A DNA stretch of 64,000 bases from assembly GCA_965219455.1 (NCBI GenBank), contig OZ244744.1, positions 4,512,001-4,576,000 on the forward strand, in the 5' to 3' direction. The stretch is from Candidatus Latescibacterota bacterium. Lineage in GTDB: Bacteria > Latescibacterota > UBA2968 > GCA-2709665. The notes beneath the pieces are model-generated. The model was not told the origin of the DNA. It saw nothing but the letters and a program-made list of their open reading frames with translations, and did not search any database. Both the position numbers and the translations under genes were made by a program. Positions 1 to 64,000 of this stretch are shown piece by piece. Position 1 is the first letter of the stretch, and each line of letters opens with the position of its first letter.

Positions 1-1
1 G

Positions 2-187
2 ATTCCGGACCTGGGAGACCTGAACATGTTCCAGGTGGTTCGGGCGTTGCACGAAGTGGGGTTTGAAGGCGCCATTGACTACGACCATATCATGGAATTG
101 GCGGGTGACGCGGAAGGGCGGGCTTACATAGCATTTTGTGTGGGACAGATGCACGGGTTCCTGCAGGCGCTCGAGACGGACCGATAG
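2..187 (+). CDS. C-terminal end of mannonate dehydratase-like protein (partial, runs off window start)
   Basis: Frame 2 reads IPDLGDLNMFQVVRALHEVGFEGAIDYDH...AYIAFCVGQMHGFLQALETDR*, resembling the UxuA C-terminus; not in the ORF track. Confidence 0.6.
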   Translation: MPDLGDLNMFQVVRALHEVGFEGAIDYDHIMELAGDAEGRAYIAFCVGQMHGFLQALETDR

Positions 188-361
188 TTGCGGCCGCGCG
201 GCCGGCATTCAAGGATGAGGCAAGGATGACCGTCGCACGGCGGCCTTTCGCTGTCCGCCCGACGGGAACCCGGGCCATGCGAATTGCGGAGGACCTTTCG
301 CCCAGCCGATATCCGGCCGGGCCAATTACGATCGTGCCGGCAGATAACGCTGAGCGTCGTC

Positions 362-2968
362 ATGGCAAACACGATGGAAATGGTTGTTGAACTCGCACGG
401 ACGCCCCGGGCTTCATTGGAACAGGTTGGCGGAAAGGCGCGAAATCTGGGGCGCCTGCTTGCCGGCGGATTCCGTGTTCCGGACGGGTTTTGCGTGACGG
501 CGGACGCCTGTGTGCGGTTTCTGGAATACAATGGCCTTGATCCCGCCGGCGCGACCGAGGAGACGGTTGCGGGGGGATCGTTTCCCCCCGACGTTGAACA
601 GGCCGTTCGAGCTACCTCCGAATCGCTCCTCGGCAAAGGAGCAAAATCCGTTGCAGTGCGTTCGTCCGGCGCGTCTGAGGACGGCAGCGCGTTCGCTTTT
701 GCCGGACAGTTCGAGACCTACCTGAACCTGACGGATGTCGAATCCGTTCTTGCGCACGTCCGGTTGTGCTGGGCGTCGGCGTGGAACGACCGTCTGCGGA
801 CCTATGCGCCGGGTCTGGTACCGCGCATTGCGGTTGTGGTCCAGGAGATGGTCGACGCCGAAAAGTCAGGCATCCTTTTCACGCGGAACCCGGTAGCGTC
901 AGGTGCACCGGGTATTTTTGTAGAGGCCAACTGGGGGCTCGGAGAGACCGTGGTCGCGGGAGAGGTTTCGCCCGATTCTTACGTACTGGACCGGAAGACG
1001 GGCCGGGTCGTCGAGAAACAGATAGCGCACAAGTTGTGGAGGCTCCGTCCGGGTGACCGCCGCGCCGAACCCATGCCGGAGGGGCTACGGGACGCAGAGG
1101 CGCTTTCCCCGGGTGAGCTTCATATGCTGTGGCGGCAGGGCAGCGAGGTCGAGGCGTTTTCCGATGGCCGGCCTCAGGATATCGAATGGGCGTTTTCCAA
1201 TGGCCGGCTCTATCTCCTGCAGACACGTCCAATTACAACGACCGTGTCCCGGCCGCGTGGGAGGTGGTCACGGGGGATCTGTGACGACCTCTGGTCCGAG
1301 GCCCTGTGTCCGATGGCGGCGTCGATAATTGCGGATCGCCTGAGCGAGGCGTATACGTTTCAGGGTCCCGTACGGCGGCTGGGTCTGGAGGCGTTGGTAC
1401 GCAGCGACATGATGAAAGTGATCGATTGCTACATGTACGTGAATGCGGACGCCGTGGCGCAGGTACTCAAGCTGGTTCCGGAGAAACTTCTGGTGGACGA
1501 TGCGCTGCTCATACTGCCCCGGAAACTCCAGGAGGAAGTGGCTGGCGCGACGCGGACCTGGCGGCGGATTATCCCGGCGCTGCTGCGTCTGCCGGGCCTT
1601 CTTATGACCGAACCCTACGGACTGATTCACAGCAATCACCGGAGGGTCAGGCACGCGTTTTGCCCGGTATTCAACCGGCGGGCCCGTTCGATTGAGCGGC
1701 AGATTTCCTCGGCACGCGATCCGGATGCGCTGCTGTTGGCCGTGGATCGTCTTACGGCACTCGCGATGCATCAGCAACGGGACGTCAACCAGTGGAGTTA
1801 CGCGTTTGCGATGAACTGCATCTGGGTTCTGCGCGTGATGGTGGTCCGTTGGGCGGGTCTCGATATGGCCGCTTTCAAGGATCTGCTGCTGGTCCCGGCA
1901 AGCAACAAGACTTCCGAGGCCAACGCCGCACTGGAGAAATTGGCGGATGAGGTCCGAAGCGATTCCGGTCTGCGACGGATCATGGAGACCGGGACGGACG
2001 AGGCGTTCCTCGAATATCTTCGGGCAGGCGAAGGTGGCTTCCCTTTCAGGTTCAATGCATTCATCGACGCGTATGGGTTTCGCGCTGCGAATAGGGATTT
2101 TACATTTGCGCGATGGCATGAACGTCCGGAAGCCGTTGTGCAGATGCTCCGACAGAACCTTTGCGCGGAACCCGCACCGGCGCACCGGGCGTCGCGGGAA
2201 CTGATGCGGACGGCCGAAATGGAGGTGGCGAGTCGTCTGTCGGAAACGACGTGGGGATGGGCACGGACCGTGACGTTCAGGTTTGTGTTGAAATATACGA
2301 GGATCTATCTCGGGCTTCGAGAGGAGCTGCGATTTTATCTGGACAGACTGTTTGCAGGGTACAGGGCGGTTTTTCTGAAACTGGGCGACCATCTCGTATC
2401 CCGCGGCGTGCTGGGGCGGAAGGAAGAGGTGTTTTTCCTGACGTGTACCGAGGTAGAGAACGCGTTCAAGGGCGGCTCCGTGGCTTGCGAGGATGAGATT
2501 CATCGACGGATCGCCGATTTCGAACGTGCGCGTGGTCGCCAGCCGTTTTATTTCTGGATTGAAGGACGTGGTGAGAATCCGGTTCCCGACGAGAATCAGG
2601 ATGCGCATCGGTTGCGAGGCATCGGAACGAGTTCCGGTACGGCAACCGGAATCGCACGGCTGATACGCGGACCCGAGGAGTTTGAGACACTGGCGCAGGG
2701 GGAGGTACTGGTCGCAATGGGTACCGACCCCGGATGGACACCGCTTTTTCGGCGCGTAAGTGCGGTCGTGACGGAAATCGGCGGGGTCCTGAACCACAGT
2801 TCGGTGATCGCGCGGGAGTACCAGGTTCCGGCGGTGGTGGGTGTGTCGGGTGCCACGTGGCGCATACGCACCGGAGACCGGATTACGGTGGATGGGAGCC
2901 GGGGTGTTGTGGAAATTCACGGTGACGGAAGCGAGCACCGGACATCATCGGGACAGAACACTGGATGA
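362..2968 (+). CDS. PEP/pyruvate-binding ATP-grasp plus C-terminal phospho-His swivel enzyme (rifampin phosphotransferase/PigC-like architecture)
   Basis: VGGKARNL, AVRSSGASEDG..FAGQFETYLN, PQDIEWA, LLQTRPITT; C-terminal TDPGWTPLF and GGVLNHSSVIAREY; start taken at ATG 362. Confidence 0.85.
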   Translation: MANTMEMVVELARTPRASLEQVGGKARNLGRLLAGGFRVPDGFCVTADACVRFLEYNGLDPAGATEETVAGGSFPPDVEQAVRATSESLLGKGAKSVAVRSSGASEDGSAFAFAGQFETYLNLTDVESVLAHVRLCWASAWNDRLRTYAPGLVPRIAVVVQEMVDAEKSGILFTRNPVASGAPGIFVEANWGLGETVVAGEVSPDSYVLDRKTGRVVEKQIAHKLWRLRPGDRRAEPMPEGLRDAEALSPGELHMLWRQGSEVEAFSDGRPQDIEWAFSNGRLYLLQTRPITTTVSRPRGRWSRGICDDLWSEALCPMAASIIADRLSEAYTFQGPVRRLGLEALVRSDMMKVIDCYMYVNADAVAQVLKLVPEKLLVDDALLILPRKLQEEVAGATRTWRRIIPALLRLPGLLMTEPYGLIHSNHRRVRHAFCPVFNRRARSIERQISSARDPDALLLAVDRLTALAMHQQRDVNQWSYAFAMNCIWVLRVMVVRWAGLDMAAFKDLLLVPASNKTSEANAALEKLADEVRSDSGLRRIMETGTDEAFLEYLRAGEGGFPFRFNAFIDAYGFRAANRDFTFARWHERPEAVVQMLRQNLCAEPAPAHRASRELMRTAEMEVASRLSETTWGWARTVTFRFVLKYTRIYLGLREELRFYLDRLFAGYRAVFLKLGDHLVSRGVLGRKEEVFFLTCTEVENAFKGGSVACEDEIHRRIADFERARGRQPFYFWIEGRGENPVPDENQDAHRLRGIGTSSGTATGIARLIRGPEEFETLAQGEVLVAMGTDPGWTPLFRRVSAVVTEIGGVLNHSSVIAREYQVPAVVGVSGATWRIRTGDRITVDGSRGVVEIHGDGSEHRTSSGQNTG

Positions 2969-3090
2969 ATCACGGACCTGGATTTGTCCAATTCCTGTAC
3001 ACAATCGCATAATCCGTTTGTTTTTAAATATTTAGGTGATTTTCTCTGATGCCGCCGGTCCAACTTCGTACTCTCGAGTCCGCGAATGGG

Positions 3091-3119
3091 TTGCCAAACC
3101 ATCCGTTTTATTCTAAATT
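3091..3119 (+). promoter_or_regulatory. putative sigma70 promoter for yggS cluster
   Basis: TTGCCA-N17-TAAATT in an AT-rich gap, TATAAT immediately after. Confidence 0.45.
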
Positions 3120-3176
3120 TATAATTCTACATCGGAACCGCTGTTGAGTTTTTTTTTACGTTTCGGCAGAGCGCCA

Positions 3177-3866
3177 ATGACTTCGATTTCGGAGAATCTG
3201 AAACGGGTCCGGGAACGCATCGTCCGTGCAGCGGAGCGAGCGGGGCGACCGGCGCAGGACGTAACCCTCGTCGCGGTTTCCAAGACAAAGCCCGTTGAGG
3301 TCATCCGTGAAGCGGTGAAGGCCGGGGTCCATGTGCTGGGTGAGAACCGGGTACAGGAGGCAGAGACGAAGGTTGGCAGCGTCGCGGGTGCGGTGGATTG
3401 GCACCTGGTGGGGCATTTGCAGCGGAATAAGGTGAAAAGCGCACTCCGCATGTTCGAAATGGTTCACTCGGTGGACAGTCTGCGGCTGGCAAGGGAGATT
3501 GGAAAACGCGCGGTACAGGCCGGAATGTCCGCGCGGACGCTCGTGCAGGTGAATACCTCGGGGGCGGATTCCCAGTTCGGGGCCGCGCCCGACGCAGCGA
3601 TCGATCTGGTCGGGCGGATTTCGGAGATGGACGGGGTGGATGTGGAGGGGTTGATGACGATTGGTTTGTTTTTACCGGACCCGGAGGCGGTGCGACCCTG
3701 CTTCGTACAGCTGCGGGAACTGAGTGAGAAGATTGCGGCGGCGCGTATACCGGGTGTATCCATGACACATCTGTCAATGGGGATGACGGGGGATTTTGAA
3801 GTGGCAGTTGAGGAGGGCGCCACGATGGTGCGCGTCGGCTCGGCGATTTTCGGTTCCAGACAGTAA
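3177..3866 (+). CDS. yggS: PLP homeostasis protein YggS
   Basis: LVAVSKTKP, GENRVQE, WHLVGHLQRNKVK, LSMGMTGDFEVAVEEGATMVRVGSAIFG. Confidence 0.95.
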   Translation: MTSISENLKRVRERIVRAAERAGRPAQDVTLVAVSKTKPVEVIREAVKAGVHVLGENRVQEAETKVGSVAGAVDWHLVGHLQRNKVKSALRMFEMVHSVDSLRLAREIGKRAVQAGMSARTLVQVNTSGADSQFGAAPDAAIDLVGRISEMDGVDVEGLMTIGLFLPDPEAVRPCFVQLRELSEKIAAARIPGVSMTHLSMGMTGDFEVAVEEGATMVRVGSAIFGSRQ

Positions 3867-3950
3867 CGCTGGAGCAGGGTGCGTCGGTGCGATTAACCGC
3901 CGGTCCGGCGCCTGCCCGTCTTCGGTGGCAGGATTCAGCGAAGGGCAATT

Positions 3951-4553
3951 ATGTTATACGTTCTGTTGCAGGTGTTCGACTACATGCGGGCAGCCATCAG
4001 CTTTGTGGCGTTTTCGGCGGTTGTGGTTGTCGTTGTGTTGATGGTTCTACGATGGATCCTGTTGAAGGCGCAACCGTTTGGCCGGCTGTCGCAGGTCGTT
4101 CGGGAATGGACTGATCCCATGATCTGGCCAGTCGCACAGAGCCTGCCCGCACCCAACAGTCTCGCCATTGCACCCTTGTTTGTGATTCTGGCAACGTTGT
4201 TGGCAGCGTTTTTTCTGAAGTGGGTCAGCAACGACGTGCTTCTGGCGCTGGAGGGGGTGGTTCGGGCGTTGTTGAACCTTGCCCTTCTTCAGGTCGTTGG
4301 CTGGCTCTTTTACGGCGCAATTTCGGTTTTCCTGGTGTTGATCCTCGCTCGCATCATTGTTTCCTGGATGCCCTTCTTGCGAAACGGGCGGTTAATCTGG
4401 ACACTGTATTCGCTTACCGAGCCCGTCATGGCGCCCTTCCGGCGCCTGATTCCGCCACTGGGCATGTTTGATCTGTCGCCGATTCTGTTGATCCTGCTGT
4501 TAAATTTCGCCAAAGGAGCGGTTCTCGTGGTTTTCGGATTGAGTATGTCGTAA
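3951..4553 (+). CDS. yggT: YggT family membrane protein (two YggT repeats)
   Basis: Hydrophobic; LTEPVMAPFRRLIPPLGMFDLSPI motif; follows yggS. Confidence 0.85.
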   Translation: MLYVLLQVFDYMRAAISFVAFSAVVVVVVLMVLRWILLKAQPFGRLSQVVREWTDPMIWPVAQSLPAPNSLAIAPLFVILATLLAAFFLKWVSNDVLLALEGVVRALLNLALLQVVGWLFYGAISVFLVLILARIIVSWMPFLRNGRLIWTLYSLTEPVMAPFRRLIPPLGMFDLSPILLILLLNFAKGAVLVVFGLSMS

Positions 4554-4720
4554 AGGCGGGAGTCGGGTATGGGAACGTGTATAACGGATACGCGTTCCGC
4601 CAAACCCGGCTCTGAATCCTGATTTCCGCCTTTCCTCTCCGCGAGTGGCGGTTTCCCCTGCCGCCCGCTTGAGGTATCCCGGCGCTGGCGGCGCCGAGGA
4701 CGGTCATGGAGGTGGTTCCC

Positions 4721-4864
4721 GTGAAGATGACTTCGCCGGATATCCGGAAGGATGAATTCGACGGCGTTGACGACGCGCGTACGAATGATGGAGACGAGAA
4801 ATCGTACGTGAAGGACGGCAACGGCCAGATCCCGAATGGAGATTACACGGAGACGGAGGACTGA
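4721..4864 (+). pseudogene. DivIVA-like N-terminus remnant or 47-aa micro-ORF
   Basis: GGAGG RBS, then GTG start giving MKMTSPDIRKDEF (cf. DivIVA MxLTPxDIxxKEF) and an acidic tail; sits where divIVA usually lies between yggT and ileS. Confidence 0.45.
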
Positions 4865-4933
4865 ATTTCTGTCTGCCTTCCAGGCGCCTCGCCATTGCGA
4901 GACCGATTTTACCGGCAGGAGCGGAGCGGATCC

Positions 4934-5821
4934 ATGACAGAGACAAAGCCGTTGCGCCTGGGTGTGATTGGCGGTTCCGGGTTCTATGAGATGGATGGCG
5001 TCACGGTGGTGCAGGAACGTGAGGTGGACACGCCATTCGGCCAGCCCTCCGATCTGCTGTTAGAAACGAATATTAACGGACGTACGGTTGTATTCCTGCC
5101 CCGCCACGGGCGCGGACACCGGCTGCTGCCTTCCGAGGTGGGATACCGTGCCAATATCCATGCGTTGAAACAGCTGGATGTCACCCACGTGCTCGCCGTG
5201 GGCGCCGTGGGAATTATGAAAGAACATATCAGGCCGGGAGACATGGTGGTTCCGGATCAGGTTTTCGATCGTACCAAGGGGATTCGGCCGTCCACGTTTT
5301 TCGGCGACGGGGTTGTGGGGCACGTGACGTTCGCAGACCCGTTTTGCGCGGATATGCGCGGCGTTGTTGCGCAAGCGGCGAGGAATCGCGGCGCTAAGGT
5401 TCACGACGGCGGCACGTATGTCTGCATGGAAGGGCCACAGTTTTCGACCAGGGCAGAGTCGCATTTTTATCGCCGGGCGGCAAATGCCACGGTGATCGGA
5501 ATGACGGCGCTTCCGGAGGCCAAGCTGGCACGAGAGGCGGAATTGTGCTATGCCGTGCTGTCCATGGGTACGGACTACGATTGCTGGCACGAGCGGGAAC
5601 AGGATGTGGATATTGAAGCCGTGCTGGCCATTCTGAAGGCCAATACCCGGATGGCCAATGCGGTCGTGAAAGAAATCGCCGGTCTGCTGCCGGAGGCGTT
5701 GGATTGCGAATGTCACCACGCGGCGCGGGATGCGATTATTACGGCGCCCGGCGCCATTTCGAATGAGGCAAGACAACGGCTGAGCGTACTTTATGGACAC
5801 TATCTGGGTGGGACGAGATGA
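4934..5821 (+). CDS. mtnP: S-methyl-5'-thioadenosine phosphorylase
   Basis: GVIGGSG, TPFGQPSD, FLPRHGRGH, MEGPQFSTRAES, GMTALPEAKLAREAE, TDYDCWH. Confidence 0.93.
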   Translation: MTETKPLRLGVIGGSGFYEMDGVTVVQEREVDTPFGQPSDLLLETNINGRTVVFLPRHGRGHRLLPSEVGYRANIHALKQLDVTHVLAVGAVGIMKEHIRPGDMVVPDQVFDRTKGIRPSTFFGDGVVGHVTFADPFCADMRGVVAQAARNRGAKVHDGGTYVCMEGPQFSTRAESHFYRRAANATVIGMTALPEAKLAREAELCYAVLSMGTDYDCWHEREQDVDIEAVLAILKANTRMANAVVKEIAGLLPEALDCECHHAARDAIITAPGAISNEARQRLSVLYGHYLGGTR

Positions 5822-6288
5822 TCGACGAACGATGGTACCGGAAACCCGAGGGCATGCCGGAAGCCGTTTCGGCGGGGGGTGTGGTTGTACGGGTGGCGGA
5901 CGGACAGGTGATGGTGGCGCTGATTCGCGAGCAGTCCTACGAGGAATACGTGCTGCCCAAGGGACACGTGGACAAGGGCGAGACCGTCGAGGAGGCTGCG
6001 CGACGGGAGATCGAGGAGGAGGCGGGGTTTACGGAATTGGAGTTGATCCGGTCGATGGGCGTACGGGCGCGGATGAATTATCATCGGACGGAATGGAAGA
6101 CCACGCATTATTTCCTGTATCGGACCAGGCAGGTGGATGTCGTGCCCTCGGACGTAGAACATCACGAAGTCGTGGACTGGTTTCCCATCGATCGGCTGCC
6201 GTTGATGATGTGGCCGGAACAGAAGGTGTTGCTGGGGGAGAACGAGGGCCGGATTGCCGCGATGATGAATGGCGAATCGGTTCGATAA
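5818..6288 (+). CDS. NUDIX hydrolase (Ap4A hydrolase-like)
   Basis: LPKGHVDKGETVEEAARREIEEEAG Nudix box; ATGA overlap with mtnP. Confidence 0.88.
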   Translation: MIDERWYRKPEGMPEAVSAGGVVVRVADGQVMVALIREQSYEEYVLPKGHVDKGETVEEAARREIEEEAGFTELELIRSMGVRARMNYHRTEWKTTHYFLYRTRQVDVVPSDVEHHEVVDWFPIDRLPLMMWPEQKVLLGENEGRIAAMMNGESVR

Positions 6289-6443
6289 CATCAAGTAACT
6301 CCAAGCGCGATATTTTCGCGTGAACCGGTTTTCGGTACGGTGCAGGAGGATTCCGATCGGTCGCTGACCCTGAACTGAGCAGGACGTTGAAACCTTAAGT
6401 GTACGGAACGTTTCAGACCACACCCGTGAAGCGAACAAACCTC

Positions 6444-9400
6444 ATGGCGGCGGAACAAAAGGCAGACACGGTGTTTGAAGATGTTTCCGGCAGGATGAAC
6501 TTTCCCCGGATGGAGAAGGAGATTCTTCGGTTCTGGGAGGAAAACCGGACGTTTGCGAAGTCGGTGGCAACCCGCCCGGAATCCGGTTCGTTCATTTTCA
6601 ACGACGGGCCGCCGTTCGCAAGCGGGCTTCCGCACTACGGGCATCTGCTGGCGTCCATTATCAAAGACGTCGTGCCGCGGTACTGGACGATGCGCGGTTA
6701 CCGCGTGGACCGGCGTTTCGGGTGGGATTGCCACGGACTGCCGGTCGAGAACGAGGCCGAGCGGCAGTTGGGCCTGAAGTCCAGAAAAGACATCCTTGCA
6801 TTCGGAGTGAGTCGGTTCAACGAGTTCTGCCGGGAACAGGTGCTTCAGTACACGGCGGAGTGGAAACAGGTGATCCAGCGATGCGGACGGTGGGTGGATT
6901 GGGACCACCAATACCGGACCATGGATCCGGATTTCATGGAGTCGGTGTGGTGGGTGTTCAAAAGCCTGTGGGAGAAGGACCTTATCTATGAGGGTTACTA
7001 TTCCCTGGCCTACTGTCCCAGATGCGCCACGCCGCTTTCGAATTTCGAGGTGAATCTGGGGGGCTACCGGGATACCCAGGATCCTTCGATCACTGTGCGT
7101 TTCCGCGTGCGGGGACAGGCGAATACGTCGATTCTGGCCTGGACGACCACCCCGTGGACGCTGCCTTCGAATATGGCGCTCGCGGTCGGAGAAGACATCC
7201 CGTACGTGCGCGTCCACATGGAGAACGGAGAGCAGTTAATCCTTGCGGAGCCGCGTTTCGATGCCCTGTTTGGCGGGCGCAACGGGGAAGTGGCGCGGGT
7301 GGAAACGGAGCCGATGGAGGCACTGCTGAAGATGCGTTACGTGCCGCTGTTCGGCTACTTCGCAGATCTGGGAAATGAGGGCGCGTTTCGCGTGGTTGCG
7401 GCCGATTTCGTGTCGACCGAAGACGGTACCGGGATCGTGCACGTCGCACCCGGTTTCGGTGAAGACGACTATCAACTGGGCGTTGAAAAAGGCATCCCGG
7501 TCGTGTGTCCGATCGACGAGGACTGCGCCTTCACGGATGCGATCCAGGACTATACCGGACAGTTTGTGAAGGAAGTCGATCGTCATATCATACGGCGACT
7601 GCGAAAAGACGGTCTGCTGTTCTCCGAGGGCACGCTGGTTCACAGCTACCCCTACTGCTGGCGGTGTGACTCTCCCCTGATTTATCGCGCAATCGCAACC
7701 TGGTTTGTGGCCATTGAACCGATCAAGGAGAAGATGATTGCCTCGAATCAGCGGGTCCGCTGGGTGCCGGAACACATAAAGAACGGGCGATTCGGACGCT
7801 GGCTGGAGGATGCGCGGGATTGGGCGATCAGCAGGAACCGCTACTGGGGCACGCCGTTGCCGGTCTGGCGAAATGAGGAGACCGGGGAGACAATTTGTGT
7901 GGGCAGCCGTGAAGAACTGGAGCGCTTGAGCGGTGAGAAGGTGGAGGATCTGCACAAGCATCTGATCGATCATATCGAAATACCCAGTTCCACCGGAAGA
8001 GGCGTGTTGAGGCGTATTCCCGAGGTGCTGGATTGCTGGTTCGAGTCCGGGTCCATGCCCTACGCCCAGATGCACTATCCGTTTGAGAATCGATCGTTTT
8101 TCGAGGCGAATTTTCCGGCCGACTTCATTTCCGAGGGGCTGGATCAGACCCGGGGCTGGTTTTATACGTTGACGGTTCTCGCGGCCGCGTTGTTTGAGGA
8201 GCCGGCGTTCAGGAATTGCATTGTATCCGGGATGCTGCTTGCAGAGGACGGACGCAAAATGAGCAAGCGGCTCAAGAACTATCCGGAACCCACCGAGATG
8301 CTCGATGCGTACGGCGCGGACGCGTTGAGGCTGTATCTGTTGAACTCTCCGGCGCTTAAGGCCGAGGAGTTGAGGATCAGTGAGCGGGGCATTCAGGAGA
8401 GCCTGCGTTCGGTGATTATTCCACTTTGGAACGCGTACGGCGGGATTTTCGTCACCTATGCCAATATCGACGGTTGGACGCCGGCCGGGGCGGGAGGCGT
8501 GGCGCGCACCCACGAACTGGACCGCTGGATCCTTTCGGAATTGCAGACCCTGCTGCACGACATGAATGCCGAGATGTCAGCTTACCGGCTGTACAGGACC
8601 GTGCCGGTAATGGTTTCATTTGTAGAGAAATTGACGAACTGGTACATCCGCCGCAGCCGCCGCCGCTTCTGGAAGTCGGAAGACGACGAGGACAAGGCGG
8701 CGGTTTACGAGACGCTCTACGAAGTGCTGGTTGTATTGGTAAAGGCCATGGCGCCGGTGCTGCCGTTCGTGACCGAGCATATCTATCAGAATCTGGTGAG
8801 AAGAGTGGATGCGGAGGCGCCAGAGAGCGTGCACCTGTGCGAAATGCCGCTTGCCGATGAGTCGTTGCGCGATACCGAACTTGAGGGCCAGATGCATCTG
8901 ACGATGCGCGCGGTTGCTCTGGGTCGGTCGCTTCGCAACCGGCACGACCTTAAGGTGCGTCAACCGTTGCGGCGGGTCTACCTGCTGCCGCCCGATACGG
9001 CCGGGCGCGATGCGCTGACGTCGATGCAGGGCCTGATCGCCGAGGAACTGAACATCAAAGAGGTGGTGTTGGTGGAGGACGAGACCGAGTTGAGCGAAAT
9101 TTCATACAGACCCAACTTCAGGGCGTTGGGACCGCGTTTCGGGAAACGCATGAAAGAGGTGGCCGAGCGCATTGCCGATTTGGCGCCGGAAGAGGTCGAA
9201 CGCCTGCGGTCCGGTGAGAAGCTGTCGGTTGCGGGAGGGGAAATCGCTCTTGAGGATCTGGAAATCCAGCGGCGGAAGAAAGACGACGTCGTGGTGGCTG
9301 TCGAGAACAATTTGTGCGTCGGGCTGGATGTGCATCTCGACGAAGAGCTGATCGACGAGTGTACGGCGCGTGAATTCGTCAACCGCGTACAGAACATGCG

Positions 9401-9614
9401 GAAGGAGACAGGGTTGGAAGTTGTCGACCGCATCCATGTGGGGGTGTTGGGTGAAGGCTGTCTGGAGCGGGCGGTCACCCGCTATCGGGCATACGTCAGC
9501 GGCGAGACGCTTGCCGAGGAGGTGCTGGCGGGTCAACTGCCCGATTCCTGCCGGCTGACGCGGGAATGGCAGGTGAACGGGTTGCGCGGCACAATTGGCA
9601 TTTCACGCGTTTAA
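6444..9614 (+). CDS. ileS: isoleucyl-tRNA synthetase, type 2 (eukaryote/archaea-like)
   Basis: GPPFASGLPHYGH, GWDCHGLPVE, WTTTPWTLPSN, KMSKR; long IleRS2-type C-terminus. Confidence 0.96.
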   Translation: MAAEQKADTVFEDVSGRMNFPRMEKEILRFWEENRTFAKSVATRPESGSFIFNDGPPFASGLPHYGHLLASIIKDVVPRYWTMRGYRVDRRFGWDCHGLPVENEAERQLGLKSRKDILAFGVSRFNEFCREQVLQYTAEWKQVIQRCGRWVDWDHQYRTMDPDFMESVWWVFKSLWEKDLIYEGYYSLAYCPRCATPLSNFEVNLGGYRDTQDPSITVRFRVRGQANTSILAWTTTPWTLPSNMALAVGEDIPYVRVHMENGEQLILAEPRFDALFGGRNGEVARVETEPMEALLKMRYVPLFGYFADLGNEGAFRVVAADFVSTEDGTGIVHVAPGFGEDDYQLGVEKGIPVVCPIDEDCAFTDAIQDYTGQFVKEVDRHIIRRLRKDGLLFSEGTLVHSYPYCWRCDSPLIYRAIATWFVAIEPIKEKMIASNQRVRWVPEHIKNGRFGRWLEDARDWAISRNRYWGTPLPVWRNEETGETICVGSREELERLSGEKVEDLHKHLIDHIEIPSSTGRGVLRRIPEVLDCWFESGSMPYAQMHYPFENRSFFEANFPADFISEGLDQTRGWFYTLTVLAAALFEEPAFRNCIVSGMLLAEDGRKMSKRLKNYPEPTEMLDAYGADALRLYLLNSPALKAEELRISERGIQESLRSVIIPLWNAYGGIFVTYANIDGWTPAGAGGVARTHELDRWILSELQTLLHDMNAEMSAYRLYRTVPVMVSFVEKLTNWYIRRSRRRFWKSEDDEDKAAVYETLYEVLVVLVKAMAPVLPFVTEHIYQNLVRRVDAEAPESVHLCEMPLADESLRDTELEGQMHLTMRAVALGRSLRNRHDLKVRQPLRRVYLLPPDTAGRDALTSMQGLIAEELNIKEVVLVEDETELSEISYRPNFRALGPRFGKRMKEVAERIADLAPEEVERLRSGEKLSVAGGEIALEDLEIQRRKKDDVVVAVENNLCVGLDVHLDEELIDECTAREFVNRVQNMRKETGLEVVDRIHVGVLGEGCLERAVTRYRAYVSGETLAEEVLAGQLPDSCRLTREWQVNGLRGTIGISRV

Positions 9615-9711
9615 ATTTCATATAGCCGTATTTGGTCTGGGCATCGCGGACAGGCGATGGTGGCGCCATCCGGCTGGTACGCACAGTTTGAATTGACAGG
9701 CGGAGAGGACG

Positions 9712-10095
9712 ATGAACGAGAAAGATCTGAAATACTTCCGGGAGATCCTGGTAAAAAAGCAGTTGTCCATCGTTCAGGATCTGGGGATGTTGGAGCAACG
9801 ATCCATGAATGCGACATCCGAAGAGGCTTCCGGCGGGCAAATTTACTCGGATCACATGCCGGAACTGGGTAGCGACTCCATCGAGCGGGAGAAGGCGTTC
9901 CTGTTCGCTTCTCGAGACGGCGCCTATCTGACGCAGGTGGAGCACGCGCTGGAACGCATAAAGAACGGGACGTTTGGAGAATGCAGGGTCTGCACGAAAG
10001 AGATCCCGAAAGCGCGCCTGGAGGCCGTGCCCACAACCCGGCTGTGCGTTCCCTGCAAAGAGGGGGAACATCGGCAGAGTTTTCGTTCCTCATAA
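9712..10095 (+). CDS. DksA/TraR C4 zinc-finger transcription factor
   Basis: Coiled coil, then GTFGECRVCTKEIPKARLEAVPTTRLCVPCK. Confidence 0.9.
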   Translation: MNEKDLKYFREILVKKQLSIVQDLGMLEQRSMNATSEEASGGQIYSDHMPELGSDSIEREKAFLFASRDGAYLTQVEHALERIKNGTFGECRVCTKEIPKARLEAVPTTRLCVPCKEGEHRQSFRSS

Positions 10096-10153
10096 TCGCT
10101 CACGACCCGTTTGCGGGAACAGACGGGTTCGTTCCATCGCCAAGGGAGGCGTT

Positions 10154-10618
10154 GTGCGCAGCCTCTGGATTTCGGGTGTTGTCCTTTTTCTGGACCAGGT
10201 GTCAAAGCGGATCGTGATGGAATCGATGTTCCTTGGTGAGTCGATTCCCGTGATGGGCTCTTTCTTCAGGCTGACCTATATTCAGAACCCCGGCGCCGTG
10301 TTCGGAATGAGGTTGGGCGGGAACGTCGTGCATCTGATTTTCGCCGGGGTGGCATTGATCATTGTGGCGGTGATGTGGATCCGTCTGCCGCCTAATCAGC
10401 GGGTGGCTTCGGCCGGCCTGGCGCTTGTGCTGGGGGGAGCCGTCGGCAACGTCGTAGACCGGATCCGTTTCGGTGCGGTGGTTGATTTTCTGGACTTCGG
10501 AATCGGATCCCTTCGCTGGTGGGTGTTCAACGTGGCCGACGCCTCCGTTACGGTGGGGGCCGGCCTGTTGATACTGGGCTGCGGACTTCTGAAGGGCGGA
10601 AAGGATGAAGCAGTTTGA
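10154..10618 (+). CDS. lspA: lipoprotein signal peptidase II
   Basis: LDQVSK, NPGAVFG, GGAVGNVVDRI, VVDFLD, FNVADA; GTG after GGGAGG. Confidence 0.93.
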   Translation: MRSLWISGVVLFLDQVSKRIVMESMFLGESIPVMGSFFRLTYIQNPGAVFGMRLGGNVVHLIFAGVALIIVAVMWIRLPPNQRVASAGLALVLGGAVGNVVDRIRFGAVVDFLDFGIGSLRWWVFNVADASVTVGAGLLILGCGLLKGGKDEAV

Positions 10619-11573
10619 GGTTGCCGTCCTTTCGGAACACGCGGGCAGCCGACTGGACCGGATGCTGGCAGACGTCTGCGAACCGCTCTCCCGGTCTCGA
10701 ATTCAGGCGTTGATCGCATCGGGGGAAGTGCTTGTAACGGGAAAACGGGTTCGATCAAGTTACAAGGTTTCGGCCGGCGAACGGATCGTGGTTTTTCTGC
10801 CCGCACCCGAGCCCGCCGGACTTGATCCGGAGGAAATTCCTCTGGAGATTTTTTTTGAAGACGCGCATCTGCTTGTCGTGAACAAACCGCCAGGCATGCT
10901 TGTGCACCCAACCGGCAGGATGCGATCCGGTACGCTGGTGAATGGTCTCCTTGCCCGTTGCGACGGTCTCTCCGGTATCAACGGCGTTCTGCGTCCCGGC
11001 ATTGTACACCGGCTGGACAGGGAAACCTCGGGTCTGCTCATGGTTGCCAAGGACGACGTGGCTCACCGGGGGCTTGCGGCGCAACTGGAGGCGCGAACGG
11101 TAATCCGGCGATATATCGCCATGGTATGGGGGCAACCGGAATCGGAGCACGGCCGCATCGAGGCCGCCATCGGCAGATGTCGAAAAGACCGCAGGCGCAT
11201 GACCGTGGTGGACACCGGTGGGCGCACCGCCGCCACCAGGTACGAGGTGAAAGCATTCCATGGGTTCGCATCAACGCTGGATTTGAGGTTGGAGACGGGT
11301 CGAACGCATCAGATTCGTGTCCATCTCGCCCATATCGGACATCCGGTCTTTGGAGATGCCACGTACGGTGGCGGCGCGAGACGAATTCGAGGCATTTCAC
11401 CGCTACTGCGGAACGCTGCCAGGACGGTCCTGAATCTGGCGAACCGGCAGATGTTACACGCCGGGACCCTCGGTTTCACCCATCCCGTTACGGGCGAAGC
11501 GCTGGTATTCCACGCGGACGTACCGCAGGACATGCACAGTGTCTGTGAGGCGCTGTCAGCCGGCGAGTACTGA
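10605..11573 (+). CDS. rluD: RluA/RluD pseudouridine synthase with S4 domain
   Basis: RLDRML..SRSRIQ, VNKPPGMLVHP, GIVHRLDRETSG, LETGRTHQIRVH. Confidence 0.92.
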   Translation: MKQFEVAVLSEHAGSRLDRMLADVCEPLSRSRIQALIASGEVLVTGKRVRSSYKVSAGERIVVFLPAPEPAGLDPEEIPLEIFFEDAHLLVVNKPPGMLVHPTGRMRSGTLVNGLLARCDGLSGINGVLRPGIVHRLDRETSGLLMVAKDDVAHRGLAAQLEARTVIRRYIAMVWGQPESEHGRIEAAIGRCRKDRRRMTVVDTGGRTAATRYEVKAFHGFASTLDLRLETGRTHQIRVHLAHIGHPVFGDATYGGGARRIRGISPLLRNAARTVLNLANRQMLHAGTLGFTHPVTGEALVFHADVPQDMHSVCEALSAGEY

Positions 11574-11742
11574 CTGGATACGGCTCGCGGAGTGAGAGCG
11601 CGACCGTCCCGACGATATGACTTGATCGGCGGATTCCTCGCGCGATACCGAATGCCGCCGCCGGCGAAACCCGTTAACGGATGCGCGACAACACAAACCG
11701 ACAGCTTAACGCGCAATCTGGCGGCTTCGGCATGCCACAAAA

Positions 11743-11776
11743 AAAGAGCGTCAACCGGATCCGGTTGACGCTCTTT
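11743..11776. terminator. bidirectional intrinsic terminator (perfect 34-bp palindrome)
   Basis: AAAGAGCGTCAACCGGA|TCCGGTTGACGCTCTTT between convergent rluD and ferredoxin genes, with A-run upstream. Confidence 0.75.
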
Positions 11777-11802
11777 CCACTTGACGTGTGGTCGAAAACG
11801 AT

Positions 11803-12537
11803 CTAGAACGTCCCCACGGGAATACCATATGCCTCTTCAACCCGCTGGGTGTCCACCATTTCGATGGCTTCCCACGGGCAGATATGCACACATTGGATGC
11901 ATCCGATGCAGTCTTCGAGCCGAACTTCACAAAACGTACCGATACCGTCCAACCCCGCGTCAGCCACGTCCACTTCTTCGATACAGTCTGTTGGACAGAC
12001 TTCGATGCAGGCGTTGCAACCGGTGCAATAGTCGGGGTTGACAATGGCAATAGACCGGGGCCGCTTCTTCTTGGCAGCCATGCCGGAGCGGGTTTCCAGC
12101 CAGAGGTGTTCGTGAAAATCGACGCGTTCTTTCTTCGAGACCCGCTCAGGACGGTAGATCTCTGACTTCGGCGCGAACTCCAGCGCGCCTTCGGCGTGGG
12201 CGTGGCTGAGGCGGTATCGGTCCGCGGTAACGAGTTGGTCGGGATCGTCGTCGTAGACGAAACTGACCAGCTCATAACGGATGCCCACGGTCCGGCCGGC
12301 CCGTCCGTTCAGTTTGAAATGGATGCCCGGCCTGAATTCGAGGATGGTAAGGCCAGTGGGCTCCTTTTCGGTCTCCACGGAAGCCGGTGCGGTTTCCAGT
12401 GCCGGGGCGGCTGCCTCGGGTGCGGATTCTGCGGCGTCGCCAGCGCCCTGTTTGGCTTTCCGCATGGCCTCGGCTTTGGCCTTCGCCCGCGCGACCCGGT
12501 CGGTGATGCCGTCAAACTGAGTAAGGTCGACGTTCAC
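11803..12537 (-). CDS. 2[4Fe-4S] ferredoxin-domain protein with N-terminal DRVARAKAKAE helix
   Basis: CTGCNACIEVCP and CIGCIQCVHICP; GTG 12537 preceded by ACAGGAG. Confidence 0.8.
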   Translation of the reverse strand: MNVDLTQFDGITDRVARAKAKAEAMRKAKQGAGDAAESAPEAAAPALETAPASVETEKEPTGLTILEFRPGIHFKLNGRAGRTVGIRYELVSFVYDDDPDQLVTADRYRLSHAHAEGALEFAPKSEIYRPERVSKKERVDFHEHLWLETRSGMAAKKKRPRSIAIVNPDYCTGCNACIEVCPTDCIEEVDVADAGLDGIGTFCEVRLEDCIGCIQCVHICPWEAIEMVDTQRVEEAYGIPVGTF

Positions 12538-12595
12538 GGGAACGATATCTCCTGTTGAACGTAATCTGTGTCGGGGAATAGTGCCGTCCGAGCAT

Positions 12596-12624
12596 AAAAT
12601 AGGGTCTTTCTCAGGGTTTGTCAA
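12596..12624 (-). promoter_or_regulatory. putative sigma70 promoter for ferredoxin gene
   Basis: Minus strand TTGACA-N17-TATTTT. Confidence 0.55.
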
Positions 12625-12669
12625 GGATGAAGGGGCTGGGCCGGACAAACCTGGTCGCGGACCAATATC

Positions 12670-12699
12670 TTGACAGCGTATGCCGACTCTGTTTATATT
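12670..12699 (+). promoter_or_regulatory. putative sigma70 promoter for HEAT gene
   Basis: TTGACA-N18-TATATT. Confidence 0.5.
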
Positions 12700-12729
12700 G
12701 GTCCGCGTGTTTTCGTCCGTCGACTCTAA

Positions 12730-12889
12730 CAGTCCGTTGAAAAAGTCGCTCTGCAGGCGAGGCCGAGCCATTGTGATCGAAGACAAGGCGCGCGACCGAG
12801 CCGAATCGGGGGATTCGGGGAGGGAGCGCAACGCAGTATTTCGGCCACAAGGGCCGGCCGCAGCCCGGATGGGCTTTTTCAACGGACTG
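12730..12889. mobile_element. MITE-like element
   Basis: Perfect 16-bp TIR CAGTCCGTTGAAAAAG/CTTTTTCAACGGACTG flanked by CTAA direct repeats. Confidence 0.75.
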
Positions 12890-12931
12890 CTAAGGGTAAC
12901 GTTTGCCGTTGTTCGAAATAGAGGATGCCGA

Positions 12932-13840
12932 ATGGACCATCCGACTCCCGAAGAGGAACTCAGAAAAATCGCCGAAGATGCCACCGCGCCGGTTTTGGAG
13001 GCGGAAGTCTCCCGGGCGAGGCTGGTCTCCCAATTCGTCATTTTCCCGGTGGCCATTCTCCTCGTGGCGCTTGCAATTTACCTGGGGTTGGGGCTATTGA
13101 CGGCCGAGCGAAAAATGGCGGAGGATTATCTCAATACGATTCGCGTGGGCGGCATCAACAGCCGGTGGCAGGCGGCGTACGAACTGGCCGCAGTGCTCGA
13201 CCAGGAGCAGCGCGAGGGACGGATTGGCCGCAAGTTCGTCGGAGAGTTGATACGGGTGTTCGAGGCTTCCCGTTCGGACGATCCGCGTGTAAGGCGGTTT
13301 CTGGCCGCGGCAATGGGAAGGGTGCGCGATCCCGCGCTGGTCAGCGTTTTGATTTCCGCGTTGGATGATCCCGACGACGAGACCCGGATCAACGCGATGT
13401 TCTCGCTCAGGGCTCATGGAGACCCCGGCGCCGTTCCACATCTCGTCAGGATCGCGTCCAACGACGATGCCGGCCTGCGTAAGGCCGCGGTATACGCCCT
13501 GGGTAGTCTCAACGACCCGCGTGTGCAGCCCGCACTCGAACAGGCGCTGCACGACCGGGCGCCCGACGTTCGCTGGAACGCCGCCCTGCAATTGGCGGCA
13601 GTCGGCAATAACGCGGGCCTGGAGGTTCTGGGCGAGATGCTGAGTCCGGGGTACCTGGAAGGGTTCGATCGGATAAGCGGAGAGGGGCGGCGCGATATAC
13701 TGGTCGGGGCGATCAGGGCCGTAGGCATTCTCGACGCCAGGTCCCTGACCTCCACGCTGCAGGAACTGCGCGGACAGGATCCGGATATGCGGGTCCGGCA
13801 GGCGGCCATTGAAGTTCTGAATGAATGGGGGGAGAAATGA
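12932..13840 (+). CDS. membrane-anchored HEAT-repeat protein
   Basis: One TM helix, then repeated DPRVRR/DDETRINA/DAGLRKAA/DVRWNAA HEAT units. Confidence 0.85.
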   Translation: MDHPTPEEELRKIAEDATAPVLEAEVSRARLVSQFVIFPVAILLVALAIYLGLGLLTAERKMAEDYLNTIRVGGINSRWQAAYELAAVLDQEQREGRIGRKFVGELIRVFEASRSDDPRVRRFLAAAMGRVRDPALVSVLISALDDPDDETRINAMFSLRAHGDPGAVPHLVRIASNDDAGLRKAAVYALGSLNDPRVQPALEQALHDRAPDVRWNAALQLAAVGNNAGLEVLGEMLSPGYLEGFDRISGEGRRDILVGAIRAVGILDARSLTSTLQELRGQDPDMRVRQAAIEVLNEWGEK

Positions 13841-13946
13841 GCGACTTGAATCCACGGAACTGCAGGGTCGAATCCGGCCCGTTCAGGTGTGCGCCGGGTC
13901 CCTCGTTCGTTCTGTGTGGAAGCCGCGAATCTACAGAAAATCCCGC

Positions 13947-13975
13947 TTGACAATCCGGGGTGGTTTCGATATATT
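13947..13975 (+). promoter_or_regulatory. sigma70 promoter of Rieske/cytochrome b operon
   Basis: TTGACA-N17-TATATT upstream of the Rieske gene. Confidence 0.65.
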
Positions 13976-14098
13976 GGCCCGGTATCTTTAGCGCTGTAAG
14001 TGATTCAATTTCCGGTATTTTTATAACTTATATCATATATTATTTCGTCCTGACGGTTTTCGGCTTGAAAGCCGCTTGAGCGGTTTCTGGGGTGTTCC

Positions 14099-15049
14099 AT
14101 GTCGGAAGGCAATATCGATCTTTCGGAATTTGACGAGATTCCGGATCGGGTGGCCAGGGCGAAGGCCAAAGCGGAGGCGCTACGCAGGGCCAGAAAGGCC
14201 GCCGCGGGCGAAGCGTCCGCGGCAACGCCGGCCGCGGGGGCTTCCGCGAAGGTCCCGGAGAAACCGGGGGGGGATTCCGCCGCCACCGAAGTGGATCTTT
14301 CGTCGCTGAACGAGATCCAGGATCGCGTTGCCCGTGCAAAGGCCAAGGCCGAGTTGATGCGCAAGGCGCGTGGGGGTGGCGCAGCGGCGCCGGCCGGTGC
14401 GCCGGCGAAGAAGGCCGCTTCCACGGCAGCCCGGGCGGCTGCCGCTCGGGCGTTAACGCAAAAAAAGGACGTGCCGGAAGCGGAGCGCGTCATCGTCCAG
14501 ACCTCTCCGGCCCCGCCCGCAATCCGCCCTGGGCCCGAAAGAACGCAGGCGGTGGTGGAAGGCGGCATGACCACCCGGCGGGGGTTTTTTACCTGGCTGA
14601 CCCTGGCCTGGGCGTCGTTTGCGGTCGCGTCCGCGGCGGGGCTCCTCGGGTTTACGCGCTTTCTGTTTCCGAATGTCCTGTTTGAGCCGCCCCAGACTTT
14701 CAAAATCGGGTTTCCGGAAGATTACGACTTTGGTGTGGACGAACGCTGGAAGGACAAGTTCAGCGTCTGGGTGATCAAGACCACGCAGGATATGTTCGCG
14801 CTCATTTCGGTATGCACCCACCTGGGTTGTACGCCCAACTGGCTGGGCAACGAACAGAAATTCAAATGTCCCTGTCACGGCAGCGGTTTTTATATGACCG
14901 GCATCAACTTCGAGGGCCCGGCGCCGCGCCCGCTGGAAAGGGCGCGCATTGTGCTGGCCGAGGATGGCCAGGTGCTGGTCGACAAGACCCGAAAATTCCT
15001 GTACGAGAAGGGTCACTGGGACAACCCGGAATCCTTTTTGCGGATCTAA
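14099..15049 (+). CDS. Rieske Fe-S subunit of cytochrome bc complex with long N-terminal extension
   Basis: TRRGFF Tat motif plus TM; CTHLGC and CPCHGS boxes; GPAPRPL. Confidence 0.93.
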   Translation: MSEGNIDLSEFDEIPDRVARAKAKAEALRRARKAAAGEASAATPAAGASAKVPEKPGGDSAATEVDLSSLNEIQDRVARAKAKAELMRKARGGGAAAPAGAPAKKAASTAARAAAARALTQKKDVPEAERVIVQTSPAPPAIRPGPERTQAVVEGGMTTRRGFFTWLTLAWASFAVASAAGLLGFTRFLFPNVLFEPPQTFKIGFPEDYDFGVDERWKDKFSVWVIKTTQDMFALISVCTHLGCTPNWLGNEQKFKCPCHGSGFYMTGINFEGPAPRPLERARIVLAEDGQVLVDKTRKFLYEKGHWDNPESFLRI

Positions 15050-15055
15050 GTATCC

Positions 15056-15081
15056 GTCTTAAAATCCCCAGCGGTCTTCGC
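15056..15081 (-). repeat. partial copy of the 24607-24792 MITE end
   Basis: GTCTTAAAATCCCCAGCGGTCTTCGC is the reverse complement (1 mismatch) of 24761-24786; lies just after the Rieske TAA. Confidence 0.6.
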
Positions 15082-15179
15082 ACCTGCCTGCTGCCGCAGG
15101 CAATGCAGGCTGCAGTATCGCCGTATACGCGATTTTTCTTGTCAGTTTCAGCATTGCGAACCCATCGGGAGAACACGGT

Positions 15180-15965
15180 ATGCCGAAGATTTCCGGCCTC
15201 CTGGACCGGACCAAACGCTCTCAAATCTGGAAGTCCATCTTCAGGCACGACGTGCCGAGAGACGAACGCGGCCGCGCACAGGTGGTGCTGACCAATGTAT
15301 TTCTGCATCTGCATCCGGTGCGGACCCCCAAATCGGGTATCCGGGTGCGCTACACGTGGTGTATGGGTGGGCTCACCTTTTTTATTTTTCTGATTGAGAC
15401 CATCACCGGCATTCTGCTCATGTTTTACTACCGGCCCACACTCGAATACGCCTACACCGACATCATCGACCTGGGCGAGCAGGTTCCGCTGGGTATCATG
15501 CGGGAGATTCACCGGTGGGGCGCCCACGCGATGATTATTACGGTCTGGCTGCACATGTTGCGCGTATTTATGACCGGTGCTTATAAACCGCCCCGCGAGT
15601 TCAACTGGGCGATCGGTGTCATTCTGCTTCTTTTAACGCTGTTGCTGAGCTTTACCGGGTATCTGTTGCCATGGGATCAGCTTGCCATCTGGGCCATCAC
15701 GGTGGGGTCGAATATGGCGCGGGCAACGCCTTTCCTCGGGCACGAGGGGCCGGGAGCGGCGTTCCTGATGCTTGGCGATATCAACCTGGTCCATGCCGGC
15801 AACGACGCCCGATTTGCGCTGTTGGGGGGCCGTTTTGTCGGGGAGGGCGCGCTGCTGAGATTCTATGTCCTGCATTGTCTGTTCATCCCGTTTGTGGCGG
15901 CTATATTAATGGCCGTTCACTTCTGGCGGGTCCGAAAGGACGGCGGGATCTCCGGACCGATGTAG
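15180..15965 (+). CDS. cytochrome b N-terminal subunit (b6-like)
   Basis: WCMGG (heme ci-type Cys), [30 protein letters not shown] end. Confidence 0.92.
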
Positions 15966-16010
15966 AAGCGACCTCCGCTTGTCCGATCTGCGGAATCATC
16001 GAGGAAGACG

Positions 16011-17087
16011 ATGGATGTTCTGAAAGGCTTTATCAACTGGCTGCTCACGCCTGAATATTTCATGCCGTTGTTTGCCATTCTCTTTTTCCTGGCTTTGCGG
16101 ACCCGCTGGGTCTGGACGGTCCGGTTCGGCCTCCCCGCCCTGATCGCCTCGATCGTATTCTTCGTTGTAAGTTTTCAGGATGAGAATTTTCGCATTATTG
16201 TGACCAAGGGCGACAATATCCCAATTGTCATGTTGTTGTTCCTGGTCGGTTTTTTTGTCTGGTACAGCCTGAAACAGGGGTACGACAACGACGAGCGTAT
16301 CGAACGCGGAGAAGGGCCGGTTGAGAAAGCCGAATTCAAAGAGAAGGTCCTCACCTGGCCCCATCTGGTCTACACGGAGTTGATCTGCCTGACCCTGGCC
16401 ACGGTCTTTCTGATTCTCTGGTCCGTGCTGATAAAAGCCCCCATCGAAGAGCCTGCCAACCCCGCAACAACTCCCAATCCGTCCAAGGCGCCCTGGTATT
16501 TCCTGGGCCTTCAGGAAATGCTGGTGTATTACGATCCATGGATCGCCGGTGTCGTTCTGCCCACTCTCGTCATTGTGGGTCTTATGGCTATTCCGTATAT
16601 CGATCGGAATTCCAAGGGACTCGGTTACTACACGTTCAAGGAACGCCGGTTCGCCATTACGGTGTTTCTATTCGGTTTTGTGGTGTTGTGGGTGATGCTG
16701 ATCACGATCGGTACGTTTCTGCGCGGCCCGAACTGGAACTTTTTCGGGCCGTACGAATTCTGGGACGTGCACAAACTGGTAGCACTGGTCAACGTCAATC
16801 TGTCGGAATATATCTACGTCCAATGGCTGGGCACGGGTTTGCCATCCTTCTGGTTGACGCGCGAAATATGGGGTTTCCTCCTTGTTATCCTGTATTTTCT
16901 GGTGCCCCCGCCTGTACTTGCGCAAACGGTGTTCAAGGAGTTCTACAAGACGATGGGATTCGTCCGCTATAGCGTGATGATCCTCTTCTTCCTCTGCATG
17001 GTCGCCCTCCCCATCAAGATGTTGCTTCGCTGGCTGTTCAACCTGAAATACATCGTTGCCATTCCGGAATATTTTTTCAATATCTGA
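16011..17087 (+). CDS. cytochrome b C-terminal/subunit IV-like protein
   Basis: PANPATTPNPSKAPWYFLGLQE (PEWY-equivalent), multiple TMs. Confidence 0.88.
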   Translation: MDVLKGFINWLLTPEYFMPLFAILFFLALRTRWVWTVRFGLPALIASIVFFVVSFQDENFRIIVTKGDNIPIVMLLFLVGFFVWYSLKQGYDNDERIERGEGPVEKAEFKEKVLTWPHLVYTELICLTLATVFLILWSVLIKAPIEEPANPATTPNPSKAPWYFLGLQEMLVYYDPWIAGVVLPTLVIVGLMAIPYIDRNSKGLGYYTFKERRFAITVFLFGFVVLWVMLITIGTFLRGPNWNFFGPYEFWDVHKLVALVNVNLSEYIYVQWLGTGLPSFWLTREIWGFLLVILYFLVPPPVLAQTVFKEFYKTMGFVRYSVMILFFLCMVALPIKMLLRWLFNLKYIVAIPEYFFNI

Positions 17088-17201
17088 GGGTTCTTTCTTG
17101 TTTTTCGGCGCCGCTGCAACATGCTTTGGAATTTCTGAAGGAGTTGAAGGACGCGGCAAGTACGGTGCTTTGGGTGGATGCCGCCCCTCTGGAGCCGTTC
17201 G

Positions 17202-20200
17202 ATGAATGAGCAGAAGCGCTTCATAGACTTTGTCTACAATGTAGATAAATTGAACATGATTTTCGCCGTGTCCAGCGTGGTGCTGGTTATTGCCGTGCTC
17301 TGGATGGTCTGGGACGACTACGACCGTGAATGGAAGGGCTTTCAGAAGGAAGCGATGTCGCTGGAGGCCTACAAGACAGAGGCGGAAATCAAGCTGGCTC
17401 AGGAGAACACTGACCAGGACGCCCTGAACGCGATTGAAGACGAACTCACGGGAATTGAGGCCGCGATTCAGGCGCATCAGCAGCGATACGACGCGGCGAC
17501 GAGCGAGTTGAAGCGGCTAACGCAGGCGGAATGGTACGGGGCCGATCAGAGGCTCAAGTTCGAGAAAGCGCAGTACGACGTGGTGAAGTTTGAATATGAA
17601 GACGCGGCCAAAGCGGGGCATGAGGAAACTGCTACGAAGAAAAAGGCCGAAATGGAAGCCATGGAAGTCCGGATCTACGAGTTCCGGCTGGCCAGGGAGG
17701 CGGTGGAGGAAAAACAGGCTGCGCAGCAGAAGATCATCGATGCAGTGGCGGGACAGAGGCAGGCGTTAGAGTCCAGACGGCGTTCGTTGCGCAAGGATGA
17801 AGAAAACCTGAGGCGCAAGTTGACGGGACTTGTGCCGAGTTTCCCCAACGTGTTCCGAAATCTGCCGGTGGTCGACTTTATCGATCCGTCCATTAAGGTC
17901 CGGCAGGTCGTGCTGGCCGACCTCAGAAACGAGCTCAACTTTACCACGGTTCCCCGGGTGGACCGATGTACCACGTGTCATTTGAACGTGGACCGCCCGG
18001 GGTACGAGCTCGATCGGGAAACCGGCTGGTTTGAGGACGAGACACTAAAGACGTATATGGAAACGGTCTACGGGGACGAAGACGTCCGGCTGGGGCGCAC
18101 CAGTGTATTTTCGACACATCCGAGGCTGGACCTTTTCCTGAGTAGCGGCTCACCCCACCCGATCGATGAGTCGGGGTGCACAACCTGTCATCTCGGTCGC
18201 GACCGGGGCGTGACGTTCAAGAATACGGCCCATACCCCGGGCGACGACGTCGAGGCGGCCCGCTGGAAAAAGCTGTACGGATGGAAGAAAATGAAATACT
18301 GGGACCACCCCATGCTGTCCAGCCGCTACGTCGAGTCGACGTGCGCTCAGTGCCACACGGGCGTTGTGGACGTACCCCGGGCGGAAAATCTGAATCGCGG
18401 TATCCATCTCGTGCGCACGCTGGGTTGCCACGGCTGCCACAAAATCGCCAGGCATACGCTGCGGAATCTGCGCAGGGTCGGCCCGGATCTCCGCAAGGCG
18501 GCCGGTAAGCTGGATCGTGAATGGGCCGTTAAGTGGGTGCGGGATCCCAAGGGGTTTCGTCCTTCCACCAAGATGCCCAAGATTTTCGATCTGTCCAACG
18601 TGAGTGGGCCGGAGGATATCCAGCGCAATACGGCAGCGGTCAACGCTGTTGTGGCGTTTATTTTCGAGAAGTCCGAGCGTCCCGTATACCCCCCGCCTCC
18701 GGTGCAGGGCGACGCCGGTCGGGGCGAACGTCTCGTCGAAATGGTGGGATGCAAGGCCTGCCACGTGGTGGGTGCGGACGATCGGTTGGGCCAGGAATAC
18801 GGGCAGCGGAATTTCGGCCCCAACCTGAACGAAGTTGGCAGCAAACTGTCTGCGGGCTGGCTGTTCGCATGGCTGAAGGATCCCACGGCCTATTTCCCGG
18901 ATACCCGGATGCCGAATCTGCGGCTGACCGACCGGGAGGCGGCCGATATCACGGCCTATCTGCTCACCCGTCGGAATACGGCGTTTGAAGCCCGACAGGT
19001 GGCGCCGGCGGACCCACAGGTCCGCGACGATCTGGTGCTGAACTATCTGCGCAGCCGGTTGCCCGTGAAGGCCGCGAGGGAGCAACTGGCTCAGATGTCG
19101 AGTCATGAGCGCGACATCTGGCTGGGCGAGAAGATCATCTCCCGGCAGGGCTGTTTCGGATGCCACCTCATTCCGGGATTCGAAGATACCCAGCCGATCG
19201 GCACGGAACTGACCGAGGAAGGCAGCAAGGACGTGGACAAGCTGGATTTCGGTCTGCTGGCCAGGAAGGCGGGTTCCTCCTACGACAGCGATCCCGACGC
19301 CATACCCTATACGCGTCACGACTGGTTCTACAAAAAGCTCAAACAACCCCGCGTCTTCGATAAGGGCAAGGTGAGGCTGTTCGACGACAAGCTGCGTATG
19401 CCCCAGTTCGGTCTGAGCGATGAGGATGCGCACGCGGTGACGACGGCGCTGCTGAGCATGAACAGGAGCCAGGTGGGGGCCAACTCGATAAAACGCCTGG
19501 CGCCCGAGGAAGTCGATATCGAGAAGGGCCGCTGGCTGGTTTACGACAGAAATTGCAAAGGGTGCCACGTCGTCGAGAATCAGGGCGGGGCGATCCGCGA
19601 TCCACTGGTGAAGGCCTACGGGGCCGAGGACGTTTCCGCCTCCGACGCCGAGGGTTTCGTGCCGCCGGTCCTGAACGGCGAGGGCAGGAAAGTTCAGTCG
19701 GACTGGTTCTTCGCTTTCCTGAAGAACGTGGAGCCTATCCGTCCGTGGCTCGAGGCACGGATGCCCACGTTCGGATTCGAAGACCGGCAGGCCATCGATC
19801 TGGTCACTTATTTTTCCCGCCTCGACAAGGAGCAGTTTCCCTACGCGACGTTTGTGCATAAGCGTTTGAGTTCTAAGGAATTGAGTGGCGCGAAGAAGCT
19901 GTTCAGCGAGGACATTTACAACTGTTTCACCTGCCACCAGCAGGGCGATATCAAGCCCAAAGGCGACCCGGCAAGCTGGGCGCCCGACCTGAAGTTGGCG
20001 CGGGAGCGGCTGAAACCGGCGTGGATCCGGGACTGGTTGTGGGATCCGCAAAAGATTCAGCCGGGAACCAAAATGCCCACGTTTTTCGGTGACGAGATGA
20101 CCTACCTTCCGGTAGAAATGGCCGCCTATCTGAAGCTGCCCGAGGGGGTCAAGCCCGAGGATGGCCTGCTCGTCCTGCCAACCGACGTGGTCATTCAGGC

Positions 20201-20270
20201 GCTCACGGACTACATCGTCTACGGCTTGCACCAGGATGCCCGGCTGACAAGTGTTTCGTCACGGAAATAG
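17202..20270 (+). CDS. membrane-anchored multiheme (8 CxxCH) cytochrome c with coiled-coil stalk
   Basis: CTTCH x2, CAQCH, CHGCH, CKACH, CFGCH, CKGCH, CFTCH; N-terminal TM and long coiled coil. Confidence 0.9.
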   Translation: MNEQKRFIDFVYNVDKLNMIFAVSSVVLVIAVLWMVWDDYDREWKGFQKEAMSLEAYKTEAEIKLAQENTDQDALNAIEDELTGIEAAIQAHQQRYDAATSELKRLTQAEWYGADQRLKFEKAQYDVVKFEYEDAAKAGHEETATKKKAEMEAMEVRIYEFRLAREAVEEKQAAQQKIIDAVAGQRQALESRRRSLRKDEENLRRKLTGLVPSFPNVFRNLPVVDFIDPSIKVRQVVLADLRNELNFTTVPRVDRCTTCHLNVDRPGYELDRETGWFEDETLKTYMETVYGDEDVRLGRTSVFSTHPRLDLFLSSGSPHPIDESGCTTCHLGRDRGVTFKNTAHTPGDDVEAARWKKLYGWKKMKYWDHPMLSSRYVESTCAQCHTGVVDVPRAENLNRGIHLVRTLGCHGCHKIARHTLRNLRRVGPDLRKAAGKLDREWAVKWVRDPKGFRPSTKMPKIFDLSNVSGPEDIQRNTAAVNAVVAFIFEKSERPVYPPPPVQGDAGRGERLVEMVGCKACHVVGADDRLGQEYGQRNFGPNLNEVGSKLSAGWLFAWLKDPTAYFPDTRMPNLRLTDREAADITAYLLTRRNTAFEARQVAPADPQVRDDLVLNYLRSRLPVKAAREQLAQMSSHERDIWLGEKIISRQGCFGCHLIPGFEDTQPIGTELTEEGSKDVDKLDFGLLARKAGSSYDSDPDAIPYTRHDWFYKKLKQPRVFDKGKVRLFDDKLRMPQFGLSDEDAHAVTTALLSMNRSQVGANSIKRLAPEEVDIEKGRWLVYDRNCKGCHVVENQGGAIRDPLVKAYGAEDVSASDAEGFVPPVLNGEGRKVQSDWFFAFLKNVEPIRPWLEARMPTFGFEDRQAIDLVTYFSRLDKEQFPYATFVHKRLSSKELSGAKKLFSEDIYNCFTCHQQGDIKPKGDPASWAPDLKLARERLKPAWIRDWLWDPQKIQPGTKMPTFFGDEMTYLPVEMAAYLKLPEGVKPEDGLLVLPTDVVIQALTDYIVYGLHQDARLTSVSSRK

Positions 20271-20413
20271 ATCGCCGAAATTCGGCCGTCGAGTCGCCCG
20301 TATCGCAAGGAGCCTTCGCGCAGGTGACCTGCGCAAGGTCAGCGAGCGAGGGCAACGCAGCGAGACGGGATGAATCGGCGGAAGAATGGTGACATATTTC
20401 CGGGACGGGACAC
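20251..20413. mobile_element. degenerate MITE/REP-like element overlapping the cytochrome c stop
   Basis: Imperfect 19-bp TIR GTGTTTCGTCACGGAAATA/TATTTCCGGGACGGGACAC; internal CAAGG...GCAACGCAG also seen in 12730-12889. Confidence 0.5.
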
Positions 20414-20539
20414 AGAACGATAGTTGGAACTTCGGGTGTCGTCACGATTGAAATTAAAGAGGGAACGTCAGCCGGCGAGCGGCGCGAAAGTCCGTCCGGC
20501 CAGTTGCAACCGTAAACGCAAGAGAGAGGGGATATCACG

Positions 20540-21289
20540 ATGGAACGACGCGGGTTTATTGCAACGCTTATTGCGTTGAGTTTCACCTGTTTTGCGTCAG
20601 GCGACGCGGTGGCGGGCGCGACGGTTTCCGGAACCATCAAACTGGAGTTCCCGGGCGGAAAAAAACCGGGCCGCAAGAAAATCCAGATGGCGGCCGACCC
20701 GGTCTGCGCGGGAAAACACACCGGCGGGCCGGCATTGAGCGAGGTCGTGGTGGTGGAGGACGATGGGGGTCTGCACAACGTGTTTGTCTACGTCAAGAAG
20801 GGGTTGGAGGGGAAGAAGTTCGACACGCCCGCCGAGGCCGCCGTTCTGGATCAGCAGGGCTGTATATACAGACCCCACGTCCTGGGCGTTATGGCAGGGC
20901 AGTCGATTACGGTGTTGAACAGCGACGGGACCCTGCACAACATCCATCCGAAGCCGCAGAACTCCTCCGAAGTCAATAGAGCGATGCCGAAGTTTTTGAA
21001 GAAGATCACGATTTCGTTCGCAAATTCGGAGGTGATGGTACCGGTCAAATGCGATGTGCATCCCTGGATGCGATCCTATATCGGCGTGATGGAACATCCT
21101 TTCTTCGCCGTTAGCGGAGAGGGCGGCAAATTCGAGATCGCGGGGTTGCCGGCGGGCGCCTATACCATCGAGGCATGGCACGAAAGCCAGCGGCTGGGCA
21201 CGATGACGGAGGAGATTACGGTTGCCGATGGCGAGTCCAAATCCCTGGATTTCATGTTCAAAATAAAGGCGAGAAAGCCGAAGAACTAG
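20540..21289 (+). CDS. exported cupredoxin-like/carboxypeptidase-regulatory-like domain protein
   Basis: RRGF signal; LHNIH...KCDVHPWM possible type-1 Cu ligands; GLPAGAYTIEAWHE. Confidence 0.7.
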   Translation: MERRGFIATLIALSFTCFASGDAVAGATVSGTIKLEFPGGKKPGRKKIQMAADPVCAGKHTGGPALSEVVVVEDDGGLHNVFVYVKKGLEGKKFDTPAEAAVLDQQGCIYRPHVLGVMAGQSITVLNSDGTLHNIHPKPQNSSEVNRAMPKFLKKITISFANSEVMVPVKCDVHPWMRSYIGVMEHPFFAVSGEGGKFEIAGLPAGAYTIEAWHESQRLGTMTEEITVADGESKSLDFMFKIKARKPKN

Positions 21290-21361
21290 GCGCGCTTCCT
21301 CGGACTGGCAACGCGGGCGGATGATAGGGTCCGCCCCGCGACAATACGTGAGGGGTCCCGA

Positions 21362-22132
21362 ATGCAAGAAAAGGTGTACGGTTACTGGCTGCCAATTGAT
21401 ATCTCAACACACGGCGCAACCGTGGATTGGCTGATCAATTGGCTGCATGTCTTTATGTTGGCGCTGTTTCTGGGTTGGGGCGTGTTCTTTGTCTACTGCC
21501 TTGTCCGGTACCGGAGGAGAACAAACCCCGCGGCGACTTACGATCCCGTGAAGGGAAAACTGGCCAAATACGTGGAGTACGGCGTGATCGTCGTCGAGGC
21601 CGTGCTGCTTGTCGGACTCTCCATGCCGCTCTGGGCGGACTTCAAACACGCGTTTCCCGACGAATCCGACGCGCTGGTGGTGCGGGTGGTGCCCGAGCAG
21701 TTTGCATGGAATATCCACTATTCGGGGAAAGACGGAATATTCGGACGGTCGGCGCCGCAATTCGTGAGCGCCGATAATCTGCTTGGGCTGGATCCCGACG
21801 ATCCGAACGGCAACGACGATTTCAATGCCATCAACAACCTGCATATTGTGAAGGACAAGCCCGTCATTGCGCACCTCTCGTCGAAGGATGTCATTCACAG
21901 CTTCAAGATCCCGGTGATGCGATTGACGCAGGATGCGATTCCCGGGCAGGACATCAAGATCTGGTTCGAGGCGACCAGGACCGGTACGTTCGATATCGCG
22001 TGTGCCCAGCTGTGCGGTCTGGGGCACTATCGCATGCGCGGGCAATTGACGATCGAGTCGGAAGCGGTGTTCCAGGCCTGGTTCGATGAGCAGTCCGGCG
22101 CAGCGGATGAAGAAGACGAGTTTTCCTTTTAA
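21362..22132 (+). CDS. coxB: cytochrome c oxidase subunit II
   Basis: DVIHSF...CAQLCGLGHYRM CuA motif; two TMs. Confidence 0.93.
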   Translation: MQEKVYGYWLPIDISTHGATVDWLINWLHVFMLALFLGWGVFFVYCLVRYRRRTNPAATYDPVKGKLAKYVEYGVIVVEAVLLVGLSMPLWADFKHAFPDESDALVVRVVPEQFAWNIHYSGKDGIFGRSAPQFVSADNLLGLDPDDPNGNDDFNAINNLHIVKDKPVIAHLSSKDVIHSFKIPVMRLTQDAIPGQDIKIWFEATRTGTFDIACAQLCGLGHYRMRGQLTIESEAVFQAWFDEQSGAADEEDEFSF

Positions 22133-22144
22133 GGAGCCTGTTTT

Positions 22145-23941
22145 ATGGCTGAGCAAGCGCACGGTGATCACGGACACCATGAATTGACGTACTGGCGCAA
22201 GTACATTTTTTCCGTCGATCACAAAATTATCGGGATTCAATACGCGGTCACCGCCCTGTTTTTCCTGTTTTTCGGCTTCTGCCTGATGATGATGATGCGG
22301 TGGCAGTTGGCCTATCCCGGGCAGCCGATACCCTGGATCGGCAAGTTGTTCAGCGCGGTGAACATGCCGGAAGGCGTGATGGTGCCGGAGTTTTACAACC
22401 AGCTCGGGGCCATGCACGGAACCATCATGGTGTTCCTGGGCGTGGTTCCGCTGGCCGTGGGTGGATTCGGGAACTACGTGCTGCCCCTCCAGATCGGCGC
22501 GCCGGACATGGCGTTTCCGAAGATCAACATGGCGAGTTACTGGATATTTGTCGTGGGCGGCATCATTATGCTGGCCAGCTTCTTCGTTCCCGAGGGTGCG
22601 GCTCAGTCCGGCTGGACGTCCTATCCTCCGCTGGCCAACATCGCGCCAACGGGGCAGACCTGGTGGCTGTGGGGCATGGTGGCCCTGATTACGTCATCAT
22701 TACTGGGCTCGGTGAATTTTATCGTAACGACGGTGCAGATGAGGGCGGAGGGGCTGTCGTTCTTCCGGCTGCCGTTTTTTGTGTGGGCGCAGTTCGTGAC
22801 GGCGTTCCTGCTGCTGCTGGCGTTCCCGCCGCTGGAGGCCGCCGGCGTTATGCAGCTCATGGATCGGATCGGGGGTACCAGCTTCTTCATGCCGAGCGGC
22901 CTGGTCGTAACAGGGCAGGCGCTGGAAGTGAGCGGCGGCGGCAGTCCGCTGCTGTGGCAGCACCTGTTCTGGTTTCTTGCGCATCCGGAAGTCTACGTTC
23001 TGATTCTGCCGGCGATGGGCATCGTCGGCGAGATTGTGGCCAACAATACCCGCCGGCCGCTATGGGGGTATCGCACGCTGGTCTACTCGATTATCTTTGT
23101 CGGGTTCATGTCGTTTACCGTCTGGGCGCACCATATGTTCATGACGGGGATGGGGACCACAATCAGTACCTTCTTCCAGGCCACGACCATGATCATCTCC
23201 ATTCCGTCGGTGATTATCCTGACGGCGTTTGCGTTGAGCCTGTACGGCGCGTCCATCCGGTTTTCGGTGCCCATGCTGTTCTGCCTGGCATTCATTCCCA
23301 TGTTCGCCATCGGGGGGTTGACCGGGCTTCCGCTGGGTCTCACGGCCGCGGACCTGCATCTGCACGATACGTATTACGTGATCGGCCATTTCCACTATGT
23401 GGTGGCGCCGGGCACGATATTTGCGCTGTTTGCCGGGGTCTATCACTGGTTTCCCAAGGTGACCGGCCGCATGATGAACGAGGCATTGGGCAAGCTGCAT
23501 TTCTGGTTCAGCCTGATCTTTATGAACGGTGTATTCATGCCGATGTTGTTCGTGGGGATGGCCGGGGTTTCCAGGCGGCTTTACGACCAGACACAGTACG
23601 CGTACGGGGCGCAGGTGCAGGGGCTGACAACGATGAGTTCCTGGTCTGCATGGCTAATGGGGCTGGCGCAGATATTCTTCATCGTCAATTTCTTTATGAG
23701 TATAAGGAAGGGCCGGAAGGTTGAGTCGGACAATCCGTGGCAGGCCACCACCCTGGAGTGGGCAACGCCCACGCCGCCTCCGCACGGGAATTTCGCGGTT
23801 CCGCCTACGGTCTACCGCGGGCCGTACGAATATAGCGTGCCCGGGGCCTCGAGCGATTTCACGCCACAATACGCGTCTGAAAACGGGCAGGTGGCTCAAC
23901 CCGAGCCCGCGCCCACGCCCACGCCCGCGGACGACGACTAA
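22145..23941 (+). CDS. coxA: cytochrome c oxidase subunit I (A-type)
   Basis: DHKIIG, MHGTIM, FWFLAHPEVY, WAHHM, HDTYYVIGHFH. Confidence 0.96.
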   Translation: MAEQAHGDHGHHELTYWRKYIFSVDHKIIGIQYAVTALFFLFFGFCLMMMMRWQLAYPGQPIPWIGKLFSAVNMPEGVMVPEFYNQLGAMHGTIMVFLGVVPLAVGGFGNYVLPLQIGAPDMAFPKINMASYWIFVVGGIIMLASFFVPEGAAQSGWTSYPPLANIAPTGQTWWLWGMVALITSSLLGSVNFIVTTVQMRAEGLSFFRLPFFVWAQFVTAFLLLLAFPPLEAAGVMQLMDRIGGTSFFMPSGLVVTGQALEVSGGGSPLLWQHLFWFLAHPEVYVLILPAMGIVGEIVANNTRRPLWGYRTLVYSIIFVGFMSFTVWAHHMFMTGMGTTISTFFQATTMIISIPSVIILTAFALSLYGASIRFSVPMLFCLAFIPMFAIGGLTGLPLGLTAADLHLHDTYYVIGHFHYVVAPGTIFALFAGVYHWFPKVTGRMMNEALGKLHFWFSLIFMNGVFMPMLFVGMAGVSRRLYDQTQYAYGAQVQGLTTMSSWSAWLMGLAQIFFIVNFFMSIRKGRKVESDNPWQATTLEWATPTPPPHGNFAVPPTVYRGPYEYSVPGASSDFTPQYASENGQVAQPEPAPTPTPADDD

Positions 23942-24006
23942 CCCCGCTGTCGGCGAGGGCGGTGGAACCGAGGTGTCGGTCCGCGACAACGCAAAGGAGA
24001 TAAACG

Positions 24007-24606
24007 GTGTCCGTTGAAGAAATTCCCCACACGGTGGAGCCGCATCCGATAACCGGGGTATATAACGGGAAGTTCGGGATCTGGTTGTTCCTGGCGTCCG
24101 AGGTGATGCTGTTTGGTGCGCTGTTTTCAACGCTGGTCCTGCTCAGGGTCGGCGCGCCGTCCTGGCCGCACGGCTGGGAGTTGCTGAATGTCCCGCTGGC
24201 CACGCTGAATACGTTCGTGCTCATCGCCTCCAGTGTGACCATGGTGATGTCCTGGGCATCCTTGAAAATGGACAACTTCGGCAGGTTCAAGCTCTATCTG
24301 GGCCTGACGGTATTGCTGGCGTTTGTGTTCCTGGTTGTGAAGTACTTCGAATACACCCACAAATTTCATCTCGGCATCTATCCGTCCACCAACACGTTTT
24401 ACGCCACGTATTTTACGATGACCGGCCTGCATGGACTGCACGTGATCGGTGGCATCGTCGTAAATCTCTACCTGCTGTTCCCGGGCAGCAAGCTCTGGCA
24501 CACGGCGCCGGAGCAGTTTGCAAACCGGATCGAGTGCGCCGGACTTTACTGGCACTTTGTAGATCTGGTCTGGATCTTTTTGTTCCCGATTCTTTATCTG
24601 CTGTAA
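24007..24606 (+). CDS. coxC: cytochrome c oxidase subunit III
   Basis: WLFLASEVMLF, TGLHGLHV, GLYWHFVDLVW. Confidence 0.94.
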   Translation: MSVEEIPHTVEPHPITGVYNGKFGIWLFLASEVMLFGALFSTLVLLRVGAPSWPHGWELLNVPLATLNTFVLIASSVTMVMSWASLKMDNFGRFKLYLGLTVLLAFVFLVVKYFEYTHKFHLGIYPSTNTFYATYFTMTGLHGLHVIGGIVVNLYLLFPGSKLWHTAPEQFANRIECAGLYWHFVDLVWIFLFPILYLL

Positions 24607-24792
24607 GAAGCTGTTTTAAAATTACCGGTGAGTTCCCGAGCGCGAGCGAAAAAGGGGCGGTCAAGGCGGGCGAAGTCGCCCAAGAGAGGCGAGCGAGCGC
24701 AGCCTCGACCTCTCAATACAGGTGGCTTTGACCAACACCGACCGGCGCTTTTGCAGCCGCGCGAAGACCGCTGGGAATTTTAAGACAGCTTC
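24607..24792. mobile_element. MITE-like element between coxC and coxD
   Basis: 17-bp TIR GAAGCTGTTTTAAAATT/AATTTTAAGACAGCTTC (1 mismatch) flanked by TAA direct repeats. Confidence 0.75.
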
Positions 24793-24805
24793 TAAGGAGC
24801 CTGGT

Positions 24806-25123
24806 ATGGCTGATAGCGCCGAAGAGATCAGAAAGCATGTTCGGGTTTACATTTTGGTGTTTGCCGCGCTGGCCGTGCTGACGGGCGTCACGGTCGGCGT
24901 GTCCTATCTTCAGATCGAGTCGGTGGCGGCTACCGTCCTGATCGCGCTATTCATTGCGAGTATCAAGGGCGGGCTGGTCGCCGGATATTTCATGCATCTG
25001 GTTTCGGAAAAACAGATCGTCTACTGGGTGCTGGCGCTAACGGTCGTGTTTTTTGCCGTACTGATGCTGGTTCCGGTGGTTACCGAATTCTCGGGCGTGG
25101 GTGAACTGATGGGCAAGACCTGA
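24806..25123 (+). CDS. cytochrome c oxidase subunit IV family
   Basis: Three TMs; IASIKGGLVAGYFMHL motif; AAGGAG RBS. Confidence 0.85.
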   Translation: MADSAEEIRKHVRVYILVFAALAVLTGVTVGVSYLQIESVAATVLIALFIASIKGGLVAGYFMHLVSEKQIVYWVLALTVVFFAVLMLVPVVTEFSGVGELMGKT

Positions 25124-25136
25124 ACCGGAGAACGCG

Positions 25137-25343
25137 ATGTCTCTTAAAGCATTCCACGTGGTCTTTGTGATTGTGTCCATTCTCTGCTGTCTGGGATTTG
25201 GCATCTGGGCTATACAGGACTATGTCGCAACAGGCAACAGAACGAATCTCGGACTGGGTGTCGGCTCCTTCGCGGGGTGCGGCGTGCTGGTCTGGTACGG
25301 CCTGTGGTTCCTGAAGAAGCTCAAGGGATGGAGTTATCTATGA
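25137..25343 (+). CDS. small two-TM membrane protein
   Basis: MSLKAFHVVF..., GGAG RBS, within cox operon. Confidence 0.7.
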   Translation: MSLKAFHVVFVIVSILCCLGFGIWAIQDYVATGNRTNLGLGVGSFAGCGVLVWYGLWFLKKLKGWSYL

Positions 25344-25636
25344 GGCGGACCTGCGTTGCGGCGGCCGTGGTTGCGGCGGTGATGCTGCCCGAGATGGTGC
25401 GGGCCTGTGCAGTGTGTTATGGGAATCCGGAATCGGATATGGCAAAGGGCGCGGCGGCGGGCGTTCTGGTGCTGATGGGCATCATCGTGTCCGTGCTGGC
25501 CGGGATTGTGGGGGTGACGGTGTTCTGGATGCGCCGGGCGCGCCGCTACCGGAACGCACGTGCGCAATATATATCCGAACGACGAACGGGGTTTCCGGGT
25601 ATGAACGGTAAGTGGCTTGCCGCCGACGCGGAATAA
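25340..25636 (+). CDS. small membrane protein with CxxC after signal peptide
   Basis: Signal, then ACAVCYG, then TM; ATGA overlap with upstream gene. Confidence 0.65.
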   Translation: MRRTCVAAAVVAAVMLPEMVRACAVCYGNPESDMAKGAAAGVLVLMGIIVSVLAGIVGVTVFWMRRARRYRNARAQYISERRTGFPGMNGKWLAADAE

Positions 25637-25664
25637 GTGGAGCTGGCGGGTGAGCCGGACGGAG

Positions 25665-26669
25665 ATGGATATCGCGATGGCGCAGGGGTATCGCTGGCTG
25701 CACCGGTTTTCCGTGTTCACGGCCGGCGCAACCCTTTTTTTAATTTTCGCCGGCGCAATGGTCAGCAGTACGGGTTCGGGGCTGGCGGTTCCGGACTGGC
25801 CGCTCTCCTACGGAATGGTTTTTCCGCCCATGGTGGGCGGGATCTTCTACGAACACGGACACCGGATGGTGGCGACCTTTGTGGGGATCCTGACCACGGT
25901 TCTTGCCATCTGGTTGTGGCGTAGGGAAGAGCGGGGTTGGTTGCGGGGCCTGGGCGTGGCGGCTCTGGCCGCCATTGTCCTGCAGGGTCTGCTGGGCGGT
26001 TTGACGGTGCTGTATCTCCTGCCCACGTGGATTTCCGTTAGCCACGCCTGCCTGGCGCAGGCCTTTTTCTGTCTAACCGTTGGTATCGCGCTGTTTACGT
26101 CGGCCGGGTGGCGTACGGCCGCCGAGCCGTTACCGGAGACGGGCGGTGTACCGCTGAGTTGGCTGGCTGCGGCCGGCACAACGGCGGTTTTCGTTCAACT
26201 GGTATTAGGCGCACTGATGCGGCATACCGAGTCCGGTCTGGCCATTCCCGATTTTCCACTTTCCTTTGGCCGTCTGATTCCGCCGTTTTCCGAATTGACG
26301 GTCGATGCAACGGACCCGTTTCCCATCTCGATCGATACGTACAGGACGCGCGTGGCCATTCACTTTGCCCATCGGGCCTGGGCCGTTGCTGTGTCGGGTG
26401 TTCTGATCTGGGGTGTGTGCCGCGTGCTGCGCGCGTACAAGACCCGACCCGCATTGACGAGGCCCTCGTTGGCGCTACTGGGGCTGCTGTTTGTTCAGCT
26501 TGCTCTGGGCGCCCTGGTGATCTGGACCGGTAAGGTCGTCGCGATTACGACGTTGCATGTCGTGGTGGGCGCGGCGGTGCTGGCTACCAGCCTGGTGCTG
26601 ACGCTTCGCGTATGGCGGATGCATGCCGCTACAGATACGGGGATCGTATTCACGGGCGCGGCACGTTGA
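25665..26669 (+). CDS. ctaA: heme A synthase (COX15/CtaA family)
   Basis: GSGLAVPDWP, YEHGHR, SHACLAQ, HFAHR, TTLH. Confidence 0.88.
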   Translation: MDIAMAQGYRWLHRFSVFTAGATLFLIFAGAMVSSTGSGLAVPDWPLSYGMVFPPMVGGIFYEHGHRMVATFVGILTTVLAIWLWRREERGWLRGLGVAALAAIVLQGLLGGLTVLYLLPTWISVSHACLAQAFFCLTVGIALFTSAGWRTAAEPLPETGGVPLSWLAAAGTTAVFVQLVLGALMRHTESGLAIPDFPLSFGRLIPPFSELTVDATDPFPISIDTYRTRVAIHFAHRAWAVAVSGVLIWGVCRVLRAYKTRPALTRPSLALLGLLFVQLALGALVIWTGKVVAITTLHVVVGAAVLATSLVLTLRVWRMHAATDTGIVFTGAAR

Positions 26670-26689
26670 GTGTTGGAGGTTCTACTTTT

Positions 26690-27595
26690 ATGAAACCGCA
26701 GGTTGAGGCCGGGGCGGCGAGTCTGGCGCTATCGTGGGTGCGCGTGATGGACTACGTGGCCCTCACTAAACCCAAAATCACCGTATTCGTCGCATTGAGT
26801 ACAACGGTAGGTTTTGTTCTGGGTGCGGCCGGTGTCTTCGAGTTCCTTCGACTCTTGCATACGCTGCTGGCGACGTTCCTGGTCGCGAGCGGTTCGGCGG
26901 TGCTGAATCAGTTCCTGGAGCGGAAGTTGGATGCCCGGATGGAGCGGACCGCGAACCGGCCCCTGCCCGCCGGCCGCCTGTATCCGGAAGAGGCCTTTCT
27001 TTTAGGGCTGCTGTTGTCCGGAATCGGTATCCTTTATATGGGGCTGCAAATCAACTGGTTGGCGAGTTTTCTGGCTGCGTTGACGTCGGTTATTTATCTT
27101 TTTCTGTATACACCGCTGAAGCGGAAATCCACGCACAACACCGCCGTCGGCGCCATCGCGGGGGCGTTACCGCCCGTGGGCGGTTGGGCCGCGGCGCAGG
27201 GGGAGATCGGCGGCGGCGCGTGGCTGCTGTTCGGTATTCTGTTTTTCTGGCAGTTCCCGCACTTTTTCTCTATCGCCTGGATCTATCGGGAAGACTACGT
27301 CCGCGGCGGATTCAAAATGATTTCGACAAACGATCCGGAGGGCCGGCGCACGGCCAGGCAAATCAACATTTACAGCGCCATCCTGCTGGCTTTTTGCCTG
27401 CTCCCCTGGCTGGCGGGATTGGGCGGTGTGCTTTACCTTGCCGTGGCTGTGGCAGTGGGGCTCCCCCTTCTGTATTCCGGTATTGTGTTTGCCAGAACCC
27501 GGTCCGAGCAAAACGCGAGGCGGCTGTTGCGCACGACGCTGATCTATCTGCCTCTGCTTTGGATCGCCCTGTTGTTCGATACGTTCAGTTTGTGA
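26690..27595 (+). CDS. cyoE: heme O synthase (protoheme IX farnesyltransferase)
   Basis: LTKP, DARMERTANRPLP, YTPLKR, FWQFPHF. Confidence 0.93.
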   Translation: MKPQVEAGAASLALSWVRVMDYVALTKPKITVFVALSTTVGFVLGAAGVFEFLRLLHTLLATFLVASGSAVLNQFLERKLDARMERTANRPLPAGRLYPEEAFLLGLLLSGIGILYMGLQINWLASFLAALTSVIYLFLYTPLKRKSTHNTAVGAIAGALPPVGGWAAAQGEIGGGAWLLFGILFFWQFPHFFSIAWIYREDYVRGGFKMISTNDPEGRRTARQINIYSAILLAFCLLPWLAGLGGVLYLAVAVAVGLPLLYSGIVFARTRSEQNARRLLRTTLIYLPLLWIALLFDTFSL

Positions 27596-27686
27596 GATCG
27601 GGCTACGCAATCCAGGTATTTCCAGGTGATAGGGGTTGCCTATCACCTTTCTCTTTTCGGAAGATGAAGGTTTCCAAGGAGTTTCT

Positions 27687-28628
27687 GTGTCGATTGCCAT
27701 AGCGGTTGCCGGGCTACGCCATTGTTACGGAAAACGGAGAGCACTGGACGGTATCAGCCTTCGAATCGAGAAGGGGGAAGTCTATGGCCTGCTCGGCCCG
27801 AACGGCGGCGGGAAGACGACCCTGTTCCGCATCCTCAGCACCCTGCTGGAGCCCAACGATGGAACGGTTCGTATATTGGGCCGTGATCCCCTGCGAGATG
27901 CGGCAGGAATACGTGCGCGCATCGGGGTTGTGTTTCAGCACGCCAGCCTGGACCTCAAGCTGACGGTTCTTGAGAATCTGCGCCACCAGGGCCATCTATA
28001 TGGTCTGCGTGGGCGGAGCCTGCTGGAGCGAATCGAATCGGTTCTCGGGAGGGTCCGCCTCACGGATCGCAGAGACGACCGGACGGAGGAGCTTTCCGGC
28101 GGACTTCGGCGGCGGGTGGACCTGGCAAGGGGGCTGTTGCACGGGCCGGAGCTGTTGCTATTCGACGAACCCTCCAGTGGATTGGATCCGCTCGCCCGGA
28201 GGGCGTTGTGGGGCGATCTGCAGAAGCTTCGGGAGGAACAGGGTGTCACGGTCCTGCTGACCACGCATTTCATCGAGGAAGCGGAGCGATGCGACCGGGT
28301 GGGCATCCTGGATCGGGGGCGGCTTGTCACGGAGGGTACGCCGGAGGCACTGAAGCGTTCGATGAACAAAGACGTGTTGGTGATTGAAGCGGAACATACG
28401 GAGGCATTGAGCGCCGATATTGAAGCGCGGGTGAGCGTTTCGCCCGTACTCCTGGACGGTACCGTGCGGATCGAGTGTGACGACGGGCAGGCGATGATGG
28501 CATCTCTGTACGCCTGTTTCAGGGAACGGATTTCTGCAATCAGACTGGGAAGGCCCACGTTGGAGGATGTGTTTATCCGTGAGACCGGGCGTCCGTTCGA
28601 GTCGGAGGAGGGCGAAAATGCCGGCTGA
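27687..28628 (+). CDS. ABC transporter ATP-binding protein
   Basis: GPNGGGKT, LSGG, LLFDEP, TTH. Confidence 0.92.
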   Translation: MSIAIAVAGLRHCYGKRRALDGISLRIEKGEVYGLLGPNGGGKTTLFRILSTLLEPNDGTVRILGRDPLRDAAGIRARIGVVFQHASLDLKLTVLENLRHQGHLYGLRGRSLLERIESVLGRVRLTDRRDDRTEELSGGLRRRVDLARGLLHGPELLLFDEPSSGLDPLARRALWGDLQKLREEQGVTVLLTTHFIEEAERCDRVGILDRGRLVTEGTPEALKRSMNKDVLVIEAEHTEALSADIEARVSVSPVLLDGTVRIECDDGQAMMASLYACFRERISAIRLGRPTLEDVFIRETGRPFESEEGENAG

Positions 28629-29427
28629 CGCAAGGCGTGGCGAGGGGTTTTTTCTGCCGGCGGCTACGCTGTGGAAGCGGGAACTCGTACGATTTGCCAG
28701 AGACCGGCACCGGTTGTTCGGCGCCATCCTGCAACCCGTCGTGTTCTGGCTGCTGTTGGGCATTGGAATGAATGCGTCTTTCGCACCCGCCGGGCTGGCG
28801 GGTACGATGAGTTACCTGGAATATATCTATCCGGGCACGCTCCTGATGGTGCTGCTTTTTACCGCTATTTTCTCCACGATTTCGGTGGTTGAGGACCGGA
28901 GAGAGGGGTTCATGCAATCCGTGCTGGTCGCGCCGGTTTCCCGAAGCGGCGTGGTTCTCGGCAAGGTGCTGGGTGGTACGACGCTGGCGGTGTTGGAAGG
29001 GATGGTGTTCCTGGTGTTCGTCTATCAGCTGGACATTCCGGTCAGCCCTGTTTCTCTCGCGGCAACGGTGGCGTTTCTGTTTCTGGTGGGTTTGGCGCTA
29101 ACGGGCCTGGGTTTTGCAATCGCGTGGCGAATGGCGTCCACGGCGGGCTTCCATGCAATTATGAATCTGTTTCTGTTGCCCATGTGGGCGCTCTCGGGGG
29201 CGCTGTTTCCGCTTTCCGGCGTGCCGGACTGGCTTGGGTGGGTGATGCGGATAAATCCATTGACGTACGGCGTCGCGGGGGTGCGGCATACTCTGTATAT
29301 GGAGGCGCCTGAATTGACGGGGCAGATTCCGCCGCTGGAGGCGTGCATTGTTGTGACGTGTCTGTTCGTTCTGTTGACGTTGGGCATTTCCCTGGGTGTG
29401 ATCAGGCGACGGGAAGGAGCGCGATAA
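28618..29427 (+). CDS. ABC-2 type permease
   Basis: DRREGF..VLVAPVSR, LSGALFP, NPLTYGV. Confidence 0.9.
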   Translation: MPADARRGEGFFLPAATLWKRELVRFARDRHRLFGAILQPVVFWLLLGIGMNASFAPAGLAGTMSYLEYIYPGTLLMVLLFTAIFSTISVVEDRREGFMQSVLVAPVSRSGVVLGKVLGGTTLAVLEGMVFLVFVYQLDIPVSPVSLAATVAFLFLVGLALTGLGFAIAWRMASTAGFHAIMNLFLLPMWALSGALFPLSGVPDWLGWVMRINPLTYGVAGVRHTLYMEAPELTGQIPPLEACIVVTCLFVLLTLGISLGVIRRREGAR

Positions 29428-29432
29428 ATACG

Positions 29433-30065
29433 ATGGGCGTACCCGGACAGGTTCGTGTTTTCTGGTTGGTATTGATAGGCGCAACACTATTGATGCTGAC
29501 GGTGGGGGCGTTTCTGTTCTTGCGTGAAGTCAAGGCGATACGGGCGCAGTCTCAGCGGCTGCCGGTTCTGAGCGAGGTTCCGGAGTTCGTGCTCGTGGAA
29601 CGCAGCGGGACGGATGTACGGCTTTCGGACCTGCTCGGCCGGGTGTGGGTTGCGGATTTTATCTTCACCCATTGTGCGGGTCCGTGTCCGCTGCTTTCGG
29701 CGCAGATGCAGGCGCTTCAGGCGCCGCTGAGGGAGATGCCGGATGCGCGGCTGGTGTCCTTTTCGGTGGATCCGGAGCGGGATACGCCGGGAGTGCTTTC
29801 GGAGTACGCGGATCGTTATCTCGCGGATAAGGATCGCTGGCTGTTTCTGACGGGCGAGAAGGCCAGGGTGTACAGCGTTATTCTCGAGGGATTTCAACTG
29901 GGCGTGGGCGGTGTGGAGGCCGGCACCGACCAGATCATGCACAGTCTGCGCTTTGCGCTGGTGGACAGGAAAGGGAGGGTTCGGGCCTACTACGACGGGA
30001 CCGACCCGGGTCTCCCGAGGAAATTACTCCCCGAGTTGAGGATGCTGTTGAAGGAAAGCGACTGA
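29433..30065 (+). CDS. SCO family copper chaperone
   Basis: FTHCAGPCP, SVDPERDTP, conserved His in IMHS. Confidence 0.92.
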   Translation: MGVPGQVRVFWLVLIGATLLMLTVGAFLFLREVKAIRAQSQRLPVLSEVPEFVLVERSGTDVRLSDLLGRVWVADFIFTHCAGPCPLLSAQMQALQAPLREMPDARLVSFSVDPERDTPGVLSEYADRYLADKDRWLFLTGEKARVYSVILEGFQLGVGGVEAGTDQIMHSLRFALVDRKGRVRAYYDGTDPGLPRKLLPELRMLLKESD

Positions 30066-30299
30066 GTTTCGCCGCCTCCTGGTGTGCGGTTCGAACGCCC
30101 GTTCAATCGATATCTGTCGGATTCGGCACCGATTCGGCACAGGCGTCCGCTAACAACCCCGTCCGTTTGATGGAACCCGATGGTTGCCAGGGAGTTAGAA
30201 CAAGCGTTGCAAACCCGGGCTTGCCGACTTCATGGCGATACCCGGGCGAACCCGTTCAAAGCGGTTGTCTCGCCCGTCTTGTTTTTTCCGAGGGATCTT

Positions 30300-30998
30300 G
30301 TGCGCTGGACACTGGCGTTGTGTTGTCTGTTTTCTCTTATGGGCTGTGGTCTTCTGGACAAACAGGAAGAGCCGCAGATTGTTGCGGTCACCACGGACCA
30401 GGACGAGTATCCATCCGTAGGTCGGGGAAGCAAGGTCCAGATTACACTGTTCACAGACGACGCGGACAACGACGAACTGGACTATCTCTGGACGGATCTC
30501 AAGAAGGAGGCGGGCGGTCAGTTCGCGGCCAGCCGACTGGATTCCTTGACGGGTCTCTTCCAGGATTCCGTGACCGTGGTCTGGATTGCGCCCGTCGCGG
30601 TGGGCGTATATACGCTCAAGGTGGAGGTGGATGACGGGAGGTCCGGAACCAAAACGGAGGGGATGGTTGAAATCCACGTCACCCAGGCCCCGCCCGTGGC
30701 GGACGCAGGGATAGATCGTGCCATCGCCTACGCGAGCGGACTCCGCGTGACACTGGACGGTACGGGCAGTTCGGACCCGGAAAGGGACGTTCTCCGGTAT
30801 ATCTGGACCCAGCTGGACGGCCCCGGCGTTGATTTCGACGCAGAAAACAGCATGCCGGTTTTCCGGGCCGTTGCGCCTGCCGACTTTGTTTTTGCATTGC
30901 GGGTCCGCGACGACGTTGTCGTTGCGGAGGGCGCGGTCACAAGCGATCCGGACACCGTGACGGTGCGCGTGGACGACCGCCTGGGCTTTGGATTCTGA
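30300..30998 (+). CDS. lipoprotein with PKD/Ig-like domains
   Basis: Lipobox LMGC; PVADAG...LDGTGSSDPE..LRYIWTQ. Confidence 0.75.
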   Translation: MRWTLALCCLFSLMGCGLLDKQEEPQIVAVTTDQDEYPSVGRGSKVQITLFTDDADNDELDYLWTDLKKEAGGQFAASRLDSLTGLFQDSVTVVWIAPVAVGVYTLKVEVDDGRSGTKTEGMVEIHVTQAPPVADAGIDRAIAYASGLRVTLDGTGSSDPERDVLRYIWTQLDGPGVDFDAENSMPVFRAVAPADFVFALRVRDDVVVAEGAVTSDPDTVTVRVDDRLGFGF

Positions 30999-31036
30999 GG
31001 CGTTGTCGGGTCGGTCAACGGTGTGAGGCGCAGGCA

Positions 31037-32326
31037 TTGACCTGCCTTTTTTGTTTCTGGCGGTATCGGAGGGGACAGTTGGCGCGGGTTTCGGCAAATT
31101 CGGTCTTTCTCACCGCGGAAAAAAGCGCCCACCTGTTGGGAGGGATGCTGCTGCTGGTGGGCGTGGCCCGGTTTCTCGAGGGGAGCGGACTGGCCGACTA
31201 TGTCTTCGTTATTGGCCTGACCGCTTTTTTCGTTCCACTCCTGGATGCGGGATCGAACAACCGGGTCATCAAGGCCGCGGCGTCGAGCCTGGCCGAAGGT
31301 CGGATCGCGTGTTCCGAGGCCCTGTCGTTCAAGCTGGTGCTTGCCCTGCCGGCGCTGGGGGTGATGGTGGGGGCCGCCTGGGCGTTCGGAACCGGGCCGG
31401 ACGTGACGCTGGCCGCCCTTCTTGTGGGCGTTTCGACGGTGTTGATGAGTTTGGGCGACGGGTTCAACGCGGTGTTCAAGGGTCTCCAGCGATCCGGATA
31501 CTGCGCCCTGCTTATGCTTGGGCTCAACGTCCTGCTGCTGGCGAGCGGGTTCGGCGCGATGATTGCCGGTTGGGATATTGTGGGCGTCGGGATGTGCTAT
31601 CTGGTCTGCCGTGCGGGGTATCTGGCGGCGGGGTTTGTCTTTATCCGGCGGGCCGCGGGTGAACTCGGTCTTGCCTTGCGTCCTGGACTCAATTGGCGTC
31701 GGATCGTGGAGGGGTTGAAACATCTGCCCGCGGTGTATTTCCTGATTAATCTGTTGAACCTGAACTTCCTGACGACCTATTATCAGACCGGAGGCGGCGC
31801 GGAAGCCGGATATCTGGCCGTCGGGTACCGGCTGGCGGCAGCGCTGCTCATTCTGATTGGTGCGAGTTTTGAGGCCGTCTTGCCCGCGCTGAGCACCCGT
31901 CTGCCGGATCGGCGGGCGTTCGTGAAACTCGTCGCGCGGTCGGCCCTGACACTGACGGGCATCGCCATTGTGGTTTCGGCCGCCGTTCACGTGATGCTCG
32001 TTCCCGCGGTATCCTGGCTTCTGGGCCCGGCCTATCTCCCGGCTGTGAATTCCGCCAGGCTTCTTGTCTGGTGTGTGCCGCCCTTTGTGCTGTGCGGCCT
32101 GGCGCATACCACGCTGCTCGCGGCCCACCAGCAGGGTCGAGCGGCGGCGTGGATGGTTGTTCTGGTCGCCGCGGGGATGGGCGCCGGTGTTCTGACACAC
32201 CATTTCCACGGCGCCACCCTGACGGCGCTTGTGCCCACGATCACCGGATGCGTACTGGCAGTCGTTCTATGGAGGCTTGTGGGGAGCCGGCGAGAGGTGT
32301 TCAACCGGCCGGGCGCAGCTTCTTAG
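31037..32326 (+). CDS. polysaccharide flippase (Wzx/MOP-like)
   Basis: About 12 TMs; AGYLAVGYRL, VLPALS; start uncertain. Confidence 0.7.
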   Translation: MTCLFCFWRYRRGQLARVSANSVFLTAEKSAHLLGGMLLLVGVARFLEGSGLADYVFVIGLTAFFVPLLDAGSNNRVIKAAASSLAEGRIACSEALSFKLVLALPALGVMVGAAWAFGTGPDVTLAALLVGVSTVLMSLGDGFNAVFKGLQRSGYCALLMLGLNVLLLASGFGAMIAGWDIVGVGMCYLVCRAGYLAAGFVFIRRAAGELGLALRPGLNWRRIVEGLKHLPAVYFLINLLNLNFLTTYYQTGGGAEAGYLAVGYRLAAALLILIGASFEAVLPALSTRLPDRRAFVKLVARSALTLTGIAIVVSAAVHVMLVPAVSWLLGPAYLPAVNSARLLVWCVPPFVLCGLAHTTLLAAHQQGRAAAWMVVLVAAGMGAGVLTHHFHGATLTALVPTITGCVLAVVLWRLVGSRREVFNRPGAAS

Positions 32327-34449
32327 AACAGGCTGAGTTGCTCACTCGCGGATTGTTTCAGGAGAGGAAAAAGCCGATAGAATTCAGCTTCGTCGAAGAG
32401 GTCGCGGAAGCGTCCGGCCATATCGTGCAGTCTTCGTAGCAGATAGCGTCTGTCTTCGTCGTTGGCGTAGGTTTCAATTCGCGCGAGGCTGCCGTCGTTT
32501 CTCTGGTAGACGGCAATCCTGTCTCCCACTTCACATCCCTCTGCGGCCGCGGCCAGCCGACGCAGGTTCGGACTCGAAAACGTCTTTTCGGTGATGCTTT
32601 CCCTTCGGCAGAATTCTCCGTGATCGAATTGACCCGCCTGCAGACGGTCGGCGAATTCCATGTAGAGGGCCGACGCGGCATCGGATTGTCGGTTGATCAA
32701 CAACGGAGCGAGTTTCCGGATAAATTCACGGAAAACGCGCTCGTCGCGGCGGCTGCGCAGACTGCTGCCTTTGATGATCAGGCGCCCGTTGTGGTCAACC
32801 AGAACATAGTTTTTGGCTTTGAGAGAGATCATACGCCGGTACCGGCCGTCGTGGGATAGGTGGATGCCCTCTGGCAGTTCTCCGGAGAGTGCTTCGATGA
32901 AAAGGTGTTCTTCCCGTTCCGTGTCGATTCCGGGGGGCAGGACGAAATACACGCCGTCGGTATCCGCTTCGATGAGCCGGGCGTTCCTATCCCGCAGCAT
33001 CGTCACAACCTGCCGGGCAATCTGCTGGCCACGGGTTGTGATCTGTTCCGCCGCCTTGTAGTCGTTGAAATTCGCCCTTCCGTACCCCAGGTATCCGTAA
33101 AACGAGTTGATCAGGATCTTGTAACTCCCCTGCAGTCCGTCCCAGTAGGATCGGTCGGCATCGGTATTGGATTCCTTCAGGCGTGATTTGGCTTCCAGGC
33201 GTCGCCGGGTCAGGCGCTGCAGCATGGGCAGGAACACGTTTTCGGTGTCGGAACCGGGCCGGATGCCGTAGTTTAACATGATGGAAGGGTAGAGGCTTTC
33301 CACGTCGGCCTTGACCACCCGGTCGAAAATGCCCGAGTCAAACAGTTCGGTATATCCTCCCCCGAACGGCTCCGGGTGATGGGGGCGTGGAACGGCGAGG
33401 CCCCGGCGGAGGTAGGCCCCGATCATCAGGGCATTGATCTTTTCGCCGGGCCCGGTAATCGCGACGTCCTGAAACCGGTACGGCAGCACCTGGGTCTGGT
33501 AGAATTCGGTGGTGGCGACGATTTCGCTCAACGCGCGAACGTCACGGACGTCGTCCAGCGCGTACTCCGCCACCCGGCCCGGATCGCTACGCCAGATTCT
33601 CCGGATGTCGGCCCCCTCGACGAAGACACGGTCCACGCGCTCCAGACCGAGCGCGTGAACGACGTTCTTCAGGCCGTAACTCTCCAGGCGACCGCCAATG
33701 TCGTATCGCTGCACCTGGTGATAGGTGTCAACAATGTGGCGGCCGTGAATGTAGGCCGGACGAAAGGTGCGACTGCGGGCGCCGACCCTGTATCGACGCA
33801 ACCCGTTTCCGGCTTTCAGTTCGGAGCCGTCCCGGCCCCAGGGCAGGTTGACGTTGAGGGCCCGGGCGCGAACCCGGATGTAGTTGAGGTCGAAGTCGAA
33901 GATGTTGTGGCCTTCGATAATATCGGGGTCGCGGCTCCGAATGCGCTGATTGAGTACCTCGAGGAGGGCGCCTTCGGACATCTCCCGGGCGCCGAGCACT
34001 TCCTCGTAGTTTCTGTTGTCGGAAAGCGCGACCAGGATAATGCCTGCCCCCGGCGCTTCGGGGTTGAGGCCGGTGGTTTCGATATCCAGTTGCAGGCGGT
34101 GGACGTCGTTGTAACGCATGCCCCGAAAGAGCGTGTTTCCGGAGAGCAGCAGGTGTTGTTTGACCGGATTGTTGAAGTCGAAATGGGCAACGCCGTCCGC
34201 GGACAGTTGTCCCCGGGCGTCCAGATAATCGTTCCAGGAGTGGAAGTGGACCAGGAACCGAAGCTGTCCGCCGCCCTTGAGGCGCACAATTTTTCGAACG
34301 CCCGAGAGGCTGGCCCTGTCGCACTCTTCAGGGGCCTCGACCAGCAGCCAGGGCGAAAAGGGATGGGTCTCGCGTCCGGCGCGGGTATAAAACGCCATCT
34401 GGTTCCCGTTGATCAGTTCAACCGCGAGGATTTCGGATTGTGGACGCAC
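32323..34449 (-). CDS. family B DNA polymerase with 3'-5' exonuclease
   Basis: LDIETTG, GHNIFDFD, DVESLYPSIM, KILINSFYG, EADTDG; C-terminal QLSLF clamp-binding motif. Confidence 0.92.
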   Translation of the reverse strand: MRPQSEILAVELINGNQMAFYTRAGRETHPFSPWLLVEAPEECDRASLSGVRKIVRLKGGGQLRFLVHFHSWNDYLDARGQLSADGVAHFDFNNPVKQHLLLSGNTLFRGMRYNDVHRLQLDIETTGLNPEAPGAGIILVALSDNRNYEEVLGAREMSEGALLEVLNQRIRSRDPDIIEGHNIFDFDLNYIRVRARALNVNLPWGRDGSELKAGNGLRRYRVGARSRTFRPAYIHGRHIVDTYHQVQRYDIGGRLESYGLKNVVHALGLERVDRVFVEGADIRRIWRSDPGRVAEYALDDVRDVRALSEIVATTEFYQTQVLPYRFQDVAITGPGEKINALMIGAYLRRGLAVPRPHHPEPFGGGYTELFDSGIFDRVVKADVESLYPSIMLNYGIRPGSDTENVFLPMLQRLTRRRLEAKSRLKESNTDADRSYWDGLQGSYKILINSFYGYLGYGRANFNDYKAAEQITTRGQQIARQVVTMLRDRNARLIEADTDGVYFVLPPGIDTEREEHLFIEALSGELPEGIHLSHDGRYRRMISLKAKNYVLVDHNGRLIIKGSSLRSRRDERVFREFIRKLAPLLINRQSDAASALYMEFADRLQAGQFDHGEFCRRESITEKTFSSPNLRRLAAAAEGCEVGDRIAVYQRNDGSLARIETYANDEDRRYLLRRLHDMAGRFRDLFDEAEFYRLFPLLKQSASEQLSLF

Positions 34450-34565
34450 GGTTCGCAGCCCGTTTCAATTCTGGACATGATGGGGTCGGGTACCCTACAA
34501 TATAGCCAAGTGAACAGCGTCCTGGAAGGGCTATACGGAAGTATACCCCGAGCGGAGTACCGCAA

Positions 34566-35312
34566 ATGAACCGACTTCAACCGGAATCCGGCGCCTCCGC
34601 GCCCACCCCTGAGCGGTCACGGACTGCCCTTCTGCTTCGTGCCGGCACCTGGATCGTGCTGGCGGTGGCGTTCCTGGCCGCGGTGTGGTGGGCCTGGACA
34701 CAGGACTCCGGTACTGCGGATCGGGCCGTCGGCTTCCTCGCGGGATTGCCTCTGTTTCTGACGCTGGTCGATCTCTGGACACTTGCAATCGCCCGGTTCT
34801 GGCGGCCGGTGCGTTCGCCGCTGAGGGTGCCGGTCCGTACGCCGATCGTCCTCGCGTTCGTGCATGCAGTGCTCTGGTTCTGCATGCGCTATCTGCTTGC
34901 GCCCGAAGTTTTCGATCGCTCCGACCCAGCGGCTGGCGGGCAAGGAGACCCGGCAATTCGATGGGGGGTTGCGCTGCTATTCGGCCTGCTATGGATGGTG
35001 GGAACCGTGGCCGTCTTCTTTGAAATTCGCCTCCTGCGCTGGGTGCTGATTTCGGAGGATACGGCGGTGGTTGAAGAGAAGCAGGAAGAACTCGAATCGG
35101 AGTCGGATATGCCCGCCGGGCCGGAGCACAATTACGAGGTGCAGACGATCCTGAACCGGCTGGGATACGAAACCGGACCGGTCGACGGAGAACTGAACGC
35201 AGCCACACGGGAGGCCTTGAGAAAGTTCCAGGCGGACGCCGGACTGGACCCCACGGGAGAGATGACCATGCTGACTGTCATCGAATTGCGGAATCGGTGG
35301 GGGGACAGGTGA
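34566..35312 (+). CDS. membrane protein with C-terminal peptidoglycan-binding domain
   Basis: Four TMs, then VQTILNRLGY..GPVDG....TREALRKFQ...GL.PTG. Confidence 0.8.
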   Translation: MNRLQPESGASAPTPERSRTALLLRAGTWIVLAVAFLAAVWWAWTQDSGTADRAVGFLAGLPLFLTLVDLWTLAIARFWRPVRSPLRVPVRTPIVLAFVHAVLWFCMRYLLAPEVFDRSDPAAGGQGDPAIRWGVALLFGLLWMVGTVAVFFEIRLLRWVLISEDTAVVEEKQEELESESDMPAGPEHNYEVQTILNRLGYETGPVDGELNAATREALRKFQADAGLDPTGEMTMLTVIELRNRWGDR

Positions 35313-35426
35313 CAAAAGTGCATAAGGGTGGAGAAGGCGAGTGACGCTTTCAAGGAACTTGGCAGGGGCGGCATCTTCGACGTGCAATGTCAGACGGGGT
35401 CGCTATAAACCCGATCCGTCGGAAAC

Positions 35427-35661
35427 ATAAAGCGCTTGACCGGGCATGCGGAAAAACCAATATTAACAAGTGGATATCGATACATATGTTACGACACAAA
35501 AGCTTGAACGCGGGACGGACCTGCGATATATCCAGGTGTTGCTGGGGCATGCAAGCCCAAAAACCACACAGATCTATACTCGGGTGACGAATCGGGATCT
35601 CGCGAAAATCCAGAGCCCGCTGGATGCATTGATGGAAGAAAGGGAGGCAGTTTTTGATTAG
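35427..35661 (+). pseudogene. tyrosine recombinase/integron-integrase-like C-terminal remnant (copy 1)
   Basis: KALDRAC...SIHMLRH, frameshifting deletion, then LERGTDLRYIQVLLGHASPKTTQIYTRV...SPLDAL. Confidence 0.85.
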
Positions 35662-35798
35662 ATACGATGCCACCATAGGAAGCATTCCTGAACATGTTCG
35701 GGCTACAAGCTTCAAAGTGGGATGTTCCCGAACGTTCGCAGATCTTCGGATCAGGTACGCATTACCGTAACTGTTCGGTAATCCCGTAGTTAGCAGCC
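35662..35798 (+). other. putative attI-like primary recombination site (copy 1), crossover G|TT at 35789
   Basis: Homologous to 45168-45298 up to CGTAGTTA, then diverges; GTTAGCAGCC is the reverse complement of the inverse core of the next attC. Confidence 0.65.
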
Positions 35799-36157
35799 AT
35801 GCCAGTCGAATCCAATGATTGCGAATGACCTCCGTGCCGCTCTGGTTGCGGCGTTACCTGCACTCCTGCTTCCATCCTCATGACAGCGGGGAGGGTCGTT
35901 GAGGTCCTCGGGTTAAACGTGGGAGCGCTGGCAACCAGAGCGTTTTTCGTCCATTCTCTGACTTTGCTCCTGTTGCTCGGGACGATCCTGAGTTGACGGC
36001 GACAGCCGAGCTTGGGCTGCTGCTGGCCGGGTTCAGCCTGATATTTCTCGGCTTCTCGATCATGATGAGCGGCCGTGAATCATGGAAGGCCGTTCTCTGC
36101 GTTCTCCGCGGGCTCTGCGGGTAAAAAAAACCGGTACAGATTTTGGAGGTCATCGCT

Positions 36158-38416
36158 ATGATCAAGCCAAGTCACGAGTGGGTACGGCGGGCGCGCACCT
36201 TTCAGATAGAGCAATACCACCCGCCCTTCTGGCCCGACATCGACTTTGACGCGAAGCAGCTCGTCGATGTCGTGCGGAAATACCACGCCAACGCCATTTG
36301 GTTCGGCAGCGCGGGCAAATGGGCGGTCTTCCCCAATGAGTTCTTTCCCCCGCACCCTCAATTAAGTGAGCGCGACCTGCTCGCCGAGACCATCGCCGAG
36401 GCCCATGCGCGGGACGTGCGCGTCATCGGGTACATTCCCGTGGGGCACATTATTCCCGAAGACAACATGCTGATCCATCATCCGGAGTGGATGTACCGCC
36501 CCAGCCCCGAAGGCGACGCTCCTGTCCTGAGGCACCACGGCGGCGGATTTCACCGGCACGTCTGCTTCAACACACCGTACCGAGAGGCCATCTGCGCTTT
36601 CATCGCACAAGTGGTGGACCACGACGTCGACGCGATCTACACCGATTCTGCCTGTCCTTACCATTCGCACCACACCCCGCAGTCGCCCTTGTGCTACTGC
36701 GACTATTGCCTCGAGAAGTTCGAGAGGCAATTCGGCTGCCCAATGCCGTATGCACCCGATCCGCACAGCCTGCCTCGGGAAGACCAGGAGATGCTGGAAG
36801 AGTGGAGCCTGCAGTACGGCAGGATCGTCGGCGATGTCTTTCTCGAATTCGCCGCCGCGACGCGAAAGAAGAAGGACATCCCAGTGCTGACGCACGGCCT
36901 GGGTGTGGGCGACTGGCCCGAACGCAGGATCGTGGAGGTGCACGATGGACTCCTCTACGAGGCCGGGGGCGACTTCCTTCATCGGCTCGAGGCGGCCAGT
37001 CTGGCCGAGTCGTCGGGTTGGGCCATGTGGCAATACGTCGGCGCCTTGACGGGCTGGTCGCGGGCGCAGTGCTTCGGCATGGAACTCGTCGAGGAGGCGG
37101 CAGCCAGCTTTGCTTCCGGAGGGGCCGTCCTGGTGGCGTGCGGCGTGAACCTTTGGCTGTCGCCTCCCCATAAAGCCAATCGTGAGCTGGCGGAGCTCCT
37201 TGAGATCCTGGAGAGGAACGAGTCACTCTTCGAAGATCTCCACCCGTCACCGTTTGTTGCTATTCCGTTTGTTTTGCCGGTGCGGGTGTATGAGATGCTC
37301 GAGCGGGTGCGGTTCCGCGCCGAGCCCCTGGTGATGCGCGATCGTCGGCACGATGTCATCGGCCAGTCCAAGCAGGACCTCGCCGACCGTCCGGGGGAGC
37401 TCGAGGCCCCGCTCTCCGAGGCGGGCTATCTCGTGCGCACGCCCCCGCAGCAATCCTGCCGTCGCGGGGCCTTCTCGACCATGCTGGCCAACCATTTGCC
37501 GACATCGGTGATCGAGGAGCGGGTTCTCTCCGATCCAGCGGCGTTGGCAAAGTATCCCGTTCTGCTTCTGCCCAACGTCGGCCATCTCACGCGGGAGGAA
37601 GTCGAAGGCATCACGGAATATGTGAAGGCGGGCGGGCGGCTCCTGGCGACGTACCGGACGAGCCTGTACGGTGCCGAGCCCGATGAGATGCGCGACAACT
37701 TCGCCTTGGCGGACCTTCTGGGCGTGGACCGCGTGGACCCGAACCCCGACCAATTCGCTGATTACGAACAACACCTCTGGGCCGCCGGGACGTTCGACAC
37801 GTACGGCTGCTGCGTTCCAGGTCAATGGCTGGCCGAGGGGTGCTCGCATGAGCTGTGGCCGCTCAATCGGTTCGAGTTCGTCCAAGCGCGGCCGGGAACC
37901 GACGTGGTGGCGAACATCGTCTTCGGCGGGCGCGAGGACGACGCTCTGTGTCCCGCCGTCACCTGCCGGACGGTTGGCAAGGGCCGCGTCGTCTATCTGG
38001 CCGCGCCGGTGGAGGAGCTTCATTTCGAATATCGCCTGCTGGTGGTCCGCGATCTTCTGGGCGCCGTGGTGGATTGGCTCTACCCGGAGGGCCGGCCTCT
38101 GATGACCGATGGCCCGAACCAACTCGTGATGATTCCGAATGAGAAACCGGGAAGCCAAGTGTTGTTTCTGATCAATCACACCGGCGAGCGCGTCGAGCAT
38201 CTGCCGGGGATCTGGCCGCGCTTCAGCCCACAGTTTGACTATGTGACCACGATACCCGAAGTGAACCTGCGCTGGCAGCTCACGGAGCGGGGCACTCCTC
38301 GTCGCGTGTGGGACGTTTGCACGGGAGATGACCTGGAGGTCACGTTCGACGGAAACCACTTGGAAACCATATTAACGAACATTGGACAGTACGCGATGAT
38401 TGCCGCTGAGTTCTGA
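36158..38416 (+). CDS. putative glycoside hydrolase (GHL6/GH42-like TIM barrel plus trimerisation domain)
   Basis: RDLLAETIAEAHARDVRV, CFNTPY, CYCDYC, LAKYPVLLLPN..L...V..GGRLLATY.TSL. Confidence 0.7.
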   Translation: MIKPSHEWVRRARTFQIEQYHPPFWPDIDFDAKQLVDVVRKYHANAIWFGSAGKWAVFPNEFFPPHPQLSERDLLAETIAEAHARDVRVIGYIPVGHIIPEDNMLIHHPEWMYRPSPEGDAPVLRHHGGGFHRHVCFNTPYREAICAFIAQVVDHDVDAIYTDSACPYHSHHTPQSPLCYCDYCLEKFERQFGCPMPYAPDPHSLPREDQEMLEEWSLQYGRIVGDVFLEFAAATRKKKDIPVLTHGLGVGDWPERRIVEVHDGLLYEAGGDFLHRLEAASLAESSGWAMWQYVGALTGWSRAQCFGMELVEEAAASFASGGAVLVACGVNLWLSPPHKANRELAELLEILERNESLFEDLHPSPFVAIPFVLPVRVYEMLERVRFRAEPLVMRDRRHDVIGQSKQDLADRPGELEAPLSEAGYLVRTPPQQSCRRGAFSTMLANHLPTSVIEERVLSDPAALAKYPVLLLPNVGHLTREEVEGITEYVKAGGRLLATYRTSLYGAEPDEMRDNFALADLLGVDRVDPNPDQFADYEQHLWAAGTFDTYGCCVPGQWLAEGCSHELWPLNRFEFVQARPGTDVVANIVFGGREDDALCPAVTCRTVGKGRVVYLAAPVEELHFEYRLLVVRDLLGAVVDWLYPEGRPLMTDGPNQLVMIPNEKPGSQVLFLINHTGERVEHLPGIWPRFSPQFDYVTTIPEVNLRWQLTERGTPRRVWDVCTGDDLEVTFDGNHLETILTNIGQYAMIAAEF

Positions 38417-38555
38417 TTGAATCATCGACCTTGCCAGGCTGTTATCCCAACGTCCTTCCCGGAAGCGGGATCGTAAGGCCTCACCACAGAGCCACAGAGG
38501 TCGAATCGTGGAGTAGAGGGGCAGTCGAATGTCTTCCCAGTTCGAATCATGATAT

Positions 38556-38744
38556 GGTGAGACCGACCTCCATCTGCCACCTGGATGGGGGAGGGTCCCC
38601 TATTCCGACGCGATACCTCATCTGAAAGACTACGAAGGTCTTTGGATCCTAGAAGTCCACGAAAGATTCAGGGATAATTGGAGTGGATGCTTGGAAGTGA
38701 TGGAAAGGCTTTTTGAGGCAAAGAACCGAAGCACCGGCTGCTAA
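38556..38744 (+). pseudogene. 3' remnant of a sugar-phosphate isomerase/TIM-barrel cassette gene
   Basis: GETDLHLPPGWGRVPY...WILEV...*, with TAA inside the attC inverse core; no start. Confidence 0.5.
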
Positions 38745-38847
38745 CAGGTCCACTTGCGCTTCGGTCGCTTACGCTCCCTTCGGCCTGACGGCAACCCGCC
38801 TACGCTGACGCTTCGGCGGGTTCGCAAGTGGCCAGAAATCGTTAGCC
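38739..38847 (+). repeat. attC site
   Basis: GGCTGCTAAC...CCACTTGCG/CGCAAGTGG stem...GTTAGCC; similar to 50446-50540. Confidence 0.88.
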
Positions 38848-38946
38848 GCATTGATTTCCATACGTAGTTAGACAGCACGAGACAGCCTGTCCGCACTTTT
38901 ACAGTCCAATTGCGACGCAATTCTTACAGCAACACAAGAGGATATA

Positions 38947-39867
38947 ATGAGTATTGCTACTGAACCCTGCCCTGGGCAGCTACGCCACCACTCTTACGCC
39001 GTGGTGCGCGGTTTGTTCGACGCAGCGACGACAAAACGGCTGCGCGAGATCTGTGAGCGAGTGCTGGAACAGTGGCGGCGCGCTCCTCGCTGTGACAATC
39101 CACCGGTGGGGCCCCAGGCCAATTACATGAGGCACCTGAACGACCCGGAATATCACCGCGATCACCCCGACGATCTCGCCTTTCTGCTCAATGCCATGGG
39201 GTCGCCCCAAGTTGTCGAATCGCTGAGCGCAGCCTTGGATGAAGAATTCCTCTTCGCCTTGAGCAGTCTCTACTGTAATCCGACCGGAGAAAGCCAGGAC
39301 GGATTTTGGCACAAGGACAAGATCGGTGCAGAAGCAGACGTATCCCGGAGACCGGAGACCGGAGCCGGGTTGCAGATGCAAATCGCATTGGTCCCTACCG
39401 ACGATCTCGAATTGGTGCCGGGGTCTCACCTGCGTGACTACTCCCCCGAAGAGCACGCGATCTGCGTCGCCGATGATGGGATCCACAACCGCTCGAACGA
39501 TATGCCTGGCGCCGTTCGTCTCCACCAGGAACCCGGTGACGCGGTGCTGTTTACCCAGTTGTGCATTCATCGGGGCCGCTATCACACCGACAAGCTCAGG
39601 CGCTCGTTGATGATCTCGGTAAAAAAACGGGCCGCCGCAGAGTTCACGATGCGCCAGCGGGGGCTGAACTACGCCAGTGACCAGCCATGGTTTTTGCTGC
39701 CGCAATACTTCGATGGCGTCAGTGAGGATGCGCGAGCGTTCTTCCAGGAATTCGTCGGCTTCTACGCCCCGCATTGGCGCGCCCGGCTGACGGAGGTGTT
39801 GAAGTACTCGAGTCTGGTACAAAGCCTGGTGGAAGCCGGCGAGCCGTACCCGTTTTTTGGTGAATGA
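38947..39867 (+). CDS. phytanoyl-CoA dioxygenase family (Fe/2OG)
   Basis: WHKD, LELVPGSH, PGDAVLF....HRG. Confidence 0.85.
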   Translation: MSIATEPCPGQLRHHSYAVVRGLFDAATTKRLREICERVLEQWRRAPRCDNPPVGPQANYMRHLNDPEYHRDHPDDLAFLLNAMGSPQVVESLSAALDEEFLFALSSLYCNPTGESQDGFWHKDKIGAEADVSRRPETGAGLQMQIALVPTDDLELVPGSHLRDYSPEEHAICVADDGIHNRSNDMPGAVRLHQEPGDAVLFTQLCIHRGRYHTDKLRRSLMISVKKRAAAEFTMRQRGLNYASDQPWFLLPQYFDGVSEDARAFFQEFVGFYAPHWRARLTEVLKYSSLVQSLVEAGEPYPFFGE

Positions 39868-39946
39868 GAAGTCTGTCTGAATGAGTTAGCGGCTACATTT
39901 TGATACATAAGGCCCCGACAATGAACGGATACGAATTAATCACGAC

Positions 39947-40047
39947 GGCTAACACCGGCTTTACGCTTCGGGGCATCCGCCCCTCGGCCCTGCGGGCACA
40001 TGGGCCTTTGGGACTGGCCCACGTCGTAAAGCCAAGAACCGTTAACC
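39947..40047 (+). repeat. attC site
   Basis: CGGCTAAC...GGCTTTACG/CGTAAAGCC...GTTAACC. Confidence 0.88.
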
Positions 40048-40143
40048 GAAAGCGGCACAAAGACAGAGCGGCCATCCCTGGCCGCCAAAAGCAAAGAATC
40101 GCTGATACACCTCGATCCAGCATTTCACCTGAGGTGTAAACCG

Positions 40144-41649
40144 ATGACAGACATCAATCCATCATCGCCGCTGCGGCTCGAATTGTTCGTTGATGACTGG
40201 CTTGTGGAACGCTTCGAGGGCGACGCGGCGCAACATCTGCACGAGCCGTTGGGCAAAGAGGTCGTGCTGATGAACGACAAGCCCTGGGAAGACACTTCTT
40301 TGGGCTACGTCTCGGTACTCAAGGACGGAGATCTGTTTCGCATGTACTACCGCGGCTATCATCACGGCAGCGGCGAAGACGCCCGAGGCGAACCGATGTG
40401 TTACGCGGAAAGCCGCGACGGCATCCGGTGGACGAAGCCAAACCTTGGTCTATTCAAATTCAGAGGATCCTCGGACAACAACATCGTCCTCGGTGGGGAT
40501 GGCAGAAAGTACCTTCCCACCGACAAATGGCAAGGCAAACTGGGAACCCACACTGGCCTAGGATGGCGCGGCGACATGGTCCCGTTCATCGACACCAGCC
40601 CAACTGTAAAACCCGACGCTCGGTACAAGGCACTGGTCCGCGGGGCTCGCGGCGCGCACCAGATTCCGGGAAAATACACCGATTACGGCATGTATCCCTT
40701 CAAGTCGCCGGACGGACTTCACTGGACGTTGATGACCGAAAAGCCCGTGATTACGAAGGGGCGATTCGATTCGCAGAACCTGGCGTTCTGGGATCCGGTT
40801 CGCGGCCGCTACGTCGCATTCGTGCGGGATCTGCTAAAAGGTTATATGCGCAATGTGCACATGGCCGTGTCGGACGATTTTGTGAACTGGACGGAACCCG
40901 TCCCGCTGAAGTATTCGGACAAGGTCGACCGGGAGATGTACACCAACGGCGTCCTTCCGTATGAACGCGCGCCACACATTCTGATCGCCTTTCCCACCGA
41001 ATACACGGACCGGTTTGCCGTCGCCCAGGTCCATCCCATCCTGATGACCAGCCGCGACGGCGGGCACTCGTTCCTGCGACGCCGCGAACCATTGATTCCC
41101 GGCAGTGCGCCCCAGCAACGCGATGGCAACCGCGCCAACTTCATGGCCCACGGTCTGGTTCGTGGCAATGAGCGCGAGTACTTCGTCTACGCCACCGAAG
41201 GGTACGGATATGAGGACCCGGAGTGGAAGAGGAAGTCATTCGTGCCGAGGACGCGGCTCAGGCGTTTTACGTTCCGTGTCGACGGATTCGTTTCCGTCCG
41301 ATTCGGTCCGGACGGCGGAACGATCGTGACAAAACCGTTTGTGCTCAACGGCAGCCAACTGGAGCTCAACTACATCGCCTGGCCCCGACCTGCCGGGGAA
41401 ATCCGGGTCGAAATCCAGGATGCAAACGGCCAGCCCTTGAAGGGCCTAACGCTGAACGACTGCAAGCCACTGCGGGGTGACGAAATCGACCACCCGGTCA
41501 CGTGGCAGTCCGGACTCACTCCCGGGGATTACGCCGGAAAGCCCGCGCGCCTACAGTTCCAATTCAAACACGCGGACCTTTTCAGCTTCAGGTTCGCAGT
41601 CGGTCGTATCACAAAAAACGGCGACGCAGAAATCGAGGGTGATAAGTAG
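40144..41649 (+). CDS. beta-propeller glycosidase-like protein (GH32/43/130 clan-like)
   Basis: LFVDD, YAESRDGIRWTKPNLG, SPDGLHW, FDSQN..FWD, RVDGFVS. Confidence 0.7.
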   Translation: MTDINPSSPLRLELFVDDWLVERFEGDAAQHLHEPLGKEVVLMNDKPWEDTSLGYVSVLKDGDLFRMYYRGYHHGSGEDARGEPMCYAESRDGIRWTKPNLGLFKFRGSSDNNIVLGGDGRKYLPTDKWQGKLGTHTGLGWRGDMVPFIDTSPTVKPDARYKALVRGARGAHQIPGKYTDYGMYPFKSPDGLHWTLMTEKPVITKGRFDSQNLAFWDPVRGRYVAFVRDLLKGYMRNVHMAVSDDFVNWTEPVPLKYSDKVDREMYTNGVLPYERAPHILIAFPTEYTDRFAVAQVHPILMTSRDGGHSFLRRREPLIPGSAPQQRDGNRANFMAHGLVRGNEREYFVYATEGYGYEDPEWKRKSFVPRTRLRRFTFRVDGFVSVRFGPDGGTIVTKPFVLNGSQLELNYIAWPRPAGEIRVEIQDANGQPLKGLTLNDCKPLRGDEIDHPVTWQSGLTPGDYAGKPARLQFQFKHADLFSFRFAVGRITKNGDAEIEGDK

Positions 41650-41718
41650 GTCATCGATGATGGTGTGGAACTGCTTCCGGTTGGACGAATTCACAAAAAG
41701 TAAATGGAAGTCCCGAAC

Positions 41719-41988
41719 ATGAGAGTTCCATCAACCCACCAAATTTCTCTTCTAGCGTTGGCCATAATCGCGCTGATCGCGCCGGATTGTTGCCTTGCCG
41801 AGCAACCGAAGATCGGCCGCGGCAAAAGCTGGGTTCGTTCGCATCCGTTTTGGATTAGCGGGCTGACGCAAAATGGAGCGTTGTACGACGTGGAAGAATA
41901 TCGTGGCGCGGGACTCAACACGTTGTTGGCTTGGAAACCGCGGCCCGTCTTGTTCGAAAAGTCGGTGGCCGCCCCTTTGCTCGTGTGA
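41719..41988 (+). pseudogene. 5' fragment of secreted protein, truncated next to IS91 remnant
   Basis: Signal peptide, then abrupt end adjacent to the transposase fragment. Confidence 0.45.
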
Positions 41989-41989
41989 T

Positions 41990-42225
41990 CGAGCTGCCCT
42001 TCACGACCGGTGGAGACACAGCGTCCCTGGACCCGTTCAAGGTGTTGAGGCTCGGGGTGGCGGGGTCAGGAGGCGTCATCGAATTCGGACTGAGGGAGGG
42101 GGGGCGTGGAGGCGCGATGGGCGGCGCGCGTGAGGCCAGGCCGACCCCGTCGAGGTAGGTGCGAATGGCCAGGGGCTCGGCCAGTGCGGCAATGATCTTC
42201 ATCTTGCCGCCACAGGCGGATGACA
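41990..42225 (-). mobile_element. IS91-family (rolling-circle) transposase C-terminal remnant
   Basis: CGGKMKIIAALAEPLAIRTYLDGVGLASRAPPIAPPRPP resembles the IS91/IS801 C-terminus; boundaries approximate. Confidence 0.65.
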
Positions 42226-42322
42226 TGACGTGTGTAGTTCTGAGAATCGAGTAGATTTTCTGAAGACAAAGACATCCCAAGCTTGCATCCTGCAACCCCA
42301 CCCAACCACCGTGCCGCACGCC

Positions 42323-42398
42323 CGTTAACAAAAGATGTGCGGCTCACTACGTTCGCCCAAACCGCCTGCGGCGGCTTCGCACATCAAGCACGTTATGC
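42323..42398 (+). repeat. attC site
   Basis: CGTTAAC...GATGTGCG/CGCACATC...GTTATGC. Confidence 0.85.
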
Positions 42399-42534
42399 GA
42401 AACTGGCGCAGAGCAGGAACCGCATCCACCCACCCCTTGTCAAGGCGGGCAAGATCAAACCCAGACCACCCTTGCGCTGAAAGTCACGTGAAACCTCTTA
42501 TGCACTTTACTCTGTCTCCAGGAGAGGACCAAGG

Positions 42535-42987
42535 ATGCCTGCCATTCGCTATCAGGCGGCAATAGTTGCAGACGATCGTCTACTTTTGCTGAAAGTCAAC
42601 GATCGAGGCACCGGAGAAACCTTCTGGGTGATCCCGGGTGGAGCCCGAGAGCCGAACGAAACGGAGGAAGAGTGTATTCGGCGTGAAGTGCTCGAAGAGA
42701 CGCACCTTTGTGTCGAAGTAGATTCGATGATCCTTGACGAGCAGGCGCCTGTTTATGACACGATATATGAGTGGCAGAAAACGTATAGGTGTCGAGTTGT
42801 TTCCGGAGAACCTCAGTCAGGAATTGAACCTGAAGTCGACACCGCAGATCATACCACTATTGCAGAGACTGGGTGGTTCGATCTGCGAACACCTACCACC
42901 TGGGATTCATTGGCGCTGAAGGATCCTATCACATTACCCTTGTTGCAACGCCTCAGGCGTATTTTGGGCTACTCTGGAGAGGGATAG
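42535..42987 (+). CDS. NUDIX hydrolase
   Basis: PGGAREPNETEEECIRREVLEET. Confidence 0.88.
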   Translation: MPAIRYQAAIVADDRLLLLKVNDRGTGETFWVIPGGAREPNETEEECIRREVLEETHLCVEVDSMILDEQAPVYDTIYEWQKTYRCRVVSGEPQSGIEPEVDTADHTTIAETGWFDLRTPTTWDSLALKDPITLPLLQRLRRILGYSGEG

Positions 42988-43109
42988 AGACTTCGGAACC
43001 ATTTCGCAGCTGATTCTGATTCGGGGAACAGCCACAACAAACCTGATATCGTTGCCCGCTCTACGCTGGCCCTATGAGGGCTTCGCCAGAAAGGGACCGC
43101 GCCAGATTC

Positions 43110-43252
43110 GCATAACAACGGCACCCCCGGCTTCGGCGCGTCCGCGCCTCCGCGCAACCTGCCTGTCGCTGTCACGGCGCTTGCTTGAAGAAAATCGCGA
43201 GGGGCAAGCGCCGCGCCAGCTTGGCAGGTTCGTGGGTGCTTGACCGTTATGC
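43110..43252 (+). repeat. attC site (long type)
   Basis: TTCGCATAAC is the reverse complement of cassette start GTTATGCGAA; closely similar to 58997-59141. Confidence 0.9.
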
Positions 43253-43338
43253 GCCATGCCGTTTTTTTGTCTGATTCCTTATCGAAAAGGGGGCAAAAAA
43301 CAACCCAGCCCTACCCTGAAGCGCAAGTCATTAAGTAG

Positions 43339-43367
43339 TTGCATTTTCCTATAAATTATTGTAAAAT
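43339..43367 (+). promoter_or_regulatory. cassette-borne sigma70 promoter (likely leaderless mRNA)
   Basis: TTGCAT-N17-TAAAAT, with ATG 6 nt after the -10 box. Confidence 0.65.
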
Positions 43368-43373
43368 ATAATT

Positions 43374-43631
43374 ATGCCGGAGATTAGTCGATTTCTTGGG
43401 ATCGTGATTGGTATGTTTTATCGTGAGCACGGACCACCCCATTTTCACGCCACATACGGTGAATATGACATCACGGTCGATATTGAGACAGGCGTTGTGA
43501 CAGGCCAATTTCCTAGACGGGCTCTGAGGCATGTTCTGGAATGGTATGATCTGCACCAAAGAGAACTGATGGAGAATTGGGAACGCGCAGACCAGCGTCG
43601 TCCGTTGAATAAAATTGCACCCTTGGAGTGA
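43374..43631 (+). CDS. DUF4160 family protein (putative toxin)
   Basis: MPEISRFLGIVIGMFYREHGPPHFHA...W. Confidence 0.9.
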   Translation: MPEISRFLGIVIGMFYREHGPPHFHATYGEYDITVDIETGVVTGQFPRRALRHVLEWYDLHQRELMENWERADQRRPLNKIAPLE

Positions 43632-43635
43632 GAAG

Positions 43636-43905
43636 ATGATACCCCGTGTGATTGAAGCTCACTATGTAGGCGACTATGTGATCTGGCTCAAATTCAGTGA
43701 TGGTGTGGAGGGAGAGGTAGAGTTGAAAGATGAACTATGGGGTCCCGTTTTTGAGTCGTTGAAGGATAAAGAGGAATTCAAGAAATTCCGAGTTCACCCT
43801 GACCTACATACGATAATGTGGAAGAATGAAGCCGACTTCGCACCTGAATTTCTCTACAGTATTGTCAAAGTTACGGCCTGTGTGGGAAGTTTCTTTTTTC
43901 TGTAG
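43636..43905 (+). CDS. DUF2442 family protein (putative antitoxin)
   Basis: LKFSDG.EGEV.L...GPVFESL....F...TIMWKNEADFAPE.LY. Confidence 0.88.
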   Translation: MIPRVIEAHYVGDYVIWLKFSDGVEGEVELKDELWGPVFESLKDKEEFKKFRVHPDLHTIMWKNEADFAPEFLYSIVKVTACVGSFFFL

Positions 43906-44084
43906 CTCATTGAGAAGAAAAAGCAACTCTCCACCTCGGCGGTTTGACTTAATACCGCCGATTTATTTTATCTTGGAAGTTTTTGGAGGTCAAAATCAAG
44001 AAAACCAAAAGAAGGTTATGTCGGCCCCGTTATGGCTTTACCCTCTAGACGACGATCCTAGATGTATTAAAGTTCAGCGCGACG

Positions 44085-44417
44085 GTGGGATTGAGTGGAT
44101 TCCTCCTTCTACTCGTAACCTCGATTAAGTCGTGCGACATAGAGGAAAGCCAACTAGCTCAAATCGAGGCGATGCGAGGACAGTTGTCGCAAGCCAGTGC
44201 GCGAATGGAGCACGTCTTAACCGAGTTGCAGTTACAGAGCGAGCTAATGCGTGAACAGGGCGGCACTTCTATGGCTCTCCTTTCGACAATCGAAAGTATC
44301 GACGAGAGAGTTCAGACTATCTCTGTAGTGACGAACCGCATAGACATGATAGGCGATGAACTAAAGGAGACCCACGAGACTGTGGGTGCTTCCCATAAAA
44401 CGAAAACGCAAGATTAG
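44085..44417 (+). CDS. hypothetical coiled-coil protein, possibly a fragment
   Basis: Hydrophobic start followed by heptad-rich sequence. Confidence 0.4.
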   Translation: MGLSGFLLLLVTSIKSCDIEESQLAQIEAMRGQLSQASARMEHVLTELQLQSELMREQGGTSMALLSTIESIDERVQTISVVTNRIDMIGDELKETHETVGASHKTKTQD

Positions 44418-44732
44418 AACGAATGTCAGCGCCGTTTTCGTTCTTGACAGATCCACCGGTTTCTATTTGAACACGATAACAAAGAACTTCCGACAGACGT
44501 CTAGCTTGTACACAGATAGCCAATCTCTATTACAGAATCCGGGCTCAGGGTTGACCAGTTGCAAGGGAATTCGATGGTTCCCGATCCTTCAATTGTAGTG
44601 ATTGCTTTGCTCATTCTTGCTCCCGTTTTTGTGGGGATTCTCTTTAAGCTCTTCAGCCCCCGAATGCGCTCAGTTACCGATGCGCGAATGCTTATGGCAG
44701 ATGAACAACCGGCCTTCCCTACGTGCCCATAT

Positions 44733-45167
44733 AGAGTGAGACAACCCAGGGGGTATCGCGCGAAAACGCGAAAAGCGTACCTTGGTCACGTCAGACGATT
44801 TGCCAATTATTGCGGCAAGGCACCTCGATCTTTTGGGGAGATGGAGGTCCGAAATTACGTGTATCACCTCCTTGAAACGGGAGCCTCGCACAGTTACGTC
44901 AATCAGTGCGTAAGTGCATTGAAATTCCTGTTCCTTCGAGTGTTGAAAGATCAGCATCCTCTTGAAAACCTGCCCCGTCCGAAAAAAGAGCACAAATGCG
45001 ACACACCTGCTTGAACGCGGGACCGACCTGCGATATATCCAGGTGTTCCTGGGCATGCAAGCCCAAAAACCACACAGATCTATGCTCGGGTGACGAATCG
45101 GGATCTCGCGAAAATCCAGAGCCCGCTGGATGCATTGATGGATGAAAGGGAGGCAGTTTTTGATTAG
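44733..45167 (+). pseudogene. tyrosine recombinase/integron-integrase-like remnant (copy 2) with internal deletion
   Basis: RGYRAKTRKAY...SHSYVNQCVSALKFLF...LPRPKKEHK joined out of frame to ATHLLERGTDLRYIQ...SPLDAL. Confidence 0.88.
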
Positions 45168-45304
45168 AGACGATGCTACCATAGGAAGCATTCCTGAACA
45201 TGTTCGGGCTACAAGCTTCAGCGTGGAATGTTCCCGAACGTTCGGAGATCCTCAGATCTGGTACGCATTAACGTACATGTTCGCCAATGCCGTAGTTATG
45301 CGCC
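45168..45304 (+). other. putative attI-like site (copy 2), crossover G|TT at 45295
   Basis: Homologous to 35662-35792; GTTATGCG matches the inverse core CGCATAAC at 46001. Confidence 0.65.
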
Positions 45305-45327
45305 AGCACGTGAGTACGACACTCATC

Positions 45328-45357
45328 AAGCCACCCGTTAATAAGCCACCCGTTAAT
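45328..45357 (+). repeat. 15-bp tandem duplication
   Basis: AAGCCACCCGTTAAT x2. Confidence 0.9.
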
Positions 45358-45365
45358 CGACAACG

Positions 45366-46007
45366 TTGATCCAGATAGGCGACTATTCCTTGGACGATGT
45401 TCTGAAGAAGGCAGACGAACTACGGAAGGAAACTGATGACCTGATCCATCGAAGAGGGTTGGGTCAGATTCTTAGCTCTTTCGGGAGGGTGTGGTATAGA
45501 GGCAGCTACGAACTGAATACAATGGCATGGGCCGACCTAGACATCCACATAGTGATGGAACCTGATCCCTGGTCAGTTGATGAGTTCTTCAAGTTGGGGG
45601 CCCGAATTGCGTCACTTGAGGGGGTGATTTCGATGAAGTTCGATGATTGTGCTCATCATCCTCGGGACGTGCTTCCGGAGGGCCTCTATTGGGGTACACG
45701 AATGGCCAGGGGAAAGAGCGAAATTCCCTGGAAGATAGATTTATGGTCCACAAGATCTGAACTTCTTGAAAGGGACAAGCTTCGGATTGCGAGAGTAAAA
45801 GAGCGAATGACTGAGTCACATCGAAGGAAGATCCTCAAAATCAAACACTCGCTCCTGACACCTGAGGGGAGAACGCCGGACTCGACCGGAAGACATATTT
45901 ACGATGCCATTCTTTTTAAAGGTCTTGAAACTCTTGGGGAAGTTAAAGACTACCTCCGAGCCAAAGGCATAAAGGACTTGCAGGGAAAACACGTGCCGGA
46001 CGCATAA
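45366..46007 (+). CDS. Pol-beta-superfamily nucleotidyltransferase-like protein
   Basis: GSYELNTMAWADLDIHI (GS..DxD) and WKIDLW; stop lies in the attC inverse core. Confidence 0.6.
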   Translation: MIQIGDYSLDDVLKKADELRKETDDLIHRRGLGQILSSFGRVWYRGSYELNTMAWADLDIHIVMEPDPWSVDEFFKLGARIASLEGVISMKFDDCAHHPRDVLPEGLYWGTRMARGKSEIPWKIDLWSTRSELLERDKLRIARVKERMTESHRRKILKIKHSLLTPEGRTPDSTGRHIYDAILFKGLETLGEVKDYLRAKGIKDLQGKHVPDA

Positions 46008-46087
46008 CACGACAGGCTGCGGCTCCGGGGCATTCGCCCCTTCGCTCAACCCGCTGCGCGGGTTCGCAGCCTGCGAGAACGTTAACA
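46002..46087 (+). repeat. attC site
   Basis: GCATAAC...CAGGCTGCG/CGCAGCCTG...GTTAACA. Confidence 0.88.
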
Positions 46088-46276
46088 GAAAGCACGCGCC
46101 AAAATCAGAACCAGCGGCCATCCTGGCCGCCAAGAAAACCTTTGATATGCTTCTGTTGCCTGTTGGATTTTTCTACAGCGAATTGGATATGTGGAGTTTC
46201 TGCGACCACGACTGAGATATTCCGCGATTCTTCCGTATGGGCAATAGTTAGCCACCAACCGCGTTGGGAACAGACC

Positions 46277-47449
46277 ATGGGCTCAAATCGGCTCCAGCCA
46301 ACAACCCGGAAGACCTTCGTCAGCGACCGACAAGATGGCCGCTTTATCGACACGGCGGGCTTCATACACGCGTTCATCAAATCCCACCGACCAAAGCTCG
46401 CGTTCGATCCGGATATGGATGCCCGCGAATTTCCTGCCTGGCGCGAACGGCTGCGCAAGAAGGTGCTCGAGTTGATGGCGTTTCCCGAAGTGGTCCGTCA
46501 ACCAGCGCCTAAACGCGTCGGCGTCGAGCAGCGTGCCGGATACCAACTCCAGCGTTGGGAGATATATCCCGAACTGCACTGCGTCGTACCCTTTCTGATG
46601 CTGGTCCCGGATGGCACGAGCGACCAGTCGCCCGCTCCGGCGGTCCTGTGTTTCCCGGGGTACAGCGGCAGCAAAGAAGGAATGGCCGGTGAGCGGGAAT
46701 TGAACGACCGCAAACTCGACTGGAGTGAAGAGAAGTGGCGCGACAACTGCATCGCCTTGCACTTCGTGCGCCAAGGAATGATCGCCGTGGCGGTTGACAA
46801 TCCCGCTCGTGCCGAAGCGGACAGTGCCCTTCGGGATCTTTCGGGAGTTTCGCTGTGCATGCTGTGGACAGGGCGCAACTATCTCGGCATTTCGGTCTTC
46901 CAGAAGACCCAGATCCTGCAGTGGCTGGCCCAATCGAGCATGGTAGACTCGAAGCGCATCGCAACATGTGGTCTATCGCTGGGTTCCGATCCGGCCGATA
47001 TCGTCGGGCTGCTCAATCCGGATCTGGTCGGAGCCGTCATCCATAACGATTTCCTGTGCGACTGGCGCGAACGAACGATTGCCCAGAATGCCTACGGCTC
47101 GACCCCTCACCACGTGGTTCCCGGAATGTATCGTTGGTTTGACGCTCCGGACATTCAAGCGGCACTGGCCCCGCGGCCTCTGCTCTACACAGAAGGTGGT
47201 CGCGCCCCTCATATCAGCAGGATCCGGGCCGCCTATAAAATGGCGGGGGCTCAGGACAACGTGAAGGTCTATCACTACAAGAAGTATGAGACCGCAGACG
47301 CTCGCCTCTACGACGACCAGCCGATCCCAGAAGGGCTGGCGGATGAAGAGTACTTCCTCTATGCCAATGTCGATGTGGCGGAACACCGCTTTCACCCCGA
47401 ACATGCTGTTCCTTGGCTGACGGAAGTTCTTATGCCGAAGACGGACTGA
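46277..47449 (+). CDS. alpha/beta hydrolase (dienelactone hydrolase/Abhydrolase_7-like)
   Basis: PAVLCFPG, VDSKRIATCGLSLG, ALAPRPLL. Confidence 0.8.
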   Translation: MGSNRLQPTTRKTFVSDRQDGRFIDTAGFIHAFIKSHRPKLAFDPDMDAREFPAWRERLRKKVLELMAFPEVVRQPAPKRVGVEQRAGYQLQRWEIYPELHCVVPFLMLVPDGTSDQSPAPAVLCFPGYSGSKEGMAGERELNDRKLDWSEEKWRDNCIALHFVRQGMIAVAVDNPARAEADSALRDLSGVSLCMLWTGRNYLGISVFQKTQILQWLAQSSMVDSKRIATCGLSLGSDPADIVGLLNPDLVGAVIHNDFLCDWRERTIAQNAYGSTPHHVVPGMYRWFDAPDIQAALAPRPLLYTEGGRAPHISRIRAAYKMAGAQDNVKVYHYKKYETADARLYDDQPIPEGLADEEYFLYANVDVAEHRFHPEHAVPWLTEVLMPKTD

Positions 47450-47467
47450 GAGCGGACAAAGTAGAAT

Positions 47468-47521
47468 GGCTAACAGGGCTTGCACCCGACTCGCTTCGCT
47501 CGTGGGAAGCCCTCGCTATAA
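47468..47521 (+). repeat. short attC of nested cassette, ending G|CT
   Basis: TGGCTAAC is the reverse complement of GTTAGCCA at 46247; AGGGCTT/AAGCCCT stem. Confidence 0.7.
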
Positions 47522-47694
47522 TTGAAGAGAGAAGTCAGAGAGACGATGTAGTTTGCGTTATTTTCGGGGACTGATTTCAGAACTGGCGTAAGGCAAATGG
47601 CAACATGTTTTGTTCAAGAGCTTGATGTAAAAACCAGAAAAGCACCCCGATGCGTGCCTCCTGGCAGGCCCACCCCACCCCGGCGCGTGCCATC

Positions 47695-47821
47695 TGTTAA
47701 CAGCGCACTCCCGGCTCGCTTCGCTCGACCAAAATGGCCGTGACTGATTCTCTGACTGATTGTAAAACCACTGATTCCTTCCCCAGGCACGGCCACTTCG
47801 GGAGCGCGCGAACCGTTAAAT
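47695..47821 (+). repeat. attC site
   Basis: TCTGTTAAC is the reverse complement of GTTAACAGA at 46081; GGCCGTG/CACGGCC stem; ends GTTAAAT. Confidence 0.82.
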
Positions 47822-47958
47822 GCAAGCAGCGCAGGAATCTTGAAAACCCAAACCGTGTAAGAATCGCGATGGCGGTAGATGTCCGCGCTACGCGAGTTCA
47901 CGTTCGGGCATCGTTACAGGTTCGCTCCGGAGGGATTGCGAGGGTCACAGATACAGGC

Positions 47959-48402
47959 GTGGATAAGAGGATTGCGTTCGTCCAATCGTGCTGGCACAAG
48001 GACATAGTCGACCAGGGTAAGATCGGATTTTTAGATAGGGCGAACACCCTCGGGATAGCGGCCGAGGGAGTCGAGTTTTTCGAAGTGCCCGGGAGTTTTG
48101 AGATTCCTCTATTGGCCAAACTCCTCGCCGAATCTGGAAAGTACTCTGCCATTGTAGCGGTGGGGCTGGTAGTTGATGGAGGCATATATAGGCATGAGTT
48201 CGTAGCTGAAGCGGTGATCAGTGGGATCATGAAACTCCAGCTTGAAACAGATATTCCAATAATCTCAGTTGTGCTGATCCCCCATAATTTCCACGAAACA
48301 GAAGATCATAGAGAGTTCTTTCGGCAGCACTTCATGGTCAAGGGCGAAGAAGCAGCTGACGCCTGCGCTAAGACCTTAGAGAACCTTGCTGCTATCGCTT
48401 GA
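47959..48402 (+). CDS. ribH: 6,7-dimethyl-8-ribityllumazine synthase, type II (RibH2-like)
   Basis: RIAFVQSCWHKDIV, VPGSFEIP, VVDGGIYRHEFVA, PHNFHE, KGEEAA. Confidence 0.88.
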   Translation: MDKRIAFVQSCWHKDIVDQGKIGFLDRANTLGIAAEGVEFFEVPGSFEIPLLAKLLAESGKYSAIVAVGLVVDGGIYRHEFVAEAVISGIMKLQLETDIPIISVVLIPHNFHETEDHREFFRQHFMVKGEEAADACAKTLENLAAIA

Positions 48403-48540
48403 GTGCAATGGCGAAACTAAGGGGGGGTGACTGCGATCCGAAAACTGAACGGCTCAGATCGATCAGGTTGGGACGGGCCATCTATTGAGACAATTCCTGA
48501 GTTGCTGTTGCTCTTCCAAGAGGTGAGGCTCGGACCCTTG

Positions 48541-48984
48541 ATGGACCAAAGGAAAAATGAGCTGGAAGGGTACATGACCGCAGCGCTTGTCGAAGGGCGA
48601 AAGGCACTGCCAGCCTGTCTTCCAAATCCACCAGTTGGATGCGTAATAGTACATTCTGACAGGATCATCTCGCGCGGATTCACAAATGCGCCTGGCGAGT
48701 GGCACGCCGAAACGATGGCACTGAGTCAGGTAGACGGACCCTTAGTGAGCTCAGCCGCATTCGTAACCCTTGAGCCCTGTTCATTTCACGGGAGAACACC
48801 CTCCTGTGCTTTGGCACTCATTGAGCGGAAGATTGGCCAAGTATTCGTAGGCATTCTGGATCCCCACCCCCGAAACCAGGGACGAGGCATTCAGCTCATG
48901 CAAGATGCTGGAATACAGGTGGAGGTAGGGCTGCTTGCCGATGAAGTCCTAAGGGATCTTGGCCAGTACCTCGCAATGGGCTAG
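48541..48984 (+). CDS. stand-alone RibD-type pyrimidine deaminase domain
   Basis: PNPPVGCV, HAE, VTLEPCSFHGRTPSC; no reductase domain. Confidence 0.85.
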   Translation: MDQRKNELEGYMTAALVEGRKALPACLPNPPVGCVIVHSDRIISRGFTNAPGEWHAETMALSQVDGPLVSSAAFVTLEPCSFHGRTPSCALALIERKIGQVFVGILDPHPRNQGRGIQLMQDAGIQVEVGLLADEVLRDLGQYLAMG

Positions 48985-49043
48985 GCACTGGCTCTATAGA
49001 TTCCGCCCGCCGATGGATCTGCTACCGAGGGCGCGCTGCCAGC

Positions 49044-49142
49044 ATTTAACATGACGGGCTGAGGCTCCGGCGCTTTCGCGCCTCCGACCCAACCTGCCTA
49101 CGCTGCGCTTCGGCAGGTTCGCAGCCCGCTTGAACGTTAGGG
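49044..49142 (+). repeat. attC site
   Basis: GCATTTAAC is the reverse complement of GTTAAATGC at 47815; CGGGCTG/CAGCCCG stem. Confidence 0.9.
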
Positions 49143-49145
49143 GCC

Positions 49146-50365
49146 ATGCGATCGGATGTTAGGTTTCCGATGACACAGAGGAGAGATGTGAAGGCGTACA
49201 AGGTAGGGCTACCCGGGCTGTTCCTCTTCTTATTTGCGCTCGCCGGCAGTTCCGAATCGATAAAGGAAGAAGGAGGAGCCTTGATGCTTAACGCGTGGGT
49301 TGTCTCGACCCTCAAGGCCGAAGGTCTAGCCCCGGAGCTGATTGCTGACCTAACGGCCAGAATAAGAAACCAGGACTATAAGAATATTCACAGCCTTTTG
49401 ATCGCTCGAAATGGCAACCTGGTTTATGAGGAGTACTTTCCTGGTGCCGATGGAAGGAGAGGAGTCGTCGAATTCGATAAGGAAACTCTGCACGATACAA
49501 GGTCTGTCTCGAAGAGCATCGCATCATCGTTGATAGGCATCGCAATTGACCAAGGATATATCGGGTCAGTTGATGAACCCATGTACCAATATTTTCCGGA
49601 CTACACGAACCACCTGACCGAGCAGAAGAAACGCGTAACTTTGGAACACCTGCTGTCAATGACGGCGGGGTTCAAATGGGATCAATCCGGTTCACATCAG
49701 TCCGAACTCGGATCGGCCAACACGGAAGCGCAAATGGAAAACAGCTTTGATTTCATCGACTACGTGCTGTCCGCCGATATGTCAGCCACAGCTTTGATTT
49801 CATCGACTACGTGCTGTCCGCCGATATGTCAGAGGAGGGAGAGCGTTTCAATTACAATAGCGGCTGCGCCATTCTCCTCGCTGGTGTGATCAGGAACGTA
49901 TCGGGAATGCACGCAGATAAGTTCGCTGACAAGTATCTCTTTGGGCCATTGGGCATCGATCGTAATGAATGGTGGCGAACAAAGACCGGTTTACCACAGA
50001 CACATGCGGGTCTGCGGCTTCGCCCTCGGGATATGGCCAAGATCGGACAGCTTTATCTCAACAATGGGAGATGGAAAGGTCTGCAAATTCTACCCGCATC
50101 GTGGGTTGAGGAGTCCATAAAGCCACACTTCGTAAACGATCGATATGGATACGCCTGGTGGCTCGACCGCTTTCCTTTCCACGAGGGATCCGTCAAGAGT
50201 TACGTCGCTGAGGGCAACGGAGGACAATTCATTTTTGTAATCCCAGACTTGGATTTAGTGGTCGTCTTTACAGGCGGCAACTACGGCTCCTCCACTGCGA
50301 ACCAGGCTTTCAAAATCGTAATCAATCACGTATTGAAAGCTGTTAGCCAAGAAACGAGTGAGTAG
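49146..50365 (+). pseudogene. serine hydrolase (class C beta-lactamase-like family), frameshifted
   Basis: SVSK, LLSMTAG in ORF1; FNYNS, LFGPLGI, RPRDMAKIG, GNGGQ in ORF2; split by the duplication at 49741-49832. Confidence 0.85.
49741..49832 (+). repeat. 45-bp tandem duplication with 2-nt spacer
   Basis: ACAGCTTTGATTTCATCGACTACGTGCTGTCCGCCGATATGTCAG at 49741 and 49788. Confidence 0.95.
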
Positions 50366-50445
50366 CCGTCAAGGCTCGACTTGGGTTGACCATCACCGCT
50401 TCCCCTGTACGAAAAGAAGCTGACCAGCGGACCGACCGCACGGTC

Positions 50446-50540
50446 CCCTAACAGGTCCACTTGCGCTTCGGTCGCGTTCGCTCCCTTCGGCGTGAAGGCA
50501 ACCCGCTAAAGCGGGTTCGCAAGTGGCCAGAACGTTAAGC
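50446..50540 (+). repeat. attC site
   Basis: CCCCTAAC is the reverse complement of GTTAGGGG at 49136; same family as 38739. Confidence 0.9.
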
Positions 50541-50629
50541 GACATGGGATAGAACAAGTTGAGGTTGTTCGGTGCATCGCACACAATAGATTGAGATTTA
50601 CCGCATTTCTTTCTGTTCAATCGCTAGCC

Positions 50630-51367
50630 ATGCAAAGCGAACGGAGGCATGATTTGAGCGAGCCAGAGCGAACCCAGGAGTTTTTCGCCAAGCGCGCAGC
50701 CAGGTGGGAGCATTTCGTAAAAAAAGAGTGGCTACCCGATGATTACGAGCACTATTATACGCTTCTCGCTTCAGGGATTTTATCCACTCAAGACGCAATA
50801 AGAATTCTGGACCTTGGGTGCGGTGGTGGTATCGAGTTTGAGTGGATTTTCCGGCAAGCCCCGAATGCCCACATAACCGCCGTCGATCGATCCGGACCAA
50901 TGCTCGATTGTTTGCGCGAGAAATACGGTGAGTGTCTCGACCAGTTCCAAATCATTCAAGACAACTACCTCACCTGTCCTCTGTCGGAGGAAGCATACGA
51001 CTACGTCGTGACGAGTATGTCGGTGCACTACTTCCCTCCTTCCAAACGTCGTGAGATCTATGAACGCATCGAACGGGTGCTGAAACCTGGCGGCGCTTAC
51101 GTAGAAGGGACCTATTGTAGCGACTCTGAAGAGGAAGAGCGCCAAGTGCTCAATGCGTTCGAACACCGAACTGCAGGACTGGATGGCGCAGATTCTGGGG
51201 AGTGGAAGGTCAACATCCCCCTGCAACCTACAACGATTAGCCGTCACTTGAAACAAGCCGGTTTTGCCGGCGGCGAATGGTTGGCTGGCGAGCGTTGGGT
51301 TGTTTTGGCACGAAAGGCAGCCTCTCAGGGCTCAGGATGCGACTACGACCAGCGGGAGTTAATTTGA
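50630..51367 (+). CDS. class I SAM-dependent methyltransferase
   Basis: ILDLGCGGG, VDRS, LKPGG. Confidence 0.88.
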   Translation: MQSERRHDLSEPERTQEFFAKRAARWEHFVKKEWLPDDYEHYYTLLASGILSTQDAIRILDLGCGGGIEFEWIFRQAPNAHITAVDRSGPMLDCLREKYGECLDQFQIIQDNYLTCPLSEEAYDYVVTSMSVHYFPPSKRREIYERIERVLKPGGAYVEGTYCSDSEEEERQVLNAFEHRTAGLDGADSGEWKVNIPLQPTTISRHLKQAGFAGGEWLAGERWVVLARKAASQGSGCDYDQRELI

Positions 51368-52345
51368 GTGGATAAGCGATCTCTGCAGGCTCTAGCAAAA
51401 GACGAAAGAACAGCAGCATTGCACGCGCTGGCCGAAGCCAGTCTTGCTGACTTTGATTTGACGGGAGGCTCGCTCCTGTTGCTGCAGGATCTAGTGAATA
51501 GCTCATTCCGGGTTCAACATGACAGCCGACGGTGGTATCTTCGTATTTACGATCCCGACAGGCATGATACATCAGTTATCGAGTCTGAACTCTTGTTCTT
51601 GGAAGCTCTCGCCAAAGGCGGCTTTCCAGCGCCTCGCCCGTTGCGTAAGCACAGTGATGGGATGCTTTGGGTGGCGTCGCAGAGCCCTGTTGTGGACGTA
51701 ATTCGAATATCAGTATGCTCTTGGCTTCCGGGAGAGATTTTGCAGCATGGCAAGACACCACCGCACTATGCCAACGTAGGAACCATGTTAGCAGAACTCC
51801 ACGAGTTCTCCGTCAAATGGAATCCACCCGAGGGGTTCGTACGTCCCCGTTGCGACAGTGAAGGTGTATACGGCAATCACGGTGCTTCAGGAGAGCAAAT
51901 CATGCGAGGCTGGGACAACATTGACGATCCGCTTCGCTCGGATCTTGAAGATGCGAAGAGAGCACTTGAACAGGCCGAGAGCGCTATTGGGACGGATTGC
52001 GGTGTCTACGGTTTGATCCACGCTGATCCAAGTTTCAGCAACGTCCTGTTTGATGGCGAAATACCATACCTGATCGATTTCGATGATTTCGGGTACGGCC
52101 ACTATGTCTTCGATCTCGCAGTTGTCTTGGCTGGCGCATGGGGCAAGCCTGGTTTCGAAGAGAATCGCGCTGCTTTGTTCGAAGGATACGGGCAAATACG
52201 AGAACTGTCGCAGGCAGAAATGAGGGCATTGCCCACAGCCATGGCAGCACGAGCTGCCTCGCTCATTTTCTGGGCTGCGACTCAGTCATCGCAGCATCCA
52301 TGGATTGAAGGGCAGTGGAAACGCCTCAAGAAATACATGGGGTAG
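51368..52345 (+). CDS. phosphotransferase (APH/homoserine kinase II-like)
   Basis: LIHADPSFSNVL and IDFDD. Confidence 0.85.
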   Translation: MDKRSLQALAKDERTAALHALAEASLADFDLTGGSLLLLQDLVNSSFRVQHDSRRWYLRIYDPDRHDTSVIESELLFLEALAKGGFPAPRPLRKHSDGMLWVASQSPVVDVIRISVCSWLPGEILQHGKTPPHYANVGTMLAELHEFSVKWNPPEGFVRPRCDSEGVYGNHGASGEQIMRGWDNIDDPLRSDLEDAKRALEQAESAIGTDCGVYGLIHADPSFSNVLFDGEIPYLIDFDDFGYGHYVFDLAVVLAGAWGKPGFEENRAALFEGYGQIRELSQAEMRALPTAMAARAASLIFWAATQSSQHPWIEGQWKRLKKYMG

Positions 52346-52356
52346 AAATCCACATC

Positions 52357-52443
52357 GCTTAACACCGTGTTTTCGCTGCGCCGCCTACGGCGGCTTGGCC
52401 TTCGGCAACCCCTTCGGGGTTCGCAAACCCTGAAACGTTATGC
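52357..52443 (+). repeat. attC site
   Basis: TCGCTTAAC is the reverse complement of GTTAAGCGA at 50534; ends GTTATGC. Confidence 0.88.
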
Positions 52444-52456
52444 GCCAGACTGGGGG

Positions 52457-52489
52457 TTGATATAGCATGCGTTTGTTGATATATTCAAC
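52457..52489 (+). promoter_or_regulatory. cassette promoter with operator palindrome
   Basis: TTGATA-N17-TATATT; GTTGA-N5-TCAAC overlaps the -10 box; ATG 7 nt downstream. Confidence 0.65.
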
Positions 52490-52492
52490 TAA

Positions 52493-52879
52493 ATGAATTA
52501 TTCAACCGATTGGCTAGGCCAGATTCGCCGTTTGCCGTCCAATAAAAGGGCTGTGGCTCACGAACCGGAAACTGCCAGATATGCCAAGGCGCGAGCGAAG
52601 CATCGGTATTTGATCAACCAGGGTACATACCTCGGCTTCCAGCGGACTCCAGGAAGGCAAACGGAAATTGAGGTTGCTGTCTGGGCACCCCCTGATACGG
52701 GAAGAGGATACGGGCACTACGGTTGCTTTCGGGTATTCGTAAAGGATGGGGAGGTGCTGAGCTCTGTCCTTTTCTGTTACTATGACGGAACGGAGGCATC
52801 TCCGGGTTTCAGATCCCTTGAGAAGGCGCAAGCTTTCGCGAAACAGCAGGGTTTCGTTAAAGGAGATACAAATGGCTAA
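52493..52879 (+). CDS. hypothetical basic protein, candidate toxin
   Basis: 128 aa, overlaps the downstream HTH gene. Confidence 0.6.
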   Translation: MNYSTDWLGQIRRLPSNKRAVAHEPETARYAKARAKHRYLINQGTYLGFQRTPGRQTEIEVAVWAPPDTGRGYGHYGCFRVFVKDGEVLSSVLFCYYDGTEASPGFRSLEKAQAFAKQQGFVKGDTNG

Positions 52880-53342
52880 ACTGAGCGAGAGAAATTATAA
52901 GTATCAGGCAGCTGGACGGACTTGGGTGGTACCAAAGCTCCATCTCGAAGAAATGCCTGATGGTACAGTAGCGGTGCTAGAGGAAGAGATCGATAGGATT
53001 CATCGAGCGATTGCAAATGAGATCTGCGGGTCACCTGAGAATCTCTCGAAGGAGGAGCTAGAATTCCTCTGTGATGTTGCTGAGACCCCCTTTTCACAAG
53101 TTGCAGGCTACCTTGGTGTACACAAAAGTACACTCACTAAGTGGCGTAGAAGTGAGCTACCAAAAAACGCATTGAATCTTCTTCTCAAGAGATGGTTCTG
53201 GTTCAAGCTCTTTGGTTCATTTGTTGGAAACAACACAGTTAGGTACAGAGAGCTAGAAGATGAAACCACATTCTTGGCGCACGCAAGGAATGAAGCAATT
53301 GGTAAGAAACTCGCCGAGTCGATAAAGAAGATGACAGCATAG
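52872..53342 (+). CDS. XRE-type HTH protein, candidate antitoxin
   Basis: AAGGAG RBS; EELEFLCDVAETPFSQVAGYLGVHKSTLTKWRR. Confidence 0.7.
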   Translation: MAKLSERNYKYQAAGRTWVVPKLHLEEMPDGTVAVLEEEIDRIHRAIANEICGSPENLSKEELEFLCDVAETPFSQVAGYLGVHKSTLTKWRRSELPKNALNLLLKRWFWFKLFGSFVGNNTVRYRELEDETTFLAHARNEAIGKKLAESIKKMTA

Positions 53343-53353
53343 AGCAATCCGGC

Positions 53354-53455
53354 GCATAACACGCCCACTTGCGCTGCGGCGCATACGCGCCTTGGCCTTC
53401 GGCAACCCACCTTCGCTACGCTTCGGTGGGTTCGCAAGTGGCGAGAACGATATAT
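53354..53455 (+). repeat. attC site ending in non-canonical G|AT
   Basis: GGCGCATAAC is the reverse complement of GTTATGCGCC at 52437; ends GAGAACGATATATG. Confidence 0.85.
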
Positions 53456-53478
53456 GGAATGAGAAAGGAGACAATGGA

Positions 53479-54339
53479 ATGACCTTGGTCGCGGCTTGGC
53501 GAGAGGGCGATACCCTTCATCTCGCCTCGGACTCACGCATTTCTTTCTCCCAACAAGGAAGTGCAGATATTTGCCTCAAGGTCCACCCTCTACCGCTTCG
53601 AATCTTCCTTCCTAAGCCCTTGAACAAGCCTTTCCACGATGGAAGCATAGGCGTCGGCTTGGTTGGGAGTTTCGTATCGACCGTCTCGGTTAAGGATCCA
53701 TTAATGACTCTGCTTGGCAATCTACAGTTCGCGCCGGGCTATATGAATCCATCTCTTGAAGAAGTAGCAAAGGTAGTAGCTTACCTACTCAAGAATGTCG
53801 GAGGTGAAGTTTGCAAGGTGATGGCTTACCGCGGCACAGGTCAAGTAATCCTAGTTGGCAAGTGCCCACAGAAACGAAAGCAGCAGTGCTTCTCAATCTC
53901 ACTTAAACCTATCGATAATCACCTCGAAGCGGAAATCAAGCAGGAACTTAAGGACGTTGAGGTGTCCTTCTTTGGTGATCGAGAGGCTAAGGAAGCTGCA
54001 ACTAAAAAGCTTGGCCGCCAAGCCCCCACGAGTATAAATGTCTTGAGAGCTCTGAAGTCGATATGCTTGGACCAGTGCTATAGTAGTGTCGGCGGTCCAA
54101 TCCAATATGGCCGGACCGAAAACCACAGGTTTTTTCAGAAGGGAGTGCGAGACTATTTCCCCGATACAGAGGGGAAGAAGATTCGGGTAGGTTTCTTCAT
54201 CGGCGGTATTGAGCTCTATTCGCAGAAGTACATGCGCGACGGTACTCCTCTCCATCTTCATACAACATCAATTTGCCCTTTCGAGAAGGAGATCTCAGAT
54301 TACTTGAAGTCAGGCGAGTTTGCGCTCATTACTGACTGA
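53479..54339 (+). CDS. hypothetical protein with Ntn-hydrolase/proteasome-beta-like N-terminus
   Basis: M-TLVAAW....LHLASDSRIS, and VGGPIQ near the C-terminal third. Confidence 0.55.
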   Translation: MTLVAAWREGDTLHLASDSRISFSQQGSADICLKVHPLPLRIFLPKPLNKPFHDGSIGVGLVGSFVSTVSVKDPLMTLLGNLQFAPGYMNPSLEEVAKVVAYLLKNVGGEVCKVMAYRGTGQVILVGKCPQKRKQQCFSISLKPIDNHLEAEIKQELKDVEVSFFGDREAKEAATKKLGRQAPTSINVLRALKSICLDQCYSSVGGPIQYGRTENHRFFQKGVRDYFPDTEGKKIRVGFFIGGIELYSQKYMRDGTPLHLHTTSICPFEKEISDYLKSGEFALITD

Positions 54340-54392
54340 ATGTAGTTGTGTTGATCCGTGTTGCTTCGCACAGGAGCGCAGAATCCCACTTC

Positions 54393-54483
54393 ATATATCA
54401 CATCCATTTACGCTACGGGGCATTCGCCCCTTGGCCTTCGGCACCCCGCATACGCGGGGTCGTAAATGGTGAGAACGTTAAAC
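54393..54483 (+). repeat. attC site with non-canonical ATC inverse core
   Basis: CATATATC...CCATTTACG/CGTAAATGG...GTTAAAC. Confidence 0.82.
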
Positions 54484-54521
54484 GACATGGGAAATACAAC
54501 GTGTTGAGGCCAATATAGATC

Positions 54522-54977
54522 ATGGCCAGACAACCGCTTCAAGTTCTTGTAATTCCATTCCGAGTTCGCTCTGAACCAGAGTTCGCGGTCTTTCACCGTG
54601 CTGATGGTGAAATGTGGCAGTTTATTGCTGGTGGCGCTGAGGATCACGAGAATGCAGCGCAAGCAGCGCAGCGGGAGGCCGCAGAGGAGGCCGGCATTCC
54701 AGGTAATATACCGGTAGTTCGACTTGATTCAGTCGCCTCCATTACGAGATCGTCGTTCTCGCCAACTGAGCACTGGCCGGAAGATCTGCTTGTTGTCCGC
54801 GAGTATTCGTTTGCCATAGATGTTGGAGACCGGAGGTTGGCATTGTCCTCTGAACACGACGATGTGAGGTGGCTGCCCTATGAAGATGCATCATCTCTCC
54901 TCACATGGGACAGCAACCGGGTTGCCCTTTGGGAGCTAAACGAAAGGCTGGCGAGAGTCGCGACCCGAAGATCTTGA
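54522..54977 (+). CDS. NUDIX hydrolase (dATP pyrophosphohydrolase-like)
   Basis: WQFIAGGAEDHE....AAQREAAEEAG, LSSEH. Confidence 0.88.
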   Translation: MARQPLQVLVIPFRVRSEPEFAVFHRADGEMWQFIAGGAEDHENAAQAAQREAAEEAGIPGNIPVVRLDSVASITRSSFSPTEHWPEDLLVVREYSFAIDVGDRRLALSSEHDDVRWLPYEDASSLLTWDSNRVALWELNERLARVATRRS

Positions 54978-54999
54978 TGGAATTTGTTGATCCCACGTC

Positions 55000-55103
55000 G
55001 GCTAACAACACGTTTGCCGCTACGGCGGCCTCCGCCGCCTTGGCCTTCGGCAACCCACCTTCGCTACGCTTCGGTGGGTTCGCAAGTGGCGAGAACGTTG
55101 GCC
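55000..55103 (+). repeat. attC site
   Basis: GGCTAAC...GTTGGCC; right ~60 bp identical to the 53354 site. Confidence 0.85.
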
Positions 55104-55124
55104 GAAATTGCCCCACCGCCTTAG

Positions 55125-56805
55125 CCCCAATTATTCACAAAAAAGGTAGTTTCCTTACCCAAGTCATTGTATTATATTATGGTTAGGTGAATAACCATAC
55201 AACAATGAACTGGGAGGAAACTACCGTGAAAGTTCAAGATAATCAACTCGCACTTCCTTTCGCAAGTGTTTCGGGCAAGCCGGTGGAAGCCGTCTTCGAT
55301 GGCGGTGTGCTCACCAGCGATATGGGGTTGATGCTGCTGCGAGAGGTGGCGTCCAAAATCGGCATCCTGTCTCGGATCGTCGAGGCGTTAACGGACCGTC
55401 GGCATCCAAGTTATGTGGATCACACGATGATGGACCTGATCAGCCAGCGTGTCTTTCAGATCGCGTGCGCGTATGAAGATGCGAACGATTGCAATGCGTT
55501 GCGCGAGGACCCTGCGTTCAAGGCGGCCTGTGATCGGTTGCCGATATCAGGGGCGCCGTTGGCCAGCCAACCCACGATGAGTCGATTGGAAAACGGGATT
55601 CGTCGCAGGGACTTATATCGTATTGCCGAGGCCCTTGTGGACGGATTTATCGCGTCCTACAAAAGGCCTCCCGACGCGGTCGTTCTGGATATCGATGACA
55701 CCGATGACGAGGTTCACGGCAAGCAACAGTTGTCGTTGTTCAATGGCTATTACGATGAACGCTGTTACTGTCCCTTGCACATTTATGAAGGCCGGACAGG
55801 AAGACTGATCACGACGCTGCTGCGTCCGGGCGCCCGTCCTACCGGCAAACAGATTGTCAGCATTCTTAAGCGACTGGTGAAAATCCTTCGTAAGGCGTGG
55901 CCGGACGTGCGTATCTTTTTGCGTGGCGATGGCCATTTTTCCTGTCCTGAGGTCCACGACTTTTGCGACGAGCAAGACGTGTATTTTGTGCTGGGACAGA
56001 CGGGCAATGCCAGGCTTGCACAACGGGGACACGCGTTGATCGAGCAGGCAAAGGCCCAGTATCGGGAAACCGGACAGCCCTTGCAGTTATTTACCTGTTT
56101 CGCTTACCAGGCAGATACTTGGGCCGTGCCAAGGCGCATCATCTACAAAGCTGAAATCACCGCTTCCGGACAAGCCAATACACGCTTTGTCGTCACCAAC
56201 CTGAAAAGTAGCCAGCCCTCATTCATCTACAAAACCGTCTATTGCGCGCGCGGCAGGATGGAAAACTTCATCAAGAATCACAAAACCTTCCTCCATTCCG
56301 ATCGTACCTCCTGCCACACCTTCGAAGCCAATCACTTCCGTCTCTTCCTGCATAGTGCCGCTTATGTCTTGATGCATACCCTTACCGAAAAAGGACTCCG
56401 GGCTACCCAATGGACGCACGCCCAGTTTAATACCATTCAGAATCGCATTCTCAAAGTCGCCGGGCGAGTGTCCGAACTCAAGACCAAAATCAAACTCCAT
56501 TTGCCAACATCATTTCCCTTGAAACACCTTTATGACACCATCCTCTGTAATTTGGCAAAGGCATATCCATAACGCCGTTTCGCGCCGGCCGATCCATCCC
56601 TTTCTCATCGCCACAAAGTAAGACCAAGGCATCCGTCTGTCCTTTCCACACCCTAAATAAAGAACTCGACACCCCTCAATGCTGACGGCACATCCAATAT
56701 TACTCATCATCGCGTCACCAACACGTCATTCGAATATTTCCCCTCCTCCAGAACACTTTCTGCTTCCACAGACACTGCTCTATTCATTTTCATGAATTAA
56801 TCGGG
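55125..56805 (+). mobile_element. IS1380-family insertion sequence
   Basis: Imperfect TIRs CCCCAATTATTCAC/ATGAATTAATCGGG; TTAG direct repeats at 55121 and 56806. Confidence 0.88.
55187..56572 (+). CDS. IS1380-family DDE transposase
   Basis: FDGG.LTSD.G, YEDAND...LR.DP, LASQPTMSRLEN, LDIDDTDD, RGDGHF, YCARGRMEN.IK. Confidence 0.92.
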   Translation: MNNHTTMNWEETTVKVQDNQLALPFASVSGKPVEAVFDGGVLTSDMGLMLLREVASKIGILSRIVEALTDRRHPSYVDHTMMDLISQRVFQIACAYEDANDCNALREDPAFKAACDRLPISGAPLASQPTMSRLENGIRRRDLYRIAEALVDGFIASYKRPPDAVVLDIDDTDDEVHGKQQLSLFNGYYDERCYCPLHIYEGRTGRLITTLLRPGARPTGKQIVSILKRLVKILRKAWPDVRIFLRGDGHFSCPEVHDFCDEQDVYFVLGQTGNARLAQRGHALIEQAKAQYRETGQPLQLFTCFAYQADTWAVPRRIIYKAEITASGQANTRFVVTNLKSSQPSFIYKTVYCARGRMENFIKNHKTFLHSDRTSCHTFEANHFRLFLHSAAYVLMHTLTEKGLRATQWTHAQFNTIQNRILKVAGRVSELKTKIKLHLPTSFPLKHLYDTILCNLAKAYP

Positions 56806-56880
56806 TTAGAAACTGCTTGTGAGAAATTTATCTCCATTTCCAAACATCCAATCCCATATTCCTGAAGGAGCGTGTAATTC

Positions 56881-57846
56881 ATGATTTCTAAAGAACAAAT
56901 CCGTTCGCAGCTGGACAACTGTTTGTTGGATGCCAAATTTGATCGGTGGGAGAGTCAGTATCAGAAGGGCAAGGTTCGAGATATTTATCTGTTAGACGAC
57001 AAACGCATTCTGATTACGACAGATCGCCAGAGTGCGTTTGATCATGTACTGGGTGCGATTCCGCTTAAGGGCCAGGTCTTGAACCGAACAGCGAAGTACT
57101 GGTTTGATCAGACTACGGATATTGTGCCCAATCAGGTGATTGATGTGCCCGATCCCAATGTGACGGTTGCACATGAACTCGACATGCTGCCCGTCGAGAT
57201 TGTTATGCGGCGATATCTTACGGGCAGCACTGATACGGCGGTTTGGACGAATTATAATAAGGGGGTGCGAAAGTTTTGTGGCGTTGATTTGCCTGACGGG
57301 ATGGTGAAGAACCAAAAGTTTGACGAAGCAATTATTACGCCGACGACCAAGGCCGACGACCACGATGAATCCATTTCACCACAGGAAATTGTTGAGCGTG
57401 GGTTGGTCGATGCTAATCGGTGGGAAGAAGTGGAGAAGGTTGCACTGGATCTGTTCGCCCGTGGAACCGAGTTGGCAGCGCAGCGGGGTTTGATTTTGGT
57501 GGATACAAAATATGAGATGGGTGTGGATCCGGATGGAAATCTGACGGTTGCGGATGAAATTCATACACCGGATTCTTCGCGGTATTGGGTTTTGGATTCT
57601 TATGAAAAACGCCATGCACGCGGTGATGAACCCGAGAGTTTGGATAAAGAGTTTTTGCGGCTCTGGCTTGTGGATAAGGGTATTTCGGACGATAATCTTC
57701 CGGAGCTGGACGATGATATTCGAGCGCAGGTTTCGGAGCGATATATCGATTTGTTCGAGCGGGTGACGGGGGAAGATTTTGAGACGGAATTGGATGATAC
57801 GCCAATTCTGAAACGGATTGAGAGGAATATTGAGCAGTATTTTTAA
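56881..57846 (+). CDS. purC: SAICAR synthase
   Basis: GKVRDIY, TDRQSAFD, IPLKGQVL, TPTTK, GLILVDTKYEMG, DEIHTPDSSRYW, SLDKEFLR. Confidence 0.93.
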   Translation: MISKEQIRSQLDNCLLDAKFDRWESQYQKGKVRDIYLLDDKRILITTDRQSAFDHVLGAIPLKGQVLNRTAKYWFDQTTDIVPNQVIDVPDPNVTVAHELDMLPVEIVMRRYLTGSTDTAVWTNYNKGVRKFCGVDLPDGMVKNQKFDEAIITPTTKADDHDESISPQEIVERGLVDANRWEEVEKVALDLFARGTELAAQRGLILVDTKYEMGVDPDGNLTVADEIHTPDSSRYWVLDSYEKRHARGDEPESLDKEFLRLWLVDKGISDDNLPELDDDIRAQVSERYIDLFERVTGEDFETELDDTPILKRIERNIEQYF

Positions 57847-57874
57847 CTGGTGGAGGCAACCACCCCCAAACTTC

Positions 57875-57978
57875 GGCCAACACGAGCATCTGCGCTGCGC
57901 TCCACTTCGTTCCGCTCGGGGCTTCGCCCAACCCGCCCAAAAAGCCGGGCGGGTTCGCAGGTTTGCGGGCCGTTAACC
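57875..57978 (+). repeat. attC site
   Basis: TTCGGCCAAC is the reverse complement of GTTGGCCGAA at 55097; ends GTTAACC. Confidence 0.88.
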
Positions 57979-58010
57979 GAACGCGGCGCTGAGTCTGAAA
58001 GATCCTTTAA

Positions 58011-58952
58011 ATGGCAAGAGAGAAGCTTGAAGGTGTGGAAGAACATCAATCTCAGAAGGGCTTGGCGGTCGCTCGGACATTCTTCACGGAGTGGGGTCTG
58101 CCCTACTTGCGTTCAGAGTTCTCCAGCGTCTCAGAGCGCGCCGCGTGTTTCCTGTTCGGTGGTTCGCAGAGTTTGGGAAACGATGACGAAATGTCCCGGG
58201 ACCACGGGTGGGGTCTCGAATTCTCGATTGTCCTGCCGCCAGAGGACATGCACGGAGCAGGCAGGCGATTACGGAAGGAAGTTGACCAAGCTGCACCGAC
58301 AGAGTGGCGTGGGATTCGGTTCCGGAAGGGCGGGATCACTATCCATTCTCTCAATTGGTGGTTCCGACGGTACACGAAATTCAGTCATGCCCCCAAGACA
58401 ACCAAGGCCTGGTTGCGAACTAGCGAGGACCATCTGTATATGCTACGCCGTTCGACAGTGTTTCATGATCCACTGGGCGAGTGGACAGCTCGGAAGGCAA
58501 CCTTCCACTACTATCCTCGCAAAGCATGGTTGACCCGTATACGCGATGAGACGTTCGATGTTCATCATTTTGGGCAGTACAACTTTCTGGACCGAATGGC
58601 AAAACGTAGAAAGCCAATCTCTCTCTCTGTTTGCTTGGCAAGTTTCATGCATGCGACCATGAAGCTATGCATGCTCCTTAACGAAGATTTCACTCCTTAC
58701 TGGAAGTGGCTATCGGCCGAGTTGCGGAAGCAACCAAACGTCGCCAATCTGACCACCTGTCTGACTGATCTTGCATCCGCAAGTGACATTGACAAACAGG
58801 TGAGACTTGTTGACGTGATTTGCCAGGACGTTTATTCTCGACTTGTCGAGAAGAATTTTGTCAGTAACAACCCAACTGGCCACCCCCACCCTTTGATGTG
58901 TGCATATCAAGATCTGAGTACTTTGTGCGAGCAGTGCCCTGATGATGAATAG
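58011..58952 (+). CDS. DUF4037-like nucleotidyltransferase-domain protein
   Basis: GGSQSLGNDDEMSRDHGWG, VFHDPLG, YYP, PYWKW. Confidence 0.75.
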   Translation: MAREKLEGVEEHQSQKGLAVARTFFTEWGLPYLRSEFSSVSERAACFLFGGSQSLGNDDEMSRDHGWGLEFSIVLPPEDMHGAGRRLRKEVDQAAPTEWRGIRFRKGGITIHSLNWWFRRYTKFSHAPKTTKAWLRTSEDHLYMLRRSTVFHDPLGEWTARKATFHYYPRKAWLTRIRDETFDVHHFGQYNFLDRMAKRRKPISLSVCLASFMHATMKLCMLLNEDFTPYWKWLSAELRKQPNVANLTTCLTDLASASDIDKQVRLVDVICQDVYSRLVEKNFVSNNPTGHPHPLMCAYQDLSTLCEQCPDDE

Positions 58953-58996
58953 AGCGGAAGCGTCGATAAACCGCGCTTTGTCTCCGCGCCGCCATC

Positions 58997-59141
58997 GGCT
59001 AACAACGGGCACCCCCGGCTTCGGGGCTTGCACCCCTTCGCGCAACCTGCCTGGCGCTGTCACGGGCGCTTGCTTGATGAGAATCGTGAGGGGCAAGCGC
59101 CGCGCCAGCTGGGCAGGTTCGTGGGTGCTTGACCGTTAGAT
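58997..59141 (+). repeat. attC site (long type)
   Basis: TCGGCTAAC...GTTAGAT; closely similar to 43110-43252. Confidence 0.9.
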
Positions 59142-59244
59142 GAAATGGGAAAAGTTAAGTAGGCCTTGCAGTGTATCTCCCGATATTCTGGAGATATACT
59201 GCATATTCGCCGTTCAATCACAAGTTGGCCGCAGAGAATACCGG

Positions 59245-59712
59245 ATGACCCGAAAGAATTCCGAGTGTGAATTCCACGATCCAGGACACTTGGTCGACGG
59301 AGACCTTGAGCTCGTCCTCACCGAGACGCTTCCATCTGATCCTGACACGGGACGGGTGCCGGAGTACCGTTTCGAGATGCGGCTTATTGGCAGCGACGTG
59401 AAGATCGGCAGTATCCGCCTCAGAACGCGGTGCACGGAAAGGCTCGAGCAGTATGGAGGAAATCTGAGCTACGACGTGGACGACGAATATCGCGGGAACA
59501 GATACGCTGCCCGCAGCTGTCGCCTGTTGTTTCCCCTCGCCCTGCGCCATGGGATCAACTCGGTGTTAATCACTTCCCGATCCGATAATCTCGCATCCAG
59601 GAGAACATGTGAGTTGATCGGCGCAGAGTATGTGGACACGATCGAAACGGAACGGGAACCAGGTGAGCATGGGCCGACGTGTCGGTACAGAGTGAACTTG
59701 CGGCCTGAGTAA
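59245..59712 (+). CDS. GNAT N-acetyltransferase
   Basis: GGNLSYDVDDEYRGNRYA, DNLASRRTCELIG. Confidence 0.85.
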   Translation: MTRKNSECEFHDPGHLVDGDLELVLTETLPSDPDTGRVPEYRFEMRLIGSDVKIGSIRLRTRCTERLEQYGGNLSYDVDDEYRGNRYAARSCRLLFPLALRHGINSVLITSRSDNLASRRTCELIGAEYVDTIETEREPGEHGPTCRYRVNLRPE

Positions 59713-59748
59713 CACCGGCGAATCAAGGGCTGCAGCCGACGCCAGGCC

Positions 59749-60246
59749 TTTATGCGCCCGGGTCCCGACGGTCGTTTCGATTCGCGCCAGATTTGGGCCC
59801 TGCCCAACCCGATTGTGATGGGCGACGAAATCTGGTTTTACTATGCCGGCATCAACTACGACCGGGCGGGTCGCAGCGATGCAGCCAACGGCGAGCACAT
59901 CGGCGGCATCGGGCGGGCGGTCATGCGCCTGGACGGCTTTGTTTCGCTCGACGCCCCTTACGAAGGGGGCAAGTTCACCACACCGGCGCTGATATTCGAC
60001 GGATCGCGCCTCGAACTCAATGTCGACACAGCCGCCGGAGGCAGCGTGCGCGTTGAACTACTCGCCGAAGACGGAAGTCCGCTTGAGGGGTATAGTGGCG
60101 CAGATTCAATATGGCACGTCGGCAATTCCGTCAGGCTGCCCGTTTCGTGGCCCGCTGGCGACCTTCGCCAACTCGCCGGCCAACCGGTCAGGATACGCTT
60201 CATCATGCGCGACGCGAAGCTCTACGCATTTCAGTTCTGCGAGTGA
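59749..60246 (+). pseudogene. 3' fragment of a glycosidase-like gene of the 40144-41649 family
   Basis: RLDGFVSLDA...FTT....G.RLELNVD..GG.VRVEL...LYAFQF; N-terminal two-thirds absent. Confidence 0.65.
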
Positions 60247-60393
60247 GAATTTCGACGGGGTTCTGGATGGACACCGAGCCAGCGAGCACGGGCTCTACAA
60301 CATATTGGTCCAGGAACTCACCTGCTTTGGTCGGCGAAGTCTGGCCTTCGCTCTGGAGCCGTTGTAAGACCTGGAGACTTCCAGACCCATTTA

Positions 60394-60828
60394 ATGCGTC
60401 AGATCCTGATCGAAGTCCAAACGGACTCTCTCGCGGTAACGGTTCCAAATGCCGCCGAGACAGGTCGTGTCATGATGGAACTCGCGTGGGAGACTGTTCG
60501 TCTACGGGAATTTCCCCATAGGCCAAGTCGGTTTGATTGCCTGTTTCTCTGGCCGGAAGCGAGTGCTGCCAGACGATTCGACTCCCATAGGGAAGCGTGC
60601 GAACTGTATGATATCGAGATTCTTGAATGCGCGCGCGCGTTCGCTGCTGATATGAACCTGATAAGTTACTTCAAAGAGTTTGAAACCCTTGCATCGATGT
60701 TCGAGAGAGCGCGCCGATACTGGCAGAACGAGAGGAAGGACGAGAACAGGGAGATTCTGTTGGAAGGTACAATTCAGATTCAGTGTCGATCCGTTGGTTT
60801 CGACTGCGTATCGAATATATCAACATAG
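60394..60828 (+). CDS. hypothetical protein (DUF2441-like)
   Basis: E.VRLREFPHRPSRFDCLF and EILLEG motifs. Confidence 0.5.
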   Translation: MRQILIEVQTDSLAVTVPNAAETGRVMMELAWETVRLREFPHRPSRFDCLFLWPEASAARRFDSHREACELYDIEILECARAFAADMNLISYFKEFETLASMFERARRYWQNERKDENREILLEGTIQIQCRSVGFDCVSNIST

Positions 60829-60963
60829 ACCTCCGTCAGTTGCTATCAGGCGAGGAATCGGTACAACAGTAATCTTCTTGTTGAAAAGCAGAAAAACCGG
60901 AAAAACAGAGAAAGTGATGTCCGCTCTTTTATTACATTCCTGATGACAAAAAACAACACGGAC

Positions 60964-61067
60964 GCTTAACACGCGATGCCCGCTACACTCCCTTCGGTCA
61001 TTCGGCCCTCCGGGCACATTACCTCCGCTACGCTCCGGCAACGTTGGGTATCGCGAGGCCGTTAACG
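60964..61067 (+). repeat. attC site
   Basis: GCTTAAC...CGCGATGCCC/GGGTATCGCG...GTTAACG. Confidence 0.85.
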
Positions 61068-61100
61068 GAAATCGCCCCTTTTACCTCACAGGAGGGAAAA

Positions 61101-62414
61101 ATGAAACTCTGGGTATTCACCTGCAGTGACAGCCCGTTCGAACACTGGCTCGACGGGTTCGAGGAGCGGTTCGACGCCTGGGCGGATGGCGGCGTGCGCG
61201 GTCTGGCCGTCGGCCGCATGGCATTCCTCCAGGAGGATGGCACCGCCATTCCGGCGTGGGCTCCCGACCCGAAGGTGTACGAGGCCCTGGGGGCGGAAGT
61301 CCCGGAGCAGCGTCCGCGCGACCTCTCGAAAGAGAAGAAGCTGCACGCAATGCTGGAAAACGCCGCGGAGCGGGGCTGGCGACTGCTGATTTTCGCCGGA
61401 GGCGGCCCGACCGCCCACGTGCAGGACCTAATGAACGCCTTTCCGCAGGTGCACGGCGTCATTGTCGACGGTCCGGGCGAAAACCACTACGAGCTTGCCT
61501 TCCACCACGGGGGCGAACTCCTGGAGATCCGTCCGGGTGAGGAGGGCCGCTTCGCCCAGGTCGGCGCCGAGATTGGTCGAATACAACGCGGCATCACCCA
61601 CTTTCGGGAGCGTTTGCACAATCTGACACCGGAAATGGTGCGGTACCACGCCGACGGGGGGATGCTGGGGGCAATGCTCCTGTTCGACGTCAACGAGGAC
61701 GTGCTCTACTGGCTGCGCAAGCGTCAGGAGCGCTCTCGCTTCGACTGGCAGTACATGCGGCAACAGGTCGACGCCGTCGATCGCAAGGTGGAGTTGGGCG
61801 GTATCCCGCGGGCCGTGACGTGGTCATCGCTCACCGGACAGAATTACTGTCAGATGGCGGAGTATTTCGACTATATCTTTCCGAAACACTATTTTTGGCA
61901 CCGCGGCATGGACGGCATGTACGGAACCATATCCCGCTGGGTAAGACGGTTGCGAAAGTGGAATCCGTCCCTGAGCGAGGCGGAGTGTTTCGCCGTCGTG
62001 AAGGCGCTGTTGGGCATCGAGCTGCCTGGCATCAACTCGCTTATGGACATGGAGATGGGTTTCCCCGACGAATTCTTCTCCAGGGTGGTCTACAACGAGA
62101 CTCGGCGGGCCCTGGCGGCCATAGGTGATCCCGACAAGGTGATAGCCTGGGTGTCCACGGGGCGCCGCCCCCACGGCGGCGACCCGATGCAGGCGCGCGA
62201 TCTCTACGGCATCCTGACTGCTTCGCAGGAGGCGGGGTTGAAGCGCTTCCTATACCATCCCGAGCCGGATTTCGGGGCGGCGGAATGGACCGTCATCTCG
62301 TCGCTGTGCGGAAACCAATGGGATGAAGACGCCGACGGGTACTGGCCGACGGGGACCGACAAGCCAGGCGTCTGGGACGGCGGGCGCGAGGGACCCGAAG
62401 GGGGCCGAATATGA
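61101..62414 (+). CDS. hypothetical protein
   Basis: 437-aa ORF, GGAGGG RBS, GC-rich codon bias. Confidence 0.75.
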   Translation: MKLWVFTCSDSPFEHWLDGFEERFDAWADGGVRGLAVGRMAFLQEDGTAIPAWAPDPKVYEALGAEVPEQRPRDLSKEKKLHAMLENAAERGWRLLIFAGGGPTAHVQDLMNAFPQVHGVIVDGPGENHYELAFHHGGELLEIRPGEEGRFAQVGAEIGRIQRGITHFRERLHNLTPEMVRYHADGGMLGAMLLFDVNEDVLYWLRKRQERSRFDWQYMRQQVDAVDRKVELGGIPRAVTWSSLTGQNYCQMAEYFDYIFPKHYFWHRGMDGMYGTISRWVRRLRKWNPSLSEAECFAVVKALLGIELPGINSLMDMEMGFPDEFFSRVVYNETRRALAAIGDPDKVIAWVSTGRRPHGGDPMQARDLYGILTASQEAGLKRFLYHPEPDFGAAEWTVISSLCGNQWDEDADGYWPTGTDKPGVWDGGREGPEGGRI

Positions 62415-62528
62415 GCAGGATCTCTGACTCGTTGCGGGAGGGTTTCCCGCGGGCGCGAACGATGCGCGGCAAAAACTGAAAGCGCGCAAGAACCACTCCC
62501 CGCCATCTCGAAATTTTGGAGATGTGAA

Positions 62529-63290
62529 ATGAATGATTCCCTGTCATATTCAGTTGCGGTCATTGCAGATATTCACGGCAACGTCGCTGCACTCAACGCT
62601 GTTCTTGAGGATCTGCAAAGCCAACCCTATGATCGTCTGGTGGTCGCTGGCGACCTGGTGCTGAGCGGACCCCGCCCGGTCGAGAGTCTTGACGCAATAC
62701 GAAATCTGGGCGCTCCCACGATTTACGGGAACACAGACCTGTTGGTCTTTGATGAACAGGTTTCCGAGGAAAGACTGGACTGGGTGAGAGAGAAGCTGGG
62801 AACAGATGGCTTGAGCTATCTGAAGGGTCTGCCCTTTGAGTACAGGATAACGCCACCAGGAGGGCAGTCTCCGGAGGATGATCTTCTCATTGCGCACGCA
62901 ACGCCTACTGATGTGACCGGTGTATTGGTTCTTCAACCTGATCAGGATCCGTTCAGGCTTCTGACCGTTACGCCAGAAGAGGAAGCCAGGACACTGATGG
63001 GGGATGCGAAGGCCAATCTGATTGTGGCAGGACACCTTCACTACGCGTCCTATGGCGTTCCGTGCGGTCAGCGATATAGCATCATTGATTCAGTTGGGTT
63101 TCCGTTTGATGGGGATCATCAAGTTGGATATGCCAGAGTGTGGTGGGATGGGCAGGAATGGCTTGTGGAAAACCACAGATTAAGTTACGATTACCACATG
63201 GTTGTGGAGGATGTCAGGTGTTGTGGTGCGCCTTTTGGTGAGTTGTCAGCCCAAAGGATCCTTCAAGCCAGATTCAGGCCGGTCATGTAG
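62529..63290 (+). CDS. metallophosphoesterase
   Basis: DIHGN, GDLV, GNTD, AH, GHLH. Confidence 0.88.
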   Translation: MNDSLSYSVAVIADIHGNVAALNAVLEDLQSQPYDRLVVAGDLVLSGPRPVESLDAIRNLGAPTIYGNTDLLVFDEQVSEERLDWVREKLGTDGLSYLKGLPFEYRITPPGGQSPEDDLLIAHATPTDVTGVLVLQPDQDPFRLLTVTPEEEARTLMGDAKANLIVAGHLHYASYGVPCGQRYSIIDSVGFPFDGDHQVGYARVWWDGQEWLVENHRLSYDYHMVVEDVRCCGAPFGELSAQRILQARFRPVM

Positions 63291-63324
63291 AATCAGAAGC
63301 CTGATGGTGCGCGCTTTATCTCTG

Positions 63325-63378
63325 CCCGTGACAGGCTTCGCCGTGATGGGGCTGCCAGCGGTTTACAGGCCGTTATGC
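63325..63378 (+). repeat. degenerate attC-like site
   Basis: GGCC|GTTATGC end like other sites; left core CCGTGAC only partly matches the expected CCGTTAAC. Confidence 0.35.
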
Positions 63379-63405
63379 GAAGCGGCGAAAAGGAAATAAA
63401 GCGCC

Positions 63406-64000
63406 ATGCTGAATGCCATTCTTTGGGACAACGACGGCGTCCTGGTCGACACCGAAGGCCTGTACTTCCAGGCCTGCCGCGAAACCCTGGAACGCCTCGG
63501 CGTCCGCCTGAGCGAAGCCCGTTTCATCGAGCTCTTCCTCAAGGCCAGCGAAGGCCTTACCAGGATCGGCGCCGAACACGGCATAGACGAACAGGCGCTG
63601 GAGCCCGCCCGCATCTGGCGCAACGCCCGCTACACCGAACTCTTGCGCGCCGGCGTACCCGTCATCGACGGCGCCCGCCAAGTGCTGCGCCAACTCCACG
63701 GCACGGTGCGCATGGGCATCGTCACCAGTTCGCGGCGGGAGCACTTTGAGATCATCCACGCCGCCACCGCCCTGCTGGACTGCATCGATTTCACGCTCGT
63801 GCGCGAAGACTACCGGCATTCCAAGCCCGACCCCGAGCCCTACCTCACGGCCATGCGGCAAAACGGCCTCAGCGCCGCCGAATGCGTCGTAATCGAAGAC
63901 TCGGACCGGGGGCTGCGCGCCGCACTGGCGGCCGGGCTGCGCTGCATCGTCATACCGCAGGGCCTGACGCGCGGCCTGGACTTCACCGGTGCCCTGCGGC
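63406..64000 (+). CDS. HAD-superfamily hydrolase (partial, runs off window end)
   Basis: MLNAILWDNDGVLVDTEG, IVTSS, KPDPEPY, VIEDS; not in the ORF track. Confidence 0.9.
   Translation, partial: MLNAILWDNDGVLVDTEGLYFQACRETLERLGVRLSEARFIELFLKASEGLTRIGAEHGIDEQALEPARIWRNARYTELLRAGVPVIDGARQVLRQLHGTVRMGIVTSSRREHFEIIHAATALLDCIDFTLVREDYRHSKPDPEPYLTAMRQNGLSAAECVVIEDSDRGLRAALAAGLRCIVIPQGLTRGLDFTGALR

Follow-up and report, generated by a model that had tools for sequence, protein, structure and literature searches.

A probable sedentary chromosomal integron of a non-canonical class, with a co-oriented recombinase family lacking the IntI insertion, in a Latescibacterota genome

The 64-kb window analysed here (the whole 64,000-nucleotide stretch of the Candidatus Latescibacterota bacterium contig, from whose first letter all positions are counted) probably contains part of a sedentary chromosomal integron that falls outside the canonical class. 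We observed the recombination sites with their structure and covariation, footprints of cassette integration, the boundary of an attI-like site, intact relatives of the recombinase in which the IntI-specific insertion is absent, and the same layout recurring across phyla. No description of an insertion-less, co-oriented integron was found in the literature searched, though co-orientation by itself is not new. The array begins at position 35789 on the + strand and comprises at least 34 model-supported attC sites across at least 67 kb, 15 of them inside the window (scores are those of covariance model R1):

38739 to 38847, +: attC (92.4 bits, E 7e-20)
39947 to 40047, +: attC closing the PhyH-dioxygenase cassette (75.6 bits)
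42323 to 42398, +: attC (52.6 bits)
43110 to 43252, +: attC, long form, closing the NUDIX cassette (68.6 bits; R'' TTCGCATAAC vs cassette start 10/10)
46002 to 46087, +: attC (73.5 bits)
47695 to 47821, +: attC (42.2 bits)
49044 to 49142, +: attC (82.4 bits)
50446 to 50540, +: attC (84.8 bits)
52357 to 52443, +: attC (57.8 bits)
53354 to 53455, +: attC, R' = GAT not GTT (95.6 bits; matching ATC in R'' of the following site)
54393 to 54483, +: attC, R'' ...ATATATC (76.6 bits)
55000 to 55103, +: attC (84.7 bits)
57875 to 57978, +: attC (65.2 bits; R'' TTCGGCCAAC matches 10/10)
58997 to 59141, +: attC, long form (62.1 bits)
60964 to 61067, +: attC (72 bits)
61061 to 64000 and past the window end, +: array continuation (next attC at 64256 and 70388, sites to at least 102724)

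R1 was trained on 15 hand-delimited attC sites of the window and recovered all 15 at E <= 1.4e-7, the sole additional window match at E <= 1 being a minus-strand overlap (E 0.71). The sequence-only reading, which had proposed such a covariance-model check, counted at least 16 attC-type hairpins: 15 were borne out by R1, and a possible 16th at about 63290-63380 did not score. The 40 kb beyond the window yielded 19 untrained attC sites, all on the + strand, and matches were strand-specific (34/34 on +); R1 detected none in positions 1-35000 of the window and none in twelve control loci of 20 kb each drawn from this genome (L106-L117, 240 kb in total). All 15 window sites have the attC hairpin form, with an inverse core R'' (..AAC), a core R' (GTT..) and paired L''/L' boxes, and pairing in the L''/L' stem is kept through two-sided changes in 13 of 15 RNAalifold pairs. 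The unpaired spacer is asymmetric in the covariance models, with 4-5 nt on the 5' side vs 7-9 nt on the 3' side, a greater asymmetry than the values familiar from canonical attC sites. An Rfam search over 104 kb returned no matches.

The cassettes mostly contain one or two + strand genes, each closed by an attC hairpin, and include the following:

35789 to 38841, +: cassette 1, with a GHL6-type glycosyl-hydrolase-like gene (36143-38416; Pfam)
43252 to 45295, +: module in the array, comprising a DUF4160/DUF2442 pair (43374-43905), a 110-aa ORF, recombinase copy 2 and attI2, bracketed on either side by an identical 10 nt
55187 to 56572, +: IS transposase (DDE_Tnp_1_4; Pfam E 1e-155) within the cassette at 55097-57972

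Counting a footprint where at least 6 of 7 bases past the GTT/AAC triplet are complementary, we found that the cassette start complements the inverse core of its own attC in 15 of 34 cognate pairs, vs 21 of 1224 non-cognate pairs. The earlier statement that most cassette starts have this property holds inside the window (10/15), and its example pairs, GTTAGCAGCC/GGCTGCTAAC and GTTGGCCGAA/TTCGGCCAAC, are exact; the start of cassette 1, GTTAGCAGCC, is the exact reverse complement of R'' in the attC at 38739. In two cassettes the GAT and ATC triplets compensate each other, and the own-R'' footprint was also present in loci L023 and L118. Cassettes shared among sister-species arrays are ~99% identical, while the arrays vary in order and content: the first cassette of G011 differs, G013 has the same first cassette as the genome studied here, and turnover, an indirect sign of recombination, is seen between G000, G013 and G011.

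The platform of the array consists of recombinase remnants and attI-like sites:

35426 to 35661, +: recombinase remnant copy 1, reduced to the C-terminal end from box II up to the stop (...LERGTDLRYIQVLLGHASPKTTQIYTRV...SPLDAL...; PF00589 E 1.3e-6)
35662 to 35791, +: attI-like site 1, ~130 bp, with repeated GTTCGG/CCGAAC boxes and the end CCGTAG|TTA (G at 35789)
44559 to 45167, +: recombinase remnant copy 2 (PF13495 E 2.7e-15; compared with the intact G013 orthologue)
45168 to 45297, +: attI-like site 2, 92% identical to site 1 (crossover G at 45295)
71289 to 71694, past the window: recombinase copy 3 and attI3

All three decayed copies are co-oriented with the cassettes, including the two inside the window, for which this had been read from the sequence. 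Copy 1, aligned with copies 2 and 3, matches TIGR02249 positions 269-315, and its homology to G013 begins at 35426. In copy 2 the N-terminal SAM-like domain is fused straight to the last ~55 residues with the catalytic core deleted, and the tail is frameshifted. Both window copies have lost the middle of the gene, in agreement with the earlier remark that the region of the IntI-specific insertion is deleted. A search of this genome turned up no intact copy, every platform copy found being decayed, so that the array is most likely frozen, short of a recombinase acting on it in trans.

Each of the three decayed copies has a conserved ~130-bp attI-like site directly after it, at the 3' end of the gene and not the 5' end, and three more attI copies lie elsewhere in the genome, at least one with a readable gene 3' end upstream. 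The site is thus kept in six genomic copies, and also beside the genes of G047 (intact, 78% identical), G013 and G011. In the six copies and three relatives alike, similarity ends at GTTA and the sequences diverge beyond, so that the end of attI coincides exactly with the onset of cassette-specific sequence, the first cassette's G|TT. A downstream att site had been proposed, with cassettes starting about 130 bp after the stop; this boundary supports it, and the measured distance is 128 bp (G at 35789).

Intact relatives reveal what the deleted region would contain. The orthologue in the sister species G013, at the same array position and ~99% identical in DNA, encodes 333 aa and equals copy 2 with its middle present, and P0001 (376 aa) is 98% identical to the N-terminal remnant. 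Alignment with canonical IntI showed that the ~40-residue insertion is absent from both, with 65-68 residues between the GK..R motif and HxLRH in the insertion-less family vs 107 in canonical IntI; an AlphaFold model has only a 17-residue loop at the place near patch III where IntI carries its additional domain of about 35-40 residues (the I2 helix). All 11 family members tested scored 199-232 bits against TIGR02249, below its curated cut-off of 265 bits; their best stretch went no further than model positions 171-181, and most had a second one listed, whereas the canonical IntI of G017 scored 464.6 bits in one stretch. The catalytic residues (R, K, H, R, H and Y) do not vary in the alignment, nor does the C-terminal SP.D (18/18 rows), a motif that the remnants have as well; the L of SPLD occurs in every family member vs A in the canonical IntI of G017. 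The search for an intact homologue suggested by the sequence-only reading therefore returned proteins without the insertion and below the IntI cut-off, and its proposal of a distinct integron class gains support from these relatives and from the recurring layout.

The tree placed the family and canonical IntI in one clade, apart from XerC/XerD (100% SH-aLRT); it included E. coli XerC/XerD and this genome's own two Xer proteins, with no XerA sequence, and its backbone was weak (82-88% SH-aLRT, quick search). The N-terminus had been likened to a short Xer-like clade and not to IntI1-type enzymes: the family is indeed short and insertion-less, but given this grouping, "IntI-like without the insertion" fits better than "Xer-like". 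An identity as XerC or XerD was rejected, with scores of at most 194 bits vs cut-offs of 335 and 330 and a 100% branch between them. Best matches in the Foldseek search were XerA (5hxy; top E 4.6e-15) and VchIntIA (2a3v), and against the XerA model NF040815 (cut-off 220 bits) P0001 scored 222.7, P0022 228, seven other members 205-219 and the frameshifted P0013 111.9 bits. XerA (NF040815; PDB 5hxy, 4a8e) is, together with IntI, the best sequence-model and fold match, and the insertion is absent from both XerA and the family. XerA is the archaeal Xer that resolves chromosome dimers at dif; it is not known to be linked to cassette arrays, to carry a HARP domain or to lie in an attI/attC setting. 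The recombinase is placed in an IntI/XerA-like branch of simple tyrosine recombinases, without the additional domain (I2 helix).

Most intact family members have one or more putative HARP-type domains at the N-terminus, many of them with 1-4. Direct Pfam scores for HARP (PF07443) were 13-16 bits in 3 of 5 proteins (threshold 25 bits), and the A6 profile reached SNF2 helicases with over-cut-off Pfam HARP (P0100, P0185; E about 1e-17 to 1e-21). Foldseek of the N-terminal domain gave the SMARCAL1 HARP domain (4o66) as the top match (E 0.023), and VIA gave a Z of only 3.4. The domain is absent in copy 2, in the intact G013 orthologue and in L022; as the latter two do without it, HARP is not required in all members. 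Where present, the HARP domain may help the recombinase to read folded DNA.

Co-oriented attC arrays were detected after recombinase homologues of four phyla (Gemmatimonadota, Latescibacterota, Spirochaetota and Bacteroidota), of which two are plasmid-borne, and likewise at five loci of related genomes. Model R2 gave 20 matches in 1.07 Mb of loci, and its + strand matches were all downstream of the recombinase (17/17, in L022, L023, L025, L026, L036, L043, L044 and L061). In related genomes, all 33 matches to array models were downstream of and co-oriented with the recombinase, in six loci (G047, two adjacent stretches of G013, G011 and two loci of G017). Footprints in L023 extend from attI through 8 sites; a Rufibacter plasmid has an attI junction, a first attC matching 10/10 and IS110 transposase genes in its gene row, and the row on a Chryseobacterium plasmid includes a group II intron gene. 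By our own tally, just 7 of 49 loci having at least 2 kb downstream held co-oriented R2 sites, and AT-rich Bacteroidota gave weak model matches only (E 0.0087 to 0.8). Many short relatives, such as alphaproteobacterial ones, gave no model match and one plasmid relative adjoins an IS91 transposase, so the wider clade is not uniformly array-linked. Related recombinases in Patescibacteria have attC-model matches beside them, and a DPANN archaeon MAG carries tandem recombinase gene copies, with no array visible on its contig. Cultivable, non-pathogenic hosts of intact systems are Rufibacter tibetensis (plasmid 1) and Flavobacterium aciduliphilum DSM 25663.

An alternative we consider unlikely is that the window is an ordinary CALIN, in which a since-lost canonical IntI assembled the cassettes, possibly in trans, and the recombinase came along as a passenger, either as a mobile or selfish element that targets attI/attC-type sites or as one that just happens to lie there. 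The relevant sections of Cury 2016 read the then-known cases in this way, judging recombinases without intI_Cterm beside attC sites not to be IntI. Canonical IntI was over the cut-off in 6 of 61 related genomes, and G017 and G062 contain both canonical IntI and these arrays, making trans action possible there; yet the flanks of these two IntI genes held no strong attC-model matches, and a TIGR02249 search found no protein over the cut-off in the genome studied here, nor was canonical IntI present in 4 of 5 other array-bearing genomes tested. An identical 10-nt sequence stands on each side of copy 2 and its attI, as with an inserted element, and the IS91 neighbor and the multiple identical copies of a recombinase relative in G020 would also suit a mobile module. 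Such a passenger, however, sits poorly with a recombinase that always heads the array at its 5' edge, in a single orientation, with a conserved non-coding site after the gene that stops exactly at the first cassette's G|TT, and with a fold and tree position close to IntI rather than to a random integrase.

It is highly improbable that the hairpins are a REP- or terminator-like repeat family and the remnants unrelated prophage or Xer debris: stable hairpins are common in GC-rich genomes, and generic scans gave 2-17 matches per strand per 20-kb control locus, but R1 matches were confined to the + strand of the array and absent from the controls, cassette starts complement their own R'' (including the two compensating GAT/ATC cassettes), cassette content and order vary among related species, and the same site type lies beside homologous recombinases in other phyla. 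Equally improbable is a canonical "inverted" Treponema-type integron whose remnants seem insertion-less because both window copies have lost the part in question; such an IntI with the additional domain is refuted by the intact, insertion-less G013 orthologue at the same position and with the same first cassette, and P0001 and G047 are likewise insertion-less.

In the sedentary integron that we favor, the platform would be a tyrosine recombinase gene co-oriented with its cassettes, followed after the stop by a ~130-bp attI with its crossover at CCGTAG|TTA. Cassettes would have entered as circles at G|TT, each closed by its attC (R''-L''...L'-R'), so that each start would be complementary to its own R''. 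The recombinase would catalyse both attI x attC and attC x attC exchange. A broader reading, to which we give even chances, is that attC capture can proceed without the additional domain in a widespread, overlooked class of integrons with insertion-less, IntI-like recombinases. This class would span Bacteroidota (including plasmids), Gemmatimonadota, Latescibacterota, the class of this genome itself, and Spirochaetota; the N-terminal HARP domains of many members would take the place of the I2 helix in recognising folded or branched attC DNA, canonical IntI would be a single branch derived from an older family already recombining attC, and the recombinase and attI module may itself move like a cassette.

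Integrons are currently found, counted and explained by a single criterion, an integrase with the additional domain. If the insertion-less family services attC arrays, present surveys undercount integrons and label such arrays orphans, and many "CALINs" would be complete integrons; almost none have been reported in Bacteroidetes, according to the part of the IntegronFinder 2.0 paper that covers them. The view that single-strand recombination became possible when the I2 helix was gained, as summarised in eLife 2020 (PMC7790495), would then need revision or at least a second solution. The HARP fusion would offer a specific and testable model for the reading of folded DNA by a recombinase. Cultivable hosts with intact systems make the question directly testable.

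Several known systems share features with this array. Like sedentary chromosomal integrons, for example the Vibrio superintegron, it has R''/L''/L'/R' boxes, insertion at G|TT, homogeneous attC sites within the array, IS elements and a recombinase of the same clade, and a long row of cassettes that lack promoters, mostly hold one gene each and vary in function, with toxin-antitoxin-like pairs among them. Sedentary chromosomal integrons as defined by IntegronFinder comprise IntI with the intI_Cterm region, attI and an attC array, whereas the recombinase here is without the additional domain, falls below the TIGR02249 cut-off, points the same way as its cassettes and is followed by attI beyond the stop, with N-terminal HARP domains in many members. 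Co-orientation of intI with cassettes is described for Treponema-type integrons (Cury 2016) and attI immediately downstream of intI for archaeal ones (Ghaly 2022), but according to the relevant parts of these papers both integrases reportedly carry the IntI-specific domain that this family lacks, a domain reported to be needed for IntI1 activity (Messier and Roy 2001, via Cury 2016). Insertion-less IntI relatives appear at the level of classification in the "integron-like" subgroup of simple tyrosine recombinases (Smyshlyaev et al. 2021); the sections describing that subgroup draw no link to attC arrays, attI or HARP. Since no protein of the genome reaches the IntI threshold, software would label the window a CALIN (at least 2 attC sites, no IntI nearby), a label that applies in the software sense only; unlike a CALIN, the array has its own platform of recombinase remnants and attI at its 5' edge, and that platform is intact in relatives.

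From about position 35400 of the window onward (positions are window coordinates, continued past 64000 along the single 5.84-Mb contig), G+C content fell from about 0.60 to 0.50–0.58, every substantial ORF lay on the + strand, and repeats of 30–70 nt recurred in the gaps between genes. Read by eye, these intergenic stretches shared a hairpin layout with ..AAC (R''), 4–6 unpaired bases and an L''/L' stem of 7–11 bp around one or two GC-rich sub-hairpins, followed on the 3' side by 6–9 unpaired bases and GTT.. (R'). We hand-delimited and aligned 15 window sites, for which RNAalifold predicted the L''/L' stem plus an inner stem, with compensated changes on both sides in 13 of 15 predicted pairs. 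A covariance model trained on these sites (R1) recovered all 15 and detected 19 untrained sites in the 40 kb downstream of the window, every one on the + strand, and it had no match in positions 1–35000 or in twelve 20-kb control loci from the same genome. The attC-type hairpins proposed from sequence alone are thus borne out by the covariation, the untrained + strand sites and the empty controls. Because of the matches downstream of the window, the array spans at least 35789–102724, and weaker + strand matches extend to about 150000. Rfam gave no gathering-level match in the 104 kb scanned. Covariance models replaced the simpler attC finders (strict pairing of RYYYAAC with GTTRRRY, stems of exact 9-mers, generic AAC...GTT hairpins). 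Most sites escaped these pattern and fold scans, R' within an array being a hybrid; otherwise the scans returned a strand-symmetric background, with 2–17 matches on each strand of every 20-kb control locus.

Most cassette starts had been described as complements of their own inverse core, so for each site we compared the 7 bases ahead of its own AAC with the 7 bases past the GTT at the junction before it. Complementarity reached at least 6 of 7 bases for 15 of 34 cognate pairs of model sites, versus 21 of 1224 non-cognate pairs, which upholds that description; within the window, 10 of 15 cognate pairs were complementary. Misses were concentrated at long cassettes, and therefore intermediate sites were probably overlooked there. 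In two cassettes GAT/ATC replaces GTT/AAC both at the start and at the cassette's own R'', a paired change that is hard to account for unless both derive from one circular site.

The genes carried by the array were a mixed set:

GHL6-type hydrolase, PhyH dioxygenase and two NUDIX proteins
DUF4160/DUF2442 pair
alpha/beta hydrolase; lumazine synthase with deaminase
split beta-lactamase-fold hydrolase
methyltransferase with APH-family kinase
SAICAR synthetase, GNAT acetyltransferase and metallophosphoesterase
one IS transposase

The beta-lactamase-fold serine-hydrolase gene is split into overlapping ORFs (49146–49889 and 49811–50365) by an exact 45-nt tandem duplication (49741–49785 and 49788–49832). 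Two cassettes are duplicated inside the array at 98–99% identity, 38848–40060 with 78049–79283 (L008) and 67168–68476 with 79348–80656.

We detected three decayed recombinase remnants in this region, here numbered as copies 1–3:

35426–35661, copy 1, C-terminal end only (positions 269–315 of the IntI model TIGR02249, to the model's last residue)
44559–45167, copy 2, with an N-terminal SAM-like domain (PF13495, E 2.7e-15)
7 kb past the window end, copy 3

In copy 2 the SAM-like domain runs straight into the last ~55 residues, and the gene is frameshifted. Downstream of each of the three copies lies an attI-like stretch of about 130 bp (88–92% identity between the three) that ends in CCGTAG|TTA, beyond which the sequences diverge. 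The stretch recurs at three further places in the genome, at 2.05, 4.60 and 4.73 Mb; in our own reading of the alignments, a recombinase 3' end can still be recognized upstream of the 2.05-Mb copy, and upstream of the 4.60-Mb copy there is only partial recombinase resemblance. Two of these are solitary and far from the main array: genome positions 2047697–2047879 (L106), with no attC match nearby, and 4733671–4733804 (L103), with one attC-model match ~1 kb downstream. The attI-like stretch also adjoins the recombinase genes of three relatives, and likeness among the stretches ends at GTTA in every case. GTTCGG/CCGAAC boxes are repeated within it and represent putative binding sites. No protein of the genome reached the TIGR02249 threshold, and matches to the recombinase family were remnants only, besides two long Xer-like genes (L001, L003) that group with E. 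coli XerC/XerD and were ruled out as the integrase.

Intact homologues revealed what the remnants had lost. A search with the N-terminal remnant found a 376-aa protein (P0001) that is 98% identical to it and whose C-terminus equals copy 1 save for the last three residues. At the orthologous position in the sister species (G013), where the first cassette is shared and the DNA is about 99% identical, an intact gene encodes 333 aa and corresponds to copy 2 plus the middle region. Compared with canonical IntI (from relative G017), the family lacks the ~40-residue block between the beta-hairpin lysine region and box II, with a motif spacing of 65–68 residues versus 107 in five canonical IntI. Eleven family members scored 199–232 bits on TIGR02249 (cut-off 265), their best stretch ending at model positions 171–181; canonical IntI matched in a single stretch at 464.6 bits. 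Both the catalytic residues and the SP.D motif of the tail are conserved, and every family member has SPLD there. The sequence-only reading of a co-oriented, atypical recombinase is therefore supported by intact homologues that lack the insertion and fall under the cut-off.

That reading had also leaned toward a short Xer-like clade. XerA and VchIntIA were the best matches to the predicted fold (pLDDT 82.5), and the tree groups the family with IntI, apart from XerC/XerD, so an IntI-like recombinase lacking the insertion is the better description. In this quick maximum-likelihood tree of 66 proteins, from which XerA and Treponema IntI were left out, the family and canonical IntI formed one clade with XerC/XerD outside (100% SH-aLRT), and canonical IntI was a single branch (99%) amid the insertion-less proteins, on a weak backbone (82–88% SH-aLRT).

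Most full-length members carry ~70 extra N-terminal residues with a beta-beta-alpha-beta-beta-alpha fold. Pfam HARP (PF07443) matched below threshold in three of five proteins, and Foldseek with the isolated domain returned the SMARCAL1 HARP domain as the top match (E 0.023). VIA-align of the N-terminal domain against 48,161 chains pointed to no clear fold: HARP had a Z of 3.4, and the best Z (5.3) belonged to unrelated CASTOR proteins. A profile from nine N-terminal domains matched 4531 representative proteins at E <= 0.001; of ten inspected, six were tyrosine recombinases with 2–4 matched stretches, two were SNF2 helicases with Pfam HARP above cut-off, and two consisted solely of HARP repeats. 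We named the domain HARP-type because of the Pfam, Foldseek and profile matches, including those to SNF2 helicases. It is absent from the sister-species orthologue, copy 2 and a Latescibacterota locus (L022). We hypothesize that the HARP-type domain may read folded attC DNA. In an Undinarchaeales archaeon MAG, a HARP-recombinase occurs in two tandem copies (L020, 8469–11041), the second immediately before the contig end.

Scanning a single genome from each species yielded 80 loci, over which we ran R1 and R2, a GC-biased model rebuilt from 35 sites of several lineages. R2 gave 20 matches in 1.07 Mb of loci. All 17 + strand matches lay downstream of the recombinase, in eight loci (Latescibacterota L022; Gemmatimonadaceae L023; Spirochaetota L025 and L026; Bacteroidia L036; Flavobacteriia L043, L044 and L061). 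The three minus-strand matches lay upstream of two Patescibacteria-group recombinases, the classical divergent layout. At these two loci (L073, 247–5373; L077, 8206–8367) the recombinase is short, with about 284 aa matched (query residues 79–368) and no space for the IntI insertion, and the group adjoins canonical IntI on the tree with weak support. By our own tally, 7 of 49 loci with at least 2 kb downstream had co-oriented R2 matches, and many short relatives gave nothing. With filters off, four Flavobacteriia loci gave three matches (E 0.26–0.67), all on the + strand and downstream, and two plasmids gave five (E 0.0087–0.8); these were too weak to be counted as sites, and detection in AT-rich Bacteroidota was poor.

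In the Gemmatimonadaceae locus, GTTATGTGTC lies about 165 bp past the end of the intact gene, and after it come a toxin-antitoxin-like gene pair (two ORFs, own reading) and eight sites with matching footprints. Six more loci (one in G047, two adjacent stretches in the sister species, one in G011 and two in G017) gave 33 matches, all downstream of and co-oriented with the recombinase. On two Bacteroidota plasmids (NZ_CP012644.1 and NZ_CP041688.1), from Rufibacter (R. tibetensis plasmid 1) and Chryseobacterium, the recombinase precedes a series of small genes in the same orientation, separated by hairpin-bearing gaps, and on the Rufibacter plasmid the attI junction matched the first attC at 10 of 10 positions. 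Among non-pathogenic hosts, an intact family member is present on this Rufibacter plasmid and in Flavobacterium aciduliphilum DSM 25663. IS110-family elements and group II introns are known to target attC sites; IS110-family transposases occur in the gene rows of both plasmids, and the Chryseobacterium row holds a group II intron as well. Canonical IntI was absent from four of five array-bearing genomes. G017 and G062 do have it, with no strong attC-model matches beside it. At two loci in G017 (L012, 1441–3682; L016), canonical IntI is followed immediately, in the same orientation, by an insertion-less recombinase of 284 aa; at one of them the IntI is truncated. One genome (G020) has six near-identical copies of a short relative (314 aa, about 51% identical), and another short relative adjoins an IS91-family transposase on a Clostridium estertheticum plasmid (H12); insertion sequences thus seem to account for part of the wider clade.

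Cassettes common to our genome, G013 and G011 were 97–99% identical, though their order and content differ. G011 has the same attI followed by a different first cassette, and breakpoints between arrays fall partly at attC sites (e.g., 58985 and 64335) and partly elsewhere. Within the window, an IS with a DDE_Tnp_1_4 transposase lies inside a cassette (55187–56572); IS copies sit at other positions in the G013 and G011 arrays, those in G013 (L133/L134) being about 75% identical and at three other array positions. The module at 43252–45295, which comprises the toxin-antitoxin-like DUF4160/DUF2442 pair, a 110-aa ORF, recombinase copy 2 and its attI-like site, is flanked by an identical 10 nt at 43246 and 45295. 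These flanks lead us to speculate that the platform itself can move like a cassette.

Together, these results confirm the integron-like cassette system noticed in the sequence and support its interpretation: the insertion-less recombinases are quite probably the cognate integrases of the attC arrays, and the window appears to hold a decayed member of an apparently undescribed integron variant. In the literature searched, we found no account that pairs insertion-less or HARP-fused recombinases with attC arrays, though the 21 non-IntI integrases near attC in Cury et al. 2016 may include members. In the portions of these sources covered here, Cury et al. 2016 define IntI by the intI_Cterm region and judge 50 other recombinases near attC sites not to be IntI, and complete integrons are almost absent from Bacteroidetes according to IntegronFinder 2.0. 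Smyshlyaev et al. 2021 state that the insertion "is not fully conserved" in an integron-like subgroup, and the text covered does not tie such proteins to arrays. The archaeal integrons of Ghaly et al. 2022, as described in the part covered, likewise have attI downstream of intI, but their integrase has the additional domain, whereas the family described here lacks it.

Follow-up and report, generated by a model that had tools for sequence, protein, structure and literature searches.

A probable degraded chromosomal integron with recombinase pseudogenes, attI-type modules and a large cassette array in Candidatus Latescibacterota

Results

Two copies of a recombinase-gene end and a non-coding module

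The window, by which we mean the whole 64,000-nucleotide stretch of the Candidatus Latescibacterota genome that was analysed, contains two segments, 35492-35792 (copy A) and 44999-45298 (copy B), that align at 92.4% identity over 301 columns with MAFFT and BLAST, the repeat being matched in a genome search with E = 1.5e-121. In both copies the similarity stops after CCGTAGTTA (35784-35792 and 45290-45298), i.e., at CCGTAG/TTA (the slash marks the inferred crossover), and the DNA 3' of this end is unrelated between the two copies in the MAFFT alignment. The original prediction of ~290-bp homologues with this 3' end stands, except that the starts it gave, 35502 and 45009, lie ~10 nt short of the aligned start. 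Each copy consists of the last ~55 codons of a tyrosine-recombinase pseudogene followed by a ~131-bp non-coding module, and the features are as follows.

35348..35497, + strand: decayed catalytic-domain remnant of copy A (tblastn with P0003 residues 214-252, 50% identity)
35491..35661, + strand: C-terminal tail of copy A (LLGH..Y..SPLD) with its stop codon at 35659-35661 (translation; tblastn with P0003 residues 255-309, 93%)
35662..35792, + strand: attI-type module of copy A (conservation break, cassette complementarity, no attC-like fold)
44628..45005, + strand: N-terminal SAM-like domain of copy B, in ORF 44559-45014 (PF13495, 2.7e-15; tblastn with P0003 residues 1-126, 97%)
44998..45167, + strand: C-terminal tail of copy B with its stop codon at 45165-45167 (alignment, tblastn)
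45168..45298, + strand: attI-type module of copy B (alignment, conservation break, cassette complementarity)

Copy A lacks the N-terminal ~213 aa of the recombinase, and its tail, the translation of which ends in LERGTDLRYIQVLLGHASPKTTQIYTRVTNRDLAKIQSPLDALMEEREAVFD before the stop, matches the C-terminus of tyrosine recombinases (TIGR02249 positions 269-315, PF00589). Copy B has an internal deletion of ~128 codons of the catalytic domain after its N-terminal part, and its tail is out of frame with that part and carries a further 1-nt frameshift. A tblastn search of the whole genome found no intact copy of the recombinase, only fragments, and apart from these returned two Xer-like genes at 33-35% identity; no integron integrase in the genome scored above the cut-off. 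This agrees with the prediction that both enzymes are dead, and with all gene copies broken, the array described below would be frozen unless an enzyme were supplied in trans. A consensus scan for a cassette promoter (Pc) of the platform placed two sigma-70-like sites at 35436-35490, within the pseudogene, and none within the module, the promoter type of the phylum being unknown.

The same prediction had two platforms fused in tandem. The repeats are real, but the count is not: the genome contains five module copies at E <= 0.001 and a weak sixth at 70% identity. Fusion is also too simple a picture, because a single near-full-length gene of a sister genome divides into two halves that match what is left in A (the C-terminal part) and in B (the N-terminal part with the tail). 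The third copy lies 7.4 kb beyond the window (A 35432-35796 against 4583331-4583698, 88.7% identity by BLAST), and the homology of copy A to it reaches further upstream than the A/B repeat. In copies D and E the module is retained (identity to A of 0.77 and 0.82), although the gene tail is at shuffle level (0.61 vs 0.58 for shuffled sequence).

Repeats of 300 bp are able to mislead assemblers, and the public contigs over this region are short and broken at the repeats, so we also weighed whether the repeat is a chimera of the assembly, or merely a segmental duplication with no site-specific significance. We give this scarcely any credence. The genome is one contig of 5.84 Mb, the same multi-copy pattern occurs in five independent assemblies (G013, G011, G003, G010 and G014), and contigs from four runs in four studies cover all 30 bins of the region or 29 of them, with the attI/cassette junctions bridged at A (contig X1) and at B (contigs X15, X17 and X1). 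Moreover, similarity ends at G/TT in 37 copies.

The cassette array

Directly behind copy A begins an array of at least 48 attC sites on one strand. A covariance model (R1) built from 14 local attC sites and run over 280 kb matched 48 attC-type sites at E <= 1. Every one of them is on the + strand; 14 are in the window, and none lies before 38739. The features of the array are listed below.

35790..38847, + strand: first cassette behind A, with a GHL6-type glycosyl-hydrolase-like ORF (36143-38416) and attC 38739-38847 (Pfam)
39947..40047, + strand: attC of a PhyH cassette (ORF 38947-39867; R1, Pfam)
42323..42398, + strand: attC (R1, E = 0.00019)
43110..43252, + strand: attC behind a NUDIX cassette (ORF 42535-42987; R1, Pfam), left border of the copy-B unit
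43249..44558, + strand: cassette X, with DUF4160 (43374-43631), DUF2442 (43615-43905) and a 110-aa ORF (44085-44417; Pfam)
45296..46087, + strand: first cassette behind B, with ORF 45366-46007 and attC 46002-46087 (R1, complementarity)
47695..47821, + strand: attC set by eye, not listed by the covariance model, folding end to end
49044-49142, 50446-50540, 52357-52443, 53354-53455 and 54393-54483, + strand: attCs (R1)
55000-55103, 57875-57978, 58997-59141 and 60964-61067, + strand: attCs (R1)

Cassettes also lie between the attC sites of 49044..61067. Compensatory changes are present in 9 of the 17 pairs predicted within the attC fold, including the L''/L' stem, and end-to-end folds of attCs have z values of -3.7 and -4.9. 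Cassette X has no attC of its own before copy B (no R1 match in 43252-46002), and no Pfam family was found for ORF 45366-46007. The PhyH cassette is duplicated 39 kb downstream at 99.9% identity (BLAST).

The DNA from position 43249 lies behind an attC here and behind both an attI and an attC in the sister genome G013, where the homology begins at TTA. The arrays of strains that are 98-99% identical likewise differ by events at G/TT. Co-oriented cassettes separated by imperfect-hairpin attCs are one criterion of an integron, which this array meets. A second, an attI beside an integrase gene with cassettes joined at G/TT, is also met, with binding inferred. A third, a functional integrase gene in the platform, is not met, since all copies in the genome are fragments.

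The module as an attI-type site

The non-coding part contains the predicted palindromes, GAACATGTTC and CGAACGTTCG. The absence of an attC-like stem, also predicted, held on folding: only local hairpins formed on either strand, with no end-to-end attC-like fold and no R'' box at the 5' end, so the module itself does not qualify as an attC. Two local attCs, by contrast, fold end to end from R'' to R'.

In copy A, the conserved core of the module begins near 35681, and we infer crossover between G35789 and T35790, with the equivalent point in copy B between G45295 and T45296. Across 37 module copies from several genomes, pairwise identity is 1.00, 1.00, 0.95 and 0.85 at G, T, T and A, and past GTTA it falls to 0.37, 0.35 and 0.30, with 25 different downstream sequences. 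The 8 variable bases after GTTA matched the reverse complement of the next attC's R'' at a mean of 5.55 of 8 in 20 cognate pairs, vs 2.88 of 8 in 380 non-cognate pairs. For instance, the first cassette behind A starts with TTAGCAGCC, complementary to the R'' of its own attC, GGCTGCTAAC.

Had homologous recombinases lacked this downstream segment, the original prediction of an attI equivalent would have been refuted by its own test. Instead, the module adjoins the stop codon of intact or near-intact genes in relatives (L033 and G013; module identity 74-99%; loci L014 and L031 cover one and the same G013 gene). Because the array starts at A, conservation breaks at GTTA, the following bases are complementary to R'', and a cassette is shared between attI and attC contexts, the interpretation that the module behaves as an attI-type primary site is supported on computational grounds, with binding and catalysis inferred. 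We also considered the module as the end of an IS91-family element and rejected this, as no transposase lies behind any module and the IS91-type units of genome G020 have no similarity to it.

Alternatively, the recombinase gene and module could be a selfish cassette-like element entering existing arrays, with the module serving as the attachment site of the element and not as the attI of the array. The platform copies inside the array do have G/TT junctions on both sides, the unit 43249-45295 stands behind an attC here and behind an attI in G013, and in other genomes an attC lies 18 bp ahead of two of the module copies. However, copy A and the copies in L033 and L034 are at array heads, beside conserved chromosomal genes and with no attC upstream, and the cassettes behind every module begin with bases that are part of the next attC. 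We find this alternative very unlikely, and it overlaps with a degraded chromosomal integron as the best explanation without excluding it.

The recombinase family

The cognate recombinase is ~376 aa long when intact in relatives. No fully intact 376-aa gene was found in the genomes of the genus that were searched (the G013 gene lacks the N-terminal domain, and that of G011 is frameshifted). The catalytic residues R224, K249, H314, R317, H340 and Y349 are invariant in 53 homologues, and PF00589 is matched at 9.9e-42 in the intact homologue P0004; the window copies keep only its last part. At its N-terminus the recombinase has a HARP-like domain, possibly for recognition of structured DNA.

The additional domain of integron integrases (the I2 helix region) is absent. 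TIGR02249 matches in two stretches that skip positions ~175-234, and in alignment A2 the canonical IntI of G017 has ~41 residues that are missing from the recombinase. P0003 and P0004 score 213-214 bits, short of the 265-bit cut-off of TIGR02249, vs 464.7 bits for the control IntI of G017. The recombinase is not a canonical integron integrase. Its family is nearest to integron integrases and XerA: among solved structures, the Vibrio integron integrase 2a3v is the best relative in both sequence and fold, and the best-scoring NCBIfam model for an intact homologue is XerA NF040815 (222.7 bits, cut-off 220). Family membership says little about function, however, because the family is very large (of 8000 candidates scored, 7652 reach E <= 1e-20) and a large branch, comprising 44 of 80 metagenome loci plus six units in G020, lies within IS91-type elements.

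Distribution in related genomes and metagenomes

The repeat segment is present in 12 of 14 other genomes of the genus, and attC arrays are present in 13 of these 14 and in 28 of 41 related genomes. TIGR02249 passes its cut-off in 2 of the 41 (G017 and G036, same order); within the genus, 15 genomes with G000 counted, it passes in none. All attC matches in the loci searched are on the module's strand, with downstream position checked for 20 module-to-first-attC pairs and not systematically for all 82 matches. In genome G016, the recombinase is opposite in orientation to the surrounding attCs.

In metagenome loci at 35-55% identity, a GTT was found 66-113 nt behind the stop, followed by 7 bases that are the exact R'' of a downstream hairpin. 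Of the 13 loci with the N-terminal domain, 4 have this signature, as do 3 of the 11 with no N-terminal match (7 of 24 non-IS91 loci); it occurs in none of 37 IS91-linked loci or 20 permuted controls. It was not found in the other 17 of the 24, many of which have less than 2 kb of downstream DNA. Loci L116, L117 and L124 show attCs on direct inspection.

These observations bear on the possibility that the array is an ordinary integron relic, the cassettes of which were moved by a canonical IntI, now lost or acting in trans, with the domain-less recombinase a passenger or the enzyme of another mobile element and the module a preferred secondary site. Two papers hold the additional domain necessary for attC recombination (PMC9024848, PMC9668308), the two canonical IntI genes above the cut-off are in the same order, and the recombinase family has its IS91-linked branch. 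Against this, the module is always directly behind the recombinase stop codon, the genus has attC arrays in nearly all its genomes yet no canonical IntI, near-identical strains differ by G/TT events, and the gene-attI-cassette layout recurs in distant lineages and never in controls. As such, we consider the relic reading unlikely, though it is the strongest of the alternatives.

Discussion

We think it probable that the locus is a degraded, co-oriented chromosomal integron of Candidatus Latescibacterota, with dead recombinase genes, attI modules and a large cassette array. The repeats, the array, its exact junctions, the cassettes shared between different contexts and the domain content are directly observed. 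That the domain-less enzyme catalyses cassette recombination, where it binds, and by what route the platform was duplicated are inferred, and no experiment links the enzyme to attC or attI. For attI x attC and attC x attC catalysis, the evidence is only indirect, namely the exact G/TT junctions and the shared cassettes.

In the mechanism that we propose, the window begins in core chromosome and enters, at its head, a sedentary cassette array of the integron type that is very large. Each repeat is what remains of a platform, namely the last part of a recombinase gene that reads toward the cassettes and, behind it, a ~118-131-bp attI. An intact enzyme would bind the module, with the crossover core at its 3' end (..CCGTAG/TTA) and four GTTC-containing repeats or palindromes as likely accessory binding sites, a scheme that is itself inferred. 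Strands would then be exchanged, at the point between G and TT, with the attC of a circular cassette in its folded form, which would place a new cassette directly behind the module. Since gene, attI and attCs are co-oriented, recombination of an upstream attC or attI with a downstream attI could also move or duplicate a segment containing the recombinase gene and attI, which is our proposed reason for platform copies at five places inside the array.

More broadly, and tentatively, as we put it at somewhat short of an even chance, the enzymes may form a separate tyrosine-recombinase clade, sister-like to IntI and XerA, without I2 and with a HARP-like N-terminus, that serves as the integrase of co-oriented platforms in Latescibacterota and other uncultured lineages. 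Current tools would report such arrays as CALINs, and a platform copied or moved like a cassette would yield multi-attI arrays.

Several known systems share parts of this organisation. The chromosomal integrons of the Treponema denticola type, with an "inverted" integrase, have a long chromosomal array and G/TT insertion as here (PMC3607928, PMC4889954); their enzymes, however, are canonical IntI with the additional domain, whereas the recombinase here has no such domain but does have a HARP-like one at its N-terminus, and there are 5 or 6 platforms per genome. Archaeal integrons, as described by Ghaly et al. 2022 (PMC9668308), resemble the present case in having a putative attI immediately downstream (3') of intI with the canonical insertion point, and their arrays were mostly found as CALINs; unlike the recombinase here, archaeal IntIs are reported there with the additional domain and were selected by it. 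A CALIN is an attC cluster lacking an integron integrase (IntegronFinder; PMC4889954, PMC9024848). The array here fits this definition and would probably be called a CALIN by IntegronFinder, because attCs are present without a gene matching the IntI-specific profile. Unlike a CALIN, it has platforms of recombinase pseudogenes and a conserved primary site, both at its head and inside.

Cassettes of the Delta-attI type in class 1 and 2 integrons have an attI or truncated attI inside arrays as the 3' site of a cassette, as here, but they belong to short arrays of resistance genes with IntI1 or IntI2 (PMC12901181). The array here is chromosomal and exceeds 100 kb, and fragments of the integrase gene accompany its internal attI copies. 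IS91-linked recombinases are of the same protein family (40-51% identity, SAM-like plus catalytic domains), but their genes are shorter (283-314 aa), lack the N-terminal domain, have a Y2 (HUH) transposase ~12-70 bp behind them, and are missing the module and the attI/attC signature. Archaeal XerA (NF040815; PDB 5hxy, 4a8e), which resolves chromosome dimers at dif, has two core domains similar in length to those of the recombinase here. In contrast to XerA, the recombinase here is encoded at the head of cassette arrays, carries a further domain at its N-terminus, and has the Vibrio integron integrase as its best solved relative.

Both the literature and standard software define integron integrases by the extra domain thought to permit recombination of folded single-stranded attC; it is so described in PMC9024848 and PMC9668308, and an enzyme without it may be unable to recombine such sites. 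The recombinase that is linked here to a conserved primary site and to large attC arrays has no such domain, and the linkage is seen in one genus as well as in metagenome lineages far from it. The many natural copies map attI to the base without experiment, which makes it directly usable as a substrate when binding and recombination are assayed. Should the enzyme prove inactive on attC, the locus is still a degraded chromosomal integron that is well documented and unusually rich in internal attI copies. If it is active on attC, cassettes could be recombined by a route other than the additional domain, some of the unexplained excess of integrase-less CALINs would gain an enzyme, and there would be a natural protein with which to test how Xer-type recombination became integron-type.

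Copies of the repeated segment

The original prediction described two ~290-bp homologous segments made up of a recombinase tail and an att module, each followed by a different cassette. BLAST and pairwise alignment established the pair as real, with 92.4% identity over 301 columns (E = 1.5e-121 in the genome-wide search), and the similarity does stop directly after CCGTAGTTA, with unrelated DNA beyond. The first ~170 bp of each segment encode the end of a tyrosine recombinase; in copy A, the translation reads ..LLGHASPKTTQIYTRV..IQSPLDALMEEREAVFD up to the stop, and in profile searches this tail aligns with the final 47 positions of the integron-integrase model TIGR02249 and with the end of PF00589. 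The remaining ~131 bp, referred to here as the module, are non-coding and contain GAACATGTTC and CGAACGTTCG as predicted. The expected absence of an attC-like fold was likewise borne out: folding of either strand of the module gave local hairpins only, and two attCs of the window fold end to end. A reading of the module as an attC or a VCR-like repeat was ruled out on the basis of these merely local hairpins.

The genome is a single contig of 5.84 Mb with the window at 4512001-4576000, and at E <= 0.001 it holds five copies of the segment, all on the + strand.

Copies of the repeated segment in the genome
Window 35502-35792, + strand: copy A (genome search; 35492-35792 in the pairwise alignment)
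Window 45009-45298, + strand: copy B (genome search; 44999-45298 in the pairwise alignment)
7.4 kb beyond the window, + strand: copy C (genome search)
27.5 and 158 kb beyond the window, + strand: copies D and E (genome search)
Genome 2047748-2047878 (~2.05 Mb), far from the main array: sixth copy (locus L083), 70% identity, decayed tail

The gene tail is readable in copies A, B, and C. In copies D and E it is at the level of shuffled sequence (identity of 0.61 vs 0.58 for shuffles), and their modules are still 0.77 and 0.82 identical to that of copy A. The proposal of two platforms fused in tandem is better replaced by one of five or six platform remnants dispersed along a single array, with site-specific reactions of the same kind as the probable source of the copies. 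The module of the sixth copy is followed by a weak attC match, and two good attC matches lie at 2.54 Mb (genome 2542942-2545873); the genome therefore contains further small arrays.

There was no sign of an assembly chimera in independent assemblies and public short contigs. The same multi-copy pattern recurs in the independent assemblies. Four public runs, each from a different study, supply contigs over the stretch, and a number of these bridge module/cassette junctions. They are short Logan contigs, and none of the pieces listed reaches across all 10 kb, so the long-range order is not provable from them. Among the public runs, window position 45294 is joined to 46081 in X17, 42390 to 43245 in X17 and X20, and 42395 to 45301 in X20, and a less decayed version of the gene occupies the position of copy A in X15 and X17. 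These joints fit site-specific events but are weak hints only, with a shorter side of < 30 letters (18-26, and 21 for the joint of the gene version). More than one continuation follows 35792, and these may just reflect other copies within the same genome. Runs X1-X20, from 12 studies, contain the stretch in whole or in part and carry the labels sponge, coral, seawater, and marine metagenome; the source is probably a member of the Latescibacterota associated with sponges, and its named relatives are MAGs of this candidate phylum.

A probable attI-type junction at the module end

We anchored 37 module copies from this genome and its relatives on the module end. Pairwise identity at the bases G, T, T, and A is 1.00, 1.00, 0.95, and 0.85, and beyond GTTA it drops to 0.37, 0.35, and 0.30, with 25 distinct sequences found downstream. 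Residual conservation is limited to +4 and +7, which fits the outer half of an R' box. The bases following the inferred crossover, G|TT, were then tested for the expected reverse complementarity to the R'' box in the cassette's own attC. Behind copy A, for instance, GGCTGCTAAC lies 2.9 kb further on from GTTAGCAGCC. Across 20 pairs of a module and the next attC, some of which are mutual orthologues, the 8 variable positions match 5.55 on average, vs 2.88 for 380 non-cognate pairs. We regard this as the decisive test for the junction, and on sequence grounds the bases after G|TT are part of the cassette. The reading of the module as an attI equivalent defined to the base is thus supported computationally, at G35789|T35790 and G45295|T45296.

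An ORF-less mini-cassette of 26-40 bp lies directly behind an attC or attI at window 38848-38873 and in loci L053, L054, L055, L056, L059, L062, and L073. Its end, ..TTTCCATACGTAG|TTAG, mimics the crossover core of the module. Its 17-nt motif occurs in 7/97 loci; the window has it once, with a single mismatch to the 9-nt core. Such an element may represent a truncated attI like those known from mobile integrons.

The attC array and its cassettes

Self-comparison of 210 kb yielded many short direct repeats of 60-155 bp, 14 of which align well and share the pattern ..TAAC, a 10-nt stem, a variable hairpin, GCAACC..GGTTCG, a return stem, and ..AACGTTA. Nine of the 17 pairs in their RNAalifold consensus are kept through changes on both sides, and we assign these 14 repeats as attC-type sites, with borders taken from anchor motifs. 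A covariance model built from them (R1) was searched against the window plus 216 kb of further genome at E <= 1 and gave 48 matches, all on the + strand and 14 of them inside the window, with no match before window 38739, i.e., none before copy A. This model superseded both a strict palindrome scan, which found only 3-5 attC sites, and a loose one, which returned ~12 per 20 kb genome-wide and had no discriminating power. The DNA left of copy A is core chromosome: it has ~60% G+C, is 93% identical to a sister genome until 35312, and ends in a gene for a peptidoglycan-binding-domain protein.

The cassette genes are mutually unrelated by Pfam and include glycosyl-hydrolase-like, PhyH, and NUDIX genes, a DUF4160/DUF2442 pair, and genes for an alpha/beta hydrolase, lumazine synthase, a methyltransferase, a phosphotransferase-family protein, and SAICAR synthetase, among others. 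Cassette genes at 56881-57846, 47734-48402, 51368-52345, and 49146-49889 have a housekeeping or modifying-enzyme look, by Pfam family matches only (SAICAR synthetase, lumazine synthase, an APH-family phosphotransferase, and a beta-lactamase/transpeptidase-family fragment). The PhyH cassette with its attC (window 38848-40060) is doubled at genome 4590071-4591283 (99.9% over 1213 bp), behind another attC, and other cassettes are duplicated within the array (60304-60783 at 94%; 51364-52340 at 86%). The array also contains an insertion sequence at window 55118-56808 with a DDE_Tnp_1_4 transposase (55187-56572, E = 1.1e-155); a second, inverted copy, 99.6% identical, lies at genome 4694689-4696379, and related copies at 75% identity break the array of the sister genome G013 at three places.

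A different order in the sister genome

The common cassettes of the window and G013 are 98-99% identical. In G013, the flank is followed by a tail remnant with its attI, then by the DNA of window 43246-44997 (the DUF4160/DUF2442 cassette and the N-terminal part of the recombinase gene), then by a catalytic-domain segment missing from the window, and then by the DNA of 35426-38652 (the tail of copy A, its module, and the first cassette) and the rest of the interval between copies A and B. From this order, the N-terminal piece at copy B and the C-terminal piece at copy A are the two ends of one 310-residue frame (P0003, the near-full-length recombinase of G013). The DUF4160/DUF2442 cassette begins behind the attC at 43110-43252 in the window; in G013, it begins both behind the counterpart of that attC and, at TTA, directly behind the attI. 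The same DNA placed after an attI and after an attC, joined at the inferred G|TT, is the signature of integron-type recombination. The arrangement likewise shows a unit that carries the recombinase gene with its attI and has such a junction on either side.

The recombinase

Only fragments of the recombinase gene are present in this genome, and the prediction that different deletions had killed both enzymes was confirmed for copies A and B.

Fragments of the recombinase gene
Copy A: first ~213 residues missing; frameshifted
Copy B: ~128 catalytic-domain residues missing; two frame changes
Copy C: last ~85 residues kept; internal stop

The only remaining matches to P0003 in the genome are two Xer-like genes of 33-35% identity. 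The true full length of the enzyme is about 376 aa. It is represented by the intact homologue P0004 (97% identical) and by P0005, the L033-type intact form. P0003 scores 214 bits on TIGR02249 (cut-off 265) in two stretches that skip model positions ~175-234, vs 464.7 bits in one stretch for the canonical integron integrase (IntI) of the related genome G017. Alignment with the latter shows P0003 to be without ~41 residues, among them ..KYP.A...W.WQ.VFP, which we take to be the motif of the IntI additional domain. Among solved proteins, the Vibrio integron integrase 2a3v is the nearest in sequence (2.1e-43) as well as in fold, with XerA behind it, and the top NCBIfam model for P0004 is NF040815, "site-specific tyrosine recombinase/integron integrase" (222.7 vs 220). 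The AlphaFold model (pLDDT 84.8) has an N-terminal beta-beta-alpha-beta-beta-alpha domain at residues 14-68, for which weak HARP (PF07443) matches occur in 30/53 homologues, all below the Pfam threshold (best E = 5.1e-4).

Distribution among related genomes

Within the genus, 12 of the 14 further genomes contain the segment, as do 25 of all 41 genomes searched (counting G000), mostly in several copies. In the loci searched with R1, all 82 attC matches at E <= 0.1 (36 loci) lie on the strand of the module; their downstream position was taken from coordinates for 20 module-to-first-attC pairs, not for all 82 matches. Tail-less modules in separate loci (L068-L071) head arrays too. Across the 41 genomes, attC arrays occur in 28 and relatives of P0004 at E <= 1e-30 in 10, with canonical IntI above the cut-off in 2, none of them in this genus. 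No perfectly intact 376-aa gene was found among the genus genomes examined, that of G013 being without the N-terminal domain and that of G011 frameshifted. In G016 (L096/L088, 1717001-1731000), a 331-aa homologue of 56% identity, also without the N-terminal domain, has attCs on both sides that are all on the other strand, which differs from the co-oriented layout.

Distant metagenome loci

For distant homologues, we used metagenome loci in which 700 bp or more follow the gene and sought a GTT 40-200 nt after the stop, counting a locus as positive when the 7 bases after the GTT exactly match the R'' of a stem-bearing site further on.

Loci positive by exact match
Loci with the N-terminal domain: 4/13
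Other loci not linked to IS91: 3/11
IS91-linked loci: 0/37
Permuted controls, 20 replicates: 0

With one mismatch allowed, the controls gave 2-7 positives vs 12 real ones in a 15-400 nt range, and means of 0.20-0.85 in the 40-200 nt range; given these control positives, we relied on the exact-match version. In the seven exact positives, the GTT lies 66-113 nt from the stop, compared with 128 nt in the window and 127 nt in L033. Among loci with the N-terminal domain, each of the four that have > 3 kb downstream was positive, by exact match in L116, L124, and L142 and with one mismatch in L117; no such split by downstream length was made for non-IS91 loci lacking an N-terminal match. Clear attCs are seen in L116, L117, and L124 between unrelated co-oriented genes, including those for an EcoRI-type methylase, a GmrSD/HNH protein, and an FAD oxidase.

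On TIGR02249, the recombinases of L114, L116, L117, L124, and L142 score 193-214 bits, under the cut-off of 265, and each match falls into two stretches. In P0003 and P0004, this two-stretch pattern skips the positions of the additional domain; the five scanned metagenome proteins were not aligned with canonical IntI, and the scan left out L144, L098, L121, and L125. R1 gave only two matches in 36 non-IS91-linked metagenome loci, L165 and L136, a result that says little because the model was fitted to the attCs of this lineage; the complementarity test above, which needs no such model, took its place. In these two loci, both from one study, the attC match is upstream of the recombinase and on the other strand, the layout of classical divergent integrons. 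A search for inverted repeats behind the distant homologues L035, L037, and L033 gave nothing interpretable.

An IS91-linked branch of the family

The related genome G020 carries six near-identical 2.5-kb units, each consisting of a 283-aa family recombinase followed by an IS91-type transposase, and the same pair occurs in 44/80 metagenome loci. This branch is a caution that belonging to the family is not enough to make a protein an integron integrase. The units of G020 have no similarity to the module, by which a reading of the module as an IS91 end was ruled out. Five of the six copies in G020 (L090-L095) have same-strand attC arrays only a few kb away, and in G017 (L025/L097) two IS91-type copies lie ~400 bp behind the canonical integron integrase gene. 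IS91-type elements with a family recombinase may prefer integron platforms or arrays as targets.

Comparison with known integrons

According to published accounts, integrases of Treponema are transcribed toward attI and the cassettes (PMC3607928, PMC4889954), attI lies immediately downstream of intI in archaeal integrons (PMC9668308), and class 1/2 mobile integrons can have repeated or truncated attI inside their arrays (PMC12901181). The enzymes of all these integrons have the additional domain, which the recombinase described here lacks. IntI is defined by this domain, both in papers and in IntegronFinder (PMC9024848, PMC9668308), and most CALINs are reported to have no recognisable intI pseudogene with that profile nearby (PMC4889954). 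We found no prior description of such a system in the literature searched, which did not extend to subscription journals and supplements. The enzyme is the unexpected part of the finding: the array is an integron in architecture, and the associated enzyme fails membership of the IntI family on one defining feature.
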